Source of the DNA: an uncultured archaeon
GTDB lineage: Archaea > Aenigmatarchaeota > Aenigmatarchaeia > Aenigmatarchaeales > DAIDAN01
NCBI GenBank assembly: GCA_964545795.1
Contig: CAZJGC010000004.1
Coordinates: 1 to 56,779, forward strand
DNA: 56,779 bases
Direction: 5' to 3'
Program-made: the position numbers and the translations under genes
The notes under the pieces: generated by a model
The model's input: only the letters and a program-made list of their open reading frames with translations
Told to the model about the DNA's origin: nothing
The model's database searches: none
Shown: in pieces, positions 1-56,779 of the stretch
How positions within the stretch are numbered: position 1 is the stretch's first letter
How the letters are laid out: every line of letters starts with the position of its first letter

Positions 1-78
1 TGCTGCCAGCAAAGCAGCAGCGCTCAAGTATGGATGTTTTTCTATCCAGTTAATTGTTTTGGCAAGAAACCTTAGCAT
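1..78 (-). CDS. 5' part of a membrane-anchored protein, paralogous to the anchor region of the 494-aa ORF (runs off the window)
   Basis: Minus-strand ATG at 78 preceded by GAGGT; reads MLRFLAKTINWIEKHPYLSAAALLAA; DNA 1-69 nearly identical to 1159-1227. Confidence 0.75.
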   Translation of the reverse strand, partial: MLRFLAKTINWIEKHPYLSAAALLAA

Positions 79-90
79 GTTATTTACCTC

Positions 91-1575
91 TTAGTTTTTC
101 TTAAATTTTGAGAAATTGAAGTTTTGAATGAATTTGTCTATTTCTGAGTCATTTACATAGGAGAGATTGGCTTCTGCCGAATCAGCAAAACTTTCTGCAA
201 ATAATTCAGCAGGGTGCCATTGCCAATAACTAGGTTTACCTAACTTTTTACCGCATGCATCAAGGTCTTCCTTTGTCTTTAATTCACTCCCGCACATTTT
301 TTTTGCTTCTTCTTCAAACTTATCACTTAAGCCTGCAGCATCTGCATAAGAATGTCCTGCTTCATGTGCAAGAGTTTCAACAGTAACCTTAAGTGCAATA
401 ATTTTAGTGTCATAATAATCTCTAGCTACATCAACATTCACGCCTGTCCAATAATTTCCTCCCCTTCCGCCCGGTTCATCTTCAGGCAGTGCTTCTATTT
501 CCTTTGTATAGTTTTTTATAAACTGATAATCAGGAGGGCTGTATTTCTTTGTAAATTCAAGAGCCATTACAATTTGCTTCTGGAAATCTTCAGTACCCTT
601 TATACATATACCATCATATCTTAATCCTCTGCAGGGAGAAACATATCTACGCATAAGTCGTTTTTCTGCTAACATTCTTTTTTCTATATCATAATCTTGG
701 TTGATTTCCAAATTCTTGAATTCTGTGTCAGATTTGCCTTTATCATCAAAAACAGTTAATTCAAGCAAATAGTGTTTTGGGTTGTCTATATTGTATATTT
801 TGTTATAACTTCCGGGTTCAAGATGCAAATCTTCTATTTCTTCTCCATTCTTTGCAGTTTGAACTAAATTTCCATTAACCTTTATCTCTATTTTTGAAAT
901 CTCTCCGTCAGGGTCATAGCTTCTATCTTTTATTTTTACTATCTGGTAACTTCCATCTTCAGAGTAATTCCCTTTTCTTATAATAAAATCTGCAACAGGA
1001 GGTTTGTTGTTTAATTTGCCAAAATATTCTGTTATTGAGTCAGATATTGCGGCTGAGCCAAGCATAATTTCAGATTTTGCCTTTTCAACATTCTTGTCAA
1101 CATAATCTGCGAACTTGTCATTGTTTTGGTATTGGTTGACTCCTATTGCTCCTGCATATGCTGCCAGCAAGGCACCAGCGCTCAAATATGGATGTTTTTC
1201 TATCCAGTTAATTGTTTTGGCAAGAAATCCTTTTCCGCCGGTTTCATGCCCTGTTTCTGCTGTTTCAAAAAAACCAAGAACAGCATTTTCATCTTTTATG
1301 AAATTCTTTTTCCTGCCTGTTCTCTCAATCACAACTGAAACATAATTTTCTGTTTCCCTTAGCCATGCATCGTTTTTGTTGTTTAATAAAAATGAGATTG
1401 GGTCAAAACCAATCTTATTGTAAACAGAATCAATGTCTACTCCATATTCTTTTGCCTTCTGCTCTATTCTTGTTAGAGAGTCAAGAACCTGATTCTCATC
1501 GCTGTTATATCTTGCCTCAAAGTCATCAATGCGCGGATATTCCGCGCCGCTCACATATTTGACCATAGCGCTCAC
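91..1575 (-). CDS. Membrane-anchored protein with PKD-like domain and zincin-type metallopeptidase motif
   Basis: TM segment YLSAGALLAAYAGAIGV; NKPPVADF...SYDPDG.I (PKD-like); TLAHEAGHS (HExxH) with downstream ELFAESF; start may be ATG 1566. Confidence 0.7.
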   Translation of the reverse strand: MSAMVKYVSGAEYPRIDDFEARYNSDENQVLDSLTRIEQKAKEYGVDIDSVYNKIGFDPISFLLNNKNDAWLRETENYVSVVIERTGRKKNFIKDENAVLGFFETAETGHETGGKGFLAKTINWIEKHPYLSAGALLAAYAGAIGVNQYQNNDKFADYVDKNVEKAKSEIMLGSAAISDSITEYFGKLNNKPPVADFIIRKGNYSEDGSYQIVKIKDRSYDPDGEISKIEIKVNGNLVQTAKNGEEIEDLHLEPGSYNKIYNIDNPKHYLLELTVFDDKGKSDTEFKNLEINQDYDIEKRMLAEKRLMRRYVSPCRGLRYDGICIKGTEDFQKQIVMALEFTKKYSPPDYQFIKNYTKEIEALPEDEPGGRGGNYWTGVNVDVARDYYDTKIIALKVTVETLAHEAGHSYADAAGLSDKFEEEAKKMCGSELKTKEDLDACGKKLGKPSYWQWHPAELFAESFADSAEANLSYVNDSEIDKFIQNFNFSKFKKN

Positions 1576-1582
1576 ATATTTG
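1531..1582. promoter_or_regulatory. GC hairpin plus tandem GCTCACATATTTG direct repeats (possible operator)
   Basis: GCGCGGA-TAT-TCCGCGC at 1531-1547; GCTCACATATTTG at 1549-1561 and 1570-1582. Confidence 0.35.
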
Positions 1583-1750
1583 CTAAACTTAAATATTTAC
1601 TACATAAAGGTGGTTCTAATTTAAATTAGAGAAAAATAAAATATTTATATGTTAATTTGTCTCGGTTTTAAGACAAAAGAAAAATACTTAAGATGCAGAG
1701 AATTAATTAATAAAAAGCGATTTAAAGATATTTGGGAGAGATGAAACAAC

Positions 1751-4700
1751 ATGAATAGAAATATAACTTTATTATTGGCGTTTTTTGCATTAATTGCACT
1801 GCAAGTAAGCATGCTTTCAGGCACGAGTTCTGCGAATAATATTGATATCTTAAATGTGTCAATTCAACCGTCCAAAGTTAATCCGGGAGACACAATGATT
1901 GTTTCTGCAAACATATCAGATGTTTACGGTGTTTCTTCTGTATACGCGGATATGGGAGGAATAGAGACAATCCCTCTCTACCTTAATTCCGGGACTATTT
2001 ACAAAGGCATGTGGCAGAACACTTGGCTTGTGCATGATACTGAAAGCAGAAATTATACAACGAACATATCCGTTATTTCCAGGTCGGGTTTGTCTTCCTA
2101 TGCGCTTGCAGAATGGAGCGACCCACCGTGTTCCATTTCCTGTGATTCAACAGTTGGCAATACCTGTATTATAAGTTCTCCGAAAGAAGTAGAGGGAGGA
2201 TGCACAATTGATGATACTGTTATCGGAGTTCAGAATCTTGAAATACAAAATGGCGGAAGCATATATAATACAACAAATACTGAAGGTTTTATTATAGATT
2301 TGACCGGCAATATTACAATAAAAAACGGAGGAAATATCACAGGAAATGTGAATATTACTGCATCAAATGTTTTTATTGAGAGCGGTGGAAAACTCTCATC
2401 CGATTATGTTGGATATGGCTCGGGTCAAGGTCCTGGTGCGGGAGTATCTGATAATTGGAGAGCCACAGGCGGAGGAGGTTATGGGGGTGCCGGGGGAAGG
2501 GGGTATAATACAAATGGCGGCTCTTCCTACGGCTCAATGACGCAACCTCTTGATTTTGGAAGTGGTGGAGGAACTGATACAGAGGGTAGTCCTGTATATG
2601 GAGGTTCAGGCGGTGGAAGAATAATAATTAACCTTACAGGAACTCTTGCTTTGAACGGAACTTTGTCATCCTCTGGGGAAAACGGTTATGTTGGGACATA
2701 TGGTTCAGGAGGAGGTTCAGGAGGTTCAGTATACATTATCACTAATAAAGTTGAAGGAACAGGAATAATAAAGGCAAACGGTGGAGCAGGAGGTAATGAT
2801 GCTGATGGCCTTTTTGACGGCGGTGGAGGTGCAGGAGGCAGAATAGCATTATACGCAAGCAATTTCAGTTTCTCAGGAACAATTGAAGCAAAGGGAAATA
2901 CAGGAAATGACGGAGCTCAATCCGGATACGGTGGAACAATTTATATAAATGCAACAACATATTTTGAGCCAACTTCAAACTTTTTGGCAAACAGCACAGA
3001 TTCTGCAAGGTTGGGAACAATAGTTTTCAATTATCCTGCAACAGGAAACTCTGATTCAGTTCTTCTTTATTCAAACAATCCTGTTATCAACCCAATTCCA
3101 TGGTTTTCTGATTCAATGAACATAGGCTGTTCTGATGGTTCAGAATGCACTGTATACAGAGTAAAAACAAACCTTACAGGAACTCACAACTATGCAAGTT
3201 TGAATATAACAAAAAATGCATCTTTGCATGCTTCTGTTTCTTCGCTTGCTTTAACCCAGAATCTTACAGTATCTCTTGGTGGTTTATTAGACTTTTCTTC
3301 AGATGCAAACATAACTGCTGACAATATTGCGATTACTGACGGAGGCAATATTTCTTATTCATCCAATCTTGACATTAATGCGCCAAGCATATATGTTTCA
3401 GAGGGTTCAAGCATAATTGCCTCTGCGAAGCTTGCAAACCTCACGATAAATGCGTCAGTAATAGATGTTTATGGAACAATTAATGCAAATGCCAACATAA
3501 CAGCGGAAAATGTAACAATTTATTCTACCGGAAAACTCTCATCCGATTATGTTGGATATTCAGGCGGGACTCCACAAAATAATAATGCCCAAGGACCTGG
3601 TGCAGGAAGTTATGGATATTTAGGCGGCGGCGGTGCAGGTTATGGAGGCAATGGCGGAAACGGATATCAAGGAGCAGGAGGTTCTTCCTATGGTTCACTA
3701 ACCCAACCTTTAGATTTTGGAAGCGGCGGAGGTTCTTCATGGTATTCAGCGGGTGGTTCAGGCGGTGGAAGAATAATAATTAACCTTACAGGAACTCTTA
3801 CAATAAATGGTAATATATCATCTTCTGGAGAGAATGGCAACATTGTAGCATATGGAGCAGGAGGAGGTTCAGGAGGTTCAGTATATGTTATTGCAGATAT
3901 TATTGAAGGAACAGGAACAATAAGGGCAAATGGCGGAGCAGGAGGTAATGATGCTGATGGCCTTTTTGACGGCGGTGGAGGTGCAGGAGGCAGAATAGCA
4001 TTATACGCAAGCAATTTCAGTTTCTCAGGAACAATTGAAGCAAAGGGAAATACAGGAAATGACGGAGCTCAATCCGGATACGGAGGAACAATATACATAA
4101 ATGCAACAGGAAATTTCAACATAAGTTCAGGAACAATTCTGGCAAACAGCACAGATTCCGCAAGGTTGGGCAGTGCAAATATAACTTATGGTTCAACAGG
4201 CTGGGAGTATTGCGATGCTTATAATTCTGTGTTTGAACCTTCACCTGCCTTTTATTTTGTGCCTTATTCTGCGACAACGCCTTATCGCTGCGTTAAGTTG
4301 GTTCTAACCAATTTTACATTAAGAAAAGATGACAACAGCACTTCAGATACATTTAAACTTAATGAAAGCATTTACCTTTCTTTCAGAGTAAGGGAATTTA
4401 ATGGAACTGATTATTGGAATGTAACAGATGGTTCTTGGAATATAAGTGCAAACGAGACATTGAATCCAAATTCAAGCACTTTTCATATTTCCGGCGGTTA
4501 TTGGAAGAGCATTGGTTCATTTAGCAAAAACATGGGCGGATATTATTTTGTTGCTGAAAATATTACGGGAGAATCTCCTGCAGGCATGAAAACAAGAGTT
4601 AATGATATAATATTGCAGTACAGCGTTAAGTCAATAATAACATCTCTTGAGTTAAATTCAAGCGTTGTAAGACCGTCTGATGTTATGAGGGTTTCTGGTC

Positions 4701-7700
4701 ATGCAACCCTTAAGCCAGATGAAACAGATGTAGCAAACAATTTAATTCATATATATCTTGATGGTTCAGAACTGTTGTATAATGCAAGCACTGGTTTTAT
4801 TTCTGAAGACGGAAATGAAACTTTAGCAACTGATTCAAATGGAAATTATGATTATAACTTTATTGCTCCGAGTAGCATTGGGACGCATGAAATTAAGGTA
4901 AATCTGACAGACAGCAATGGCATTTATTCTGAGAATTATACAACATTTGAGGCAGGAGGCAATCCAAAATGGTCTGCAAATGCCACAAAATTCTCAAGCC
5001 CGCAAATATATGATGCAGGCAAAACTTATGGATTTCAGATAAATTGGACAGACCCGACAAACAATTTTGCAAACGCAACTTTTCAGTTAGGAAGACCTGA
5101 CGGAACGCTAACAAATTATACAATTGCAACAACTCCTGCTGTCCAGAATATTTCGGATACTTGGTATATCAACTTCACGCAAGCCCAGATTGGAGGGACA
5201 GGCGCTTACAATTATACCTGGTTTGGAATTAATAAGTATTCAAATCAAAACAGCACTGATACTTTAGGTTATGTAATTTCTATCAGTTCAAATCCAATAA
5301 ATATTTACTTTAGAAACGAAACAGGGGAATATAATAATAAAAACATAACCGTGGTTTATGAATCCTACACAAACACAACTGCTGTGAATGTATATGAAAA
5401 TTCCGGAGTTCTTAATATTTACAGAAATGATGAAATTGCAAATTCCGAAAACAATACAATGATTGTTCTTCCGGAAGGGTTGCATAAAATTACTGCAAAT
5501 ACAAGCGGGAATGAAAATTATACTTCAAATGCCACAACATATTATATTAGAGTGCTGCAGAAAGACGTTTTAGTAAGATTATTCATAAACGATACTGAAT
5601 CAGATGTTACAATATACACGCCAAACATAACAAATTTAACAGCAACAGTCAATACAAACACACTTGTATATATTGATGCTAATTTTTCAGGAACAAATAA
5701 ACAAATATCTTCGGGCATGGGTTCAGCGGAGAACATCACAAATATAAGCAATCTTGAGAAGGGAGTTTACAATATAACTGCTTATGTGAAAGACACGCAA
5801 AACTATACAGGCACGCTTTCACAGACTTATTATCTCACAGTAAGAGGCAGGCTTAATATAACAATAGACACTCCGCAACCAGGTTCAGTTTTCAACAGAA
5901 CATATGCATACTGGCTTAATGCAAGTGTCACAGATGACAGCGGTCATGTAGTTGAGGGCGCTGATGTTAATTGGTATGTTGATGATGTTTTTGTTAACAA
6001 TTCTCAGAACTCGCGCTGGACAGTTCCTGCCTCGCAGCCAACAGGCATTGCAACCATAAAGGTAAACGCTACAAAAGAATACTTTGACAATGTTGCGGAG
6101 GATAGCGTGCAAATAGAAATTTGGAGAACACTTACCCTTTACCTAAACATTTCTCCAGAGGAGATTTACAGAAATGATTCTTTCTCTCCGCATATAACAA
6201 CATATACCGCAAATGTCACAGATGAGAACGGCCCTGTTTCATCTGCTCAGGTTAGGTTCTGGAGAGGGACAACTTTCATAGGTCTTAATAGCACAAACTC
6301 TGATGGGACAACTCAGAAAACAGATAATGTTTTTGATTCCGAAACTCCTGGAACATATACTGTTTACGCAAACATAACCTTTTTTGCAGATGCATATTCG
6401 CATAAGATTAATGGAACTGCAAATCTTACAGTAAAAGGTTTGCTGTTTTCCGCTATAACGTCAGTATCTAACAATTCAAAATATTATAAGAATGATACTT
6501 TGAATTTGCAATCTACAACTGTTGACGAAAACGGAGCAACGCAGGTTCCGGACGCTGCAATATGGTATTTGAATGGTCTTGAAATATTGAGTGGCGAGTC
6601 TGGCGCATATCAAATACCAATAAATCAAACTCTTGGGTATAATCTGCTAAATTATACAGCAACGAAACAGTATTATGAGCCAAGTTCCCAAAACAAAACC
6701 TTGCAGATATGGAGTTTTGCGGCAGTTAATCAAACAGACCAGAATATTGTTTATCGCGGAAACTCTGCAAATTATACAGGTTTTGTTTATGATTTTATAA
6801 ACAATTCAATTATCCCGTCATATAATTGCATTTGGTATAATAATGGAACAAATATAGAAAATTCAACCACAAACAGCACAGGCCATTGCACATACAGTTT
6901 TTCAACAAGCTGTTCAAATACGCCTGGTTTATATATAATAAATGTTTCTATTTTAAACAATACGCAGTTGTGGTATGATGCAAAACAGGGATTTGAAAGT
7001 TATGCGATTAATCTTAATGTTACAGGGAATCTTTCTGTGCAGATAGATACGCCGTCAAATGGTTTGATTTATAATAAAGGAGACGGAGTGCCGCTTACTT
7101 CAACAATAAAAGATGAATGTTCAAATATTCAAACTTCAAACGTATATTGGTATGCAAACGGAAGTCAAATATCAACAGGAGAAGATACAACATGGGATAT
7201 CCCGTTTTCTCAGGAGCTTGGTTTTACAGTAATTGAGGCAAATGCTACGAAAGAATATTACAAATATGGGCGCAATTCAACTAATATTCTGATTTATGGC
7301 TGGTCAAATAATACGCGTATATATGGGGCAGGCAGTTATCCCGCAGGAAGTGTTATAAATGTTTCATGTTTGATAGAAGATGCAAATACATCTGCGCCAA
7401 TTTTGGATTATCCTGTAAATTTTTATAAGAACAACAGTTTAATTTTGACAAATCTAACAAACTCTGAAGGATATGCTTATTGGTTCTGGGACACAACTTC
7501 TGAGAATGCAGGAATTTATAATATAAGTTGCGAAATATCTGATAATTCAACAATATTTTATAATACAAGCATTGGCGGAAAAAGCGAAACAGTAGAGATA
7601 ACAAGAAATTTGACTATAGACCAGATAATAAGAGAATATGATACTGTATACAGATTCATGTATTCTCCGGGGCAGACTATGATATCTGTTCATGTCAGCG

Positions 7701-10700
7701 AGGCGGCTCTTGGAGATTCTTCCAGTTCAACAGTAAGGTTTTATAATGCTACGGATGAATTTGATTCCTGCATAACAAACTCCAGCGGTTGGTGCAGCAT
7801 AACTTATAATCCGGATGATACAATCACGCCTAACAATTATACATTTTGGATAAATGCAAGCAAGGGCGGTTTTTCAGATTCCCAGACAAACACTACCTGG
7901 GTTGTTGTAAAAGGAAAGGTGGAGGTAGTAAACATAATTAATCCGAGTCAAAATCAGAAATTCCATAGAACAGAACTTGTGGATATGAATGCTCAGGAAA
8001 TAGATGAAAATGGTGCGTATGTTTATGAAACATTAAACTGGTATAATTCAAGCCAAGAGCAAATAGCCACAGGATTGAATACGAATTGGACAATACCTGC
8101 GCATTACAAGATAGGAGAAGAGACATTAAAGGCAAATGTGTCTTCAAATTACTATGATTCAAGCGACAGCACAGTGACAATAAATATTTATGGCTGGTCA
8201 AATGTTTCATATGTTGCTCCAACAGGAATACAGCGTTATGGGGATACTCTTGCACTTAATTGTTCTGTCAGAGATGCAAACACTTCTGAGTATGTAAATA
8301 ATTATTCTGTGTCATTCTATGAAAATGACAGTTATATCGGAAGCAACTTCACTGAAGGCGGTTATGCTGTTGTTTACTGGAAACCAGGATTGGCTGATTA
8401 TTCCTTGAAATGCAATATAACAGATAATGCTACGCTTTATTATGATGCTTCAATATCTCAGGCTTCGCAAACCATTTCCGTTCATGATTTGACAAAGCCG
8501 TACATAACAAATGCAACCCTCCTTTACAGTTGGATGGAGGTTGGTCAAAACCAGACAATAAGGGCAAATGTAACAGATGATGTATCTATAGATACTGTTT
8601 GGGCAGCCATAGACATACCTCCATGGAATGAGAGCGATAATGCAACTTATGCAAATCTTACAATGAGTTTTGTTGAGGGAAATGCAACAAACGGTTTTTA
8701 CGAACTTAATTATACGCCCGAAAAGGGAGGCATATACAATGTAACAATATTTGCGAATGACACCGCAGGCAATACTAACTATACCTTTGCGGGAAATTTC
8801 TCTGTTCCGAGAAATACAACAGGATATGTAGGGCAGGTTCAATATATGTTAATAACAGATGTAAATTCAACAGGCAACAAAACAATAGAACTTAATGTGT
8901 CTCTTATAAATACAGGAAATACAAGCATGACTTCTGCTAGCATAACTTTGGTGTTGCCTTCTGGATGGAACGGCGATAAAACAAAGGAGTGCGGAACAAT
9001 ACCAAGGTTTGGCAATTGCACTTTGCATTCAAACATATCTATTCCAGCAGGAACCGTTCAGGGAAATTACAGTATAAACAGCACGGGGAAATGGACAAAT
9101 CTTGACGGCTCAACTGCTTATAATGGAAATGTTCCAAAAAATCAGACAATTATCAACATCACGGACAATCCAATATTGAATATAACTACAAATAATTTTT
9201 CAGGAACCGTGGGTCACGGCAATGAAAGCACATTGGGAATATTTTCAATACAATCTTTAGGAAACAAAGGCATATACAAAATATTTTTTAACAAAACATC
9301 AGGAAACCTTTCTGCAGATTGGGTTGAGTTTATCTCAGGTTCATATATAAATTATTTGCCTTCTCTTAACGCAAATCAGACAAAACTGATTAATGTAAGT
9401 GTCACAGTTCCTGCAACAGAAATTGGGTATTTTGCTTCCGAGTTTATTGCAAATGCCACAAATTCAAGTTGTTATCCAGAAGAAAACTGTTATAAACGAA
9501 TAAATGTTTCCGTTACTGTTCCTGAAGACAGGAGCTGGAATATTACTCCCCATTTCCAATCTGTTGTAGTTTATCAAAACACTTCAGGAAACCTGACAAA
9601 CGTGACTATATTAAATCAGGGAAACCTGAGAATAGATTATGTGATTGATAAAACAGGAAATGCTTCATCTCTAATAACATTATCAGATTCTTTTGTTTCC
9701 ATAGAAAATCAATCTTCGCATAATCTTCAAATAAATTACAGCATACCAATTAATCAGAACATAGGCAAATATTATGCCAATATTACCATAAGCAATGATT
9801 CTGCTTCTCCCGTGCAGATTAATTTCTCTCTTACGCTTTCTGTAAATGACAATATATTGCCGGTTGTTAACAACACAAACTTGAGCGCAACATCCATTGA
9901 AACCAATTACAATTACATAAATATTACTGCCGATGCTTTTGATAATTTTGCTGTTGACAGGGTATGGGCAAACCTAACTTTTCCGAATTCCAGCACATAT
10001 AAATTGTTCATGCATAACATTTCTTTGAATACATACCGCGTTAACTTTACTCCTGCAGATTCAGGATTATATAATGTATCGGTTTTTGCGAATGATACTT
10101 CCGGAAACATAAATTCAACATATGCCGGAAATTTCACGGCTATCGGAACTACCTCTGGTTTAAATGAACAGAATCCCTCATCTGTGACGGCTTCAGGAAT
10201 AACGCAGACAAACAAATATTCGTTTGTATTGAATGCTACTCTTACAAACACAGGTTCAGGAACAATGAGGTTTGTGAATTACACATTGTCTCTTCCGTCA
10301 GGGTTTGAAGCAAATGCAACATATGCGCAATGCGCAAATATGTCCTCAGGTCAGACCTGCCTGTTATATTTTGCAATTAATGTAACAGCAGATGCAGACA
10401 TAGCAGTTCCACATGTTAAGGGTAACTATACATGGCAAAATCCTGATTACAGCATAAGTTATGCAGACAATTCAACATATGTTACAGTAAGTCCAAACCC
10501 TGTTTTGAATATTTTAGAAACAAGCATTAATTCTTCGCTGGGGCATGGAAACTCAAGCACAATAGGTTCTTTCACAATAATGTCAGAAGGAAATAAGCGT
10601 CTTGAAGTCGTGGATGTAGCGTCTTCCGGTAATATGAGTTCATGGATTTCTTATATTCCTCCTTTCCCTATAAACTTTATTCTGAAAGGTTTAAACAAAA

Positions 10701-13700
10701 CAATAAATGTTAGTGCATCTGTGCCTTTAGGTCAGGAACCTGGAGTTTACGAGGCTCTTTTAATGACAAATGCAACAGGTTCTTCATGCTCGCCTGCTTC
10801 AAACTGCTGGGACAATATTACGGTAACTCTTACTGTTCCAGAGGACTGGTCATGGAATGCTACGCCAAGAAGGATACCGTCTTCAGGTTATGTGCTTGTG
10901 CCTACAGATACAACAGGAAGTTTTGTGGTTACTTTGAATAATACAGGAAATGTTGGAATAAATTTCACAATTACTCAGGCAGAAAATGGCGCAAGCCTTA
11001 TAGCATTCCCGCCACCTACGGGATATGCTGTTTTTGTTGAAAAGCAAAATGCAACCAACGTAACATTTACTTATGATTCGCATGGCGTGCTTGGAGGAAA
11101 TTATATTCTTGATATAAGAATAAGAAACTCGTCTGCCTCGCCTCAGGAAATTCATAGTTATGTTTATTTCAATGTTCAGGAAGTGCCGCCAAGCATAGAT
11201 AACATAACAGTTTCTCCCGCAACACTTGACCAGAATTATCAGAGCATGTTGATACAGGCGGATGTTGTTGATAATATTGGTGTTAGTGATGTATGGGCTA
11301 ATATAACTCTGCCTGATTCAACACATGCTATATTGCCAATGAATAATCCGGGAGGAGGAAAGACCTATAACACAACTTATATACCTGCAGAAGCCGGGAC
11401 TTACACGGTAGTCATATATGCCAATGATTCGGCATCTCCTTCCAACGAGAATCATAGTCAAGCATATTATTTTACCGCAGTTGGTTCAACAGCAGTAAGC
11501 GTTGTTCCAAATATTACAAAAGTAGAAGTTCCGGGTGTTACTCAGGATAATGGAGCAACAGTTCCATTAAACGTTAGTTTAAATAATCTTGGTCAGGGTA
11601 CAGCCTATTTTGCAAATCTTACATTTGATTTGTTTGCAAACTGGAGCGCCTCTCCTTCATTAATAAATTACAATAACATATCAAGGAGTTCAAGCGCGTC
11701 AAATGTTTCTGTAATATCAGTTCCTGCGGCTGCTCTTGGGCAGTATCTGATAAATGCTTCGGCGACATGGAACAATCCTAACAATACAATATGGACCAAT
11801 AAAACAATAATAAACATAACAGTTCTTTCAAACCCGCAAATAGACATTTCGCAGGATATAATAAACATAACAGTAAAACATGGTGAAACTAATTCAACCA
11901 ACTTTACAATAAATGCAACAGGAAATGATGCGCTTTCTTCGGTGTCAATAACATGCCAGTCAGGTTCAATATGCACAAACGATACATACTTCTCTTATTC
12001 ATTTTCGCAGTCTTCTATAGCGAATATAAATGCAGGCGCAAATTCAAATGTTACTGTAACAGTGAGTGCCGCACTTGGTACTCCGCCAGGGGTTTATGTT
12101 GGAATAATAAATGCTTCAATGAATGCATCAGGAAATATGATATCAGATTTGGTTGAGATAGGAGTTAATGTTCCAAGCAACAGCACATGGAGCATGTCGC
12201 AGTCATGGAGCGGCATTAAAACAGTTGGAACCGGGGCTTCAGGCACTATAGGAACTTTGACAATAACCAACTATGGAAACCATCCATTGCTTTTCAATAC
12301 CTCAATAACAGGAAACGGAACTTCATATATGAATCTAACCCAGCCAAACATAACAGTGGCAGGGCAGTCTTCAGGAACGCTTACTCTGAACTATTACAGC
12401 CCAATGAACTTGTCTGACAATGCTTCAGAGATTTCAAGAATTTATTCAATAAACATATCTGTTGAAAACAGTTCTGCAACTCCTGCTCAACTCTATGCTT
12501 CCGCAATTTTGAAGGTTATGAAGTTTAATGTAAGGATATTGTTTCCAACAAGCGAGATTAATGTCACATCTGGAGATAATTTTTCAGTAAATGCCAATGC
12601 AACATACGGAGAAAGTATAATTTCAGACAACATAACATGGACAGTGAAATTCAATTCTACGGAGTGTCCTGTATTCAGCAGCGTAACAAAGACTGACTCA
12701 TCTAATAATTATTTTTGGCAGATAAACTGCACGGCTCCGCAGTTGCCTGATGCAAATAATTACACTCTCTATCTTTATGGAAATTATACTGATTCATCTA
12801 AAGGCATATACGGAGCAATTACAAATGATTTCAAGAGAAACATAATTGTATATCCTGATGTTTCAAAAGCCAAAATCCAAAGCATTGTTGCGCCTTCAGT
12901 AACTCCGGGAAACAATGTTACTATAAATGCAACTCTTACTGATAATGTTGCTGTAGTAGAGGCAATAGTGCAGGTTACATATCCAAACAATATTACTGAG
13001 AACTATACGCTTTCAAACACTTCATGGAATTTGTCTGCTGCTTCATGGGTTTACAACTTTACCAACACTTCTCAAGTTGGTGACTATGATATCCGCATAT
13101 ATGCAAGGGATAAAGAAGGCAACTGGAATAGTTCAGACAGTTGGTTTGAAGTTTATAGAAACAATGTAACGTTTACAGGCGTGTCAGAAACTGCAACAGA
13201 CAAAATTGAGTTTGATTTTTATCGTCCGGGAAAGGTCAAACCTCTTTATCTGGTTCATGCTGTTTCAAGCAATACAACAACAGGCAATTATACTGCGCAT
13301 GTTCATAACAGGACTTATGACATTAAAATCAGCCAGTATGGAAATTCAGTGAAACTTATATCAGTTCCACTCACAGAATCAGTAAGCAATCCAATAAAAT
13401 TGAAAGATGTTTCTGTAACAAAGGTAGGTTCCAACATCTTAAGAGTATTGGCTGTTTCAAATAATCTTTCCTTTAGTGTTGCAAATGTAACATTAAACTA
13501 TTCAGGAAAGACAGGATTTACAGAAAGCGCATTGCGCGTGTTTAAGTGCGGTAATTGGTCTTATTCATCGGATTCATGCCCAACTACATGGAGTTTAGTT
13601 GGCGGAACTCTGAATGGCGATAATACAATAACAGTTAATACAACAAGTTTTTCCGCATTTGCTCTTTCAAAGAACAGTTTTATTTGCGGTGATAATTATT

Positions 13701-15727
13701 GCGATTCCGCAAACGGGGAGACAAGCGCCAATTGTCCGACAGATGGGTGTTCAACCAGCACAGCAGGTGGAACTACAGGAGGAGGCGGAACAGGGACAGG
13801 CAGTGGAACTGGTTCTGGTTCAGGAGGCGGCGGAGCAGCGCCTGTGCAGCAACAGCCTCAGATAAATCTTACCAAATTAAAACAGCCGGATATGGAAGTG
13901 TCATCCAACAATCTTGATGTAACCTTGCATCCAGGTGAAACAATAATAACATCTATTGACATTAAGAACAATCTTGACAGACCTGTAACAGCAGAACTTG
14001 CGGTTGGAGGAAGAATATGGGAATTTGTTCAGTTTGAAAACACTTCAATATTAATGGAGCCAAAATCATTGAATAATGTTAAAATAAAATTCAGCGCGCC
14101 GGAAACAATTTTGCCGGGAATTTATACAGGCGATATATTTATAAAATCAGGAAACAAAACCCAGAGGATTTCAACAACAATGAAGGTTGTAGAAAAGGCA
14201 GAACCTCTTATGGATGTGAAAATAGAAACTCTTACAAAAGAAGTTAATCCTGGAGATTTTCTAAGGTCTCAGGTTACTTTGTATAATATGGGCATGACAA
14301 AGAAAATTGATGTAACTTTGATTTACACTATTAGAGATGTTTATACAAGCAAAATTGCTGTAAAGGATTCTGAAACATTGGCAATAGAAAATTCTCTGTC
14401 ATTTGTTAGAACTATTCACATTCCGAAATCAGTAAAACCAGGAAAGTATGCGATTGAGGTTGTTGCCTATTATGATAATAAAACCGCAACGGCTGTAAGC
14501 AGTTTTGATGTTGTGGAGATGCCTGTTATTGTTCTTTTCTTTATATCAGTTCTTACAAGCTGGCAGCTTTATATATTCATAGCAGGCGTTATTGTAACTT
14601 TGCTTATAAGAAGAATGATTGAAAGCGTGACAACAGGAAGAAAGAAGAAGTCAAAGTATATATTCCCTGTCAATTTCAAGAAGTTGCCAAGAAAAGGAAT
14701 AAAAGTAGGAAAGATAGCAGAAACAGATATTGATGCATATCTTGACCAGAATAAGTTAACAACGCACTTATTGCTTGCAGGAGGCACAGGTTCAGGAAAA
14801 TCTGTATCAGCAATGGTAATTGCGGAAGAGTGTTTAAAGAAGGGCATTCCTGTAATAGTGTTTGACCCGACTGCGCAGTGGACAGGGTTTATAAAGCCAT
14901 GCAGAGATGAAAGAATGCTCTCGCTTTATCCAAAATTCGGAATGAAGCGCGAGGAGGCAAGGGCATTTAAAGGAACAATTATAGATGTAACAGACCCAAA
15001 CATATCTGTGGATATTACCAAGTATTTGAACAAGGGAGAAATAACTGTATTCAATCTTAACAAGATGTTTGCTTCAGACCTTGATTCATTTGTAAGGAAG
15101 ACAATTGACAATATTTTCTCTGTGCAGTGGAAAGAGGCTCATGAATTAAAGCTTTTGATAGTTTATGATGAGGTTCACAGACTTTTGCCAAAGTATGGAG
15201 GCAAGGGAGGATATGTTGCGCTTGAGCGCGGCGCAAGAGAGTTCAGAAAGTGGGGCATAGGATTGATAATGATATCTCAGGTATTGTTGGATTTCAGAGG
15301 CGCTGTTCGTGCGGTTATTGCATCAGAAGGTCAACTTAGAACCAAGTATGAAGGAGATATAAAGAGGGTAAGAACCAAGTATGGTTCTGAATATGCTGCT
15401 ACTGTTCCAAAACTTCAGGTAGGCACAGTGCTTTTCCAGAATCCTGAATATAATGATGGAAAACCATGGTTCATTTCATTCAGACCTCTGCTGCATGATA
15501 CTTCAAGAATTCCTGAAGAGGAGTTGCAGCAGTATAAGTTGTTCAATAAGAAGATTGAAGAAATGGAGAAGGTGATAAAGGAATTGAAGTCAAAGAAGAT
15601 AGATACATATGATTTGGAGATTGAACTTAAGATTGCGAAAGAGAAAGTAAAGCAGGGCCAGATGAGAATGGCGCAGACTTATATAGAGTCAATAGAAGCA
15701 AGAATGAAGAAAATGACAAAAAAGTAA
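1751..15727 (+). CDS. Giant (4658 aa) cell-surface glycoprotein with C-terminal TM segment and cytoplasmic HerA/FtsK-like (DUF87-type) P-loop ATPase
   Basis: N-terminal signal peptide; Gly-rich repeats; many Ig-like beta repeats with dense N-x-S/T sequons; hydrophobic segment ~14522-14608; Walker A GGTGSGKS; Walker B LIVYDEVH; REFRKWGIGLIMISQ; terminal coiled coil. Confidence 0.88.
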   Translation: MNRNITLLLAFFALIALQVSMLSGTSSANNIDILNVSIQPSKVNPGDTMIVSANISDVYGVSSVYADMGGIETIPLYLNSGTIYKGMWQNTWLVHDTESRNYTTNISVISRSGLSSYALAEWSDPPCSISCDSTVGNTCIISSPKEVEGGCTIDDTVIGVQNLEIQNGGSIYNTTNTEGFIIDLTGNITIKNGGNITGNVNITASNVFIESGGKLSSDYVGYGSGQGPGAGVSDNWRATGGGGYGGAGGRGYNTNGGSSYGSMTQPLDFGSGGGTDTEGSPVYGGSGGGRIIINLTGTLALNGTLSSSGENGYVGTYGSGGGSGGSVYIITNKVEGTGIIKANGGAGGNDADGLFDGGGGAGGRIALYASNFSFSGTIEAKGNTGNDGAQSGYGGTIYINATTYFEPTSNFLANSTDSARLGTIVFNYPATGNSDSVLLYSNNPVINPIPWFSDSMNIGCSDGSECTVYRVKTNLTGTHNYASLNITKNASLHASVSSLALTQNLTVSLGGLLDFSSDANITADNIAITDGGNISYSSNLDINAPSIYVSEGSSIIASAKLANLTINASVIDVYGTINANANITAENVTIYSTGKLSSDYVGYSGGTPQNNNAQGPGAGSYGYLGGGGAGYGGNGGNGYQGAGGSSYGSLTQPLDFGSGGGSSWYSAGGSGGGRIIINLTGTLTINGNISSSGENGNIVAYGAGGGSGGSVYVIADIIEGTGTIRANGGAGGNDADGLFDGGGGAGGRIALYASNFSFSGTIEAKGNTGNDGAQSGYGGTIYINATGNFNISSGTILANSTDSARLGSANITYGSTGWEYCDAYNSVFEPSPAFYFVPYSATTPYRCVKLVLTNFTLRKDDNSTSDTFKLNESIYLSFRVREFNGTDYWNVTDGSWNISANETLNPNSSTFHISGGYWKSIGSFSKNMGGYYFVAENITGESPAGMKTRVNDIILQYSVKSIITSLELNSSVVRPSDVMRVSGHATLKPDETDVANNLIHIYLDGSELLYNASTGFISEDGNETLATDSNGNYDYNFIAPSSIGTHEIKVNLTDSNGIYSENYTTFEAGGNPKWSANATKFSSPQIYDAGKTYGFQINWTDPTNNFANATFQLGRPDGTLTNYTIATTPAVQNISDTWYINFTQAQIGGTGAYNYTWFGINKYSNQNSTDTLGYVISISSNPINIYFRNETGEYNNKNITVVYESYTNTTAVNVYENSGVLNIYRNDEIANSENNTMIVLPEGLHKITANTSGNENYTSNATTYYIRVLQKDVLVRLFINDTESDVTIYTPNITNLTATVNTNTLVYIDANFSGTNKQISSGMGSAENITNISNLEKGVYNITAYVKDTQNYTGTLSQTYYLTVRGRLNITIDTPQPGSVFNRTYAYWLNASVTDDSGHVVEGADVNWYVDDVFVNNSQNSRWTVPASQPTGIATIKVNATKEYFDNVAEDSVQIEIWRTLTLYLNISPEEIYRNDSFSPHITTYTANVTDENGPVSSAQVRFWRGTTFIGLNSTNSDGTTQKTDNVFDSETPGTYTVYANITFFADAYSHKINGTANLTVKGLLFSAITSVSNNSKYYKNDTLNLQSTTVDENGATQVPDAAIWYLNGLEILSGESGAYQIPINQTLGYNLLNYTATKQYYEPSSQNKTLQIWSFAAVNQTDQNIVYRGNSANYTGFVYDFINNSIIPSYNCIWYNNGTNIENSTTNSTGHCTYSFSTSCSNTPGLYIINVSILNNTQLWYDAKQGFESYAINLNVTGNLSVQIDTPSNGLIYNKGDGVPLTSTIKDECSNIQTSNVYWYANGSQISTGEDTTWDIPFSQELGFTVIEANATKEYYKYGRNSTNILIYGWSNNTRIYGAGSYPAGSVINVSCLIEDANTSAPILDYPVNFYKNNSLILTNLTNSEGYAYWFWDTTSENAGIYNISCEISDNSTIFYNTSIGGKSETVEITRNLTIDQIIREYDTVYRFMYSPGQTMISVHVSEAALGDSSSSTVRFYNATDEFDSCITNSSGWCSITYNPDDTITPNNYTFWINASKGGFSDSQTNTTWVVVKGKVEVVNIINPSQNQKFHRTELVDMNAQEIDENGAYVYETLNWYNSSQEQIATGLNTNWTIPAHYKIGEETLKANVSSNYYDSSDSTVTINIYGWSNVSYVAPTGIQRYGDTLALNCSVRDANTSEYVNNYSVSFYENDSYIGSNFTEGGYAVVYWKPGLADYSLKCNITDNATLYYDASISQASQTISVHDLTKPYITNATLLYSWMEVGQNQTIRANVTDDVSIDTVWAAIDIPPWNESDNATYANLTMSFVEGNATNGFYELNYTPEKGGIYNVTIFANDTAGNTNYTFAGNFSVPRNTTGYVGQVQYMLITDVNSTGNKTIELNVSLINTGNTSMTSASITLVLPSGWNGDKTKECGTIPRFGNCTLHSNISIPAGTVQGNYSINSTGKWTNLDGSTAYNGNVPKNQTIINITDNPILNITTNNFSGTVGHGNESTLGIFSIQSLGNKGIYKIFFNKTSGNLSADWVEFISGSYINYLPSLNANQTKLINVSVTVPATEIGYFASEFIANATNSSCYPEENCYKRINVSVTVPEDRSWNITPHFQSVVVYQNTSGNLTNVTILNQGNLRIDYVIDKTGNASSLITLSDSFVSIENQSSHNLQINYSIPINQNIGKYYANITISNDSASPVQINFSLTLSVNDNILPVVNNTNLSATSIETNYNYINITADAFDNFAVDRVWANLTFPNSSTYKLFMHNISLNTYRVNFTPADSGLYNVSVFANDTSGNINSTYAGNFTAIGTTSGLNEQNPSSVTASGITQTNKYSFVLNATLTNTGSGTMRFVNYTLSLPSGFEANATYAQCANMSSGQTCLLYFAINVTADADIAVPHVKGNYTWQNPDYSISYADNSTYVTVSPNPVLNILETSINSSLGHGNSSTIGSFTIMSEGNKRLEVVDVASSGNMSSWISYIPPFPINFILKGLNKTINVSASVPLGQEPGVYEALLMTNATGSSCSPASNCWDNITVTLTVPEDWSWNATPRRIPSSGYVLVPTDTTGSFVVTLNNTGNVGINFTITQAENGASLIAFPPPTGYAVFVEKQNATNVTFTYDSHGVLGGNYILDIRIRNSSASPQEIHSYVYFNVQEVPPSIDNITVSPATLDQNYQSMLIQADVVDNIGVSDVWANITLPDSTHAILPMNNPGGGKTYNTTYIPAEAGTYTVVIYANDSASPSNENHSQAYYFTAVGSTAVSVVPNITKVEVPGVTQDNGATVPLNVSLNNLGQGTAYFANLTFDLFANWSASPSLINYNNISRSSSASNVSVISVPAAALGQYLINASATWNNPNNTIWTNKTIINITVLSNPQIDISQDIINITVKHGETNSTNFTINATGNDALSSVSITCQSGSICTNDTYFSYSFSQSSIANINAGANSNVTVTVSAALGTPPGVYVGIINASMNASGNMISDLVEIGVNVPSNSTWSMSQSWSGIKTVGTGASGTIGTLTITNYGNHPLLFNTSITGNGTSYMNLTQPNITVAGQSSGTLTLNYYSPMNLSDNASEISRIYSINISVENSSATPAQLYASAILKVMKFNVRILFPTSEINVTSGDNFSVNANATYGESIISDNITWTVKFNSTECPVFSSVTKTDSSNNYFWQINCTAPQLPDANNYTLYLYGNYTDSSKGIYGAITNDFKRNIIVYPDVSKAKIQSIVAPSVTPGNNVTINATLTDNVAVVEAIVQVTYPNNITENYTLSNTSWNLSAASWVYNFTNTSQVGDYDIRIYARDKEGNWNSSDSWFEVYRNNVTFTGVSETATDKIEFDFYRPGKVKPLYLVHAVSSNTTTGNYTAHVHNRTYDIKISQYGNSVKLISVPLTESVSNPIKLKDVSVTKVGSNILRVLAVSNNLSFSVANVTLNYSGKTGFTESALRVFKCGNWSYSSDSCPTTWSLVGGTLNGDNTITVNTTSFSAFALSKNSFICGDNYCDSANGETSANCPTDGCSTSTAGGTTGGGGTGTGSGTGSGSGGGGAAPVQQQPQINLTKLKQPDMEVSSNNLDVTLHPGETIITSIDIKNNLDRPVTAELAVGGRIWEFVQFENTSILMEPKSLNNVKIKFSAPETILPGIYTGDIFIKSGNKTQRISTTMKVVEKAEPLMDVKIETLTKEVNPGDFLRSQVTLYNMGMTKKIDVTLIYTIRDVYTSKIAVKDSETLAIENSLSFVRTIHIPKSVKPGKYAIEVVAYYDNKTATAVSSFDVVEMPVIVLFFISVLTSWQLYIFIAGVIVTLLIRRMIESVTTGRKKKSKYIFPVNFKKLPRKGIKVGKIAETDIDAYLDQNKLTTHLLLAGGTGSGKSVSAMVIAEECLKKGIPVIVFDPTAQWTGFIKPCRDERMLSLYPKFGMKREEARAFKGTIIDVTDPNISVDITKYLNKGEITVFNLNKMFASDLDSFVRKTIDNIFSVQWKEAHELKLLIVYDEVHRLLPKYGGKGGYVALERGAREFRKWGIGLIMISQVLLDFRGAVRAVIASEGQLRTKYEGDIKRVRTKYGSEYAATVPKLQVGTVLFQNPEYNDGKPWFISFRPLLHDTSRIPEEELQQYKLFNKKIEEMEKVIKELKSKKIDTYDLEIELKIAKEKVKQGQMRMAQTYIESIEARMKKMTKK
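2783..4083 (+). repeat. Exact 149-bp intragenic duplication (2783-2931 and 3935-4083) inside two Gly-rich repeat units
   Basis: Identical DNA encoding GAGGNDADGLFDGGGGAGGRIALYASNFSFSGTIEAKGNTGNDGAQSGYG, offset 1152 bp. Confidence 0.9.
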
Positions 15728-15779
15728 GATGCAGGCGATAAAGTAATATTTTATAAACACGTAAACAGATATTTTTATT

Positions 15780-17588
15780 ATGTTTTCAGGCAAGAAGAAA
15801 CGGACAAAGAAGGAGAATGCAGGTAAAAAACCTTCTAAAAAAAAGAAAGAGGAAGACATAAAGAATTTTATATCAATTCTTAAGAAACAGTATAAAGATG
15901 GATTGATTTCTGAAAAGACCTTTAAAGAGACTCTTAAAAAGAATGAAGAGGCGCTTGAGCAGTTAAAGAGCAGCGCAGTTCCGGATGAAGGCAAAACTTC
16001 GGAGAGCAAGGCAGAAGAACGCAAAACAGTTGGCGAAATACTTAAGGAAGAAGGAGTGATACCCGAGGAAGAGGTTAGAGAAACAGGAAAAGTTAAAGTT
16101 GAGCATGTAATTGATATTGAAAAAGTTGTAATGAATGTGGAAAAACTTAGCGCAGAAGTTGAGGCTTTGCGGGATATTAAATTTCAGACTGATGAAAGAA
16201 TAAAGGAGATTTCTGAAAGCATTGGCGAAATGAGGTCTTTAATTTTTCAGAGAGACGGCGCAATAAAAGAAATGCAAATGAAAATTGAAAAATTGAATGA
16301 TGCTGTTTCTGATATAAAACCTGAAAAAATAACTGCTGAATTCAAGAAGCAGGAGAAAGAGATGCTGGAAACTAATGCAAAGACAGAGAAACTTGAGAGT
16401 ATGGTAAAGGATGTTGCCCGTCAATTGAAGTCTGTGCAAAGAGTTCTTGACAATATAAAAAGTATAAAAAATCTCATATCTATTTCCAGGGAAATAGACA
16501 GAAAGATTTCAAAAATAGAAAAACTTAAGGCAGATGTTGAGAGAGATGCCGAAAAAACAGAGAAGTTTTATCTTGATTTGGAGGACAGAATTGAGGAATT
16601 TATCCGCCTAAAAGCGTCTGTTCAGAAACTTGATGAACTTACAAAAGAACTTGTAAAAACTGTTGATGAAGAGAAAATAAAAATGGCTAATTTTGTTGAT
16701 AAGGAAGAACTTCAAAATGCTTTGGATAATGCTCTCAAGCCCCCGAGTTCAGATGATATGCTTGAAGAAAAAATTAAGAAGAAAAAGGAGATTGAGACTC
16801 TGCTGAAAAATATAGAAAACCAGTATAGAAGGGGAATTATAAGCAAGGAGAGTTTTGATGAGATATGCAGAAAAAATAATCTTCTGGTTAAAATGCTTGA
16901 TAAAGAAATAGAAAGAGCCAAGAGCAAAAAAACTCCTGAAAATATGATTGAGTGGATAGAACAGCTTGAATCTGATATAAAGTCTATGCATATGAAACTT
17001 TCAATACTTGATGAGGTTTTGAAAAGCTATAGGGGTGAAAGCAAAGAGGGAGGGGAAAATGAAGTTGGTGTAATAACCAGGGAAGATGAGAAGCGCATAA
17101 AACAAATGCTTGAAACAAAATTATTGAATAACAACAGTCAGCCTGAACAGAGACATGATAACGAGTATATGCCTAAAATTGAGGAAGATAGAATAACTAA
17201 AGAAAGCAATATTAAAAATGATTCAGACAAGTCTATTAATGATGAAATTAATGATATAAAAATGTTTTTAAGCGATTTGGAAGACAAATATAATATGGGG
17301 CTTATCTCAGAGCGCACTTTTAATGAAGCCAAGGAAAAGAATTTAATGAAGTTGTTGGAGTTAGAAAAATTAAAGTCTTTGGCAGAAAATAAAGAAAATT
17401 ATAATAGTTTGAGAGCAAGACTTAACGATATAAGGCAAATAAGAAGGAATAATATAGAAAATATAATACAGAGGCCAAATTCAGAATCTGAGTTAAGAGA
17501 AGAATTTGAAACATTTAGAAGAGAGACAGAGGAAAATATTAATATAATTGTTGATTCAATAAAGAAAATATTATCAAAAATTGAGTAA
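15780..17588 (+). CDS. Cytoplasmic coiled-coil protein with three SHOCT/CdvA-like L..xY..G.IS...F.E motifs
   Basis: K/E-rich heptad pattern, no signal peptide or TM; motifs QYKDGLISEKTF, QYRRGIISKESF, KYNMGLISERTF. Confidence 0.75.
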   Translation: MFSGKKKRTKKENAGKKPSKKKKEEDIKNFISILKKQYKDGLISEKTFKETLKKNEEALEQLKSSAVPDEGKTSESKAEERKTVGEILKEEGVIPEEEVRETGKVKVEHVIDIEKVVMNVEKLSAEVEALRDIKFQTDERIKEISESIGEMRSLIFQRDGAIKEMQMKIEKLNDAVSDIKPEKITAEFKKQEKEMLETNAKTEKLESMVKDVARQLKSVQRVLDNIKSIKNLISISREIDRKISKIEKLKADVERDAEKTEKFYLDLEDRIEEFIRLKASVQKLDELTKELVKTVDEEKIKMANFVDKEELQNALDNALKPPSSDDMLEEKIKKKKEIETLLKNIENQYRRGIISKESFDEICRKNNLLVKMLDKEIERAKSKKTPENMIEWIEQLESDIKSMHMKLSILDEVLKSYRGESKEGGENEVGVITREDEKRIKQMLETKLLNNNSQPEQRHDNEYMPKIEEDRITKESNIKNDSDKSINDEINDIKMFLSDLEDKYNMGLISERTFNEAKEKNLMKLLELEKLKSLAENKENYNSLRARLNDIRQIRRNNIENIIQRPNSESELREEFETFRRETEENINIIVDSIKKILSKIE

Positions 17589-17683
17589 AGAGAACTTTGT
17601 TGGGATAAGGAAGCATAAAACAGCAGGAAAATGCAATTCTAAATTATTATATATTAAGATTTGCATATTTTTATTGATAGGAT

Positions 17684-20600
17684 ATGAGAAAAATTCTGCT
17701 GTTTTCAGCCATAATTATATTTTTTTTCGCTGCAAGTCAAATAGCGGAGGCTGGCTGGTGGAATGAATCATGGCATTTCAGAATTCCGGTAAATATATCT
17801 TTTCCTTCCGGCGCTGAAAATGCAAGCGTGAATGTTTCTGTTAATTTTACATCTGAAATTGAAAGTCTTGGGATATCGGGAACTTTTGACAAAAATTCAA
17901 TAAGAGTTGTTGAAAACAATAATGATATTCCTTCAGATTTTTTAAACACAAGCATTGATGCAGGAAATGTGAGTTGGATTGTAAACGGAACTACTCCTGC
18001 AAATACAAACCGCACTTTTTATATTTATTTTGATATTATTGAAAACGGTGCAAAGAGCGCAGGCAAGGTTATTTCTGAATCATGCAACAGTTATGGAAAT
18101 AATACATGTTATTGGAGGAGCGACTATTCGCAAGATAATATGAATGTATGGTCAAATCAGTCCTCGTCTCCTGGTATTGGATATGAGTGGAACAGGACTT
18201 GGGCGCAGATGATTGAAGTAAACTGGAAATGGAGTGCTGAGACAAATTATGATTTTGCTTATCTGTATATTGACGGTTCGCAGTATTCTAAAAAAACAGG
18301 AACCGGTTCAGAAACAATTCAGGTGTCGGCATCCAGAATATCGGCAAGATTTACGTCAGACGGGTCAAACCATTATCCTATTTATGGGTCAAGCGATTCC
18401 TACGGAATCTATGGAACTGCTGTTGATGTAATAAAGTTTTATCCAACAGCCGGTTATACAACGCCGGCTTTTAATGTTTTCAAGGCAACGGCAGAAAAGC
18501 AATATCCTCCCACTTTAAACAATGCTTCTGTTTCAGGAGACGGCTGGGGAGAAACTTTTAATTACAGCGTAATTGTGAATGATACTGAAAATGATTTGGT
18601 TTCTGTCACGTTGTATACAAATGAAAACGGAGTATGGAACAGGCATGAAACCAGGACAACTCATGGCGGCATGTTGAACTGGACGCTTTCTCCTTTCTCC
18701 TGCTCTGATATAGGAACAAGATACTACAAGTTTGAATACAATGATTCATATCATGCTCCTGTAAATACAAGCAATTATTCGCAGACCATCGGGAAAGATG
18801 ATATTGAAATAAATTATTATTCAGGAAACGCAAGCGTGAACAGAGAATCCGGAAAAATACCTTTTGGAGTGAAAATGAGGGATATAGATAATGGTGCTTA
18901 TGTTTCTTCTGAGCAGGTTAGTTTTTGGTCATACTATTCTGGCGCATGGAATAACATAGGAGCAAATAATACAGCGTCTGACGGCACGGTGATTTATAAT
19001 TACAACCCAAACTGTTCTGTTTCGGCAGGAACCCATTTATGGAAGGCGAATTATTCAGGCGCATGTTATAAGGCAAATGGGTCCAGCAATTTCGTTTTTA
19101 CTGTTGTTGGGCAGTTAAAGGAATGGCTTTTGCAACCTCCAAGAATAGAATATGATTTAGGGGATAGTATATTAATCCGCGCAAACCTTACAGATGAGTG
19201 TTCAAATCCTGTAACAGGAGCGTCTGCAAACTTTTCTTTAAACGGAACAGCATATCAGGCTGTTGAAGAAGGTTCTGGACTGTATAATTATTCATGGGAT
19301 TCTTATGGCAAGGAAACAGGAAACTATACAATAACCATGAATTCTTCCGCTGTTTTTTATAATTTTAATTCCACTTCATGGCTTAATTGGTTTAAACTTG
19401 TGGCAGGACCTCCTCATATAAATGTGAGTTTGAATGTAAGCCAGTCAGAGCAGGGGACGATTGTGCATATAAATGCGACAGCAGAAGATATGAGCGGTCT
19501 TGGAATAAACACTGTTTGGGTAAACATTACATATCCAAATTCAACTGTTATCAAATATAACATGACAAATATTTCAGATGTTTGGCATTTTGATTTGAAT
19601 GATACTGCGCAAAGAGGTCAATATAATGTAACAGTTTATGCAACAGATAACGCAGGGAAAACAGGAAACAAAACAAGTGTTCTTAAAATTTATGCAAAAA
19701 TAATAAATGATATATTGACAGTTACCGAGAATAACATTGTTACATTTAAGATACGTATCCATGACTTAAACAACGCTTCTCTTTCAAACGCTTCGGTTAA
19801 TTTGCGGTTTGATGACTCAAGTGGCTGGAATGTGTTTAATCAGTTATACAATACAGGTTCAAATGGAAGAGTTGAACCTGTTCCGCAAAAAGATTCTTTA
19901 ATATCAGGGTTATATAATTGGACTGCAAGTGTAACATATAATGATACAATAACAGGCATAGAAAACTTTAATGTCACATCAGGCTATTTTTCTGTTACAG
20001 CGAGCAGTGGCTCAACTGGCGGCGGTATAACTCCTTTATTCTTTCTGTATCTTGTTGCACCGTCCGAGGTTGCAACAGGCAATAATTTGGAGATAACTGC
20101 GGTTACTGCGAATAATACAATGAATATTGATGTTGATTCCATAAAGGCAAGCCTTTATGATTCTGCAGGAAACCTTATTGTAGATAATGTGAACATGACA
20201 AAACAAAGCAATGGAGTTTATTATAAGAATTATACGACTTCAAGTTCTTCAAATCAGGGCACTTGGAAATGGATTGTTTATGCAACTGAAGGCTCATATG
20301 AATTAATAAAAACAGAATATACAAGGGTTGTTGGAGGACCTTTTGATGTAAGAAATATAACTGTAACTGATAATACAGTGCCTACTCTTGGGATTTCTGT
20401 TATAGTTGAAAATAAGGGAAATGCGAATCAGGATGTTACAATGGAATGGAATATTACAAGAACAGACACAAATGAACAGTTGGCTGCAGGTTCTGATACT
20501 ATTCTAGTTAATGCAAATTCTGAGAAGGTTTATTCTATAACTCCAAGCGTAAGTTATGTAGGTGAGGTAAAGGTTTTGTTTATTGCGCATTATTCTGGGA

Positions 20601-21679
20601 CTGAGAGAGCGGGTGCATATTCAATTTTCACAACTGAAAAGGAGTCTGCCCAGCAACCTCCGCCTGCCGCAGGAGGAGCCGCCGGAGGCGGTGGCGGAGG
20701 AGGAGGAGGCGCGGTATCACCGCCTGCAAATGTTTCAAATGTTTCGGCTGCGCATGGCATAGAAATAGCAAAATATCCTGAAGAAATAGAATTGGAAAAA
20801 GGTTGGGCAAAATTCATAACAATTTTAGTGAACAATACGGGTTCCGGAGTTTTGCATAATGTTTATATAAAGTTTCTTGATATACCTCAGGAATGGTATG
20901 ATATTCAGACGCCGGTCCTGAAAACACTGAATGGGAGCAAGCAATTTCTTGTGAAATTTTTGGTTCCGAAAAATGTGAAATCTGGAAATTATAAAGCAAG
21001 GCTTATGGCATTGTCTTCGGAGTCTTCTGATGAAAAGGAGATTATAGTAAGGGTTTATACTTCAAGGTATGAACTCATAAAGTATCAGATTGAAACATTG
21101 AAAGACAGAGTAAAATATATTGAAACTCTGGCGGACAAATTAGAACAGGAAGGAGTAGACATGACTGCAATAAAGAGCAGAATTTCTGATATAAGAGCCC
21201 AGATAACTACTGCTGAGAAATATCTTGAAAATAAAAGGTATGATGATGCTTCAAGGTTTGCCAAATCCATAAAAAAGGCAATAGATGCGTTGCAGAAGGA
21301 TTTGGAGGAAAAATATGAGCAAAGAGCCAAACAGCCAAAATTGCCTTTAACATTAATTTTGATAATATTGGCAGCGGTTGTTTCAATTGTATGTGTCGCA
21401 TATTTGGTTGTAAGAATAAGGAGAAGAGAAACTGATGTTGCTTATAGAAATGCGGCTTTGGAGAGAATTCATGATTTAAAGAAAATGGTGGTTGGAAAAC
21501 TGACAGCACCTAAAATAAAAGGAGACATGGAGAGAACAAGAAAGATGCTAAGGCTTTTGAATAAAGAGTATGAAGAAGGTATTATAACAAAAGAGACTTA
21601 TGAGGAATTGAAGAGAATAAATGAAGAAAGGCTTTTGAATTTATCAAAGAAAATGAAGGATTATAATATAGAGGAGTAG
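17684..21679 (+). CDS. Large surface protein: DUF2341-like N-terminus, CUB-like and Ig-like domains, coiled coil, TM, SHOCT-like tail
   Basis: Signal peptide; WWNESWHFRIPVNI; E..YDF.Y...FTSDGS; Gly linker; TM LTLILIILAAVVSIVCVAYLVV; tail EYEEGIITKETYEEL. Confidence 0.8.
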   Translation: MRKILLFSAIIIFFFAASQIAEAGWWNESWHFRIPVNISFPSGAENASVNVSVNFTSEIESLGISGTFDKNSIRVVENNNDIPSDFLNTSIDAGNVSWIVNGTTPANTNRTFYIYFDIIENGAKSAGKVISESCNSYGNNTCYWRSDYSQDNMNVWSNQSSSPGIGYEWNRTWAQMIEVNWKWSAETNYDFAYLYIDGSQYSKKTGTGSETIQVSASRISARFTSDGSNHYPIYGSSDSYGIYGTAVDVIKFYPTAGYTTPAFNVFKATAEKQYPPTLNNASVSGDGWGETFNYSVIVNDTENDLVSVTLYTNENGVWNRHETRTTHGGMLNWTLSPFSCSDIGTRYYKFEYNDSYHAPVNTSNYSQTIGKDDIEINYYSGNASVNRESGKIPFGVKMRDIDNGAYVSSEQVSFWSYYSGAWNNIGANNTASDGTVIYNYNPNCSVSAGTHLWKANYSGACYKANGSSNFVFTVVGQLKEWLLQPPRIEYDLGDSILIRANLTDECSNPVTGASANFSLNGTAYQAVEEGSGLYNYSWDSYGKETGNYTITMNSSAVFYNFNSTSWLNWFKLVAGPPHINVSLNVSQSEQGTIVHINATAEDMSGLGINTVWVNITYPNSTVIKYNMTNISDVWHFDLNDTAQRGQYNVTVYATDNAGKTGNKTSVLKIYAKIINDILTVTENNIVTFKIRIHDLNNASLSNASVNLRFDDSSGWNVFNQLYNTGSNGRVEPVPQKDSLISGLYNWTASVTYNDTITGIENFNVTSGYFSVTASSGSTGGGITPLFFLYLVAPSEVATGNNLEITAVTANNTMNIDVDSIKASLYDSAGNLIVDNVNMTKQSNGVYYKNYTTSSSSNQGTWKWIVYATEGSYELIKTEYTRVVGGPFDVRNITVTDNTVPTLGISVIVENKGNANQDVTMEWNITRTDTNEQLAAGSDTILVNANSEKVYSITPSVSYVGEVKVLFIAHYSGTERAGAYSIFTTEKESAQQPPPAAGGAAGGGGGGGGGAVSPPANVSNVSAAHGIEIAKYPEEIELEKGWAKFITILVNNTGSGVLHNVYIKFLDIPQEWYDIQTPVLKTLNGSKQFLVKFLVPKNVKSGNYKARLMALSSESSDEKEIIVRVYTSRYELIKYQIETLKDRVKYIETLADKLEQEGVDMTAIKSRISDIRAQITTAEKYLENKRYDDASRFAKSIKKAIDALQKDLEEKYEQRAKQPKLPLTLILIILAAVVSIVCVAYLVVRIRRRETDVAYRNAALERIHDLKKMVVGKLTAPKIKGDMERTRKMLRLLNKEYEEGIITKETYEELKRINEERLLNLSKKMKDYNIEE

Positions 21680-21725
21680 TTTAATAAACGCGAAATTTAA
21701 ATTAATGGAATAGAGGTAATATTGC

Positions 21726-22511
21726 ATGAGGAGAGTAATAGGAATTGTAAGTGGAAAAGGCGGCGTTGGCAAAACAACTGTTACCATAAATCTTGGAGCT
21801 GCTCTTGCCGCGATTGGCAAAAAAGTAACTATTATAGATTGCAATATTACGACATCTCACATGGGAGCTTATCTTGGCATGTATTATTGTCCTGTTACAA
21901 TAAATCAGGTATTGAGAGGCGAAGCTGATATAGATGAGATAATATATGAACATCATAGCGGAATGAAAGTTATTCCTGCTTCTCTTAAAATTGAAGACAT
22001 GAAAGGAATTGATTTTATAAAATTAAAGGAAGTTATAAATAAACTCAGCGATGATGGAATAGTGTTGCTTGATTCTTCTCCCGGGCTTGGAAGGGAAGCA
22101 TCTATAACAATACAGGCAAGCAATGAAATATTGTATGTTTCAACGCTTTACATTCCTTCAATTATAGATGTTCTGAAATGCAAGGAAATATCAAAGGAGT
22201 TTGGAGCAAAACATATAGGTCTTGTTCTTAATATGGTAACGGGAGAAAGTTATGAACTTGCAAAGAGGGATGCAGAAGAGTTAACAGGTTTGGACGTGGT
22301 TTCTGTAATCCCTTTTGACAAAAATATACAGAGAAGTCTTGCTGCAAATGCAATAACAGTCCAAAGATTCCCTTCAAGCAAAAGTTCTGTTGCATTCAAA
22401 AAACTTGCGGCTTTCATAGTTAATGAGGAGTATAAGGAAACATTTATTGAGAAAATAAGAAACATGTTTGTTTTCGGTCCAAGTTCGTTTATTAAAAAAT
22501 TTAAAAGGTGA
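21726..22511 (+). CDS. minD: MinD/ParA family ATPase
   Basis: Deviant Walker A SGKGGVGKTT, IIDCN, LLDSSPG, C-terminal amphipathic tail. Confidence 0.88.
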   Translation: MRRVIGIVSGKGGVGKTTVTINLGAALAAIGKKVTIIDCNITTSHMGAYLGMYYCPVTINQVLRGEADIDEIIYEHHSGMKVIPASLKIEDMKGIDFIKLKEVINKLSDDGIVLLDSSPGLGREASITIQASNEILYVSTLYIPSIIDVLKCKEISKEFGAKHIGLVLNMVTGESYELAKRDAEELTGLDVVSVIPFDKNIQRSLAANAITVQRFPSSKSSVAFKKLAAFIVNEEYKETFIEKIRNMFVFGPSSFIKKFKR

Positions 22512-22515
22512 TTGC

Positions 22516-22698
22516 GTGGGATACAAATATAAAAACAAAAAAGGCGTGGAGTATTGGCTTCATGCAAGGGGCAGTTTGTTGTTTTTTTCAAGAGACCCTG
22601 AGGACTCTGTTAATCTGCCAAGAGGCATGACTGTTGTAGAGAATGAACGCACAGGCTTGCCCATGGTAAAAAAGAAAGAGAAGAAGGGATGGTTTTAG
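22516..22698 (+). CDS. Small basic conserved hypothetical protein (~60 aa)
   Basis: GGTGA RBS then GTG at 22516, in frame with the track ORF; Y.L...LFFS...VVENERTGLPMVKK motif. Confidence 0.7.
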   Translation: MGYKYKNKKGVEYWLHARGSLLFFSRDPEDSVNLPRGMTVVENERTGLPMVKKKEKKGWF

Positions 22699-22719
22699 TT
22701 CAGTTGCAGGGTTTGATAT

Positions 22720-23805
22720 ATGTCAAGAAAGTTTATTACAGATTTGGAAGGCCCTTTTTCAAAAGACGACAATGCTTTTGATTTGGCGAAATATTTCATG
22801 CCTAACGGCGAAAAGTTTTTTAAAAAACTAAGCGCTTATGATGACTTTGTTGCAGATATAGATAAGAGGAGAGACTATAAGGCAGGAAGCACGCTAAAAA
22901 TGTTAGCACCTTTTCTTATTGCTTATGGAGCAAATTCGGACAGCTTGAGGCATTTTTCTCTAAAAAATATTCATATGCTTCCAGGCTCAAAAGATACCTT
23001 GAAATATATAGGCAGTAAAATGGAGTCGTTTATAGTAAGCACGAGTTATGAACCTTATGTTCATGCAGTGTGCGATGTCGTGGGATTTCCCAAAGAACAT
23101 GCATATTGCACAAAGTTGGATATTGATAAATATAAAATTAGCAGCAGGGAGGCTGAAAAGTTAAAGTCTTATGTTGCAGAGATTAACAAACTTCCTGACG
23201 TAATTCTTCCTGATAATGCTAAAAGCATGGAAGATATTCCTGAAGATAGTCTAAAAACAATAAAGAGGTTAGATGAAATTTTTTATGATGAGATGGACGG
23301 CACAGAGCCAGGTTTTATAATTAATGAAATAAATCCTGTGGGAGGCATTGGAAAGGCTGACGCAATTCTGGATATTCTAAATGAAACAGGAAATAGTATT
23401 TGTGATGTTTTTTATGTCGGAGACAGCATAACTGATGCTGATGCAATGAAATTAGTTAATAACGGCGGAGGCTTAACTGTTTCTGTCAACGGAAATAAGT
23501 ATGCTGTTCGGGAAGCACGTATAGGATGCATGGCGGATAATACGTTTTTAATTGCTGTTCTTGCAGATGCCTTTGACAATTGCGGAAAGGAGTATGTTGA
23601 AATGCTTGCAGAGAATTGGAGTATAGATATGTTAAAGCAAGAGGCGGATGATAATAAATTGAATAAGAGGTTGTTAGATGTTGAAAAATTTGTTGAAGGC
23701 GGAGAAGTTGTTTTGTTGAGCAATGAAAACAGGGAAGAGTTTGCTGCAAGAAGTTCTGAATACAGAAAAAATGTAAGAGGAGAGAAAGTTGGAAATCTTG
23801 GATAA
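22720..23805 (+). CDS. HAD-superfamily hydrolase of the EhaR-like (COG4030) type
   Basis: TDLEGPFSKDDNAF, IVSTSY, YVGDSITD, SVNGNKYA motifs. Confidence 0.75.
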   Translation: MSRKFITDLEGPFSKDDNAFDLAKYFMPNGEKFFKKLSAYDDFVADIDKRRDYKAGSTLKMLAPFLIAYGANSDSLRHFSLKNIHMLPGSKDTLKYIGSKMESFIVSTSYEPYVHAVCDVVGFPKEHAYCTKLDIDKYKISSREAEKLKSYVAEINKLPDVILPDNAKSMEDIPEDSLKTIKRLDEIFYDEMDGTEPGFIINEINPVGGIGKADAILDILNETGNSICDVFYVGDSITDADAMKLVNNGGGLTVSVNGNKYAVREARIGCMADNTFLIAVLADAFDNCGKEYVEMLAENWSIDMLKQEADDNKLNKRLLDVEKFVEGGEVVLLSNENREEFAARSSEYRKNVRGEKVGNLG

Positions 23806-23851
23806 ATGAGCGGTGATAACTTTATATATTACCTTTTTTAAAATAAGGTTT

Positions 23852-23915
23852 GCTCACATATTTGACGCGCGCGCATGGTTGGGTAGCTCCCAACCAGCCT
23901 TCGAAGGCAATGCAT
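23852..23915. other. GC-rich structured intergenic element (two hairpins)
   Basis: TGGTTGGG/CCCAACCA stem 23876-23896 and palindrome GCCTTCGAAGGC 23897-23908. Confidence 0.4.
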
Positions 23916-23948
23916 AATTTTATTTATTCTTTAAAACAAATAAATATT

Positions 23949-24170
23949 GTGGCTAAAAAGGCGAAAATTAAAACTGTGAATAGAGCATATGAATCTGACA
24001 CAATTTTCTGCAGGCGCGGCCATCTCATGCGTCCCGAAGAGGTAGAGTATGAAGGCGAAAAGACAACTCTTTCTTATTGCAGAAAGTGCGACGAATATTA
24101 TAAATTGTCTGGCGTGGATTTGTCTTTTAAAGAGAAAATTAAAACAAGGAAAACGATAATAATAGAATGA
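23949..24170 (+). CDS. Small Zn-ribbon protein
   Basis: CRRGH...YCRKC; GTG at 23949 is a more plausible start than 23850. Confidence 0.6.
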   Translation: MAKKAKIKTVNRAYESDTIFCRRGHLMRPEEVEYEGEKTTLSYCRKCDEYYKLSGVDLSFKEKIKTRKTIIIE

Positions 24171-24172
24171 AG

Positions 24173-24820
24173 TTATTTATTAAATTTTTTTATTATCTTG
24201 TATGCAAAAGCAGCAGCCCCAAAACCATTGTCAATGTTAACTACTGCAATTCCCGGGGAGCATGAGTTTAGCATAGAAAGCAAAGCGGATATGCCATTCA
24301 GGCCTGTGCCATAACCTACAGATGTTGGAACTGCTATTATTGGCTGTTTTACAAGACCGCTTAGCACTGATGGAAGCGCTCCTTCCATGCCTGCAACAAC
24401 TATCAAAACATCAATTTTGTCTTTATTTTCTAATACTGGTTTTATTCTGTGAATTCCTGCAATGCCGCAGTCATAAAATCTGTGGACATTCAGTCCGAAA
24501 AATTCGCAGCAAAGAGCGGATTCTTCTGCTACAAAATAATCAGAAGAGCCAGCGGAAACTACGCCAACAGAACCAATTTTTTTATTTTCTTCGCCAATAA
24601 TGCAGACTCCGCATTCTGTGTCTGTTTTTGCCTGTTTGAAATTTTTCTTCAGCAGTTCTAACTGTTCTTTTGTGCATTTTGTAACAAGCACTCTTCCATT
24701 GGTTTCAAGAAGTTTTCTTACTGCGGTCAATAAAGAACTGTTGGTTTTGAATTTTGCAAAAACAACTTCAGGTATGTTTACTCTGTTTTGCCTGCCTGCA
24801 TCAATGTTTACGTTGTTCAT
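24173..24820 (-). CDS. larB: LarB, nickel-pincer cofactor biosynthesis carboxylase (PurE-like)
   Basis: PEVVF, SAGSSD, VAGMEGALPSV, VPTSVGYG, MLNSC.PG..VVNIDNGFGAA. Confidence 0.93.
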   Translation of the reverse strand: MNNVNIDAGRQNRVNIPEVVFAKFKTNSSLLTAVRKLLETNGRVLVTKCTKEQLELLKKNFKQAKTDTECGVCIIGEENKKIGSVGVVSAGSSDYFVAEESALCCEFFGLNVHRFYDCGIAGIHRIKPVLENKDKIDVLIVVAGMEGALPSVLSGLVKQPIIAVPTSVGYGTGLNGISALLSMLNSCSPGIAVVNIDNGFGAAAFAYKIIKKFNK

Positions 24821-25595
24821 TCATACTACCTGTTCTGTATCCTTCAAGGTCCAATGTTACATATCTGAATCCAAGATTTTTTATTTTCACTGCAATTGGT
24901 TTTAGTTTTTTCAAACTTGGATTTCCGTCTATTTCTATTCTTGCTATGTCTTCATGAATTCTTACTCTTGCGTTTTTGTAGTCTTTTAGCAATCTTTCTG
25001 CTTTTTCTATTTTCTTAAGTTTTTCTTTTGTTATTTTCTCCCCGTATGCTATTCTTGATGCAAAGCATGGAGATGCTGGTTTGTTCCATGTTTCCAAGCC
25101 AAGTTTTTTTGAGAGTTTTCTTATGTCTTCTTTTCCGAGTTTTGCTTCAAGCAGCGGGCTTTGAATTCCAAGTTCTTTCTTGGCTTCTAAACCGGGTCTA
25201 TAGTCTTTTATATCATCAAAATTTGTGCCGTCAAGAATGTTTGTTATGTTCATTTCTTTGGATATCTTTCTGAGCATAGAGAACAATTCTTTTTTGCAAA
25301 AGTAGCATCTGTTTTTTGGATTTTCAATAAATTTTTTGTTTTTCATTTCATTTGTTTTGATAAACATGTGTTTTATTTTTATTTTCTTTGCAATTCGTTT
25401 CGCTGACTTTAAATCTTCAGGAGGATATGTTTCAGATACTGCGGTTACTGCTATGGCTTTATTGCCGAGAACATCTCTGCAGACCTTTGCAAGGAATGAA
25501 CTGTCTACTCCGCCAGAAAATGCAATAATGGCTGAATCCATTTTGCTAATATTTCTTTTTAGCATTTCATATTTTTCCATAAGCATTTTTTTCAC
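24801..25595 (-). CDS. larE: LarE, ATP-dependent sulfur transferase (PP-loop)
   Basis: AFSGGVDS, RCYFCK, DGTNFDD..DYRPG, PCFASR, YVTLDLEGYRTGSMN. Confidence 0.93.
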   Translation of the reverse strand: MKKMLMEKYEMLKRNISKMDSAIIAFSGGVDSSFLAKVCRDVLGNKAIAVTAVSETYPPEDLKSAKRIAKKIKIKHMFIKTNEMKNKKFIENPKNRCYFCKKELFSMLRKISKEMNITNILDGTNFDDIKDYRPGLEAKKELGIQSPLLEAKLGKEDIRKLSKKLGLETWNKPASPCFASRIAYGEKITKEKLKKIEKAERLLKDYKNARVRIHEDIARIEIDGNPSLKKLKPIAVKIKNLGFRYVTLDLEGYRTGSMNEQRKH

Positions 25596-25659
25596 AATTT
25601 TATCTATTGGAAGGAAAATTTATAACTTTAATAGTAAAATACTTAAGCAGTGAAAAATA

Positions 25660-27684
25660 TTGACAAATATGAGAGAATATGTTTTGTTTGCGCTCTTGCT
25701 GATTATTTTGTCTGCTTTTTATGCTTTTATGTCAAACTTTGAGGTTTATAGCAGCGAAAGCAATATTGGGAGGTTTTCTTCTTACCAGGAGCTTGAGAAA
25801 TTTGTGTCCCAAAACAGCGTTTCAGAGGGTTTTGCTTTTGGTATGAGAAAGGAACTTGGCGGCGCTGAAGTTATGCAGACCTTTCAGGAAGAGAGTCAGA
25901 CAGCAAAATCCGGCAGCGCAAGTGAAGGAGCAAGCGAATTTTCAAAAACAAATATTCAGGTTGAGGGGGTTGACGAGGCAGATATTGTTAAAACAGATGG
26001 AAAGTATATTTATGTTATTTCGGGAAACAGCGTGGTTATTTTAGATGCTTATCCTGCCGAGAAAGCAAAAATAGTATCTGAGATAAATCTGACAGGAATT
26101 CCCTTTGAGATGTTCCTAAATAAAGATGTGCTTGTTGTTATAGGAAATAAGAGGCAACAGCAAAACAGGTATAGTTCAAGCACATTCATAAATGTTTATG
26201 ATGTTTCGGACAGAAGCAATCCTGTCCTAAAAAGAAATGTTAGCGTAGACGGGTATTATTTTGATTCAAGAATGATAAATGATTATGTTTATGTTATATC
26301 AAACGAGCCTGTATATAGAATTGGCAATATTATCCAATTGCCTGTAATATATTACGGCGGCATTGCAAGAAAGGTTCTTGCTACTGAAATATACTATTTT
26401 AACAATCCTGACAATTCATTTGAGTTTGTTAATATAATTTCATTAAATACTCATAATAATGAGGAGGTAAAAAGCAAAACATTCTTAATGGGATATGCCC
26501 AGAATATGTATGTCTCCGTGAATAACATATATGTTGTATATCAGAAAAGAGTAAACGAAATTCAAATATATAACAAAATAATTGATGAAGCAATTATTCC
26601 TTTTGTTTCTTTTGAGACGCAGGCAAAAATAAAGGAAGTGCAAAACTCAAATCTTTCTGACTATGAAAAACTGCAGCGCATAAGCAAGACAGTTGATAAG
26701 TATCTTAAGTCTCTTGGTCCTGTTAATGGGGCAAAGGTTATGAAGGCAATTCAAAATAAGGCTGAAGAAATGCAAAAAGAAATTCTCAAGAAAATGGAAA
26801 AGACAGTTATTCATAAAATATCAGTAAATAACGGCAATATTGAATATAAGGCGAAGGGTGAAGTTCCAGGCAGGGTTCTTAATCAGTTTTCTATGGATGA
26901 ACGCAACGGTTATTTCAGGCTGGCTACTACTACAGGCAGATGGGCGGACGAACTATCAAATCATATGTATGTTCTTGATGATAATCTTAACGTTGTTGGA
27001 AAACTTGAGGATTTAGCTTCCGGTGAACGGATATATTCTGTGCGTTTCTTGGGAGAAAAGGCTTATATGGTAACATTCAGGCAGGTTGACCCGTTGTTTG
27101 TTATAGATTTGTCAGATCCGCAGAATCCTAAGGTTCTTGGATATCTGAAAATAGAAGGCGTTTCTGACTATTTGCACCCTTATGATGAAAATCACTTAAT
27201 CGGGATTGGAAAAGATGCAACGGATAAAGGAGTAATAAAGGGAATGAAAGTTTCTCTTTTTGACGTGTCAGATTTTTCAAGCCCTAAAGAAATTTCAAAA
27301 TATGTAATAGGAGAAAGAGGCACAACTTCAGAAGCGTTGTATGACCACAAGGCATTCTTGTTTGATAAAAAGAAAAAACTGCTTGTAATACCTGTAAGAG
27401 TTGCTAAGGATGGAAAATGGAACGCATTTAACGGGGCTTATGTTTTTAACATTGATTTGGACAACGGAATTTTGTTGAAGGGAAATATAACGCATAGAAA
27501 TAAAAAGGATTCTGTCAATTATGACTTTTATTCTATAATAAGAAGGTCGCTTTACATAGACAATATGCTTTATACTGTTTCACAAAGAATGATAAAGATG
27601 AATAGGCTTTCAGATTTGTCTGAAGTCAACAGCATAAGTTTGCCTTATGTAAACAGAATAATATTGGAATTAAGTAAGAATTAA
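25660..27684 (+). CDS. Secreted beta-propeller domain protein (COG4880-like)
   Basis: N-terminal hydrophobic anchor; FSKTNIQVEGVDEADIVKTDG; LNQFSMDE; ERIYSVRF; VTFRQVDPLFVIDL. Confidence 0.88.
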   Translation: MTNMREYVLFALLLIILSAFYAFMSNFEVYSSESNIGRFSSYQELEKFVSQNSVSEGFAFGMRKELGGAEVMQTFQEESQTAKSGSASEGASEFSKTNIQVEGVDEADIVKTDGKYIYVISGNSVVILDAYPAEKAKIVSEINLTGIPFEMFLNKDVLVVIGNKRQQQNRYSSSTFINVYDVSDRSNPVLKRNVSVDGYYFDSRMINDYVYVISNEPVYRIGNIIQLPVIYYGGIARKVLATEIYYFNNPDNSFEFVNIISLNTHNNEEVKSKTFLMGYAQNMYVSVNNIYVVYQKRVNEIQIYNKIIDEAIIPFVSFETQAKIKEVQNSNLSDYEKLQRISKTVDKYLKSLGPVNGAKVMKAIQNKAEEMQKEILKKMEKTVIHKISVNNGNIEYKAKGEVPGRVLNQFSMDERNGYFRLATTTGRWADELSNHMYVLDDNLNVVGKLEDLASGERIYSVRFLGEKAYMVTFRQVDPLFVIDLSDPQNPKVLGYLKIEGVSDYLHPYDENHLIGIGKDATDKGVIKGMKVSLFDVSDFSSPKEISKYVIGERGTTSEALYDHKAFLFDKKKKLLVIPVRVAKDGKWNAFNGAYVFNIDLDNGILLKGNITHRNKKDSVNYDFYSIIRRSLYIDNMLYTVSQRMIKMNRLSDLSEVNSISLPYVNRIILELSKN

Positions 27685-30012
27685 ATCCTTTTCTGAAATG
27701 TTGAAGACCTGAAGCACGCGGAGGGCGGCAGGAATAATCTGGTTATTTATATAATAATCTTCATCTATCATGTCAATTGTAGCATATTCTATGGGCTCTG
27801 CTCTGTCAGATATTGAACCTGAACCTTTTGTTATTACATATACAACAACCATGCCCGCTCCTATAGGTTTTCCCTGTTTTTTTAATTTTTGCGCAGCGCG
27901 CACATGCGGTCCAATTTGTTTGTATTGGGATAATGGCATTACAAGCTGTTCGTGTATTGCCAAATCATGCAGAGAAACTTTTTTCTGCCTGATTTTTTGT
28001 ATAACTGATTTTGTATATTTGATTGCCGCATCTTTGTCGTTGTATTGAAGTATAAATTTCAGCACATTTTCCTGCGTGTCTTTTGCTATGTTGCTCCAAT
28101 CCTTTCTTACCTTTTCAAGCCCGTGTATTGTCATTTTGTTTTCTTCATCTATGAGAGCATATCTTTTTTTCGCAACGCCTTTTGTTTTAGGTATGAAAAT
28201 ACCGCGTTTGTAAATTCCCTGCAGGCTTAATTCCATTATTCCGGGCAATGATTTATTTACTTTGTCAAGAAATTTGTTTGCTTTGTTTTTTATTGAGTTT
28301 CCGCTTTTAAGTTTTACAAAACAACTGTCAGTGTCAGCATAAATTACTGAAAAACCTTCTTTTTCTGCTTCAGATATTATCTTTTTTATGAAATATCTTC
28401 CAAAAGCCGCGGCGCTTTCCGCGCATTCGTAGCAATACCATTTTGAACTTGGAAATGCGAGGTATCCATAGCAGGCGTTTGTTATGGTTTTCAGCGCGCT
28501 CTGCCTTATGTCAAGCATTTTTCTTTCTTTTGCTTTGCGCATTTGCTTTTTGAGTTCAATTCTTTTTTCAATAAGCTCTCTTATTTGTTTTGAAACAAAA
28601 CCTTCTTTTTTTGAGAACCAGTGAGCAGAGCCCGGCACCTTGAATCCATCTTCTTTATTTCCTGAATCCAAAGTTTCAGGAGAAATATTGAATGATGCAA
28701 TTATGCTTGGATAAAGCGAGCGGAAGTCAAAAACAGCAATGTTTTCATGCATTCCGGCTATGGGCTCCTTTACATAACCTCCCGTATATTTTTTTCTTGT
28801 TCTGCGTTTTTGGACTTCGTCCCATTTTGGCTGGTTAGGAATTATGTAGTCAGGGAATGCTTTTCTTGACAGATACCATTCAACAATCTGCGAAAAGGTC
28901 ATGCGCGAAACATCAAATATTGTCTGACCCACGAGTTTTGACAGTTCAAATATGTGCGGAAGAATGAATTCGCCAAGTTTCAGAGTGAGTTGTGAATCTT
29001 TAAGGCAATATTCTGCAAGCTTTGAGAGGTCATTTTCCTTATGCCATGTTTCATTTATTTCTTCAATTGCAATATCAATTTTTTTGTCTCCCAGAATTTC
29101 AGAAGCTACCGCGCTGAGGTTTAGCGTTTCTGTCTGAAGTTGCGGCGCAAGTATATTGCTGATAAACCTAAATAAATCTATATGAACAATTCCTGCAATG
29201 CGGGCAGATGATGTTCTTACGCGCCTTTCAAATTTTACCGGAGTATTGTCTCTGCCGATATTCAGGTTTATTTTAAGAGATTTTGCGCGCTCCTGCATAA
29301 TCTGAAAATCAAACGCATCTCCATTGTAAGTGAGCAAAATATCAGGATTCTGCTCCTGAATTATTTTTATAAAGTATTCAATCATTTCCTTTTCGTCTTT
29401 CATGATTTCTGCGTGCTTGAATGAAGTTTTTCTGTATGTTATTATTTTATTGAAATTTCTTCCGGCGACAGAAATCATTATTATTTTATTGTCTGCTGTT
29501 TCAATATCAAATGACATTATTTTCATGTCTGGAAGTTTTTTCTCTGCATTAACAGATTCTACTTGTTTGGATAAGAAAATTTCATCATTCTTTTTTGCTT
29601 CTGCTTCAAGCCATCCTGCTCCTGAGAATTGCTTGTCTATAAGATACCTTCTGTAAAAATTTATAGTATATTCATACTGCTCTTTTACGTTTTTCAATCT
29701 CTTCACATAATCTCTTAATTTGGGGATATTTTGCGGAAGATTGGAAAAAATTTTCAAAACTCTTTGCTTCTTTCCATCTATTATTTTTTCTTCTTCTGAT
29801 ATTTTTGTTATGTCTGCGTCTTTTATTTTTTGTTTCAGTTTTTGTATTTCCTTTTTTGCTTCATCAATGTTTTTTGGCAAAACATAAAAGTACGGTTCAT
29901 ATTCTGTTAGTACGCATACCTGCTTTTTGCCGTTTGTTCCCCATAATCTTATGCATGCTTTGTTGTTTTTTTCTATATAATCTGCATCAAGCAGGCAGAA
30001 CTGCAATTTCAT
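27670..30012 (-). CDS. polB: Family B DNA polymerase
   Basis: Exo motifs FDIET and YNGDAFDF; pol motifs DFRSLYPSII, K...N..YGY, YADTDS. Confidence 0.96.
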   Translation of the reverse strand: MKLQFCLLDADYIEKNNKACIRLWGTNGKKQVCVLTEYEPYFYVLPKNIDEAKKEIQKLKQKIKDADITKISEEEKIIDGKKQRVLKIFSNLPQNIPKLRDYVKRLKNVKEQYEYTINFYRRYLIDKQFSGAGWLEAEAKKNDEIFLSKQVESVNAEKKLPDMKIMSFDIETADNKIIMISVAGRNFNKIITYRKTSFKHAEIMKDEKEMIEYFIKIIQEQNPDILLTYNGDAFDFQIMQERAKSLKINLNIGRDNTPVKFERRVRTSSARIAGIVHIDLFRFISNILAPQLQTETLNLSAVASEILGDKKIDIAIEEINETWHKENDLSKLAEYCLKDSQLTLKLGEFILPHIFELSKLVGQTIFDVSRMTFSQIVEWYLSRKAFPDYIIPNQPKWDEVQKRRTRKKYTGGYVKEPIAGMHENIAVFDFRSLYPSIIASFNISPETLDSGNKEDGFKVPGSAHWFSKKEGFVSKQIRELIEKRIELKKQMRKAKERKMLDIRQSALKTITNACYGYLAFPSSKWYCYECAESAAAFGRYFIKKIISEAEKEGFSVIYADTDSCFVKLKSGNSIKNKANKFLDKVNKSLPGIMELSLQGIYKRGIFIPKTKGVAKKRYALIDEENKMTIHGLEKVRKDWSNIAKDTQENVLKFILQYNDKDAAIKYTKSVIQKIRQKKVSLHDLAIHEQLVMPLSQYKQIGPHVRAAQKLKKQGKPIGAGMVVVYVITKGSGSISDRAEPIEYATIDMIDEDYYINNQIIPAALRVLQVFNISEKDLILT

Positions 30013-30100
30013 AGATATAATTAATATTAGTCAAATAAAAAGAATTTGCCAATTATAGAAATAATATAAATTAACAAACATAATTATTAGTGGTGATTTT

Positions 30101-31258
30101 ATGCAAGAGAGAAATCTTTTTACTTCTGAGTCAGTTACTGAGGGGCATCCTGACAAAATCTGCGACCAGATATCAGATGCTGTGCTTGACGCAATATATT
30201 CGCAGGACCCGTATTCAAGGGTGGCTGTAGAAACAATGACAACTACAGGGTTGATAATAGTAGCAGGAGAAGTAAGCACTAATGCATATGTTGATGTGCA
30301 GGGCATAGTAAGAAACGTGATAAGGGATATAGGATATGATAATCCGGAATATGGTTTTGATGCCGACCAGTGCGCAGTTCTTATTTCGCTTCATGAACAG
30401 AGTCCTGATATTTCCCGCGGCGTTTTAAAATCTGAAAAACATGAGATAGGAGCAGGAGACCAGGGCATAATGTTCGGGTATGCTACTAATGAAACTCCTG
30501 AATTAATGCCTCTTCCAATTTCTCTTGCGCATAAACTTGCAATGAGGCTTACTGAGTGCAGAAAGAAAGGGATTATTCCCTGGTTAAGACCTGACGGAAA
30601 ATCGCAGGTTACAATTGAGTATGAGAATGGAAAACCTGTGAGTGCCCATACGATAGTAGTGTCTGCGCAGCACTCTCCTGATGTTTCCAATGAACAGATT
30701 AGAGAAGAAATTATAGAAAAGGTTATAAAGCCTGTATGCGGAGAATGGCTTACTGACAATACAATTTTTCATATAAATCCTACAGGCAGGTTTGTGATAG
30801 GCGGGCCTCCCGCAGATTCGGGTTTGACAGGCAGGAAGATAATAGTTGATACTTACGGTGGTCAGGGAAGTCATGGGGGAGGCGCCTTTTCAGGCAAGGA
30901 CCCGTCCAAGGTTGACAGGTCGGCTTCTTATATGGCAAGGTACATAACCAAGAATATAGTTGCCGCAGGTCTTGCCAGCAAATGCGAAATCCAGATTTCA
31001 TACGCAATAGGCATTGCAGAGCCATTGTCTGTAATGTTAAATACTTTTGGCACGGAAAAGGTTCCGAAGGAGACAATAGAAAAACTTATAAGAAAACATT
31101 TTGACATGAGACCCGCGGCGATAATTGAGCAATTGAATTTAAGAAGGCCTATATACAGAAAGACAGCGTGCTATGGGCATTTTGGAAGAAATGAACCTGA
31201 CTTTACATGGGAAAAGACAGACAAAGCGGAAATTTTAAGGGAGGAGGCAGGACTTTGA
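30101..31258 (+). CDS. metK: S-adenosylmethionine synthetase, bacterial/eukaryotic type
   Basis: [35 protein letters not shown]; GGTGA RBS. Confidence 0.97.
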
Positions 31259-31261
31259 GAA

Positions 31262-34045
31262 TTAAGACCAAAAACGCTTTGTTTTGATGAAGTTTTTCTC
31301 TGCTTCAAGAACAAGCTTAAACAGGTCGTCTTCGGTTTTGTACGGCTTGGCTAATAACCGTGTTGCAGTGTCAGGGCCGATGCCGCGTCCTGCCAGACAG
31401 ATTGCGGCATTCCTTCCTGAATTAAGGGCAAGTTCTGCAGTCCATTTTATTCTCTCAAGTTTTTTCTTTTCTTCTTTTGTAAGCGAAGAACCTTTAAGGT
31501 TTTTCTTTATCAAATCCTGAGCTTCAGATTGATACGGATTGACAATGGCTATCAGTTTGGATGAACACTTTGGGCATCTCAATTCATCAATGTCTTTTAC
31601 ATTTTTTGTAATAGAGTATTTTCCGCAGTTTACGCATATTAACCTAAGTTTGGTGTTGAGTATTCTTTTTTTGAAAATTCTGAATATTTCTGCTTCTGGT
31701 CTGGACGGCTTTGCAATATCCTGAAATTCATACCTGAATCCTATTTCTGCCAGCGTGCTGAATCCTTTTATTATAGAAATTTTCTTTGGATAGAGTTTCA
31801 TGCTTTTTTCAATGTCAAGTTTTTCAAAAAACAGTTCTCTGAGAGTTTCGTCAAATATTGGAGTGTTCCAGTAAGTGTCAATAATTCTGTCAATCTTTAC
31901 TTTGTCAAATTTTGCATTTCTTGTTATTGCTCCGAATCTTTTTGCAACAGCGATAAATTTCCATTTGAAAAGAGATGTTCTTAACAGGCTTTTTTCAAGC
32001 AATGGTTGTATGTCTTCAGGTTTATAGGTTTCAAAAACATTTTTCACGTCTTCTGCTTTGCAGCCTTTGAATATAATCCTGTACGGGTCTACTCTTGTTG
32101 CAATGGCGGAACCATATTTTGCAGACAGTACAGTGGAGACAAATCTTGAGAATGTTTCGTTAACCTTTGTGCCAAGGCAGGAGTGCATAACAACATATTC
32201 TTCGCTTCCTTGCGGTGTTTCTATAAAACCAGATTCAATAGTGAAATTGTCAGGAACTTTATATTTCTTTGCATGTCTTCTTATGAGTTCAATCATTTTT
32301 CTGCACGCTTCCGCGTTTACAGGATATTTGCTCATTATTTCTTCTGAAAGTCTTTCATTATGCAGGTTTTCTTCTATAAACTTTCTTAATTCAAGAACTT
32401 CGTTTGCTATTGAAAACGGTATTGGTATAAGTTCTCCTTCCCATGACGGAATTGTAGATGTTATATCGTTTATTGCATCAACATAAATTTTATTTCCGTC
32501 AACCGATACTATTTTCCATGCGCGCCCTTTTACAATAAAATTGGTTCCATCTTCGTGCGTTGCTATGAACTGTTCATCTATAGAGCCGACAGCCTGGTTT
32601 GTTGCAATATCTATTACTTTGTATTGATATGAGTCTGGTATTGTTGATAAATTTGAAAAATAGTAGTCAAATGCTTTTCTTCTTCTCTTTATCTGATTTT
32701 TGTCAATCCAAATTAGTTTGAGTTCTGACAGGAAATTCAATAATTTCTGGAATTCTCTTTCTGTAAGTTTTGAAAACGGCTCGGCTTTTTTTACAATCTC
32801 CTTTATTTTTTTGGAATCTATGCCATATTCACTCATGCATAGTCCTACTATCTGGTGAGCCAGTACATCTAACGGTTTTTTATGCATCATTACTTCTTCA
32901 AGTTCTCCAGCCAATGTTTTTCTGGCTATTACCGCAGATTCAAAAATATCATCATCTTCGCCTGTTATTATTATGCTTTCTGATATTCTTCCTATGCCAT
33001 GCCCGCTTCTTCCTGTTCTTTGCGTGAATTTTGAGACCTGTCTTGGAGACATATATTGTATGACAAGGTCTATAGAGCCTATGTCTATACCGAGTTCAAG
33101 AGAAGATGTTGCTATCAAAGATTTCAGTTTCTCTGTTTTAAAGTCATTCTCAGCTTTTATTCTTGCATCTTTTGATAGCGAAGAGTGGTGTATGTCATGC
33201 GGAAAGGCGTTGTCATAAAGTCTTAACCTTGAAGAAAGCACTTCTGCAGATTCGCGGGTATTTGTAAATACAAGCACTGACCTGTATGACTTCATAAGGT
33301 CATAAATGCGCAGCAGCCTTGCCGCAACTTCGGGACTTATAAAAAGCTTTTCTGCCACGCTTTTTTCAGTTGTTCCGCATACAGTTGATTCTACTGATAT
33401 TTTCATTTGCTTGTCTGAATCAACCTTTATTATTTTGTCGCAACCAATAAATTTTGCTGTATCCTCGGGCGAGCCTATTGTAGCGGAAATTGAGATTAAT
33501 TGAAAATTTCCGCACAGCATTCTTAAACGCTCCAAGCCAAGCGTAAGTTGCGCCCCTCTTTTGCTCTCTACAAGTTCATGAAGTTCGTCAACAATGACGT
33601 ATTTCACATTTGAGAGATGTTTTCTCATATTGCTTCCTGTCAGTATTGCCTGCAGAGTTTCGGGCGTAGTAATCAGGATATGGTCAGGGTGCTGGGATTG
33701 CATTTTTCTTTCATAAGGAGTTGTATCGCCATGCCTTATGGATATTGAAATATCAAGTTTGTTTGCCCACCATATTAATCTCTCAAACATATCTCTGTTG
33801 AGGGATTTCATTGGAGTTATATAAAGCAGGGAAATCGGTTTTTCATTTTTTATTTTTGAGAAAAGCCCAAGCATTGCGGATTCTGTTTTTCCCATGCCTG
33901 TTGAAGCAATAATCAGGCAATTCCTGCCTTTGAGCACTTCTGGTATTGTGGCTTCCTGTATTGGCGTTGGTTTTTTGAATCTTTTCTTTGCAAGTTCTGC
34001 CACTTTCTCATCAAGCAGGTCAAATATATTTTCTATTTTTTTCAT
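31262..34045 (-). CDS. lhr: Lhr-like SF2 helicase with C-terminal Zn finger
   Basis: STGMGKT, ITTPETL, VDELHE, SAT, ATSSLELGID, QRTGRSGH, CVNC/CPKC. Confidence 0.92.
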   Translation of the reverse strand: MKKIENIFDLLDEKVAELAKKRFKKPTPIQEATIPEVLKGRNCLIIASTGMGKTESAMLGLFSKIKNEKPISLLYITPMKSLNRDMFERLIWWANKLDISISIRHGDTTPYERKMQSQHPDHILITTPETLQAILTGSNMRKHLSNVKYVIVDELHELVESKRGAQLTLGLERLRMLCGNFQLISISATIGSPEDTAKFIGCDKIIKVDSDKQMKISVESTVCGTTEKSVAEKLFISPEVAARLLRIYDLMKSYRSVLVFTNTRESAEVLSSRLRLYDNAFPHDIHHSSLSKDARIKAENDFKTEKLKSLIATSSLELGIDIGSIDLVIQYMSPRQVSKFTQRTGRSGHGIGRISESIIITGEDDDIFESAVIARKTLAGELEEVMMHKKPLDVLAHQIVGLCMSEYGIDSKKIKEIVKKAEPFSKLTEREFQKLLNFLSELKLIWIDKNQIKRRRKAFDYYFSNLSTIPDSYQYKVIDIATNQAVGSIDEQFIATHEDGTNFIVKGRAWKIVSVDGNKIYVDAINDITSTIPSWEGELIPIPFSIANEVLELRKFIEENLHNERLSEEIMSKYPVNAEACRKMIELIRRHAKKYKVPDNFTIESGFIETPQGSEEYVVMHSCLGTKVNETFSRFVSTVLSAKYGSAIATRVDPYRIIFKGCKAEDVKNVFETYKPEDIQPLLEKSLLRTSLFKWKFIAVAKRFGAITRNAKFDKVKIDRIIDTYWNTPIFDETLRELFFEKLDIEKSMKLYPKKISIIKGFSTLAEIGFRYEFQDIAKPSRPEAEIFRIFKKRILNTKLRLICVNCGKYSITKNVKDIDELRCPKCSSKLIAIVNPYQSEAQDLIKKNLKGSSLTKEEKKKLERIKWTAELALNSGRNAAICLAGRGIGPDTATRLLAKPYKTEDDLFKLVLEAEKNFIKTKRFWS

Positions 34046-34167
34046 GTTTCATCACTGAAGAATATATAACAGCGTTATATATTTAACAATAAATTTATTG
34101 CTACTATGTATAATAAACCAGAACTTTAAAAAGGTTTTTAATATATAATCTTTATATTTTAGTATAT

Positions 34168-34358
34168 GCCCTCGTAGCTCAGTTTGGATAAATGCTTTTC
34201 TTGCTGTGCGCAGGAAAAGATTTTCTATAAAGAGCACTTGCCTCCTAAATAGAGGCAATCTATAAATTAAGAAAATATTTGGAGAGAGCAAGGGGTCGCG
34301 CGTGAGTATTTAAACTCCGCGAATTCGAAACAACGCAAAAGTCGCGTCGAGGGCGCCA
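34168..34358 (+). tRNA. tRNA-Arg(CCT) with four apparent introns
   Basis: Acceptor GCCCTCG/CGAGGGC-G-CCA; anticodon arm CTTGC-CT-CCT-AA-GCAAG; inserts at ~34190-34230, 34248-34286, 34303-34323 and 34330-34341. Confidence 0.85.
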
Positions 34359-34395
34359 ATAATTACTTTAAATATTTTCTATGTAAATTAATTAC

Positions 34396-34863
34396 ATGAG
34401 CAAAATCAGAATATTGTGTCTTGTAATTGTTGTTTTGGTTTCTGGATTTTTTGTAATGACTGCGAAAGCTGCATATAAAGACAATTATGTTAATGTGAAT
34501 ATTTTAAAGGTAGTGGGGAAAACAATTGTGGTAGGAAATAATTGCACTGCAATATTTGCTGAAACCTCTCCGGAAAGGGCTGTTTCTATATTGTTTGGTC
34601 TTGAAAATTACATAAACCAAAGGCCAAATACGCATGACAGTTTTGCGCAGGTTCTAAAGAGTTTTGGAATTAAAGTGAAGCGGGTTGATATAAATAGTTT
34701 TGATGGAAGGTTTTATTATTCTGACATAGTTTTGCAGAACAATAAAAAACAATTGAAACTTGATATAATGCCTTCAGATGCAATAGCCCTTGCTCTAAGA
34801 ACAAATGCAGAAATTTATATAAATGAAACTTTCTTAAAAGAATCAGGACAGAATATATGTTGA
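34396..34863 (+). CDS. Bifunctional nuclease family (DUF151) protein with N-terminal signal/anchor
   Basis: RPNTHD, DIMPSDAIALALRT..IYI motifs; hydrophobic N-terminus. Confidence 0.8.
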   Translation: MSKIRILCLVIVVLVSGFFVMTAKAAYKDNYVNVNILKVVGKTIVVGNNCTAIFAETSPERAVSILFGLENYINQRPNTHDSFAQVLKSFGIKVKRVDINSFDGRFYYSDIVLQNNKKQLKLDIMPSDAIALALRTNAEIYINETFLKESGQNIC

Positions 34864-34868
34864 TAAAT

Positions 34869-35165
34869 ATGGCTAAGAAGGCAGTTAAAAAACCAGTTCA
34901 GATTGTATTGACAGAAGAACAGACTATTTTGTCAAGGGAGCGGACAATGCTGTCTCATATACGAACAGGGCTTGCTTTTATAGGTGCTGGGCTGATTGTT
35001 GTAAAGTTTTTTTCTCAAGTATATTATCAGGGCGTGGGAATTCTTTTGATGATAATAGGTTTTTTTGAGGTAATTTCCTCATATAAAAAACTCTATGATT
35101 ACAACAAAAAGATAAAGTGCCTGAAAAAATATGTTAAGAAAAATATTATTGATGATTTGGAGTAG
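34869..35165 (+). CDS. DUF202/YidH family small membrane protein
   Basis: LSRERTMLSHIRTGLAFI followed by two TM segments. Confidence 0.85.
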   Translation: MAKKAVKKPVQIVLTEEQTILSRERTMLSHIRTGLAFIGAGLIVVKFFSQVYYQGVGILLMIIGFFEVISSYKKLYDYNKKIKCLKKYVKKNIIDDLE

Positions 35166-35705
35166 TTATTCAAAGTCTATTTTTACTAAAATTTTATTAA
35201 TGCCGTTTTCTGCAATTGTTTTTAATTTTTCTATTTTTATGTGCCTTGTAACTATTTTTTGGGTTGGTATTATCTCTATTTTGGTATTTCCTGTTTTTCT
35301 GTACCATAATTCAATATATAGATTGTTGCCTTTTTTTCTTTCTTTTATTATGCTTTTCGTGTCTGTTTGCCCAACTTCAAAAGTTTCGTTTCCTGATAAG
35401 TAAAACCATTTTTCTGTGAATTTAGGTTTGTAGAGGGTTTTATATTCTATCCATCTGTCTGTTGCATTTTCTTTTATTTGCAAAATTCCGTCAAGGTTAT
35501 AATCTATAGTTTCGTAACCTCCAAATTTTGCAATGCGTTGTATTTTTGAATCCAATTCTCTTATAAAGTGTTCTGCTATGTTTTTTTTCGCGGTGTCGTT
35601 GCTGTCTTCAAAAATAGGCAATGCCCAGAAATATGCTGCGAATATCATTATTATAAGTATTAAAAACATCAATATGAAATTTAATACTTCAGACTGCGCT
35701 TTCAT
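35166..35705 (-). CDS. Type IV pilin-like protein (class III signal peptide)
   Basis: MKA|QSEV followed by a long hydrophobic helix. Confidence 0.7.
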   Translation of the reverse strand: MKAQSEVLNFILMFLILIIMIFAAYFWALPIFEDSNDTAKKNIAEHFIRELDSKIQRIAKFGGYETIDYNLDGILQIKENATDRWIEYKTLYKPKFTEKWFYLSGNETFEVGQTDTKSIIKERKKGNNLYIELWYRKTGNTKIEIIPTQKIVTRHIKIEKLKTIAENGINKILVKIDFE

Positions 35706-35752
35706 AAATAATAATTAATTATAGATAATATAAAACTGAAATAAGTGGATGA

Positions 35753-35787
35753 TAAACCTTTTTTAATCTCCCAGACCATCTTTATTT
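35753..35787 (+). promoter_or_regulatory. Conserved BRE/TATA-like leader shared by all four pilin cassettes
   Basis: AAACCTTTTTTAATC-C-rich-ACCATCTWTATTT-ATG, repeated with few changes before 39368, 41838 and 56272. Confidence 0.7.
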
Positions 35788-36798
35788 ATGAAAGCAATAT
35801 CCGCAATAATAGTTGTTGTTCTCTTGTTGCTAATTTCCATTTCTCTAATCTCTGTTGTTTATGTATGGTCTTCTGCCCTTACAGGAACAGTGACATCAAC
35901 AACAGAGGAGACAACATCAGAACTTACAAAGCAGTTGTCAGGCTGTTTGAAGATAGATGCAATATCCAAAAACCAGATATACTTAAGAAACTGCGGAAAA
36001 GGCGTTATCACAAACAATTCATTGTCGGTATTCATAGATGACGTGAAGGTGGGACACTCTGTTGAAGAGATAGGAGAAGACCAGACAGGAACAGTAAACA
36101 TATCAGGTTTGTGGAAGTTTTCCATGGACAGGCACAACCTGAAATTAACAAACGGGGCTGCCTTTGTCCAAGCACTGATAGAACTGGAGCCTAACAAAGA
36201 TGGTCTGGTTGGTTATTGGGATTTTGACGAAGGTTCAGGCAACAAAGTTTATGACAAGTCAGGGAATGGAAATGACGGCGAACTTAAGAATGGTGTAGTC
36301 TGGACAGCAGGAAAGTTTGGCTCTGCTTTGAGTTTTGACGGAACAGATGATTATGTTGATGCGGGAACAGGAATAAATATTGCCAGCAAGAGTTTTAGTT
36401 TAGTTGCATGGGCAAAAAGAGATTCTATTGATACAGTTGATTATATATTTGGTCAGGGAACTACAAGTACTAATCATGGTTTGCATTTTGGATTTAGAAG
36501 CACTAATGTATTTACATTTGCTTTTTATTATAACGATTTAGATACTCCAAATGCATATACAGACAACAACTGGCATTTATGGGTAGGAACTTATGATGCA
36601 ACTACAAATGAAAGAAAAATATACAGGGATGGAGTTCTTGTTGCAAGCGATACTGCATCAGCAGATTATCAGGGAACAGGGACATTATACATAGGAAGAG
36701 CGACATGGGGAGACTATTTTGATGGAACAATAGACGAAGTCCGGATCTGGAACAAAGCCTTAACTCCAGACCAGACAGTTGTTATGAAAATGGTTTGA
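35788..36798 (+). CDS. Pilin-anchored LamG/ConA-like lectin domain protein, cassette copy 1
   Basis: MKA|ISAII class III signal; LVGYWDFDEGSG..YDKSGNGNDG; ALSFDGTDDYV; FDGTIDEVRIWNKALT. Confidence 0.9.
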   Translation: MKAISAIIVVVLLLLISISLISVVYVWSSALTGTVTSTTEETTSELTKQLSGCLKIDAISKNQIYLRNCGKGVITNNSLSVFIDDVKVGHSVEEIGEDQTGTVNISGLWKFSMDRHNLKLTNGAAFVQALIELEPNKDGLVGYWDFDEGSGNKVYDKSGNGNDGELKNGVVWTAGKFGSALSFDGTDDYVDAGTGINIASKSFSLVAWAKRDSIDTVDYIFGQGTTSTNHGLHFGFRSTNVFTFAFYYNDLDTPNAYTDNNWHLWVGTYDATTNERKIYRDGVLVASDTASADYQGTGTLYIGRATWGDYFDGTIDEVRIWNKALTPDQTVVMKMV

Positions 36799-36842
36799 AG
36801 TTGTAGCAACGTTTTAAATATTTTATAAATAATTAATTAAGT

Positions 36843-37589
36843 ATGAGAAATGAAAAAAATCTTATTCCTATGCTTGCGATTTTAATGGCTGTTGCATTTT
36901 TGCTTGGCATGTTTTCGTCATCTTATTTTTTAAAAAACAGATATGTTGTAACTCTATACAATGTAAAGGAAGTTGCGCGGGATAATTCAAGCGCTGAAAT
37001 ATTCCTGCCTGCAATAGACAATGATGGAAACGGCGTTGTGTTGAAACTTTCTGTTTTTGCCAAACCTGGCAACAATGAGATATTGACAAATATAGACAAA
37101 CTCCTGTTCTGGACTGATACTCAACAGTCTATACAAATAGCAAGGGATATAGCAAAAAATTTTACAAATACATGTTGCTTTGATATTGTTTATAAAATAG
37201 ATGATACTAATGCTACAGTTGTCGGTGGGCCTTCAGCGGGTGCAGCATTTGCAATAGCAACAATATCTGCTTTTAGCGGCAAAGAATTGAATAAGTCTGT
37301 TGCCATAACAGGAACAATAAATCCTGATGGAAGCATAGGGCAGGTAGGAGGCGTTAAAGAGAAGGCTGAAGCCGCAAAAAAGCATGGAATAAAACTTTTT
37401 CTTGTGCCTGAAGGGCAGTCAGTTGAAAAGCGCCTGAAACCTGTTGAGAAATGCATAGAAAGAGAAAGTTTTTCATATTGCGAAATAAGATATAAAGAAG
37501 TGGAAACAAACATATCAGAGGCAGTGGGAATAGACATAAGAGAAGTTAAAAATATAAACGAGGCGGCAAAATATTTTTTCAGTGATTGA
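36843..37589 (+). CDS. Membrane-anchored Lon_C (S16) serine protease
   Basis: GGPSAG catalytic Ser; ITGTINPDGSIGQVGGVKEKAEAA with catalytic Lys. Confidence 0.88.
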   Translation: MRNEKNLIPMLAILMAVAFLLGMFSSSYFLKNRYVVTLYNVKEVARDNSSAEIFLPAIDNDGNGVVLKLSVFAKPGNNEILTNIDKLLFWTDTQQSIQIARDIAKNFTNTCCFDIVYKIDDTNATVVGGPSAGAAFAIATISAFSGKELNKSVAITGTINPDGSIGQVGGVKEKAEAAKKHGIKLFLVPEGQSVEKRLKPVEKCIERESFSYCEIRYKEVETNISEAVGIDIREVKNINEAAKYFFSD

Positions 37590-37590
37590 T

Positions 37591-37905
37591 ATGGAAGCAA
37601 AAATTTTAGTTCTTGTTATAGTACTTTTCCTTATAGGAACTCTTTCTTATCAGTTGTTGGAAGGCTGGACATGGATTGATTCATTATATTTTTCCGTAAC
37701 AACTCTTACAACAATTGGTTATGGAGATTTGCATCCTACAAATGACGTATCAAAAATATTTACGATATTTTATGTGATTGCGGGCATATCCATAGTTCTT
37801 TATGTTCTTTCAAACCTTCGTCAGGATTTCATAAAAATTGAAGAAAGAATAGAGAGGCATATCAGAAAGAGTCAGTATAATGCAAAGAGAGGAAATAGGA
37901 AATGA
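37591..37905 (+). CDS. Two-TM potassium channel (Ion_trans_2)
   Basis: TLTTIGYGD selectivity filter between two TM helices. Confidence 0.92.
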   Translation: MEAKILVLVIVLFLIGTLSYQLLEGWTWIDSLYFSVTTLTTIGYGDLHPTNDVSKIFTIFYVIAGISIVLYVLSNLRQDFIKIEERIERHIRKSQYNAKRGNRK

Positions 37906-38513
37906 CAATAAAAATTATAGGCACATCTCATATTTCTGCCAAAAGCATTAAAGAGGTTGAAGAAACAATTTCAAATACAAAACCATCCTGCGTTGCGGTT
38001 GAATTGTGTCCTGCAAGATTTTATGCGCTTAGTTCAGGCAGGCGGGAAAAAACCGGATTTAGACATGGGGCGCTTATATGGCTTTTTTCATGGCTTCAGA
38101 AAAAACTTGGAGAACAGACAGGCATACTCCCAGGAAGCGAGATGCTTGCTGCTGTTAAAACTGGGAAAAAAATTGGCGCAAAAATAGTTCTTATAGACAA
38201 GAACATAGAAGATATAATTTTATCTCTCAAAAAAATTCCTGTTAAGGAAAAAGTTAAACTCTTTTTAAGTTTGTTTTTAATGCCTTTTGCAGCAAAGATA
38301 AAGAGCACTGAAATAACAGAAGATATTATTGATGATTTGTTAAAGGAAATGAAAAGGCACTTCCCTGTTCTATACAAAGTATTGGTTCATGACAGGAATA
38401 TATATATGGCAAAATGGGCGAGGCGGCTTGAAAAAGAGTTTGGAGATGTTGTTATTGTTGTGGGTCTTGGGCATAAAAAGGGTATTGAAAAGATATTGCT
38501 TAAAGATAAATAG
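37902..38513 (+). CDS. TraB/PrgY family protein
   Basis: IIGTSHIS, VAVELC..R, PGSEM..A, LVHDRN.YM, VVGLGH..GI. Confidence 0.88.
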   Translation: MTIKIIGTSHISAKSIKEVEETISNTKPSCVAVELCPARFYALSSGRREKTGFRHGALIWLFSWLQKKLGEQTGILPGSEMLAAVKTGKKIGAKIVLIDKNIEDIILSLKKIPVKEKVKLFLSLFLMPFAAKIKSTEITEDIIDDLLKEMKRHFPVLYKVLVHDRNIYMAKWARRLEKEFGDVVIVVGLGHKKGIEKILLKDK

Positions 38514-38533
38514 ATTTGCCTGTACATAAAAAT

Positions 38534-38752
38534 ATGGTAAAAGATAAAGAATCAGTTTATGTGGATTGTGCAATCAAAGGACGGTATTGCCTGTGGCGCG
38601 AATTCAGTCCGTGTTCATGCCCTCTGATAGCAGAAAAAATAAATAGCGGAACGCCTGAGATTCAATGCATTGTATTTGACATAAATTTATTGGATAATGG
38701 GGCTAATGTTAGATATTATGGATTTAATAAAATTAAAAAATATAAAATATAG
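38534..38752 (+). CDS. Small Cys-containing hypothetical protein
   Basis: Fills the gap between co-oriented genes; no recognised motif. Confidence 0.35.
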   Translation: MVKDKESVYVDCAIKGRYCLWREFSPCSCPLIAEKINSGTPEIQCIVFDINLLDNGANVRYYGFNKIKKYKI

Positions 38753-38768
38753 AAGGATAGGGTAGGGT

Positions 38769-39320
38769 ATGAGATTCGGAATTAATGAAATGCGGGATTT
38801 GTGCATATCTGTGCTTGTTCTTGGTTTTGCATTTAATCTTGCTTTTACTTCTGGAAGCATTTATTTTCTTCCTGCAACTATTTTTATTGTTGCTGTTGTT
38901 TTTGCTTTGCATGAACTTGGGCATAAGTTTACTGCTCAGAAATTTGGATGTTTTGCTGAATATAGAATGTGGCCATATGGTCTTGTTATAGCTCTGGTTT
39001 TTTCATTTTTTGGAGTTATTTTTGCTGCTCCTGGCGCTGTTTATATTTCCTGTCTGCATCTGACAAGAAGACAGAATGGTTTAATAAGCTTGTCCGGGCC
39101 TGCTGTTAATATTCTGTTAGGCTTTTTGTTTCTGTTATTGTCATGGGTTTATGCGCCATTATCTGCAATTTTCCTGCTTACAGCAAGAATATCAGTTTTT
39201 CTTGCATTTTTTAACCTTATTCCCTTTAGTCCATTGGATGGTTCAAAAATTTTTGCATGGGATAGAAATGTCTGGATAATTGCTGTGATTTTGTCAGTTC
39301 TTGGTTTAATTATTATATGA
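38769..39320 (+). CDS. Site-2 protease (M50) family membrane metalloprotease
   Basis: HELGH, SGPAVN, FNLIPFSPLDG. Confidence 0.92.
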   Translation: MRFGINEMRDLCISVLVLGFAFNLAFTSGSIYFLPATIFIVAVVFALHELGHKFTAQKFGCFAEYRMWPYGLVIALVFSFFGVIFAAPGAVYISCLHLTRRQNGLISLSGPAVNILLGFLFLLLSWVYAPLSAIFLLTARISVFLAFFNLIPFSPLDGSKIFAWDRNVWIIAVILSVLGLIII

Positions 39321-39367
39321 AATAATTATCCATAAACCTTTTTTAATCCCACAAACTATCTATATTT

Positions 39368-40327
39368 ATGAAAGCAATCTCCGCAATAATAGTTGTTGTT
39401 CTTTTATTGTTAATTTCCATTTCTCTAATCTCTGTTGTTTATGTATGGTCTTCTGCCCTTACAGGAACAGTAACATCAACAACAGAGGAAACAGCCACAA
39501 GAGTTACTGAAAGTTCGGCAGGAGTTATAAGAGTAGATTCTGTTCACGGGCATAGCATTTATCTAAAAAATATTGGAACAGGAGATTTATCGGATATCAG
39601 GATTTTTATAGATGATAATCCGGTAATTGTATCAAAAATTCTTGTTGAGGGCATTGAAGCAGATAAAATTCCTGAAGGAAAATTAGGCGAGGTTGTAATT
39701 AATGTTACAGGAGTGCCCATAAACGATAGAATGAAATTGAAAGTGTTGGCGTCTGGTTCTGCTTCGCAAACAGTTTTTATAGAACCAATGGAAAATCTTA
39801 TTGACAATCCTGGTTTTGAGGATGGTGTTTGGAGTAATGCTGGGGATTGCTGCTGCGGAGCATGTTCTTGTAATGGCGGAACATGCACATCAATTCCCGG
39901 AGGTTCAGGATGCGGAAGTTATGCAATACCTCCTTCTGGCGGTTGCAATGCTTTGTTTACAGCATTTACAGCCGGCGGTTACGAGGGAAAATCACTAAAT
40001 CTTACAGGAGCAAATGCCTGCGCCTGCAATGCAATGGGCATGAATAATTTCCAACCCGGAAAAACGTATACACTTAGTTTCAGGTATAAACATATTCGCG
40101 GCAATGGCGCATGGTTCTGCGTATGGGTGTCAGGATGCAATAACTGCAAACCTGTGATTCCAACTGGAACATTAACATCAACTTCATGGGATAGTTATAC
40201 TATCACTTTCAAGCCAGAACCATGCACTACCAATTTGAGTCCATTTTTTTATTCAGGGGGCACATCTGAAGTATCTGAAAATCTTTATGACAATATATAT
40301 TTGATAGAAGGGTTTAGAATGGCTTAG
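39368..40327 (+). CDS. Pilin cassette copy 2 with a Cys-rich carbohydrate-binding-like head
   Basis: First ~42 codons shared with the other copies; then a different stalk and NLIDNPGFE...YTLSFRYK...YDNI (CBM4/9-like) with 14 Cys. Confidence 0.82.
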   Translation: MKAISAIIVVVLLLLISISLISVVYVWSSALTGTVTSTTEETATRVTESSAGVIRVDSVHGHSIYLKNIGTGDLSDIRIFIDDNPVIVSKILVEGIEADKIPEGKLGEVVINVTGVPINDRMKLKVLASGSASQTVFIEPMENLIDNPGFEDGVWSNAGDCCCGACSCNGGTCTSIPGGSGCGSYAIPPSGGCNALFTAFTAGGYEGKSLNLTGANACACNAMGMNNFQPGKTYTLSFRYKHIRGNGAWFCVWVSGCNNCKPVIPTGTLTSTSWDSYTITFKPEPCTTNLSPFFYSGGTSEVSENLYDNIYLIEGFRMA

Positions 40328-40335
40328 GTGATTTT

Positions 40336-40830
40336 GTGAACGATATTTATGAAAATTATGGTATCAGGCAAAAGAGTTATAAAAAACAGGTTTTGGTTTT
40401 GATAGCAGTTGTTTTTTTAGTATTTTTCTTGTTTCTCTTGTTAAAAGGAAAAAATATTGAAACCAACCAAGCAGAAGCATTTGAGCGCAATGCAAGCCAT
40501 GCTACGAACTATGCTGTGAATAGCAGTTCTGAGTCAGGGGTTTCTGGTTCAGAAATTAATTTTTCTTATCAGTATATAAATAATGAATTTGTTTTTTATG
40601 TTAATAGCAGCAGGGCAGTAAGCACTATAGAAGTGTTTATTGATGGAGATAAAATAAATTATAATATTGTGGATGGAAAGTTGCCTATGCAGGAAGACAG
40701 TTCAGTAACTTTTAAAATAGATAAGCAGATGTGCGATAAAGAGCATGAAGTCAAACTTAAAACAGAGTTTTCAGAAAACAAGATAATTACAGAACCTCTT
40801 GTTTGCGCAAATCTTATAGCAAAGAAGTAA
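40336..40830 (+). CDS. Membrane-anchored hypothetical protein
   Basis: GGTGA RBS, GTG start, single TM, beta-rich C-terminus. Confidence 0.65.
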   Translation: MNDIYENYGIRQKSYKKQVLVLIAVVFLVFFLFLLLKGKNIETNQAEAFERNASHATNYAVNSSSESGVSGSEINFSYQYINNEFVFYVNSSRAVSTIEVFIDGDKINYNIVDGKLPMQEDSSVTFKIDKQMCDKEHEVKLKTEFSENKIITEPLVCANLIAKK

Positions 40831-40833
40831 GAT

Positions 40834-41754
40834 TTATTTTAATTCTTCTTTTAGCGCAGATACAATTAAAGGAAATGCTATTGTGGCGTCGCAGTAGACA
40901 GTTGCTGTTTTTGCCTTTTCTTTTACTTTGCCCCATGATATTCCTTCTTCTAAAGTTGCTCCAGACAATCCTCCCCAATGCGGAGAGTCAGTGGTTATCT
41001 GCACAAGATAATCATGGGGTTTTTCTGGAAGAAGTGCTGATTGTATTGCATAATTTTTTGGCACTCCTCCGCCAAGTATAATTATGCCTGTTCTTTTTTT
41101 TGCTGAGCGAAGTTCATACATATAGTCAAATATTTTTGTCAGGTCTTTAATTTCATTTATTCTCAAATCATGGTCTTGCTGGTGCATCCATATCTGAAAT
41201 CCAAGAATGCTGTCGCTTATTGCAGGACAATATATTGGAATATTCTTTTTTGCAGCAGTGCCGACTATGGAATTTTTGTCTTTTATTTTCTTGCCTATTT
41301 TGTAAATTAATTCTGAAGGAGTTAATTCTCCTGTTATTTCTGAAAGAATTTTTTGCATTTCTCTTTCAAAAGTAATGGATGAACTGTCGGGAGATACAAT
41401 ATCATATATTCTTGAGGAGTGTTTTTTTCTTAATTCAATATCGCTTTCTCCATGCCAGTACAAGTATTCCTCTCCAAAGGCATTTGCTAAGTCATGGGTT
41501 AGATTTGCGCCTGTTGAAATAATTGCCTGAACCCAGTTGTTTTTTATGCATTCTGATATGCAATTTCTAAGGCCTGCCGGGACAATTGCGCCTGACAAAG
41601 TGAGAATTGTATCGCATTTTTTATCAGTAATCATCTGTTTGCATATTTCATATGCTTCTCCAAGTTTTCTTGCCTGAAATGCTCCTGCAGCAAATTGATT
41701 AAGTATTTGAGATGCTGTTTGTTTTTTTGGTTGGAACGGTTTTATTGATTTCAT
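40834..41754 (-). CDS. dys: Deoxyhypusine synthase
   Basis: ISTGANLTHD, CPAISDS, LGGGVPKN, GGLSGATLEEGISWGKV, DATIAFP. Confidence 0.93.
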   Translation of the reverse strand: MKSIKPFQPKKQTASQILNQFAAGAFQARKLGEAYEICKQMITDKKCDTILTLSGAIVPAGLRNCISECIKNNWVQAIISTGANLTHDLANAFGEEYLYWHGESDIELRKKHSSRIYDIVSPDSSSITFEREMQKILSEITGELTPSELIYKIGKKIKDKNSIVGTAAKKNIPIYCPAISDSILGFQIWMHQQDHDLRINEIKDLTKIFDYMYELRSAKKRTGIIILGGGVPKNYAIQSALLPEKPHDYLVQITTDSPHWGGLSGATLEEGISWGKVKEKAKTATVYCDATIAFPLIVSALKEELK

Positions 41755-41837
41755 AAATAGAACTTGTTATATGTGTTTAAATAATTTTGTTGAAATAAAT
41801 AAGAAACCTTTTTTAATCTCCCAAACCATCTATATTT

Positions 41838-42873
41838 ATGAAAGCAATCTCTGCAATAATAGTTGTTGTTCTCTTATTGCTAATTTCCATTTCTCTAATC
41901 TCTGTTGTTTATGTATGGTCTTCTGCCCTTACAGGAACAGTGACATCAACAACAGAGGAAACAACATCAGAACTTACAAAGCAGTTGTCAGGTTGTTTGA
42001 AAATAGATGCAATATCCAAAAACCAGATATACTTGAGAAACTGCGGAAAAGGCGTTATCACAAACAATTCATTGTCGGTATTCATAGATGACGTGAAGGT
42101 GGGACACTCTGTTGAAGAGATAGGAGAAGACCAGACAGGAACAGTAAACATATCAGGTTTGTGGCAGTTTTCCCTTAGTACACACAACCTGAAATTAACA
42201 AACGGAGCAGCCTTTGTCCAAGCCCTTATAGAACTGGAGCCTAATAAAGACGGTCTGGTTGGATACTGGAGTTTTGACGAAGGTTCAGGCAATAAAATTT
42301 ATGACAAATCAGGGAATGGAAATGATGGAAGTCTTCTGCCATCAGGTTCAGGACCAATATGGACAGCAGGAAAGTTTGGCTCTGCTTTGCAGTTTGACGG
42401 AACAGATGATTATGTGAATAGTTCAAAACAGGTAGATTTTGATTTAAATTCTCATGACATTACTCTGTCTGTCTGGATAAAACCGGAATATAGATTAGTT
42501 AATCCTTCGTGGGCAAGTTGGCAAATTGTTGGAAGATGGGCATATTTGGCTTTAGGTATTGCAGGTTCTTCAACTAATATTAAAATTGGAATGTATTTGA
42601 ATGGCTTTGCAACATGGTATTCTATTGGCAACAAATGGAGCCAATGGATTCATATTGTTTCAGTTTATCACAAAGCTTCTAATTTAAGAGATCTGTATTT
42701 AGATGGCAGATACATTGCAACTGACAATACCTGGTAATTCTGGAGATTATACAGGTTATATGGTTGTTGGTAAAAACAATTATAATGACGTTCCGTATGG
42801 CATAATAGACGAAGTCCGGATCTGGAACCGCGCATTGACGCCAGACCAGACAGTTGTTATGAAAATGGTTTGA
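41838..42873 (+). pseudogene. Pilin-LamG cassette copy 3, frameshifted near 42725
   Basis: ORF stops at 42737, but the conserved C-terminus IDEVRIWNRALTPDQTVVMKMV* continues in the +1 frame to 42873. Confidence 0.82.
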
Positions 42874-42895
42874 TATAAGTTAAGAACAGCAAAAA

Positions 42896-43300
42896 TTATT
42901 TGCTCTTTATCTGCACCAATATTCTTTTTCCCATGACGTCCCAGTAAAGAACCTCAGCCCCTTGAGTAATATGAGATTTTAATTCTTCTGGAATTGGGGA
43001 TTCAAATGTTTCATATGTTTCCATGTCCATTAGTTGAGCAGTTTCACCCATTAATGCAACAACCTGAGCAGACTTTTTTTCAATAATAGGCACATCTATT
43101 GGCGCGTCAGCAGGTTTTACTATGCTTCTTTTTTTGTTGTCAAAAAGCCCTATTGCATCAAGCCTTGCTTTTGCTGCTCCGTGTTTGCCTGAAACAGAAG
43201 TTGTAACAGACAAAACCTTGCATGGCTCGCCTTCTATTATGCAATACCTTCCCGGCTTCAAAGCTTTGATAGCTGTTTTTGTTGTTGCCATTTTTACCAT
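42896..43300 (-). CDS. eif5a: Translation factor aIF-5A
   Basis: SGKHGAAK hypusine loop; QLMDMETYETFE; start may be 43291. Confidence 0.95.
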   Translation of the reverse strand: MVKMATTKTAIKALKPGRYCIIEGEPCKVLSVTTSVSGKHGAAKARLDAIGLFDNKKRSIVKPADAPIDVPIIEKKSAQVVALMGETAQLMDMETYETFESPIPEELKSHITQGAEVLYWDVMGKRILVQIKSK

Positions 43301-43330
43301 CTTATAAATAAAGTATTATATTTAAATAGT

Positions 43331-43531
43331 TTATATTTTTCCGGCTGCAAGTCTTATGTCATCTTTTTTTATTGTTCTTCTTTTTGCATGCAGAGTTATT
43401 TCTACAACATCTTTTGCAAATTCATCAGCTATTTCTTCTGCTGTTTTTGCAATTTCTTTTAATGCTTCCGCGGATATTCGTTCAACTCCTGCTTTTCTTG
43501 CTATTCTTTCAACAGATGCCAAAGGAAGCAT
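43331..43531 (-). CDS. Archaeal histone
   Basis: LPLASVERI.RKAG.ERIS...HAKRRTIKKDDI.LA histone fold. Confidence 0.93.
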   Translation of the reverse strand: MLPLASVERIARKAGVERISAEALKEIAKTAEEIADEFAKDVVEITLHAKRRTIKKDDIRLAAGKI

Positions 43532-43583
43532 AGCAAGACTTGGTTTCTTATATTTAAATATTTTGGTGTAAAAATTAAGTAAT

Positions 43584-43928
43584 ATGATATGCGATGCGTC
43601 TGTTCTTCTTCATTGCGACTGCAATTTTCATATTAAGACAGTTCCTGATGTTTTGAGTGAGATAAAAAGCAAAAATTCAAGATTTTTGTTGGAATTTCGG
43701 GATATTGAACTAATTGAACCTGAAAGGGAGTTTTTAGAAAGGGTTGAAACTATTGCAAAAAGAAGCAGATTGTCATGTACTGACAAGAAGCTTATAGCTT
43801 TGGGCATGCAATTAAATGAACCTATTTTTACTGATGACCATGAAATTCAGAGAGTTGCTGCTATGCTTGGGTTAAAGACCAAAAATTTTCATTATAACCA
43901 TGCAAAAACTTTAAATAGATTAAGATAA
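43584..43928 (+). CDS. Short PIN-domain protein (Nob1-like)
   Basis: ICDAS, V..EI, LS.TD..LIAL, TDD..IQ.VA. Confidence 0.75.
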   Translation: MICDASVLLHCDCNFHIKTVPDVLSEIKSKNSRFLLEFRDIELIEPEREFLERVETIAKRSRLSCTDKKLIALGMQLNEPIFTDDHEIQRVAAMLGLKTKNFHYNHAKTLNRLR

Positions 43929-43978
43929 AATAAAAAATACCTAAAATAATAAATTGTAATTATAAAAGGTGATATAAA

Positions 43979-45244
43979 ATGGCAGAGAAACCACATATGA
44001 ATCTTATGACAATTGGTCATGTTGATCATGGGAAGTCTACCTTGGTTGGCAGGTTGCTGTTTGACACAGGCAACCTCAGCGATGAAATAATGAGAAAGTT
44101 GAAAGAAGAGGCAAAGGAGAAAAAGAAAGAAACTTTTGAGTTTGCTTTTGCTATGGATAAACTTAAAGAAGAAAGAGAAAGAGGAGTTACAATAGATATT
44201 CAGCACCAGAGATTTGATACTCCGAGATATTATTACACAATAATTGATGCTCCTGGGCACAGAGATTTTGTAAAAAATATGATAACAGGAGCAAGTCAGG
44301 CAGATGCTGCCATACTTGTGTGTTCTGTAAAGGATGGAATTCAGGAACAGACAAAAGAGCATGTGTTTTTAATAAAGGTTCTTGGAGTTGGACAGCTTCT
44401 TGTTGCATTAAATAAGATGGATGAAGTAAATTATGACGAATCAAAGTTCAAAACTGTTAAGGAGGATGTTGAGAAGCTGCTTAAGAGTGTAGGATATGAT
44501 ACAAGCAAGATTCTTTTCATACCAACTTCTGCTTATAAAGGAGATAACGTGGCAAAGAAGTCAGAGAATATGCCATGGTATACAGGTCCTACTGTGTTTG
44601 AGGCTCTTGACAAGTTTGAAGTTCCGCCACAGCCAATAGACAAGCCTTTAAGATTGCCTGTTCAGGATGTTTATTCAATAACAGGTATAGGCACAGTTCC
44701 TGTTGGCAGAGTGGAAACAGGCGTGCTTAAGGTTGGGCAAAATGTTATCTTCCAACCTTCTGGAGCAAAAGGTGAGGTTAAGAGCATAGAAATGCATCAT
44801 GAACAGATACAGGAAGCAAAACCAGGAGACAATATTGGTTTTTCTGTAAGAGGAGTTGGAAAGAGCGACATAAAGAGAGGAGATGTTGCAGGAGATGTAT
44901 CAAATCCGCCTACAGTGGCAAAGGAATTTACAGCGCAGATAATTGTGTTAAACCATCCTTCTGTAATAACAAAGGGATACACTCCTGTGTTCCATGTGCA
45001 TACGTCTCAGGTCGCATGTAAGATTACTGAGATATTAAAGAAGATTGACCCGAAGACAGGACAAGTTATACAGGAGAACCCAGATTTTATCAAAACAGGA
45101 GATGCTGCTATAGTCAAGTGCGTTCCAACAAAACCTCTTGTAATTGAAAGCAGCAAAGAAATGCCTGAACTTTCAAGGTTTGCAATAAGAGACATGGGCC
45201 AGACAGTTGCAGCAGGAATATGTCTTGAAGTTGTATCTTCGTAA
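43979..45244 (+). CDS. tuf: Elongation factor 1-alpha
   Basis: [51 protein letters not shown]. Confidence 0.98.
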
Positions 45245-45254
45245 AAATATGCAA

Positions 45255-45290
45255 AGTAGGGTTCAGCCCTACTGAATTTTTTATTTTTGT
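45255..45290 (+). terminator. Hairpin plus T-tract after tuf
   Basis: AGTAGGG-TTCAG-CCCTACT followed by a T-rich run. Confidence 0.6.
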
Positions 45291-45396
45291 TTTCTGTTTT
45301 GCTTCTCAATTTTTAGTAAAGAATATAAATGTTTAAAAGAAATAAGTTAGTAACAAGTATTAAATACTTAATTGTCAATATAAAAAAAGTGGTTTT

Positions 45397-45717
45397 ATGC
45401 AGAAGGCAAGAATAAAACTAAGAAGCACGCATATAGACAGGCTTGATGAAGTTTGCAATCAAATAAAGGAGATTGCAAAGAAGTTTGGGGTTCCAATGAA
45501 GGGTCCCGTGCCTTTGCCAACAAAGAAACTCAGAGTTACAACATTAAAAACTCCGTGTGGAGACGGAACAGGACATGGCAATGCCACGTTTGACAGATTT
45601 GAAATGAGAATACATAAAAGAATAATTGATGTCGGCGCTGATGAGAGAACATTAAGGCAGATTATGAGAGTTGACATTCCTGACAGCGTTCATATTTCTA
45701 TTGAGTTAAAAGAGTGA
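45397..45717 (+). CDS. rps10: 30S ribosomal protein S10 (uS10)
   Basis: [18 protein letters not shown]...[14 protein letters not shown]. Confidence 0.96.
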
Positions 45718-45756
45718 ATATTTTTAAATGTTCTTGTTTCTATATATGAAATGTAT

Positions 45757-45882
45757 GCAGGGATAGCAAAGCCAGGTAATGCGCCAGCCTGGAAAATTAT
45801 GGCAGTGAGCTGGTTTCCGTCAAGGATGCGTGAGTGAGTCTTTAAAAAGGCTCCATGATTTCAAATCTCACTCCCTGCGCCA
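45757..45882 (+). tRNA. tRNA-Ser(GGA) with two introns (37/38 and 53/54)
   Basis: GCAGGGA/TCCCTGC-G-CCA; CCAGC-CT-GGA-AA-GCTGG; long variable arm; inserts 45795-45807 and 45835-45859; usual position after tuf-rps10. Confidence 0.88.
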
Positions 45883-45891
45883 TTTGCGATT

Positions 45892-46022
45892 GGGCCCGTA
45901 GTATAGCTGGGCTTTTTAAAGCTACTAGATTGGTCTATTATTCCTGCCTTGGGAGCAGGGGACCCCTGATTTTGAATGGGGAGTTCAAAAACCTGATAAT
46001 GAAATTCAGGGCGGGCCCACCA
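45892..46022 (+). tRNA. tRNA-Pro(TGG) with three introns (D-loop, 53/54, 59/60)
   Basis: GGGCCCG/CGGGCCC-A-CCA; CCTGC-CT-TGG-GA-GCAGG; inserts ~45909-45930, 45969-45983 and 45990-46005. Confidence 0.87.
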
Positions 46023-46090
46023 AAATAAGGGATTGTGGAGAACACATATTCTTTAAAAAACTATATACATAAGAAATTTCAAAAATAATT

Positions 46091-47476
46091 ATGGCAAAGA
46101 ATATTGATATTGTTATAAAGAAAGTTCTAAAGAAAATAAGACCTTCTGTTGAAGAGCAGAGAAGGGTAAAAGAGCTTTCTAAAATGATAATGAAGGCAGG
46201 AAGAAAGTTTTCAGATATTTATGGAATGAAGCCCATGTTATGCGGTTCAGTTGCAAAGAACACATGGCTTCTTCCTGCTGAACTTGATTTGTTTTTGCTT
46301 TTTCCTGAAAACCTCCCAAAAAAGAAACTGGAAGAATATGGGTTAAAGGTAGCGAAGGATATAATAAAGGAAATGAAAGGAAAATATAAAATTTCATACA
46401 GCGAACACCCATATCTGACAGGTGTTGTAAAGTATAGAAATTCTTTATATGCAATTGACATTGTTCCATGCTATAACATAAAAGGAGGCATAAAGAAAAT
46501 AAAATCTGCAGTTGACAGGACTCCTTATCATGTGAAATACATTCTCAAGAATCTCAAGAATCCTGATGAAGTCAGATTATTGAAGAAGTTTTGCATTGCC
46601 AGAGAGTGTTATGGCGCTGATTTGAAAGTTCAGGGGTTTTCGGGATATTTGTGCGAACTTCTTGTTGTAAAATTTGGAAGTTTTATTAATGTAGTAAGAA
46701 ATGCAACGCAGTGGCGTGCCGGAGTATTTCTTGGCAAAGGCGAAAAAAGTTTGGAATTTGAAAGGTCAGCTCTTATTCTGCCAGATCCTGTAGATAAAAA
46801 TAGAAATGTTGCTTCTGCTCTTTCCATAGAGACATTTTACAGGTTTGTAAAATCATGCAAAGAATTCCTGAAAAATCCGGATGAGTCGTTTTTTGAGAAA
46901 GATGCAAAAAAACCTTATACAATAAGTGAGATTAAGAATAAAATAAAATCAAGGGGCACAACATGGTATGCAATAAGGTTTAAGAAGCCAGACGTAGGCG
47001 ATGACATACTATATTCGCAAATGAGAAAGTTTTTGTCCAGAATACGAAGCATGGCTAATGAGGAAGAATTTAAGATATTCAGAATTGATTTTTATGTTGG
47101 CAGCAAATATTGCGTTGCAGTTATAGAAATGGAGACATGGATGCTGCCGGGTCTTGTAAAGCATGTTGGCCCTGATGTTTTTTCCAAGCATGCGGAAGAA
47201 TTTCTGAAACATTATAAACAATACAATGTTTTTCTTGAAGATAACAAGTGGGTTGTGGAGTATCCAAGAGAAAACAAAACATTTATTGAGTTTCTTAAGC
47301 AGTTGCTGAAAGGCGATTTGAAGAAAAAAGGCATACCTTCCAGAATAGCACCTGCTCTTAAATATTGCGAGGTTTTTTCAGGCGAAAAATTTATAGAATT
47401 GGTGAAAAAAATGCCTGAGAGTTTCAGGGTTTTTATGAGAGAATATTTTGAAAAAAATCTTAACGTGAGTGATTAA
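46091..47476 (+). CDS. cca: Archaeal class I CCA-adding enzyme
   Basis: GSVAKNTWL...ELDLF, YSEHPY, IDIVPCY, SAVDRTPYH, GFSGYLCELL, DPVD..RNVA. Confidence 0.94.
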   Translation: MAKNIDIVIKKVLKKIRPSVEEQRRVKELSKMIMKAGRKFSDIYGMKPMLCGSVAKNTWLLPAELDLFLLFPENLPKKKLEEYGLKVAKDIIKEMKGKYKISYSEHPYLTGVVKYRNSLYAIDIVPCYNIKGGIKKIKSAVDRTPYHVKYILKNLKNPDEVRLLKKFCIARECYGADLKVQGFSGYLCELLVVKFGSFINVVRNATQWRAGVFLGKGEKSLEFERSALILPDPVDKNRNVASALSIETFYRFVKSCKEFLKNPDESFFEKDAKKPYTISEIKNKIKSRGTTWYAIRFKKPDVGDDILYSQMRKFLSRIRSMANEEEFKIFRIDFYVGSKYCVAVIEMETWMLPGLVKHVGPDVFSKHAEEFLKHYKQYNVFLEDNKWVVEYPRENKTFIEFLKQLLKGDLKKKGIPSRIAPALKYCEVFSGEKFIELVKKMPESFRVFMREYFEKNLNVSD

Positions 47477-48352
47477 ATGCAAATAGAAATAATATTTCTT
47501 GGCACTGGTTCAGGAATACCTACTATTAAAAGAAGCCATCCCGCTATATTAATAAATTATAATGGAGATTATTTGCTTTTTGATTGCGGCGAAAACTGCC
47601 AGATAGGGTTGCAGAAAGCAAAAGTTTCTCCTTTGAAAATAAACAGAATATTTATAACGCATTGGCATGCTGATCATTTTGCCGGACTTATACCTTTAAT
47701 AGAAACCATGCATCTGCTTAAGAGAGAAAAGCCGCTGTACATATATGCTCCAGACGCTTCGGAATTTGTGGATAGCATACTTGATATGAGTTACTGGAGC
47801 GCTGGTTTTGAATTGATAGCAAAGAATGTATCAGATTTCAAAAAAATATTTTCTTCAAAGAAGTATGATATATTTTCAATGCCTGTAAAACATTCGGTTC
47901 CGTCTTTCGGGTATATATTTCGGGAAAAAGGCAGATGGAATATTAATATGCAAAAAGCAAGAGAATATGGGTTGTCAGGAAAAGAACTGCAGGTTTTGAA
48001 AGAGAATAGAAAAATTAATAAGAATGGCAGAAATATAAAGCTTAAAGATGTTGCAGATTACACGAAAGGCAGGAAAATTATTTACTCGGGTGATACTGAA
48101 ATATACGAGGAAGTTTTTAAGAAAGCGTCAGGTTCTGTTCTTATACATGACAGCACATTTATTGATGAAGGCAGACATAAACATTCATCTGCAATAGATG
48201 TGGCTACATTGGCTAAAAATTATAAAGTTAAGAAATTAATTCTCACGCATTTTAGCAGAAGATATAAGAATATGTCTGTTTTCAAAAAGGCTATAGTTCC
48301 TATATTTAAGAATGTTATATTTGCAGAAGACGGAATGAGAGTGTTTATATAA
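47477..48352 (+). CDS. rnz: Ribonuclease Z
   Basis: FLGTGSGIPT, FDCGE, ITHWHADH, YSGDT, HDSTF, LTHFSRRY. Confidence 0.92.
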   Translation: MQIEIIFLGTGSGIPTIKRSHPAILINYNGDYLLFDCGENCQIGLQKAKVSPLKINRIFITHWHADHFAGLIPLIETMHLLKREKPLYIYAPDASEFVDSILDMSYWSAGFELIAKNVSDFKKIFSSKKYDIFSMPVKHSVPSFGYIFREKGRWNINMQKAREYGLSGKELQVLKENRKINKNGRNIKLKDVADYTKGRKIIYSGDTEIYEEVFKKASGSVLIHDSTFIDEGRHKHSSAIDVATLAKNYKVKKLILTHFSRRYKNMSVFKKAIVPIFKNVIFAEDGMRVFI

Positions 48353-48377
48353 ATATTTTTAATGCAAACTGGTATGC

Positions 48378-49283
48378 ATGAACAAGGAACTTCTTGAAAA
48401 GCAAAAATATAAAATTGTAGGAAGGCACAGTGCTGTGAAGCTTTGCTTATGGACAAAGGAATCTATAAAGACAGGAGGCGCAAAGCATTGTTATAAGCAG
48501 AAATTTTATCCGGACATTGTAAAAAGCCATTTGTGCATGCAATGCACTCCTGCTGTTTCATGGTGCACGCTTCGTTGTCAATATTGCTGGAGACCTGTTG
48601 CCGATACAACTACAGGAGCAGGTATGGGAGATGAAGATGAGCCTGTAACAATAATAGAGGACATGATAAAATCCCAAAGGCAGTTGCTTTCGGGTTTGGG
48701 AGGAGTTCCGCATTCTGAGAAACTTTTGAAAGAAGCGAACAATCCAAAAAATGTTGCATTATCATTGTCAGGAGAGCCCTTTTGCTATTCAAGAATAGGC
48801 GAATTAATTAGGGAGTTTCACAGGAGAAAAATGACAACATTTGTGGTTACAAATGGCACTTTTCCTGAAAGAGTTGAATCGCTTGATGAACTGCCTGTGC
48901 AATTTTATGTTTCTCTATGTTCAAATTCAAAGGAAATGTTTAAGAAAGTTCATAGTCCTTTGATAAATGACGGCTGGGAAAGATTAATGAAAACATTAGA
49001 GATATTCAGCGGTTTGAAGACAAGAACTGTTGTGAGGTTGACTCTTGCAAGACATCTTAATTTCTCAAAACCCGATGAATATGCAAAACTTATAAGGAAG
49101 GCGTCCCCAAGATTTGTTGAAATAAAGGCTGCAATGCCTGTTGGTTTTGCAAGCTACAGAATGCAATACAACCAGATGTTAAGGCATGAGGAAATAAAGG
49201 AATTTTCTGAACTTATTGCAAAAGAATCCGGATATGAGATTGTTAATGAGAAAAAAGATAGCAGAGTTGTTCTTCTTCAGTAA
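48378..49283 (+). CDS. taw1: 4-demethylwyosine synthase (radical SAM)
   Basis: HSAVKLCLWT, CYKQKFY, CTLRCQYCWR, LSLSGEP, VTNGT. Confidence 0.93.
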   Translation: MNKELLEKQKYKIVGRHSAVKLCLWTKESIKTGGAKHCYKQKFYPDIVKSHLCMQCTPAVSWCTLRCQYCWRPVADTTTGAGMGDEDEPVTIIEDMIKSQRQLLSGLGGVPHSEKLLKEANNPKNVALSLSGEPFCYSRIGELIREFHRRKMTTFVVTNGTFPERVESLDELPVQFYVSLCSNSKEMFKKVHSPLINDGWERLMKTLEIFSGLKTRTVVRLTLARHLNFSKPDEYAKLIRKASPRFVEIKAAMPVGFASYRMQYNQMLRHEEIKEFSELIAKESGYEIVNEKKDSRVVLLQ

Positions 49284-49849
49284 ACATTTATTTTTAATGT
49301 TGTCGTATCTTCTGAAACTCTCTCTCTTTCTATTTCTATGTTTTTTCCAACAAGTTTTTCAGGGCTGTAAAAATTTACAAAAAGAACGCCTTTAGGCATT
49401 AAGTCATAGTTCTTTGTTCCCGAAACGCTTGTAATTTTTATGTTTCCTTCCATTAGGATTACATCATTCTTTGGATACAACCATCTTAACTGATAAACAA
49501 CTCCGGATATGCACCTTTGCCACACTTGTTTGTCTCTTTCAACTAACGACCAGTCATGTTCGCTGCATATTACGTTGTTGCTTGAAACAGTATAATATAT
49601 TCCGTCTTTTTTGACTTCAAGTTGACCTTTTGATATTGATATAAAACATTTGTTTATTGAACCTGTTCTTGCTGTTTCAAGGATTTTGTCATTGCACTTT
49701 AACATGTCTGCTTTCACTGATTCTATTTCTGACAATTCCAGTGAAGAATGAATAGATTTGTATGTCCATGGAACAACTGATAATATAACTCCGATACTGA
49801 TTACTGCTATCATTGCTGCCTGCAGCAGCATGCTAAGCGCTTTTTTCAT
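49277..49849 (-). CDS. Type IV pilin-like protein (class III signal peptide)
   Basis: MKKA|LSMLL followed by a hydrophobic helix ending PW. Confidence 0.65.
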   Translation of the reverse strand: MKKALSMLLQAAMIAVISIGVILSVVPWTYKSIHSSLELSEIESVKADMLKCNDKILETARTGSINKCFISISKGQLEVKKDGIYYTVSSNNVICSEHDWSLVERDKQVWQRCISGVVYQLRWLYPKNDVILMEGNIKITSVSGTKNYDLMPKGVLFVNFYSPEKLVGKNIEIERERVSEDTTTLKINVY

Positions 49850-50010
49850 AAAATAAAATGAAATCTTTATTATAAAAAGTTTTTTATCTAATGTAAAAGA
49901 TGCTCTTCAATGCAGATATGCATAAGATTTATAAATAAGTTTATTGAAATTAAAGATAAGAACATGTTTATTAAACACTTTAAAATAAATAAAATAAGAG
50001 GGGTGTAAAA

Positions 50011-50661
50011 ATGGTAGTGAGTCTGGAGGCAATGCTTTTAGGTTTATGGGCAATCTTGATAGAAAGCATACCTGGCGTGGTTGGTGCTACTTTAACGCTT
50101 GTTATAGGTTTTATAATAGGCAAGATAGCAGGCAAGATAGTAAAAGAAATTCTTGTAAGGTCAAATGTAGATAGTTATGTATCCAAGACCGACCATCTAA
50201 ATATAGAACTTTCTAAAATTGGTGCTCTTGTGACAAAATGGATAATATATCTTGTATTCATAGAACAGGCATTCTTGTTCTTGGGAGTTACAGCAATAAC
50301 AGATTTTATAGGAGTTGTCGTTGCTTATATCTCGCAGGTAATATTCGCATCTGTTGCCATATTGATAGGATATTCTCTGGCAGTTTATTTCAAGGACAAA
50401 ATAGTAACATCAAGGACGCTCTATTCTGACATAGTTGGTAAGACAGTGTTCTTCCTTATAGTCTATTTATCCATAGCAATAGGACTAAAGTTTATAACAG
50501 TATTAAATACAACAATAATAGATTACTTGCTGCTGATAATAGTGGCTTCTGTTGGTTTGGGTTTGGCAATTGCATTGGGTCTTGGATTAAAAGATGTAGT
50601 AGCAGCAGCAGCAAGCGACTTTGTAAAAAAGAAGACAATAAAGGCTGTAAGGAAGAAATAA
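50011..50661 (+). CDS. Conserved TM-helix repeat membrane protein (CmpX/MscS-associated type)
   Basis: IPGVVGA..L..G.IIGK; second repeat ISQVIFASVAILIG; C-terminal GLAIALGLG.KD. Confidence 0.75.
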   Translation: MVVSLEAMLLGLWAILIESIPGVVGATLTLVIGFIIGKIAGKIVKEILVRSNVDSYVSKTDHLNIELSKIGALVTKWIIYLVFIEQAFLFLGVTAITDFIGVVVAYISQVIFASVAILIGYSLAVYFKDKIVTSRTLYSDIVGKTVFFLIVYLSIAIGLKFITVLNTTIIDYLLLIIVASVGLGLAIALGLGLKDVVAAAASDFVKKKTIKAVRKK

Positions 50662-50687
50662 ATGGGAACTTTTGTTCCCATTTTTTT
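50660..50687 (+). terminator. Hairpin plus T-tract
   Basis: AAATGGGAAC-TTTT-GTTCCCATTT followed by Ts. Confidence 0.65.
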
Positions 50688-50719
50688 AACTTTTTAAATA
50701 CTGACATCAATTTTAAAAT

Positions 50720-51094
50720 ATGGAAATACTTCAATATTTGAATTATCTGCCATTGAATGGCGAAGTTGTTTTTCTTGCTGTTTCTACTTTATTGACAGGG
50801 GGCATAATTTATTTTTGGATGAGATTTTATCATGAACCGCCCCATCCATTTCATGCACTGCTTGTTGGGTTTATAGCAAATTTTCAGAATTTTGTTATAC
50901 CATTTCTTGTTTTGTATCTGCCAATACCTTACGTATTTCAGGTTGCGCCTATTCTGTTTTGGATACTGATTATAAGAATATTTTATTTGGATATTGGCTG
51001 GAAACATGTTATTGCCATAAGCCTGCTTTCCTATGGCACGTTTGCTTTGCTTGAAATTTCCGGTGTTATCGGAATTATATATTCAATGCTCTAA
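50720..51094 (+). CDS. Small polytopic membrane protein
   Basis: Four hydrophobic segments. Confidence 0.65.
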   Translation: MEILQYLNYLPLNGEVVFLAVSTLLTGGIIYFWMRFYHEPPHPFHALLVGFIANFQNFVIPFLVLYLPIPYVFQVAPILFWILIIRIFYLDIGWKHVIAISLLSYGTFALLEISGVIGIIYSML

Positions 51095-51131
51095 AGTTAG
51101 AAAGAAATATTAGAAAATTAATAATAAAAGT

Positions 51132-51992
51132 ATGAAAACTGTTATTGATGTTCTTACAGGGAGAGAGTTGCAGGTAAGTGAGAACGAACTTATGTTTATG
51201 GAATGCAGGACAGATGGTTATATATTGTCAATACCGCATGCAGGAACATTTGTTCCCAAAAAGATAGCGCATAAATTATGGATAGGAAAACAGATGCTTT
51301 TAAGGACAGATATGTATACTGATGCTGTTTATGACACAGGCAAAGGCATTAAGGTTGTTTCTAATATAAACAAACATGTTATGAATGCGAACAGATTTAA
51401 AAATCCTGACTTTGAGTTGCTTCCGCCTAATCTGAGAAACGGCGTATTTTATTCTAAAGTCGGGGGATTTCTTAGACAGGAATATACTTCCAAAGAAAAA
51501 ACGGAGATTATTGGCTTGTATGAAAAGTATAATAGTTTTATCAGAAAGGCAATTAATCAAATGAAGAAAAAACATGGTTTTGCATTGTTATTTGATTGTC
51601 ATTCAATGAATTCTATTGGTCTTAAAGGCGCAGTTGATGAAGGAAAAGTCAGACCTGATTTTGATATAGGAACAGTGAATGATGCAAGCGCGCACTGCAA
51701 ATTAATAGAATGTTTTTGCAGAATATTAAAATCGGAAGCTGAAACATTTGGGTTTTCTGTCAGAAAAAATTATCCTTATTCTGGCGGTGCAATCATAAGA
51801 AAGTATGGTTGCCCTTCAAAAAATGTTCATGCTATACAGATAGAAATTAAAAAGTCAATTTATATGGATGAGGAGTTAAATACAAGAAGAAGGAAATTCA
51901 GGAGAAAACCTGATAGAATAAAAAAACTGAATAAAATAATGACCAATGTATTTAAAGCAGTTTCTGATGAGGCAAAACAATTGTTAATGTAA
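51132..51992 (+). CDS. N-formylglutamate amidohydrolase family protein
   Basis: SIPHAG, TDMYTD, NANR, FDCHSM, RPDFDIG, NYPYSGG, HAIQIEI. Confidence 0.9.
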   Translation: MKTVIDVLTGRELQVSENELMFMECRTDGYILSIPHAGTFVPKKIAHKLWIGKQMLLRTDMYTDAVYDTGKGIKVVSNINKHVMNANRFKNPDFELLPPNLRNGVFYSKVGGFLRQEYTSKEKTEIIGLYEKYNSFIRKAINQMKKKHGFALLFDCHSMNSIGLKGAVDEGKVRPDFDIGTVNDASAHCKLIECFCRILKSEAETFGFSVRKNYPYSGGAIIRKYGCPSKNVHAIQIEIKKSIYMDEELNTRRRKFRRKPDRIKKLNKIMTNVFKAVSDEAKQLLM

Positions 51993-51994
51993 AA

Positions 51995-52696
51995 TTATCT
52001 TCCAAACCTTCTTTTCCTTTTTTCAAAATCTTTCAATGCCTTGAAAAAATCTTTTTTTGTTATTTCAGGCCACATCTTGTCAATAAAAAATAGTTCGCTG
52101 TATGCGCACTGCCATAATAGAAAATTGGAGAGCCTTTTTTCCCCGCCTGTTCTTATTATCATGTCAGGATATGGAATGTCTCCTGCATACAAATTTTTTC
52201 TTATAAGGTTTTCGTTTATCTGCTTTGTTTTTATTTTGTTGGCGGCAACATCTTTTGCAATCTTTCTTACAGCGTCCGTTATTTCTTCCTGACCGCCATA
52301 GGCTAATGCCAGATTAAGAAAATAATTGTTATAGTTTTTTGTTGCATTTTCTGCAGATTTTATGGCATCCCTGACATTTTTTGGCAGCAGGTTTATTCTG
52401 CCAATAACATTTACCTTTATGCCATATTCATGCACTTCGTGGTCAGGCTTTGCTATTTCTTTAAATTCCCTTTCAAACAGTTTCATAAGAAATTCAAATT
52501 CCTTTTTTGGACGCTCCATGTTTTGTATTGAGAATGAGTAAAGAGTTATATAATGCAGTTTTTTTTCACTGCACCATTTCATAAGTTCTCTTACCTTTTT
52601 TGCTCCCCAATTGTGCCCTTCCCATGGTTTTTTCATAAGCCTTTTTGCAAAACGGCGATTGCCGTCAAGAATTATGGCAACATGTTGAGGCATCAT
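51995..52696 (-). CDS. uppS: cis-prenyltransferase (undecaprenyl/polyprenyl diphosphate synthase)
   Basis: PQHVAIILDGNRR, YSFS..N..R, YGGQEEI, PDMIIRTGGEKRLSNFLLWQ. Confidence 0.95.
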   Translation of the reverse strand: MMPQHVAIILDGNRRFAKRLMKKPWEGHNWGAKKVRELMKWCSEKKLHYITLYSFSIQNMERPKKEFEFLMKLFEREFKEIAKPDHEVHEYGIKVNVIGRINLLPKNVRDAIKSAENATKNYNNYFLNLALAYGGQEEITDAVRKIAKDVAANKIKTKQINENLIRKNLYAGDIPYPDMIIRTGGEKRLSNFLLWQCAYSELFFIDKMWPEITKKDFFKALKDFEKRKRRFGR

Positions 52697-52756
52697 TTTA
52701 TCACTATTTCTTATATTAAAAAATATATTTAAAAGTTTTTACTAAATAAGGTTTAT

Positions 52757-53590
52757 ATGTTTGAATTTCTTGCTTTGATAATTGCGCTGGTTGGCGGAAC
52801 AATATGCGGTTTGTATGATTTGAAGACAACAAACATGCTTGACTGGCTTGCAGTGCTTATGATAATTTCTGGGTTTGTTCTGGCAGGTGCAGAAAGTTTT
52901 GTTTCTGGTTCACTCGCTCCTTTGCTTTTCTCATTTTCTGTTGCAGGCGCTTTTTTCATTTTCGGTTTTTTTATGTATAAAGCCGGGTATTGGGGCGGCG
53001 GAGACGGAGAATTGCTCATAGCTTTGGGTGCGCTTGTTCCTGTTAATCCCTTTATTTCCGTATCTTTCGGAATTTATGGATTTGTTTTTGCTTTGAACTT
53101 CCTGATTAACAGTTTTATAATAGGCGGAATTTATTCTATTTTATATGCAGTTGTTATTGCAATGCATGATAAAAAGGTCAGAACAACTTTTTATAAACGC
53201 ATTAAAGATGTTAGATTTCTATTGGCTTTAACATTTCTGGTTTTTTTAGCAGTTGGGTTGTCCGTTAGTTATTTTCTGCCTTTTTACATATACTTTAGTT
53301 TGCTTTTGGTTGTTTTATTGCCTGTTTTGTATGTGTTTGCAAAAACCGTTGAAGAAGTTGGATTTAATAAAAAAATACATGTTTCTAAACTTAAAGTAGA
53401 TGATGTAATTGGTGAGGATTTGCCTGAGTTAAATATCTTTAAGAAAGAAATAAGGGGTTTGACGCAGGAAGAAGTTCGCAAAATCAAGAAAAACAGGAAA
53501 TATGTTATTGTCAGAGACGGGGTAAGATATTCGCCTGTGTTTGTAATATCATTGGCTTTCACTTTAATCTTCGGAGGATTCTTGCTTTAG
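52757..53590 (+). CDS. Prepilin/preflagellin peptidase (A24)
   Basis: YDLKT, WGGGDG aspartyl motif, multiple TMs, C-terminal VRYSPVF. Confidence 0.85.
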   Translation: MFEFLALIIALVGGTICGLYDLKTTNMLDWLAVLMIISGFVLAGAESFVSGSLAPLLFSFSVAGAFFIFGFFMYKAGYWGGGDGELLIALGALVPVNPFISVSFGIYGFVFALNFLINSFIIGGIYSILYAVVIAMHDKKVRTTFYKRIKDVRFLLALTFLVFLAVGLSVSYFLPFYIYFSLLLVVLLPVLYVFAKTVEEVGFNKKIHVSKLKVDDVIGEDLPELNIFKKEIRGLTQEEVRKIKKNRKYVIVRDGVRYSPVFVISLAFTLIFGGFLL

Positions 53591-53609
53591 GAGAAACAGC
53601 AGCGAATTT

Positions 53610-54263
53610 TCATATTTTTTCTATTTTTATTCCTGAATCAAAGATTTCATATGGATATATTTTTTCTGAATGCGGTGAACCGCGCATCTTTCTTATATGC
53701 AGGTTTTTTAATAATTTGTGATTTGATTTCTTCATTTCAAGAAGGATAACTGCGTCTGATATGAATTCTTCAACTCCGTGTATTGAGAGAGATTTTGAAT
53801 GCAATGCCGCTTCGCTTGTAAGAATTGTTGTGCATTTATTTCTTTTCAGCATATGGCTGATTTTGCTTAAAGCAAATCTTGCTTCATGTTTTTCCAGCAT
53901 TTTTAATATGTCCACGCTGTCTATTGTGATGATTTCTATGTTAAATGATTTTACTGCAAATTCTATGTCTTTTATAATGCTGTATGCTGATATTGGAGAA
54001 ATATCCGCAAATATGATTTTTTTGGTTTTTATAAGTTCCCGCAGTTTCTGAAATCTTGGCAAAAAGTTTTTTATAACATTTCTTGATTTTGTTGAAATAA
54101 ACATGCATTTTTTGCCTGTTAATGCATTTTTGTAAAGGCATTGGAGAGCAAAGGTTGTTTTTCCTGAACCAATTGTTCCGGAAACAAGAATAAGCGAGTT
54201 TTTTATAAATCCGCCGTTTAGCAGATTATCCAGATTGTCTATGCCTGAAGTTATTCTTTCCAT
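53610..54263 (-). CDS. KaiC/RAD55-like RecA-superfamily ATPase
   Basis: ITSGIDNLDNLLNGG, SGTIGSGKT, IDSV, EFISDAVI.L, IRKMRGS.H; likely start ATG 54263. Confidence 0.88.
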   Translation of the reverse strand: MERITSGIDNLDNLLNGGFIKNSLILVSGTIGSGKTTFALQCLYKNALTGKKCMFISTKSRNVIKNFLPRFQKLRELIKTKKIIFADISPISAYSIIKDIEFAVKSFNIEIITIDSVDILKMLEKHEARFALSKISHMLKRNKCTTILTSEAALHSKSLSIHGVEEFISDAVILLEMKKSNHKLLKNLHIRKMRGSPHSEKIYPYEIFDSGIKIEKI

Positions 54264-54341
54264 GCTAAGATATTCATCAGAGAAGTATATAAAAATTAAC
54301 GAATAATAAGTATTTATAAATTTATTTTTGAATAAAATGTT

Positions 54342-55328
54342 ATGTCTATATTGATAGAAGAGCATGCTATTGAGAAGATAGGCGAAGTATGCAGAAGTCT
54401 TGGCGGGAATGCTCTGATAGTTTCAGGCAAGACAACAATTAAAATTGCCGGAAACAAGGTATGCGATGTGCTCTCTGGTTATAACACAGAGATTGTAATA
54501 ACAGAATCAATATTAAAGAAAGATGCAGATGAAATAGAAATTGGCAATAGTGATTTTATTGTAGGGGTTGGAGGAGGGCGTGTTATAGATGTTGCCAAAT
54601 ATGTTGCATACAAGCATAACAAGCCCTTTGTTTCTGTTCCTACTGTGTTGTCGCATGACGGAATTTCTTCTCCAAGAGCTACGCTTGACGGCAATACTGG
54701 GAAACTGTCCTATAAGGCTGTTGCTCCTGTGAGCGTGATATGTGATTTGTCCATAATTTCAGATGCTCCTTACAGAATGAATGCTTCAGGATGCGCTGAT
54801 GTAATATCAAATATAACTGCTGTTGAGGACTGGAAAATGTCTCCTGAAGATTTTAATGAAGATTCTGCAAAAAAGTCGTTGGATGCTGCAAATAGAGTTT
54901 TGTCTTCCATTGATTTAATAAGGGGCAATAATCCCGCTGGCCTGAAAAACCTTGCCGAAGCTATTATAGAGAGCGGAGTTGCAATGGATATGGCTGGTTC
55001 AAGCAGGCCTGCAAGCGGCGGAGAGCATCTAATTTCGCATGCTATTGATAGATTATATCCAGGCAGATGTTTTCATGGAGAGGTATGCGGTGTTGGCAGC
55101 ATAATGACTGCGTATTTGCATGGCATTGATTGGGAAGAAATAAGGTCGGCTCTCAAAAGACTGAAGTGTCCTGTAAACGCGTCAGAACTCGGGGTTCCTG
55201 AGGATATTTTAATAAAGGCAATTGTTCTTGGAAAGGATATAAGGAATGACAGATATACTATATTGCATAAAAAACAGTTAAATATTAAAGAAGCAGAAGA
55301 ATTAGCTAGGATAACAGAAGTTATATAA
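54342..55328 (+). CDS. egsA: sn-glycerol-1-phosphate dehydrogenase
   Basis: GVGGGRVIDVAK, VPTVLSHDGISS, SSRPASGGEHLISHAID, HGE.CG. Confidence 0.92.
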   Translation: MSILIEEHAIEKIGEVCRSLGGNALIVSGKTTIKIAGNKVCDVLSGYNTEIVITESILKKDADEIEIGNSDFIVGVGGGRVIDVAKYVAYKHNKPFVSVPTVLSHDGISSPRATLDGNTGKLSYKAVAPVSVICDLSIISDAPYRMNASGCADVISNITAVEDWKMSPEDFNEDSAKKSLDAANRVLSSIDLIRGNNPAGLKNLAEAIIESGVAMDMAGSSRPASGGEHLISHAIDRLYPGRCFHGEVCGVGSIMTAYLHGIDWEEIRSALKRLKCPVNASELGVPEDILIKAIVLGKDIRNDRYTILHKKQLNIKEAEELARITEVI

Positions 55329-55360
55329 AAAGATAAATTAAGTTTTAATTATGTGATTCT

Positions 55361-56116
55361 ATGCCGCATGAGCCATGGAGAAAGTGGAAGCATATAACGA
55401 AGCTTGACCCCGACAGAAAAATATGCGCTGATGTAATAAGGCAAATTGTAGATACAGAAACAGATGCTATTATGATTTCAGGCACCCAGAACATAAACAA
55501 AAGCAATGTGAAACAACTTATAGATTTGTTAAAGGAATATGATATTCCCAAAGTTCTTGAACCTGCTCATCCTGCCTGCCTTACATACAAACATATAGAT
55601 TATATTTTTGTGCCTTCTGTGTTCAATACAGATAGGGCTTTATGGATTAACGGTCTTCATAAGAAATGGGTAAAGGAAGATAAAAACATAGATTGGGATA
55701 TTGTTGTTCCCGAAGCTTATATTATTCTTAATCCAAAATGCGCTGCTGCAAAAGTTTCTGGTGCAAAAGTTCTGGATAAAGAAGATGCTGTTGCTGCTGC
55801 TGTGTGCGCAGAGCGTTTTTTTAAGTTTCCAATAATTTATATTGAATATAGCGGTGTTTATGGTGATGTTGAAGTTGTTAAAGCCATAAAAGAGTCATTA
55901 ACAACAGCGCATCTTATATATGGGGGAGGAATTAATACAAGAAAAAAGGCAGAAGAAATGAGCATGTATGCTACAATAGTTGTTGGCAATACAATATATG
56001 AAAAAGGGACGGATAGTTTTGCGGACACAATGTATGGAACTCTTTCTCAGCAGATGAGTGTTTTGAAACAGAAGTTGAAGAAGATAAAGGAAATGAAAAG
56101 AAAGAAACAGAAATAA
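55361..56116 (+). CDS. pcrB: Geranylgeranylglyceryl phosphate synthase (PcrB/group I GGGPS)
   Basis: WKHITKLDPD, DAIMISGT, EAYIILNP, IYIEYSG, YGGGI, IVVGN. Confidence 0.9.
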   Translation: MPHEPWRKWKHITKLDPDRKICADVIRQIVDTETDAIMISGTQNINKSNVKQLIDLLKEYDIPKVLEPAHPACLTYKHIDYIFVPSVFNTDRALWINGLHKKWVKEDKNIDWDIVVPEAYIILNPKCAAAKVSGAKVLDKEDAVAAAVCAERFFKFPIIYIEYSGVYGDVEVVKAIKESLTTAHLIYGGGINTRKKAEEMSMYATIVVGNTIYEKGTDSFADTMYGTLSQQMSVLKQKLKKIKEMKRKKQK

Positions 56117-56195
56117 GGGATTGCTAACCCTTATCAACCCTTAAGGAAGAGCATAAAAAACGGGGCTGTTCAAAACACGCAACCCCTTATTTTGT

Positions 56196-56224
56196 CAGGA
56201 TTTCAAATCACAGCGGACCCACCA
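56196..56224 (+). other. Orphan tRNA 3' fragment (T-loop to CCA)
   Basis: TTCAAAT-CACAG-CGGACCC-A-CCA has the register of tRNA positions 54-76; no matching 5' half found nearby. Confidence 0.65.
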
Positions 56225-56271
56225 ATCCTGTTGGCGAAAATCTTTTTTAATCCCCCAAACCATCTATATTT

Positions 56272-56779
56272 ATGAAAGCAATCTCCGCAATAATAGTTGT
56301 TGTTCTCTTGTTGCTAATTTCCATTTCGCTAATCTCTGTTGTTTATGTATGGTCTTCTGCCCTGACAGGAACAGTGACATCAACAACAGAGGAAACAACA
56401 TCAGAACTGACAAAGCAGTTGTCAGGTTGCCTGAAGATAGATGCAATATCCAAAAACCAGATATACTTGAGAAACTGCGGAAAAGGCGTGATAACAAATA
56501 ATTCATTGTCAGTATTCATAGATGACGTGAAGGTGGAACACTCTGTTGAAGAGATAGGAGAAGACCAGACAGGAACAGTAAACATATCAGGTTTGTGGAA
56601 GTTTTCCATGGACAGGCACAACCTAAAAATAACAAACGGAGCAGCCTTTGTCCAAGCCCTTATAGAGTTGGAGCCTAATAAAGATGGTTTGGTTGGTTAT
56701 TGGAGTTTTGACGAAGGTTCAGGCAATAAAGTTTATGACAAATCAGGGAATGGAAATGATGGCGAACTTAAGAATGGTG
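56272..56779 (+). CDS. Pilin-LamG cassette copy 4 (truncated by window end)
   Basis: Near-identical to 35788 and 41838 from the leader through LVGYWSFDEGSGNKVYDKSGNGNDGELKNG. Confidence 0.9.
   Translation, partial: MKAISAIIVVVLLLLISISLISVVYVWSSALTGTVTSTTEETTSELTKQLSGCLKIDAISKNQIYLRNCGKGVITNNSLSVFIDDVKVEHSVEEIGEDQTGTVNISGLWKFSMDRHNLKITNGAAFVQALIELEPNKDGLVGYWSFDEGSGNKVYDKSGNGNDGELKNG

Follow-up and report, generated by a model that had tools for sequence, protein, structure and literature searches.

Gene A, which lies in the window analysed here (a stretch of 56,779 nucleotides), can be read, with a probability of roughly one half, as a giant surface protein of the SPEARE type that carries a cytoplasmic HerA-clade motor unit. 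Its host is a tiny, symbiotic-type DPANN archaeon, probably one of the Aenigmatarchaeota. The reading frame of Gene A is uninterrupted over 4,658 codons (window 1751-15727, + strand) and encodes, in order, a signal peptide, an ectodomain of ~4,250 aa, a single hydrophobic segment, a compact P-loop ATPase and a helical tail of ~70 aa. What is demonstrated for Gene A comprises its topology logic and fold, the conserved catalytic residues, and the gene cassette. Beyond what the first-pass annotation described, the giant ectodomain is dispensable to the conserved core, the gene belongs to a cassette, and the architecture is that of the published SPEARE proteins. The features are collected in Table 1.

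Table 1. Features of Gene A and its downstream neighbours, in window coordinates.
Feature	Position	Strand	Basis
Gene A, type-I membrane protein, 4,658 aa	1751..15727	+	Open frame; C-terminal module conserved in relatives
Signal-peptide-like N-terminus, residues 1-28	1751..1834	+	Hydropathy peak at residues 4-25; sequence; putative cleavage site
Variable ectodomain: Gly-rich repeat blocks, Ig-like/NEW3/filamin-like beta-sandwich arrays	1835..13672	+	Pfam; absent as a conserved part in short homologues
Cys-rich knot, then Gly/Thr/Ser-rich linker, ahead of the conserved core	13673..13858	+	Sequence
Two conserved membrane-proximal beta-sandwich domains, residues 4048-4254	13892..14512	+	AlphaFold model; homologue alignment
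Hydrophobic membrane segment and helical continuation, then cytoplasmic-side basic stretch RR..RKKKSK	14519..14650	+	Hydropathy; model
HerA-clade RecA-like P-loop ATPase domain, residues 4317-4588	14699..15514	+	Pfam DUF87; PDB profile matches; VIA-align
Walker A GGTGSGKS, residues 4344-4351	14780..14803	+	G, G, G, K invariant in 57 sequences
Walker B VYDEVH (residues 4471-4476, 15161-15178) and next invariant Arg	15161..15181	+	E, H, R invariant, D nearly so
REFRKWG....SQ block, candidate arginine finger and sensor residues	15236..15280	+	Invariant residues; alignment with HerA 4d2i
C-terminal three-helix/coiled-coil tail and stop codon	15515..15727	+	Model helices 553-621
Gene B, 602-aa cytoplasmic coiled-coil protein, SHOCT-like motifs, no known family	15780..17588	+	Position conserved; Pfam SHOCT sub-threshold only
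Gene C, 1,331-aa second type-I membrane protein, variable Ig-like ectodomain	17684..21679	+	Sequence
Gene D, MinD/ParA-type P-loop ATPase	21726..22511	+	Pfam CbiA 1.3e-18, ParA 3.7e-16

Sequence and model predict an ectodomain outside the cell, one membrane crossing and an ATPase inside. Hydropathy shows just two strongly hydrophobic stretches, the signal-like segment at the N-terminus and residues ~4247-4293. Within the latter, MPVIVLFF begins at residue 4257 (window 14519). The membrane region corresponds to model helices 223-232 and 235-264, where W, W.TY and P positions show partial conservation, and the first ATPase strand starts only ~25 residues after the hydrophobic segment ends. The C-terminal AlphaFold model has a pLDDT of 92.1, and its membrane-proximal sandwiches (strands 12-218, pLDDT >90), which resemble the tandem sandwiches of RbmA, CEP192 SPD-2 and WxLIP in Foldseek, align in every short homologue. 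Further out, the ectodomain matches Pfam NPCBM_assoc (2.4e-15) and, weakly, Big_7 and Filamin. The tail holds conserved DTYD.ELE...ETYIES positions. A Cys-rich and Pro-rich stretch comparable to that ahead of the core is also seen in a 727-aa homologue.

The fusion of ectodomain and ATPase, noted in the first-pass annotation, is genuine and recurs in hundreds of assemblies. Full-length module matches at E <= 1e-100 are found in 12 of 41 related genomes, C-terminal in frames of 526-10,206 aa. At E <= 1e-20, 104 of the 201 genomes sampled from the phylum have a match, and the frames concerned reach 14,526 aa. The TM and ATPase module is found in 363 representative database clusters at E <= 1e-30 (the proteins that end in it span 356-7,878 aa among the best 150 of these), and species-representative genomes contain 584 tblastn-confirmed module stretches. 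At the level of sequence data, a 15,555-base Logan contig assembled from run X1 (possibly the window's own source sample) crosses the fusion junction at a depth of 88.6, with 0 differences over 13000-16500. An assembly or sequencing artefact joining two genes is practically refuted by the conservation of the fusion across hundreds of independent assemblies, and no evidence in its favour was found.

Only the last ~620 aa of Gene A form its conserved core. Homologues of 721-733 aa retain the sandwiches, the TM, the ATPase and the tail, and the clade that includes the Gene A protein (24 rows, support 98) contains 15 short forms alongside 9 giant ones. Across a tree of 143 proteins with complete N-termini, size class changes at least 22 times, compared with a mean of 59.9 for shuffled labels. 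The giant N-terminal ectodomain is a swappable add-on, dispensable to the core because versions of ~725 aa occur in the same clade.

Gene A is the first gene of a conserved multi-gene cassette. Gene B lies directly downstream of the Gene A module in 12/12 loci, and in 73 of the 74 loci with enough flank, with match E-values that may be inflated because a coiled-coil sequence was searched with low-complexity filtering off. The conserved part of Gene C is its last ~300 aa, comprising a beta-sandwich, a helix, a TM and a cytoplasmic SHOCT-like tail; this C-terminal part is kept in 10/12 loci, and a short homologue of 333 aa exists. Gene D follows Gene C in 4/12 loci only.

The ATPase is, judged by residue conservation, catalytically intact. 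Among 57 aligned family members, the Walker A G/G/G/K, the Walker B E, H-R, R..ER.R and SQ are invariant (in the REFRKWG....SQ block these include R4496, E4497, R4499, S4509 and Q4510), while the sandwiches and TM are far less conserved. The RKWG...SQ motif spans residues 4499-4510 (window 15245-15280), and the block aligns with RKFGVGL..SQ of HerA 4d2i. Pfam DUF87/HerA-central matches Gene A at 56.2 bits (cut-off 23.2, E 6.8e-15), and a family profile searched against PDB sequences finds HerA 4d2i at E 7.3e-12, its eight best matches all being HerA-type and DotL marginal (5.5e-3). For a model of the ATPase only (pLDDT 92.5), VIA-align gives Z-scores of 25.7 for HerA 4d2i, 23.4 for DndH-C, 22.5 for VirB4, 18.6 for TrwB, 16.8 for FtsK and 16.6 for EccC. 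These sequence and model comparisons go well beyond chance resemblance and place the domain in the HerA clade; the intact HerA/FtsK-type ATPase with Walker A, Walker B and RKWG..SQ motifs that had been proposed from the sequence is borne out. The Pfam FtsK_SpoIIIE match covers 38 residues around Walker A (24.2 bits, cut-off 24).

The HerA of Sulfolobus solfataricus (PDB 4d2i), the best match by both sequence and structure, shares with Gene A the RecA-like core, the lead-in strand before Walker A, the Walker B motif and the R..RK.G...SQ block. As the first-pass annotation anticipated, Gene A differs from it in lacking the HAS barrel (no Pfam match in the Gene A protein) and the large helical insert of DNA-repair HerA, the domain having 299 aa and the 4d2i chain 500 aa. 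Gene A is, in addition, membrane-tethered and lies outside a NurA/Mre11/Rad50 neighbourhood: none of these families is found among the Pfam-scanned ORFs of the window, again as claimed, while NurA is encoded on contig C1, outside the window. The genome has a separate, canonical HerA of 503 aa on contig C25, which does contain a HAS barrel.

VirB4 and the coupling proteins (TrwB/VirD4, TcpA, DotL) belong to the same superfamily, and the latter are, like Gene A, membrane-anchored, being ring ATPases at a trans-envelope channel. The anchor of coupling proteins is N-terminal and is not known to carry an ectodomain. Gene A lacks their all-alpha domain and the VirB4 N-domain. FtsK/SpoIIIE and the type VII EssC/EccC, also of this superfamily, are ring motors anchored in the membrane that pump either DNA or proteins; they are more distant by Z-score. 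Gene A has only one ATPase domain and one membrane segment.

The closest published counterparts in architecture are the SPEARE proteins of Nanohaloarchaeota. SPEARE is described as mostly extracytoplasmic, with a TM close to the C-terminus and a conserved intracellular domain, and Hamm et al. 2019 state that Aenigmarchaeota have sequences similar to that domain (PMC6642349). Reva et al. 2023 re-read it as a 'VirB4/TraG-like ATPase' in the cytosol with a coiled coil behind it, and report a VirB4/TraG ATPase downstream of the nanohaloarchaeal giant gene (PMC10266531). SPEARE and Gene A share a signal peptide, thousands of adhesin-type ectodomain residues, a single TM near the C-terminus, a conserved cytoplasmic P-loop domain with a spurious type III restriction (ResIII) match, a terminal coiled coil and DPANN hosts, and the family includes very short (655-717 aa) as well as giant versions. 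The ResIII match, sub-threshold in Gene A, is the one behind the 'RE' of the SPEARE name. Gene A differs in lineage (its relatives are labelled Aenigmatarchaeota), in its ectodomain, where no laminin-G, protease or toxin-like domain is found (laminin-G and protease, both listed SPEARE features, give no Pfam match at E <= 0.01), in the downstream gene, a coiled-coil protein instead of the reported VirB4/TraG ATPase, and in the ATPase itself, which is nearest HerA. The presumed homology to the named SPEARE proteins rests on architecture, the ResIII/DUF87 signature, the NCBI labels of the matches and the statement of Hamm et al. Since the architecture matches, Gene A adds a new member to a kind of protein that is already known.

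In the preferred reading of Gene A as a SPEARE-type protein with a motor unit, the signal peptide would direct the export of ~4,250 aa of beta-sandwich and repeat domains resembling those of adhesins, the two conserved sandwiches would rest on the membrane, the single hydrophobic segment would cross it, and the HerA-clade ATPase with its helical tail would lie in the cytoplasm. The functional unit would be the last ~620 aa together with neighbours B, C and often D, the giant N-terminal part being an exchangeable host- or surface-recognition module. By analogy with HerA/VirB4/FtsK-type ATPases, a ring may form under the membrane; at the site where the ectodomains bring two cells into contact, ATP would power the passage of a polymer, either DNA or protein, through the membrane of the symbiont. 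Genes B and C might act as scaffold or stator, and Gene D might position the complex. From the usual behaviour of HerA-clade ATPases, such a ring could also bundle the ectodomains around a pore or move them, as proposed earlier. With one hydrophobic segment per protomer, a hexamer would have only six helices, which would argue against a ring channel. DNA-conducting FtsK or coupling-protein assemblies have more than six membrane helices.

The single membrane segment of each protomer also fits a possible, if doubtful, alternative, an anchoring or assembly hub and no translocase, in which the ATPase ring, Gene B and the MinD/ParA-type protein would cluster, position, tension or recycle surface fibres as a cytoplasmic organiser of the adhesive coat, with no DNA or protein passed through the membrane. 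The cassette does encode a MinD/ParA-type ATPase, of a class that positions large complexes, as well as long coiled-coil partners, but Gene D is present in only 4 of the 12 cassettes examined. Solved defence HerAs among the structural matches of Gene A are deposited with partner proteins (SIR2/HerA, HerA-DUF4297), which is consistent with a hub; however, strict conservation extends to the catalytic and arginine residues that characterise functional ring translocases, and short forms with almost no fibre keep the full ATPase.

An effector injector resembling type IV secretion, with a VirB4/TraG-type motor and the ectodomain as a 'straw' into the host, was proposed for the nanohaloarchaeal giants in PMC10266531, and is improbable for Gene A. 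VirB4 is the third-best structural match and TraC, TraD and T4SS-DNA_transf models match weakly, but HerA outscores VirB4 by sequence and structure, the downstream gene encodes a coiled-coil protein and no second VirB4-like ATPase, PF03135 (VirB4 N-domain) and PF12846 (AAA_10) have no match anywhere in the 98.7%-complete genome, and no other T4SS family, including T4SS partners, is found among the Pfam-scanned window ORFs.

A membrane-tethered anti-phage HerA, its ring acting as a defence-system scaffold, is very unlikely: defence HerAs are among the structural neighbours, and PADLOC HerA and mad8 models match weakly (best 4.7e-14 and 3.5e-10), yet the HerA-type NCBIfam matches are partial and far below their cut-offs, the cassette has no Sir2, DUF4297 or other effector partner, and nothing like the giant, adhesin-like ectodomain occurs in the PADLOC HerA defence models searched, nor is a counterpart known elsewhere.

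Equally hard to credit is a type III restriction-like module that cuts imported DNA inside the cell, the original proposal for SPEARE in PMC6642349. The Pfam ResIII match (E 1.3e-4, 22.4 bits) falls below the cut-off of 22.5 and is explained by P-loop similarity because ResIII models a helicase/ATPase subunit, Pfam and other family models find no nuclease family in Gene A, and the HerA-like core and helices account for the whole cytoplasmic part; PMC10266531 reaches the same conclusion for SPEARE.

The giant protein encoded by gene A has the architecture published for the SPEARE proteins of Nanohaloarchaeota, as far as the available text of two papers describes it; this kind of protein is already known, and no new kind of system is revealed. 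In the portions available of Hamm et al. 2019 (PMC6642349), nanohaloarchaeal SPEARE proteins reach 8,553 aa and are mainly extracytoplasmic with a TM segment near the C-terminus, conservation is highest in their intracellular part, to which 'type III restriction enzyme' domains are assigned, and similar sequences are reported in Woesearchaeota, Aenigmarchaeota, Micrarchaeota and Altiarchaeales. The available part of Reva et al. 2023 (PMC10266531) reinterprets this intracellular region as a 'VirB4/TraG-like ATPase' in the cytosol with a coiled coil after it, places a VirB4/TraG ATPase gene downstream of SPEARE, and proposes T4SS-like effector delivery. Compared with these descriptions, the giant protein has the same parts in the same order (a mainly extracytoplasmic chain, a TM segment close to the C-terminus, a cytoplasmic P-loop domain that is conserved, and a coiled coil at the end), as well as the same ResIII match below threshold (22.4 bits, cut-off 22.5). 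It differs from them in that its ectodomain gave no match to a laminin-G or protease domain, both of them SPEARE features, at E ≤ 0.01, its downstream partner is a coiled-coil protein rather than a VirB4/TraG ATPase, PF03135 and PF12846 are absent from its genome, and its ATPase is nearest to HerA, whereas that of SPEARE was read as VirB4/TraG-like. Judging by the architecture and the ResIII/DUF87 signature, it is probably homologous to the named SPEARE proteins NAR1_1133, SG9 and SVXNc_0300. In NCBI its giant homologues are labelled as members of several DPANN groups, and some have laminin-G domains; one match labelled Nanohaloarchaea shows 55% identity.

The fusion of ectodomain and ATPase in one protein is real. 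Gene A is a single unbroken ORF, in which hydropathy analysis finds only two strongly hydrophobic stretches, an N-terminal signal-like segment and residues ~4247-4293, the latter followed by a basic stretch (RR..RKKKSK), consistent with a type-I topology. The three ATPase motifs named in the first-pass annotation are found after this segment exactly as written there. The module (the last ~620 aa: two beta-sandwiches, TM, ATPase and helical tail) occurs once in the window's genome (768 kb, 29 contigs, 98.7% complete), and is matched in 23 of 41 related genomes, this one included. The 18 full-length matches (E ≤ 1e-100), from 12 of the 41, all sit at the C-terminus of open frames 526-10,206 aa long. 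A search of 1.84 billion cluster representatives yielded 1,133 proteins with E ≤ 1e-3, of which 363 had E ≤ 1e-30; the 150 best, 356-7,878 aa long, carry the module at their C-terminus or close to it. A core profile at E ≤ 1e-20 matched 104 of the 201 genomes sampled from the phylum (52 of the 92 high-quality ones), in frames of up to 14,526 aa; some of the weaker matches are confined to the sandwiches. Scanning species-representative genomes with a pattern yielded 584 stretches confirmed by tblastn, labelled mainly Candidatus Aenigmatarchaeota, with some other DPANN labels. A 15,555-base Logan contig from sequencing run X1 (depth 88.6) covers window 13000-16500, junction included, with zero differences; because X1 may be the window's own sample, the contig counts as an independent assembly but not as an independent sample. 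Fragments from a second run, X2, are identical to the window but none covers 14521-14754, so the junction is confirmed only by the X1 contig. Given the module's recurrence in many relatives, an assembly or sequencing artefact joining two genes is scarcely credible.

Several open frames ending in the module are longer than the protein of the window (in G122, G168 and G095, table). All three exceed the 9,409-aa protein that the available text of PMC10266531 names as the largest in cultivated archaea.

The conserved machine is confined to the last ~620 aa. In homologues of ~725 aa, a signal peptide and a short Cys-/Pro-rich stretch precede a complete counterpart of the window protein from residue ~4031 to its end. 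When the last 622 aa were aligned with 56 such short homologues, 37 columns were invariant, 35 of them in or just ahead of the ATPase core. Among the 37 are the G, G, G and K of Walker A, the E of Walker B with the H-R after it, an E..R-E.R block and S-Q, so that the predicted catalytic residues are invariant throughout the alignment. Column by column, the ATPase is highly conserved, the helical tail moderately so, and the sandwiches and membrane segment poorly, although the membrane segment retains W, W.TY and P positions. The AlphaFold2 model built from this alignment has a pLDDT of 92.1.

With its Walker A and B motifs, Arg/sensor block and RecA-like core, the ATPase falls within the FtsK-HerA superfamily. 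The last 441 aa match Pfam DUF87/HerA-central (56.2 bits, cut-off 23.2; E 6.8e-15), though only over profile positions 1-61 of 220; FtsK_SpoIIIE, HerA_C, ResIII, T4SS-DNA_transf and TrwB match weakly. Among NCBIfam models, CedD and HerA are matched partially and far under their cut-offs, the HerA equivalogs included (HerA_Thermprot 42.3 bits against 800, helicase_HerA 22.7 against 970). Among solved structures the closest by sequence is Sulfolobus HerA (4d2i), which is also the best structural match of an ATPase-only model (299 aa, pLDDT 92.5, pTM 0.92) among 48,161 PDB representatives (Z 25.7, 261 residues aligned, rmsd 3.3). It is followed by the DndH C-domain (Z 23.4), VirB4 4ag5 (22.5), defence and repair HerAs (19-21.6), TrwB (18.6), FtsK (16.8, well under HerA) and EccC (16.6), the top matches (Z 15 to 25.7) being superfamily members without exception. 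When the profile of the alignment was compared with PDB sequences, the eight best matches were HerA-type and DotL was marginal; Foldseek concurs. The fold belongs to the HerA clade, and the closest relatives are HerA rather than VirB4. A full-length FtsK_SpoIIIE motor was not found (residues 100-138 align with profile positions 20-57 of 221), and a TraC-F-type model scored 24.3 bits against a cut-off of 567.

The proposed lack of a HAS barrel is borne out, the giant protein having no PF09378 match and only ~25 residues separating its membrane segment from the ATPase's first strand. Likewise, no NurA, Mre11 or Rad50 family was detected among the window ORFs scanned, and the NurA gene sits on another contig, C1. 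The genome encodes two further DUF87-type ATPases, a 420-aa DUF87/Zot-like protein on contig C29 and a 503-aa HerA on contig C25; the latter has the HAS barrel, indicating that the fused domain is a paralogue and not the repair HerA. The C29 gene adjoins genes for a DEAD/ResIII helicase and a Laminin_G_3 protein.

The ectodomain is the variable part. The ATPase was present in 344 of 348 collected proteins, of which 143 with a signal-peptide-like N-terminus were counted as complete and 201, probably truncated, were left out. Complete proteins range from 627 to 7,665 aa (median 2,691), 31 being shorter than 1,000 aa and 73 at least 2,600 aa, with a median of 64 residues beyond the ATPase. On a FastTree phylogeny of their ATPase domains, at least 22 changes occur among three size classes, against a mean of 59.9 (range 52-65) in 100 label shuffles; the changes are fewer than in the shuffles yet many, suggesting that size is inherited but often gained or lost around an unchanged core. 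The clade of the window protein (24 rows, local support 98) contains 15 proteins of 721-733 aa and nine of 4,328-6,606 aa. Adhesion-type NEW3, Big_7 and filamin matches occur in the ectodomain of the giant protein, which has no Laminin_G match at E ≤ 0.01, while several homologues carry PF13385 or PF02210.

Gene A is followed by genes B, C and D (table). In relatives' loci, a B-like ORF comes directly after the module gene in 12 of 12 cases, frequently overlapping its stop codon, a protein with a C-type tail is found downstream in 10 of 12, and D in 4 of 12. Among 80 public loci, 74 have at least 1,200 bases of downstream flank, and a B match on the same strand was found there in 73 (tblastn, E ≤ 1e-5), with filtering off, so that coiled-coil composition may inflate the scores. 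Atlas matches of B are Aenigmatarchaeota hypothetical clusters only; matches to ATP synthase subunit d (PDB, E 9e-5) and to PADLOC LmuB were attributed to coiled-coil bias. B has a Lys-rich N-terminus, missing in one homologue (L002), and its SHOCT-like motifs number three. One relative has a C homologue of only 333 aa. A second cassette type (L018, L019, L022, L023 and L024) has 145-aa and 160-aa ORFs between B and a C-like protein of ~1,960 aa, and lacks a MinD/ParA gene within the stretch examined; the 160-aa ORF has a weak Peptidase_M50B-like match (E 2.9e-4). In the available literature text we found no account of the B/C/D cassette, nor of the Aenigmatarchaeota proteins beyond one sentence of PMC6642349, whose supplementary Fig. 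S17 and Table S3 may already list these homologues.

Features of the window, of the AlphaFold2 model of the module, and of related loci (L) and genomes (G)
Feature	Location	Strand	Description
Gene A	1751-15727	+	giant protein, 4,658 codons
GGTGSGKS	14780-14803	+	Walker A, residues 4344-4351 (sequence)
VYDEVH	15161-15178	+	Walker B, residues 4471-4476 (sequence)
RKWG....SQ	15245-15280	+	residues 4499-4510 (sequence)
Beta-sandwiches	model 12-218		two domains (AlphaFold2)
Helices	model 223-264		AlphaFold2
RecA-like core	model 281-541		AlphaFold2
Tail	model 553-621		three helices (AlphaFold2)
B	15780-17588	+	602 aa, coiled-coil, SHOCT-like motifs, no family found
C	17684-21679	+	1,331 aa; signal peptide, Ig-like ectodomain, conserved sandwich, helix, TM, cytoplasmic SHOCT-like tail
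D	21726-22511	+	MinD/ParA-type ATPase
494-aa ORF	91-1575	-	divergent from gene A; no Pfam family at E ≤ 0.01
674-aa protein	25660-27684		full-length Beta_propel (PF09826, E 2.6e-168)
Laminin_G_3 proteins	35788-36798; 41838-42737; L027 2354-2851		small, concanavalin-like lectin
Peptidase_A24	52757-53590		type IV prepilin peptidase homologue
Peptidase_A24, relatives	L013 15316-15999; L015 2750-3568; L016 2365-3180; L021 11381-12196		near short-form cassettes
DUF87-type ATPase	G000:C29 (L027 1018-2280)		window's genome; third of its type, 420 aa, HerA_C and Zot matches
Second cassette type	L018 4164-5408
Long frame	G122:C3:21543-23399		14,526 aa, ends in module; one TAG inside matched part
Long frame	G168:C1:56741-58597		14,236 aa, ends in module
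Long frame	G095:C2:55897-57765		13,519 aa, ends in module

DPANN archaea depend on other cells. The most obvious candidate for a machine that takes up material from hosts is a motor ATPase built into the largest surface protein of the cell, as found in about half of the genomes sampled from the phylum. We give a probability of roughly 0.5 to a reading in which the ATPase domains would assemble into a ring beneath the membrane and do work on a polymer at a contact site that the ectodomains form; B and C would serve as scaffold, and D would place the complex. The first-pass annotation had the ring bundling giant ectodomains around a pore or letting ATP drive their movement; its HAS-less, truly fused HerA/FtsK-superfamily ATPase stands, and its interpretation as a whole, in which the ring would be the putative part, is partly supported. 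A prediction with three ATPase-domain copies and ATP (score 0.00, mark 0.42) has no bearing on whether a ring forms. A role in assembly, or as an organiser that translocates nothing, is rather unlikely. We are also doubtful of the fullest version, in which the core, B, C and MinD/ParA would constitute a DPANN trans-membrane machine undefined until now, with a six-protomer cytoplasmic ring and ectodomains bundled as a contact fibre or conduit, pumping host-derived DNA or another polymer in or out, and the ectodomain swapped rapidly to track hosts. A true T4SS-like injector, as proposed for SPEARE, is improbable: PF03135 (CagE/TrbE/VirB N-domain) and PF12846 have no match anywhere in the genome, nor were T4SS families detected in the ORFs scanned in the rest of the window. 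There is very little chance of a restriction role, the published domain label notwithstanding, or of a defence system, the PADLOC matches being weak and partial. An inovirus pI/Zot-like reading, prompted by an archaeal inovirus paper, was rejected because the gene lies amid chromosomal housekeeping genes and is conserved across the phylum.

What is added to the published picture is a motor that resembles HerA and is neither a restriction enzyme nor clearly a VirB4, with invariant putative catalytic residues, a core defined as ~620 aa, and defined partner genes. The short (~725 aa) forms offer a tractable experimental entry, being of a size suited to expression, purification and imaging.

The rest of the window encodes archaeal housekeeping functions (PolB, EF-1 alpha, CCA enzyme, deoxyhypusine synthase, lipid genes). 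The small Laminin_G_3 proteins may be further surface or host-binding proteins. The type IV prepilin peptidase homologue lies ~30 kb from the window's cassette, and its counterparts in four relatives lie 3-5 kb from short-form cassettes.

Follow-up and report, generated by a model that had tools for sequence, protein, structure and literature searches.

The four same-strand pilin genes noticed earlier in the 56,779-nucleotide stretch of archaeal DNA analysed here (the window) are part of a pilin-lectin gene family whose members, at least 16 in number, are dispersed across a 768-kb genome of the Aenigmatarchaeota type (G000). These genes are probably dispersed single-gene units that encode modular pilins, whose stalks are homogenized by gene conversion and which provide a standing repertoire of lectin heads on one pilus system. 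Most likely, the family is a repertoire for sticking to other cells. The number of at least 16 genes combines 15 family 5' ends, 14 3' boxes, and two copies with other heads. The four window copies are indeed located on the same strand, with ATG codons at 35788, 39368, 41838, and 56272, and the collection of all genomic copies, a check that the earlier note had proposed, demonstrated that the family is genome-wide. The prepilin peptidase and the two other pilins which that note had reported for the window are likewise present. The relevant features are:

35754..35787, plus strand: promoter box (BRE/TATA) of copy 1, where homology among the copies starts
35788..36798, plus strand: copy 1, an intact modular pilin of 336 aa with Pfam, AF2, fold, and profile matches
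36722..36798, plus strand: 3' constant box of copy 1, consisting of the last LamG strand, TPDQTVVMKMV, and the stop codon; 90% identical to 42797-42873
39334..40327, plus strand: copy 2, with the family promoter, the first ~42 codons, and a Cys-rich head, lacking the 3' box
41804..42737, plus strand: copy 3, promoter and a 299-aa ORF terminated by a frameshift
42739..42873, plus strand: rest of copy 3, out of frame, with the conserved 3' box at 42797-42873; frame +1 ends in GIIDEVRIWNRALTPDQTVVMKMV and a stop codon
56238..56779, plus strand: copy 4, promoter and first 169 codons, cut at the contig end and continuing on contig C29
52757..53590, plus strand: A24 (FlaK/PibD-type) prepilin peptidase (Pfam PF01478, E 1.7e-9)
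35166..35705, minus strand: ORF resembling a prepilin, with MKAQSE and a hydrophobic helix, separate and divergent from copy 1; weak match to DUF7289 (E 0.0093)
49277..49849, minus strand: separate prepilin-like ORF, MKKALS plus hydrophobic helix, detected with a custom class III pattern; no family match in Pfam and NCBIfam profile searches

In all copies, the shared DNA starts at one and the same base (AAA[CT]CTTTTTTAATC, 34 nt upstream of the ATG), and the copies are unrelated beyond this promoter box, which confirms the common leader of ~35 bp described previously. The 5' constant part extends from ~35 nt before the ATG over about 570 nt to the motif FDGTDDYV; constant DNA resumes for the last 35-75 nt and ends at the stop codon. 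Mean pairwise identity, determined for 20 columns at a time, steps up at ~35750 from 0.21-0.35 to 0.75-0.98 and drops at ~36354 from 0.98 to 0.41 and 0.29. Copies 1 and 3 are 91.5% identical over the 614 nt up to FDGTDDYV, their LamG cores are unalignable, and their last 77 nt (36722-36798 vs 42797-42873) are again 90% identical, with the similarity ending at the TGA. The earlier description of this pair as alike, divergent, and re-converging up to the stop codon is therefore correct. It had also assigned near-identical pilin-helix DNA to all four copies. Over 300 nt from 35754, the identity to copy 1 is 97% for copy 3 and 94% for copy 4, but only 70% for copy 2, which has in common with the family only the promoter and ~42 codons and whose Cys-rich head shows a weak CBM_4_9 match. 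Copy 4 and contig C29 overlap at their ends over 55 nt with 100% identity. The ORF of copy 3 stops at 42737, and the conserved tail is located in another frame as the result of a frameshift. An independent assembly contains a contig of 470 nt that runs across the frameshift site with no differences, and the 299-aa form of the product recurs in another assembly. The out-of-frame tail is identical in 48 of 48 nt to the tail of the copy at C1:30293-30340. Genome-wide, the 3' constant box occurs in 14 copies, and its last 33 nt are nearly invariant, synonymous sites included. The heads differ along their entire sequence and in length. At the DNA level, each head is unique, with two short pieces in common between copies as the only exception.

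The promoter of copy 1 contains the TATA-like element TTTTTTAA at -29 to -22 from the ATG and no Shine-Dalgarno sequence. Among 607 other ORFs, TATA-like hexamers start at -30 in 39, at -29 in 52, at -28 in 38, and at -27 in 28 cases; the family element, found at -29/-27, thus falls into the range (-30 to -27) in which such hexamers peak genome-wide. A Shine-Dalgarno-like motif precedes only 77 of these 607 ORFs. The geometry supports the assignment of the ~35-nt leader as a putative leaderless archaeal core promoter. Allowing up to three mismatches, the promoter box occurs in 13 copies in the genome, and all 13 intact 5' ends of the family combine it with an ATG; one further member, the C24 copy, has a different promoter. 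Gene anatomy, copy number, and promoter geometry are established. Of 30 related genomes searched, a set that did not include G000, 25 contain the family in many copies. Its 17 database relatives are all without a name, and our literature search found no paper on this family.

The protein encoded by copy 1 consists of a signal (MKA/IS), a helix (residues 2-32), a Thr/Ser-rich linker (~31-50), a beta-sandwich (54-135), and a LamG head (140-336). Its N-terminus, M-K-A/I-S-A-I-I-V-V-V-L-L-L-L-I-S-I-S-L-I-S-V-V, comprises a short charged leader, a cleavage motif, and a hydrophobic domain of ~20 residues; as expected for a class III signal, a [KR][GA] cleavage motif directly precedes the hydrophobic domain. 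In the part of PMC4371748 available, the KAIS motif is tabulated for UpsA of S. acidocaldarius. The AF2 model of copy 1 has a pLDDT of 86, and the models comprise a helix at residues 2-32 (or 2-50) and strands at 54-135, helix and globular part being separated by a 20-residue linker of low confidence. Solved archaeal pili show this combination of helix and beta-sandwich. A profile built from residues 1-140 matches the type IV pilin 8fk7 of Pyrobaculum calidifontis (E 1e-6, positions 2-123) and Iho670 (E 0.011). The best Foldseek matches of the N module are the archaeal type IV pili 6nav, 8fk7, and 6w8x, with modest TM values of 0.42-0.46; 8q30 and 8fj5 follow lower in the list. The cut-offs of curated NCBIfam pilin models were not reached (UpsA, 22.5 bits vs 130; UpsB, 19.5 vs 70), and no Pfam pilin family matched at E <= 0.01. 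The A24 peptidase matches FlaK_Arch of NCBIfam with E 6.8e-12, which is below the model cut-off, and five PF00437 matches over cut-off represent PilB-type ATPases, such that G000 contains both a peptidase and an assembly ATPase. The peptidase of the window is likely to be the processing enzyme of the family prepilins. Contig C17 carries a separate cluster of six small pilins. Taken together, these data support the classification of the family members as archaeal type IV pilin-type surface proteins with lectin-type heads.

The head of copy 1 belongs to Laminin_G_3 (PF13385, E 2.9e-28, 99.3 bits at a cut-off of 27.6), and the truncated ORF of copy 3 still reaches 27.9 bits. The fold matches of the copy 1 head are concanavalin A-like, namely domain 4 of AbnA, the lectin domain of a trans-sialidase, and clostridial Hc-N domains; gathering score and jelly-roll fold thus agree in placing it among the concanavalin A-like lectins/glucanases. 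Such heads would be suited to bind glycans and may contribute to attachment.

Recombination in the constant part was analyzed with nine copies (603 columns, 81 informative sites). The four-gamete test was failed by 1887 of 3240 site pairs, with an Rmin of 27. PHI was 0.472, compared to 0.583 +/- 0.015 after permutation, and none of 2000 permutations was as low. Variants are shared between copies, and nearby sites are more compatible; the mapping of breakpoints that had been suggested for this DNA hence reveals a fine mosaic and not a tree-like divergence. Patchy variants common to several copies occur in both the 5' and the 3' boxes. Many contig ends of the G000 assembly fall inside family members, and some of the mosaic could be due to assembler switching between near-identical repeats. 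However, to obtain an Rmin of 27 in 603 columns, breakpoints must be spaced much more closely than any assembly word length; assembler switching is therefore not the whole story. The synonymous difference (pS) is 0.17 for the helix, 0.26 for the N domain, and 0.25 for the start of LamG; the value of 0.65 for the LamG core was deduced from alignments at ~19% identity and mainly says that these sites are saturated. A 150-aa small pilin of the C17 cluster has nearly the same helix and a pS of 0.74 to the family. Selection at the protein level alone does therefore not explain the low pS of the family. N modules are 0.97 identical within G000 and 0.50 identical to those of a second genome (G001), with pS values of 0.16-0.22 within a genome vs 0.79-0.85 between genomes, whereas the identity of heads is 0.19 within G000 and 0.19-0.21 between genomes. 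Correspondingly, the tree of N modules groups by genome, with those of G000 forming one tight clade, and the tree of heads does not. Paralogs are thus closer to each other than orthologs, for part of the gene only. Homogenization is much weaker in the sister genus (pS 0.48-0.64) and consequently not obligatory for the family. Within-genome pS values of 0.16-0.26 further indicate that conversion is not frequent relative to mutation. Mosaicism and the grouping of stalks by genome are plain in these data, and we infer gene conversion, together with purifying selection, as the mechanism that shaped the constant part.

According to the interpretation that we consider probable, each family gene would be its own transcription unit encoding a modular archaeal type IV pilin. 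The class III signal MKA/IS would be cut by the A24 peptidase of the window, and the hydrophobic helix would be located in the filament core or serve as a membrane anchor, followed by the Thr/Ser-rich linker, the pilin beta-sandwich, and a head of the LamG/ConA-like type, a different one in each copy. In addition to strong purifying selection, recurrent conversion of short tracts from one paralog to another would keep promoter, initial ~190 codons, and terminal ~11-25 codons near-identical. The heads would lie outside the conversion tracts and be either long diverged or often replaced. As the constant ends are homogenized, all heads would be made, processed, and assembled through one common stalk, and members of the family may co-assemble on one pilus. 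The outcome would be a standing repertoire of lectin-like adhesins with which a DPANN episymbiont addresses host or surface glycans, and not a switch.

The earlier note had suggested diversification by recombination between constant boxes, analogous to pilin variation in Neisseria. Recombination in the constant parts is substantiated by the mosaic, PHI, the low pS, and the grouping by genome; an exchange of heads is only hinted at. Programmed cassette variation, in which heads move via the constant boxes such that the displayed adhesin changes, would fit a variable core flanked on both sides by boxes with patchy shared variants, as well as the similarity of the C13 copy to copy 1, which is confined to the distal constant region. 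Moreover, the summed contig depth of the copy 1 head is 150-300 compared to 73-83 for its flanks (2-4 times), and variant contigs exist; at least one further near-identical head must therefore be located elsewhere. At three of three syntenic loci of two congeneric genomes, the heads are not each other's best match. The latter two findings fit replacement, fast divergence, or plain duplication alike. Programmed variation is nevertheless improbable: with a promoter and an ATG at 13 of 13 intact 5' ends, neither a promoterless cassette nor a single expression site was seen, and due to the same promoter everywhere, moves of heads leave expression unchanged. In addition, the heads are unique apart from the two short pieces, the head of copy 3 forms one clean contig at 96x, close to the 73-83x of the flanks, and three genes in alternative assemblies display seven amino acid differences, all of them in constant parts and none in heads. 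The data do not support the analogy with Neisseria. In the independent assembly, short-word contigs break within the family repeats. It is similarly hard to believe in a recent burst of whole-gene duplications after which the heads, in the absence of gene conversion, came under very fast diversifying selection. The tight clade of G000 N modules agrees with it, and syntenic heads of sister species are unrecognizable next to flanking proteins with 78-90% identity, as would be expected if heads evolve fast. However, heads would have to accumulate ~80% amino acid change and many indels next to a synonymous change of only 0.2, identity falls stepwise within ~20 nt without a gradient, the mosaic and the PHI signal require recombination, and G000 heads are as far from each other as from those of another genus. 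Somewhat less doubtful is the idea that promoter/stalk and 3' end act as homology arms, by means of which whole heads are copied between loci or captured from other cells. Ordinary homologous recombination would then reshuffle the repertoire without a dedicated recombinase, and the family would represent, in an archaeon and at many loci, a counterpart of cassette-based surface variation. Pointing in this direction are the syntenic heads, which are unrelated beyond their fold, the excess depth and variant contigs of the copy 1 head, the purely distal similarity of the C13 copy, and the 3' box of copy 3, which was kept identical behind the frameshift.

It is extremely improbable that the pattern is an artefact, caused by repeats that were collapsed or joined wrongly in a metagenome bin, or that it was produced by a diversity-generating retroelement. 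The numerous contigs ending inside family members and the confinement of alternative-assembly differences to constant parts would be in line with an assembly problem. However, each copy has unique flanks whose junctions with the boxes recur in contigs of the independent assembly, the copies are 3-10% apart from one another and were not collapsed, and the family is multi-copy in most of the related genomes searched. Reverse transcriptases (PF00078) gave no match in G000, which is rated 98.67% complete, and a control search matched three of 14 named genomes; their absence, noted previously for the window, hence extends to the genome. The heads were rejected as retroelement targets, as they differ throughout and in length and not at adenines only. 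A minor possibility that deserves attention bears only on function and does not conflict with the evolutionary interpretation given above: family members may not be filament subunits but surface lectins or enzymes. The sugar-binding proteins of the Sulfolobus bindosome use a class III signal for export and membrane anchoring only. The low-confidence linker between helix and globular part, pilin-family matches under the cut-offs, and the C17 cluster, whose six small pilins could build a filament alone, speak for such a role. On the other hand, the whole N module, beyond the helix, matches solved archaeal pilins by profile and fold, and the helix of one C17 pilin is almost that of the family, suggestive of co-assembly.

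To our knowledge, host recognition and attachment of DPANN archaea are largely uncharted, and almost none of these organisms has been cultured. An organism that devotes ~2% of a 0.77-Mb genome to one pilin-lectin family (16 genes of ~1 kb) offers a short, concrete list of candidate host-recognition proteins. The family is moreover a clear archaeal case of partial concerted evolution, with a homogenized assembly module and diverse binding modules.

Several known systems share individual traits with the family. In Neisseria, pilE is the one expressed locus, pilS copies are promoterless silent cassettes, and variation proceeds by mini-cassettes. In both systems, pilin genes are composed of constant and variable segments, and copies recombine with one another; in the family, however, the variable part is a whole domain, and the assemblies examined give no sign of locus switching. 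The outer-membrane adhesin paralogs babA/babB of Helicobacter pylori, with two or three copies, possess divergent binding regions enclosed by 5' and 3' ends that have undergone conversion, a design that recurs here in archaeal, pilin-type proteins with at least 16 members. According to the part of a review available (PMC4371748, on Esquivel et al. 2013), the paralogs PilA1-PilA6 of Haloferax volcanii have an almost completely conserved hydrophobic domain, are not co-regulated with the genes for pilus biosynthesis, and can each enter the same machinery, but differ in adhesive behaviour. Multiple pilin paralogs with a conserved hydrophobic domain are thus found in both cases. In contrast to PilA1-PilA6 as portrayed there, conservation in our family comprises the promoter, ~190 codons, and the 3' end, synonymous sites included, each paralog carries an extra LamG head, and there are roughly three times as many paralogs, encoded in 0.77 Mb of genome. 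Closest in architecture are PilB and PilC of Streptococcus sanguinis, modular type IV pilins with a vWA and a concanavalin A-like lectin module, respectively (Raynaud et al. 2021, PMC8179133). As far as the accessible part of that article describes them, a small class III pilin module is followed by a short linker and a bulky C-terminal binding module, for which adhesion was proposed, and PilC has, like our proteins, a ConA-like lectin module grafted onto a pilin. Compared to this account, the pilin module studied here is of the archaeal kind, with helix, beta-sandwich, and KAIS site, there are 16 or more paralogs in one genome instead of one or two minor pilins, and the genes are scattered, have their own promoters, and possess stalks homogenized at the DNA level. 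IPR012902, a bacterial signature, was the basis of the survey in PMC8179133, whose main text, as available, does not contain the word "archaea". The pilin-lectin family carries the idea of modular pilins from bacteria to archaea, and this at a much larger scale per genome.

A repeat search of the window located a 300-nt block in four direct copies, which form the 5' ends of four pilin-type genes (copies 1 to 4):

35754 (ATG at 35788), plus strand: copy 1
39334 (ATG at 39368), plus strand: copy 2; block 70% identical to copy 1; Cys-rich head with a weak CBM_4_9 match
41804 (ATG at 41838), plus strand: copy 3; block 97% identical to copy 1; frameshifted, with an ORF stop at 42737 and the conserved tail in the next frame
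56238 (ATG at 56272), plus strand: copy 4; block 94% identical to copy 1; truncated by the contig end

In an alignment that included the flanks, similarity sets in at one common base in all copies, 34 nt upstream of the ATG. The mean pairwise identity in 20-column windows rises from 0.21–0.35 to 0.75–0.98 at about 35750, and drops from 0.98 to 0.41 and then to 0.29 at about 36354. As the earlier note had described, copies 1 and 3 diverge after FDGTDDYV and converge again up to the stop codon; in between no similarity is left, and the shared end measures 77 nt. The repeat search returned a 56-nt repeat at 36301/42360 (95%) and a 77-nt repeat at 36722/42797 (90%). Near-identical pilin-helix DNA had been noted for all four copies; what copy 2 has in common with the family ends after the promoter and some 42 codons. 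This limit of copy 2, the frameshift of copy 3, the truncation of copy 4 and the extension of the family far outside the window had been missed. Although out of frame, the tail of copy 3 matches that of another copy at 48/48 positions. Each window copy lies, as had been stated, singly between unrelated genes, among archaeal housekeeping genes; those of the window code for aIF5A, deoxyhypusine synthase, EF-1 alpha, a family B DNA polymerase, GGGP synthase and G1P dehydrogenase.

The collection of copies, which the earlier note had proposed, was carried out on the whole genome (768,421 bases in 29 contigs, about 35% G+C), of which the window is one entire contig. Genome-wide blastn yielded 15 family 5' ends and 14 of the boxes that close the genes (3' boxes); 13 promoter boxes have at most three mismatches to the majority form. 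Eight genes are complete and all others run off contig ends; two broken genes were joined by overlap (the start of contig C2 with the end of C3, and the window end with C29). The family comprises at least 16 genes, 14 with the 3' box and two with other heads, namely copy 2 and a gene at C9:7836 whose head is GH16-like (E 3.1e-6). The summed contig depth of about 1100–1400 in the constant region, compared to 73–83 in the flanks, would fit 14–18 copies, though summed depth does not measure copy number. Copies 1 and 3 have genes for a Lon-like protease, aIF5A and deoxyhypusine synthase at their sides; these were found in five related genomes, and the synthase also in metagenome contigs, in no case beside a family copy. 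Because the gene order is altogether different there, this comparison of occupied and empty sites is uninformative on insertion.

The 35-nt leader of the genes is a predicted leaderless promoter. Among the 607 other ORFs with 150 aa or more, TATA-like hexamers peak at -30, -29, -28 and -27 from the ATG (39, 52, 38 and 28 cases), and a Shine-Dalgarno-like motif was found for 77. The family element TTTTTTAA begins at -29, in agreement with this peak and with the promoter role already assigned to the leader. In related genomes the geometry is kept and the sequence is different. Beyond the 15 family 5' ends, the box also precedes an unrelated small pilin gene at C27:3912, which has nothing else in common with the family except MKAIS; the copy on C24 has the family coding sequence under a different promoter. 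GC-rich short hairpins (GGGG...CCCC, CCAA...TTGG) precede three copies (window 56100–56237 and upstream of C21:9084 and C1:81973), and the same three (window 56238, C21:9084, C1:81973) share about 25 extra nt (..CCCACCAATC.TG.TTGGCGAAAA) just upstream of the promoter box. Three others (C2 start, copy 2, C9 start) have ATTATCCAT in common at this place. Rfam gave no match in 56050–56300 and ARAGORN no tRNA in the whole window, which leaves a CCCACCA-like stretch upstream of copy 4 unsupported as a tRNA end. The sole tRNA call in the window was made by Rfam at 45757–45879 (plus strand; 123 nt for a 71-position model, 32 bits at a gathering score of 29).

The N-terminus, MKA followed by ISAIIVVVLLLLISISLISVV, is compatible with an archaeal class III signal; a passage in PMC4371748 gives KAIS as the motif of the Sulfolobus pilin UpsA. 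The AlphaFold2 model of copy 1 (19-sequence alignment, pLDDT 86) consists of a helix (residues 2–32), a Thr/Ser-rich linker of low confidence, a beta-sandwich (54–135) and a jelly roll (140–336), which matches Pfam Laminin_G_3 (E 2.9e-28) and, by fold, ConA-like domains in the PDB. A profile search with residues 1–140 yielded the type IV pilin of Pyrobaculum calidifontis (8fk7, E 1e-6) and Iho670 (E 0.011). A separate model of these residues matched the archaeal pili 6nav (rank 1), 8fk7 (rank 2) and 6w8x (rank 4), with modest TM-scores of 0.42–0.46, and 8q30 and 8fj5 at lower ranks. Matches to curated pilin family models were far under the cut-offs, and none of the 17 proteins matching the N module in a large protein collection is named. 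The A24 prepilin peptidase reported for the window was located, and the genome contains five PilB-type ATPase matches. Further features of the window and the genome are:

window 53610–54365, minus strand: KaiC/ArlH-like RecA-superfamily ATPase, divergent neighbour of the A24 peptidase gene
C17:6773–9656, minus strand: tandem cluster of six small prepilin genes (145–161 aa)
C5:29078–31429 and C18:1–1950, both minus strand: larger class III-signal proteins (783 aa, 650 aa) whose helix is different; both have Laminin_G_3 domains, one of them also FG-GAP repeats
window 1751–15727, plus strand: single ORF of 4658 aa with internal repeats of about 1150 nt

In the C17 cluster, the pilin encoded at 8725–9177 has nearly the helix of the LamG family, at saturated synonymous difference, and is a candidate for the major pilin of the same filament. 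Since the C5 and C18 proteins also contain Laminin_G_3, lectin-type heads on pilin-like anchors are not confined to the homogenised family. The 4658-aa ORF combines an ordinary, signal-like N-terminus, Ig-like and NPCBM-associated domains and, near the C-terminus (residues ~4317–4480), an ATPase domain of the HerA/FtsK type (DUF87, E 2.1e-12); this odd fusion of a giant surface protein with a HerA-like ATPase may be two genes read through.

We infer that the constant parts are homogenised by gene conversion between paralogs. The synonymous divergence among copies is 0.17 in the helix, 0.26 in the N domain and 0.25 at the LamG start, compared to a saturated 0.65 in the core; pN/pS is 0.04–0.09 in helix and N domain. 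Selection at the protein level does not account for the low synonymous values, because the C17 pilin, whose helix protein is nearly identical, differs from the family by 0.74 at synonymous sites. For a mosaic analysis, nine long copies were compared over 603 ungapped columns with 81 informative sites. The four-gamete test was failed by 1887 of 3240 site pairs, which requires at least 27 recombination events, and adjacent sites were more compatible (PHI 0.472 versus 0.583 ± 0.015 after shuffling; none of 2000 permutations was as low). The family is present in 25 of the 30 relatives searched besides this genome, and two sister-genus genomes have 34 and 28 matches. N-module identity reaches 0.97 within the genome; in the two sister genomes the values are 0.88 and 0.73, and between genera it is 0.50. 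Identity of the heads is 0.19–0.28 throughout. In a tree of N modules the sequences cluster by genome; in a tree of heads they do not. Homogenisation is far weaker in the sister genus (pS 0.48–0.64). The final 33 nt of the 3' box are near-invariant, synonymous positions included, and its NKALT/NRALT blocks are shared patchily. Homology always starts at the promoter and ends, depending on the gene, at codon 5, ~42, ~76 or ~190.

With many contigs ending in the family, part of the mosaic sites could be assembly switches. The stretch is listed for two DNA runs of one study and for no RNA run. The independent contigs of the two DNA runs, assembled from short words, break in repeats and cannot bridge the 600-nt constant part. 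They confirmed the junctions between flanks and boxes (one ending at 35783; 36770–39387; 40017–41837; one starting at 42846), and contig 42386–42855 confirmed the frameshift region of copy 3 without a difference, at a depth of 96 versus 73–83 in the flanks.

Frequent switching of heads, in the manner of the Neisseria-like variation put forward earlier, is unlikely: every intact 5' end is expression-ready. The heads are moreover unique at the DNA level: a head-versus-head blastn detected no shared segments beyond one 61-nt and one 24-nt piece. Three genes recur in alternative assemblies of this organism; their amino-acid differences (1, 4 and 2) are confined to the constant parts, and the heads are unchanged. 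The earlier remark that no reverse transcriptase was in view extends to the genome (rated 98.67% complete), where searches found none; a diversity-generating retroelement is therefore unsupported.

Some observations hint at an occasional transfer of heads. The summed contig depth of the copy 1 head is 150–300, with variant contigs, so another near-identical copy of it exists outside the assembly, and the copy on C13, which ends right at the head, shares with copy 1 no more of the constant region than its distal block. At three syntenic loci of two congeneric genomes, the heads are 0.14, 0.26 and 0.21 identical, compared to 78–90% for the flank proteins, and are not mutual best matches (13.9, 28.1 and 19.6 bits versus 31–39 for other pairs in those rows). 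Among the 10 x 5 heads sampled from the 34 and 28 matches, no orthologs were found between genomes (best score 48.9 bits, best identity 0.33). However, synonymous sites between the congeneric genomes are near saturation (0.69–0.72), and fast divergence in place is therefore indistinguishable from replacement. For the constant parts, homogenisation by gene conversion is the best explanation.

Type IV filament systems of archaea have recently been surveyed (PMC13705601); adhesin-like proteins are mentioned there, LamG is not. The nearest known kinds are the modular pilins of bacteria, for example PilB and PilC of S. sanguinis (PMC8179133), adhesin families under concerted evolution, and Haloferax PilA1-6, whose hydrophobic domain is, according to a passage in PMC4371748, common to all six.
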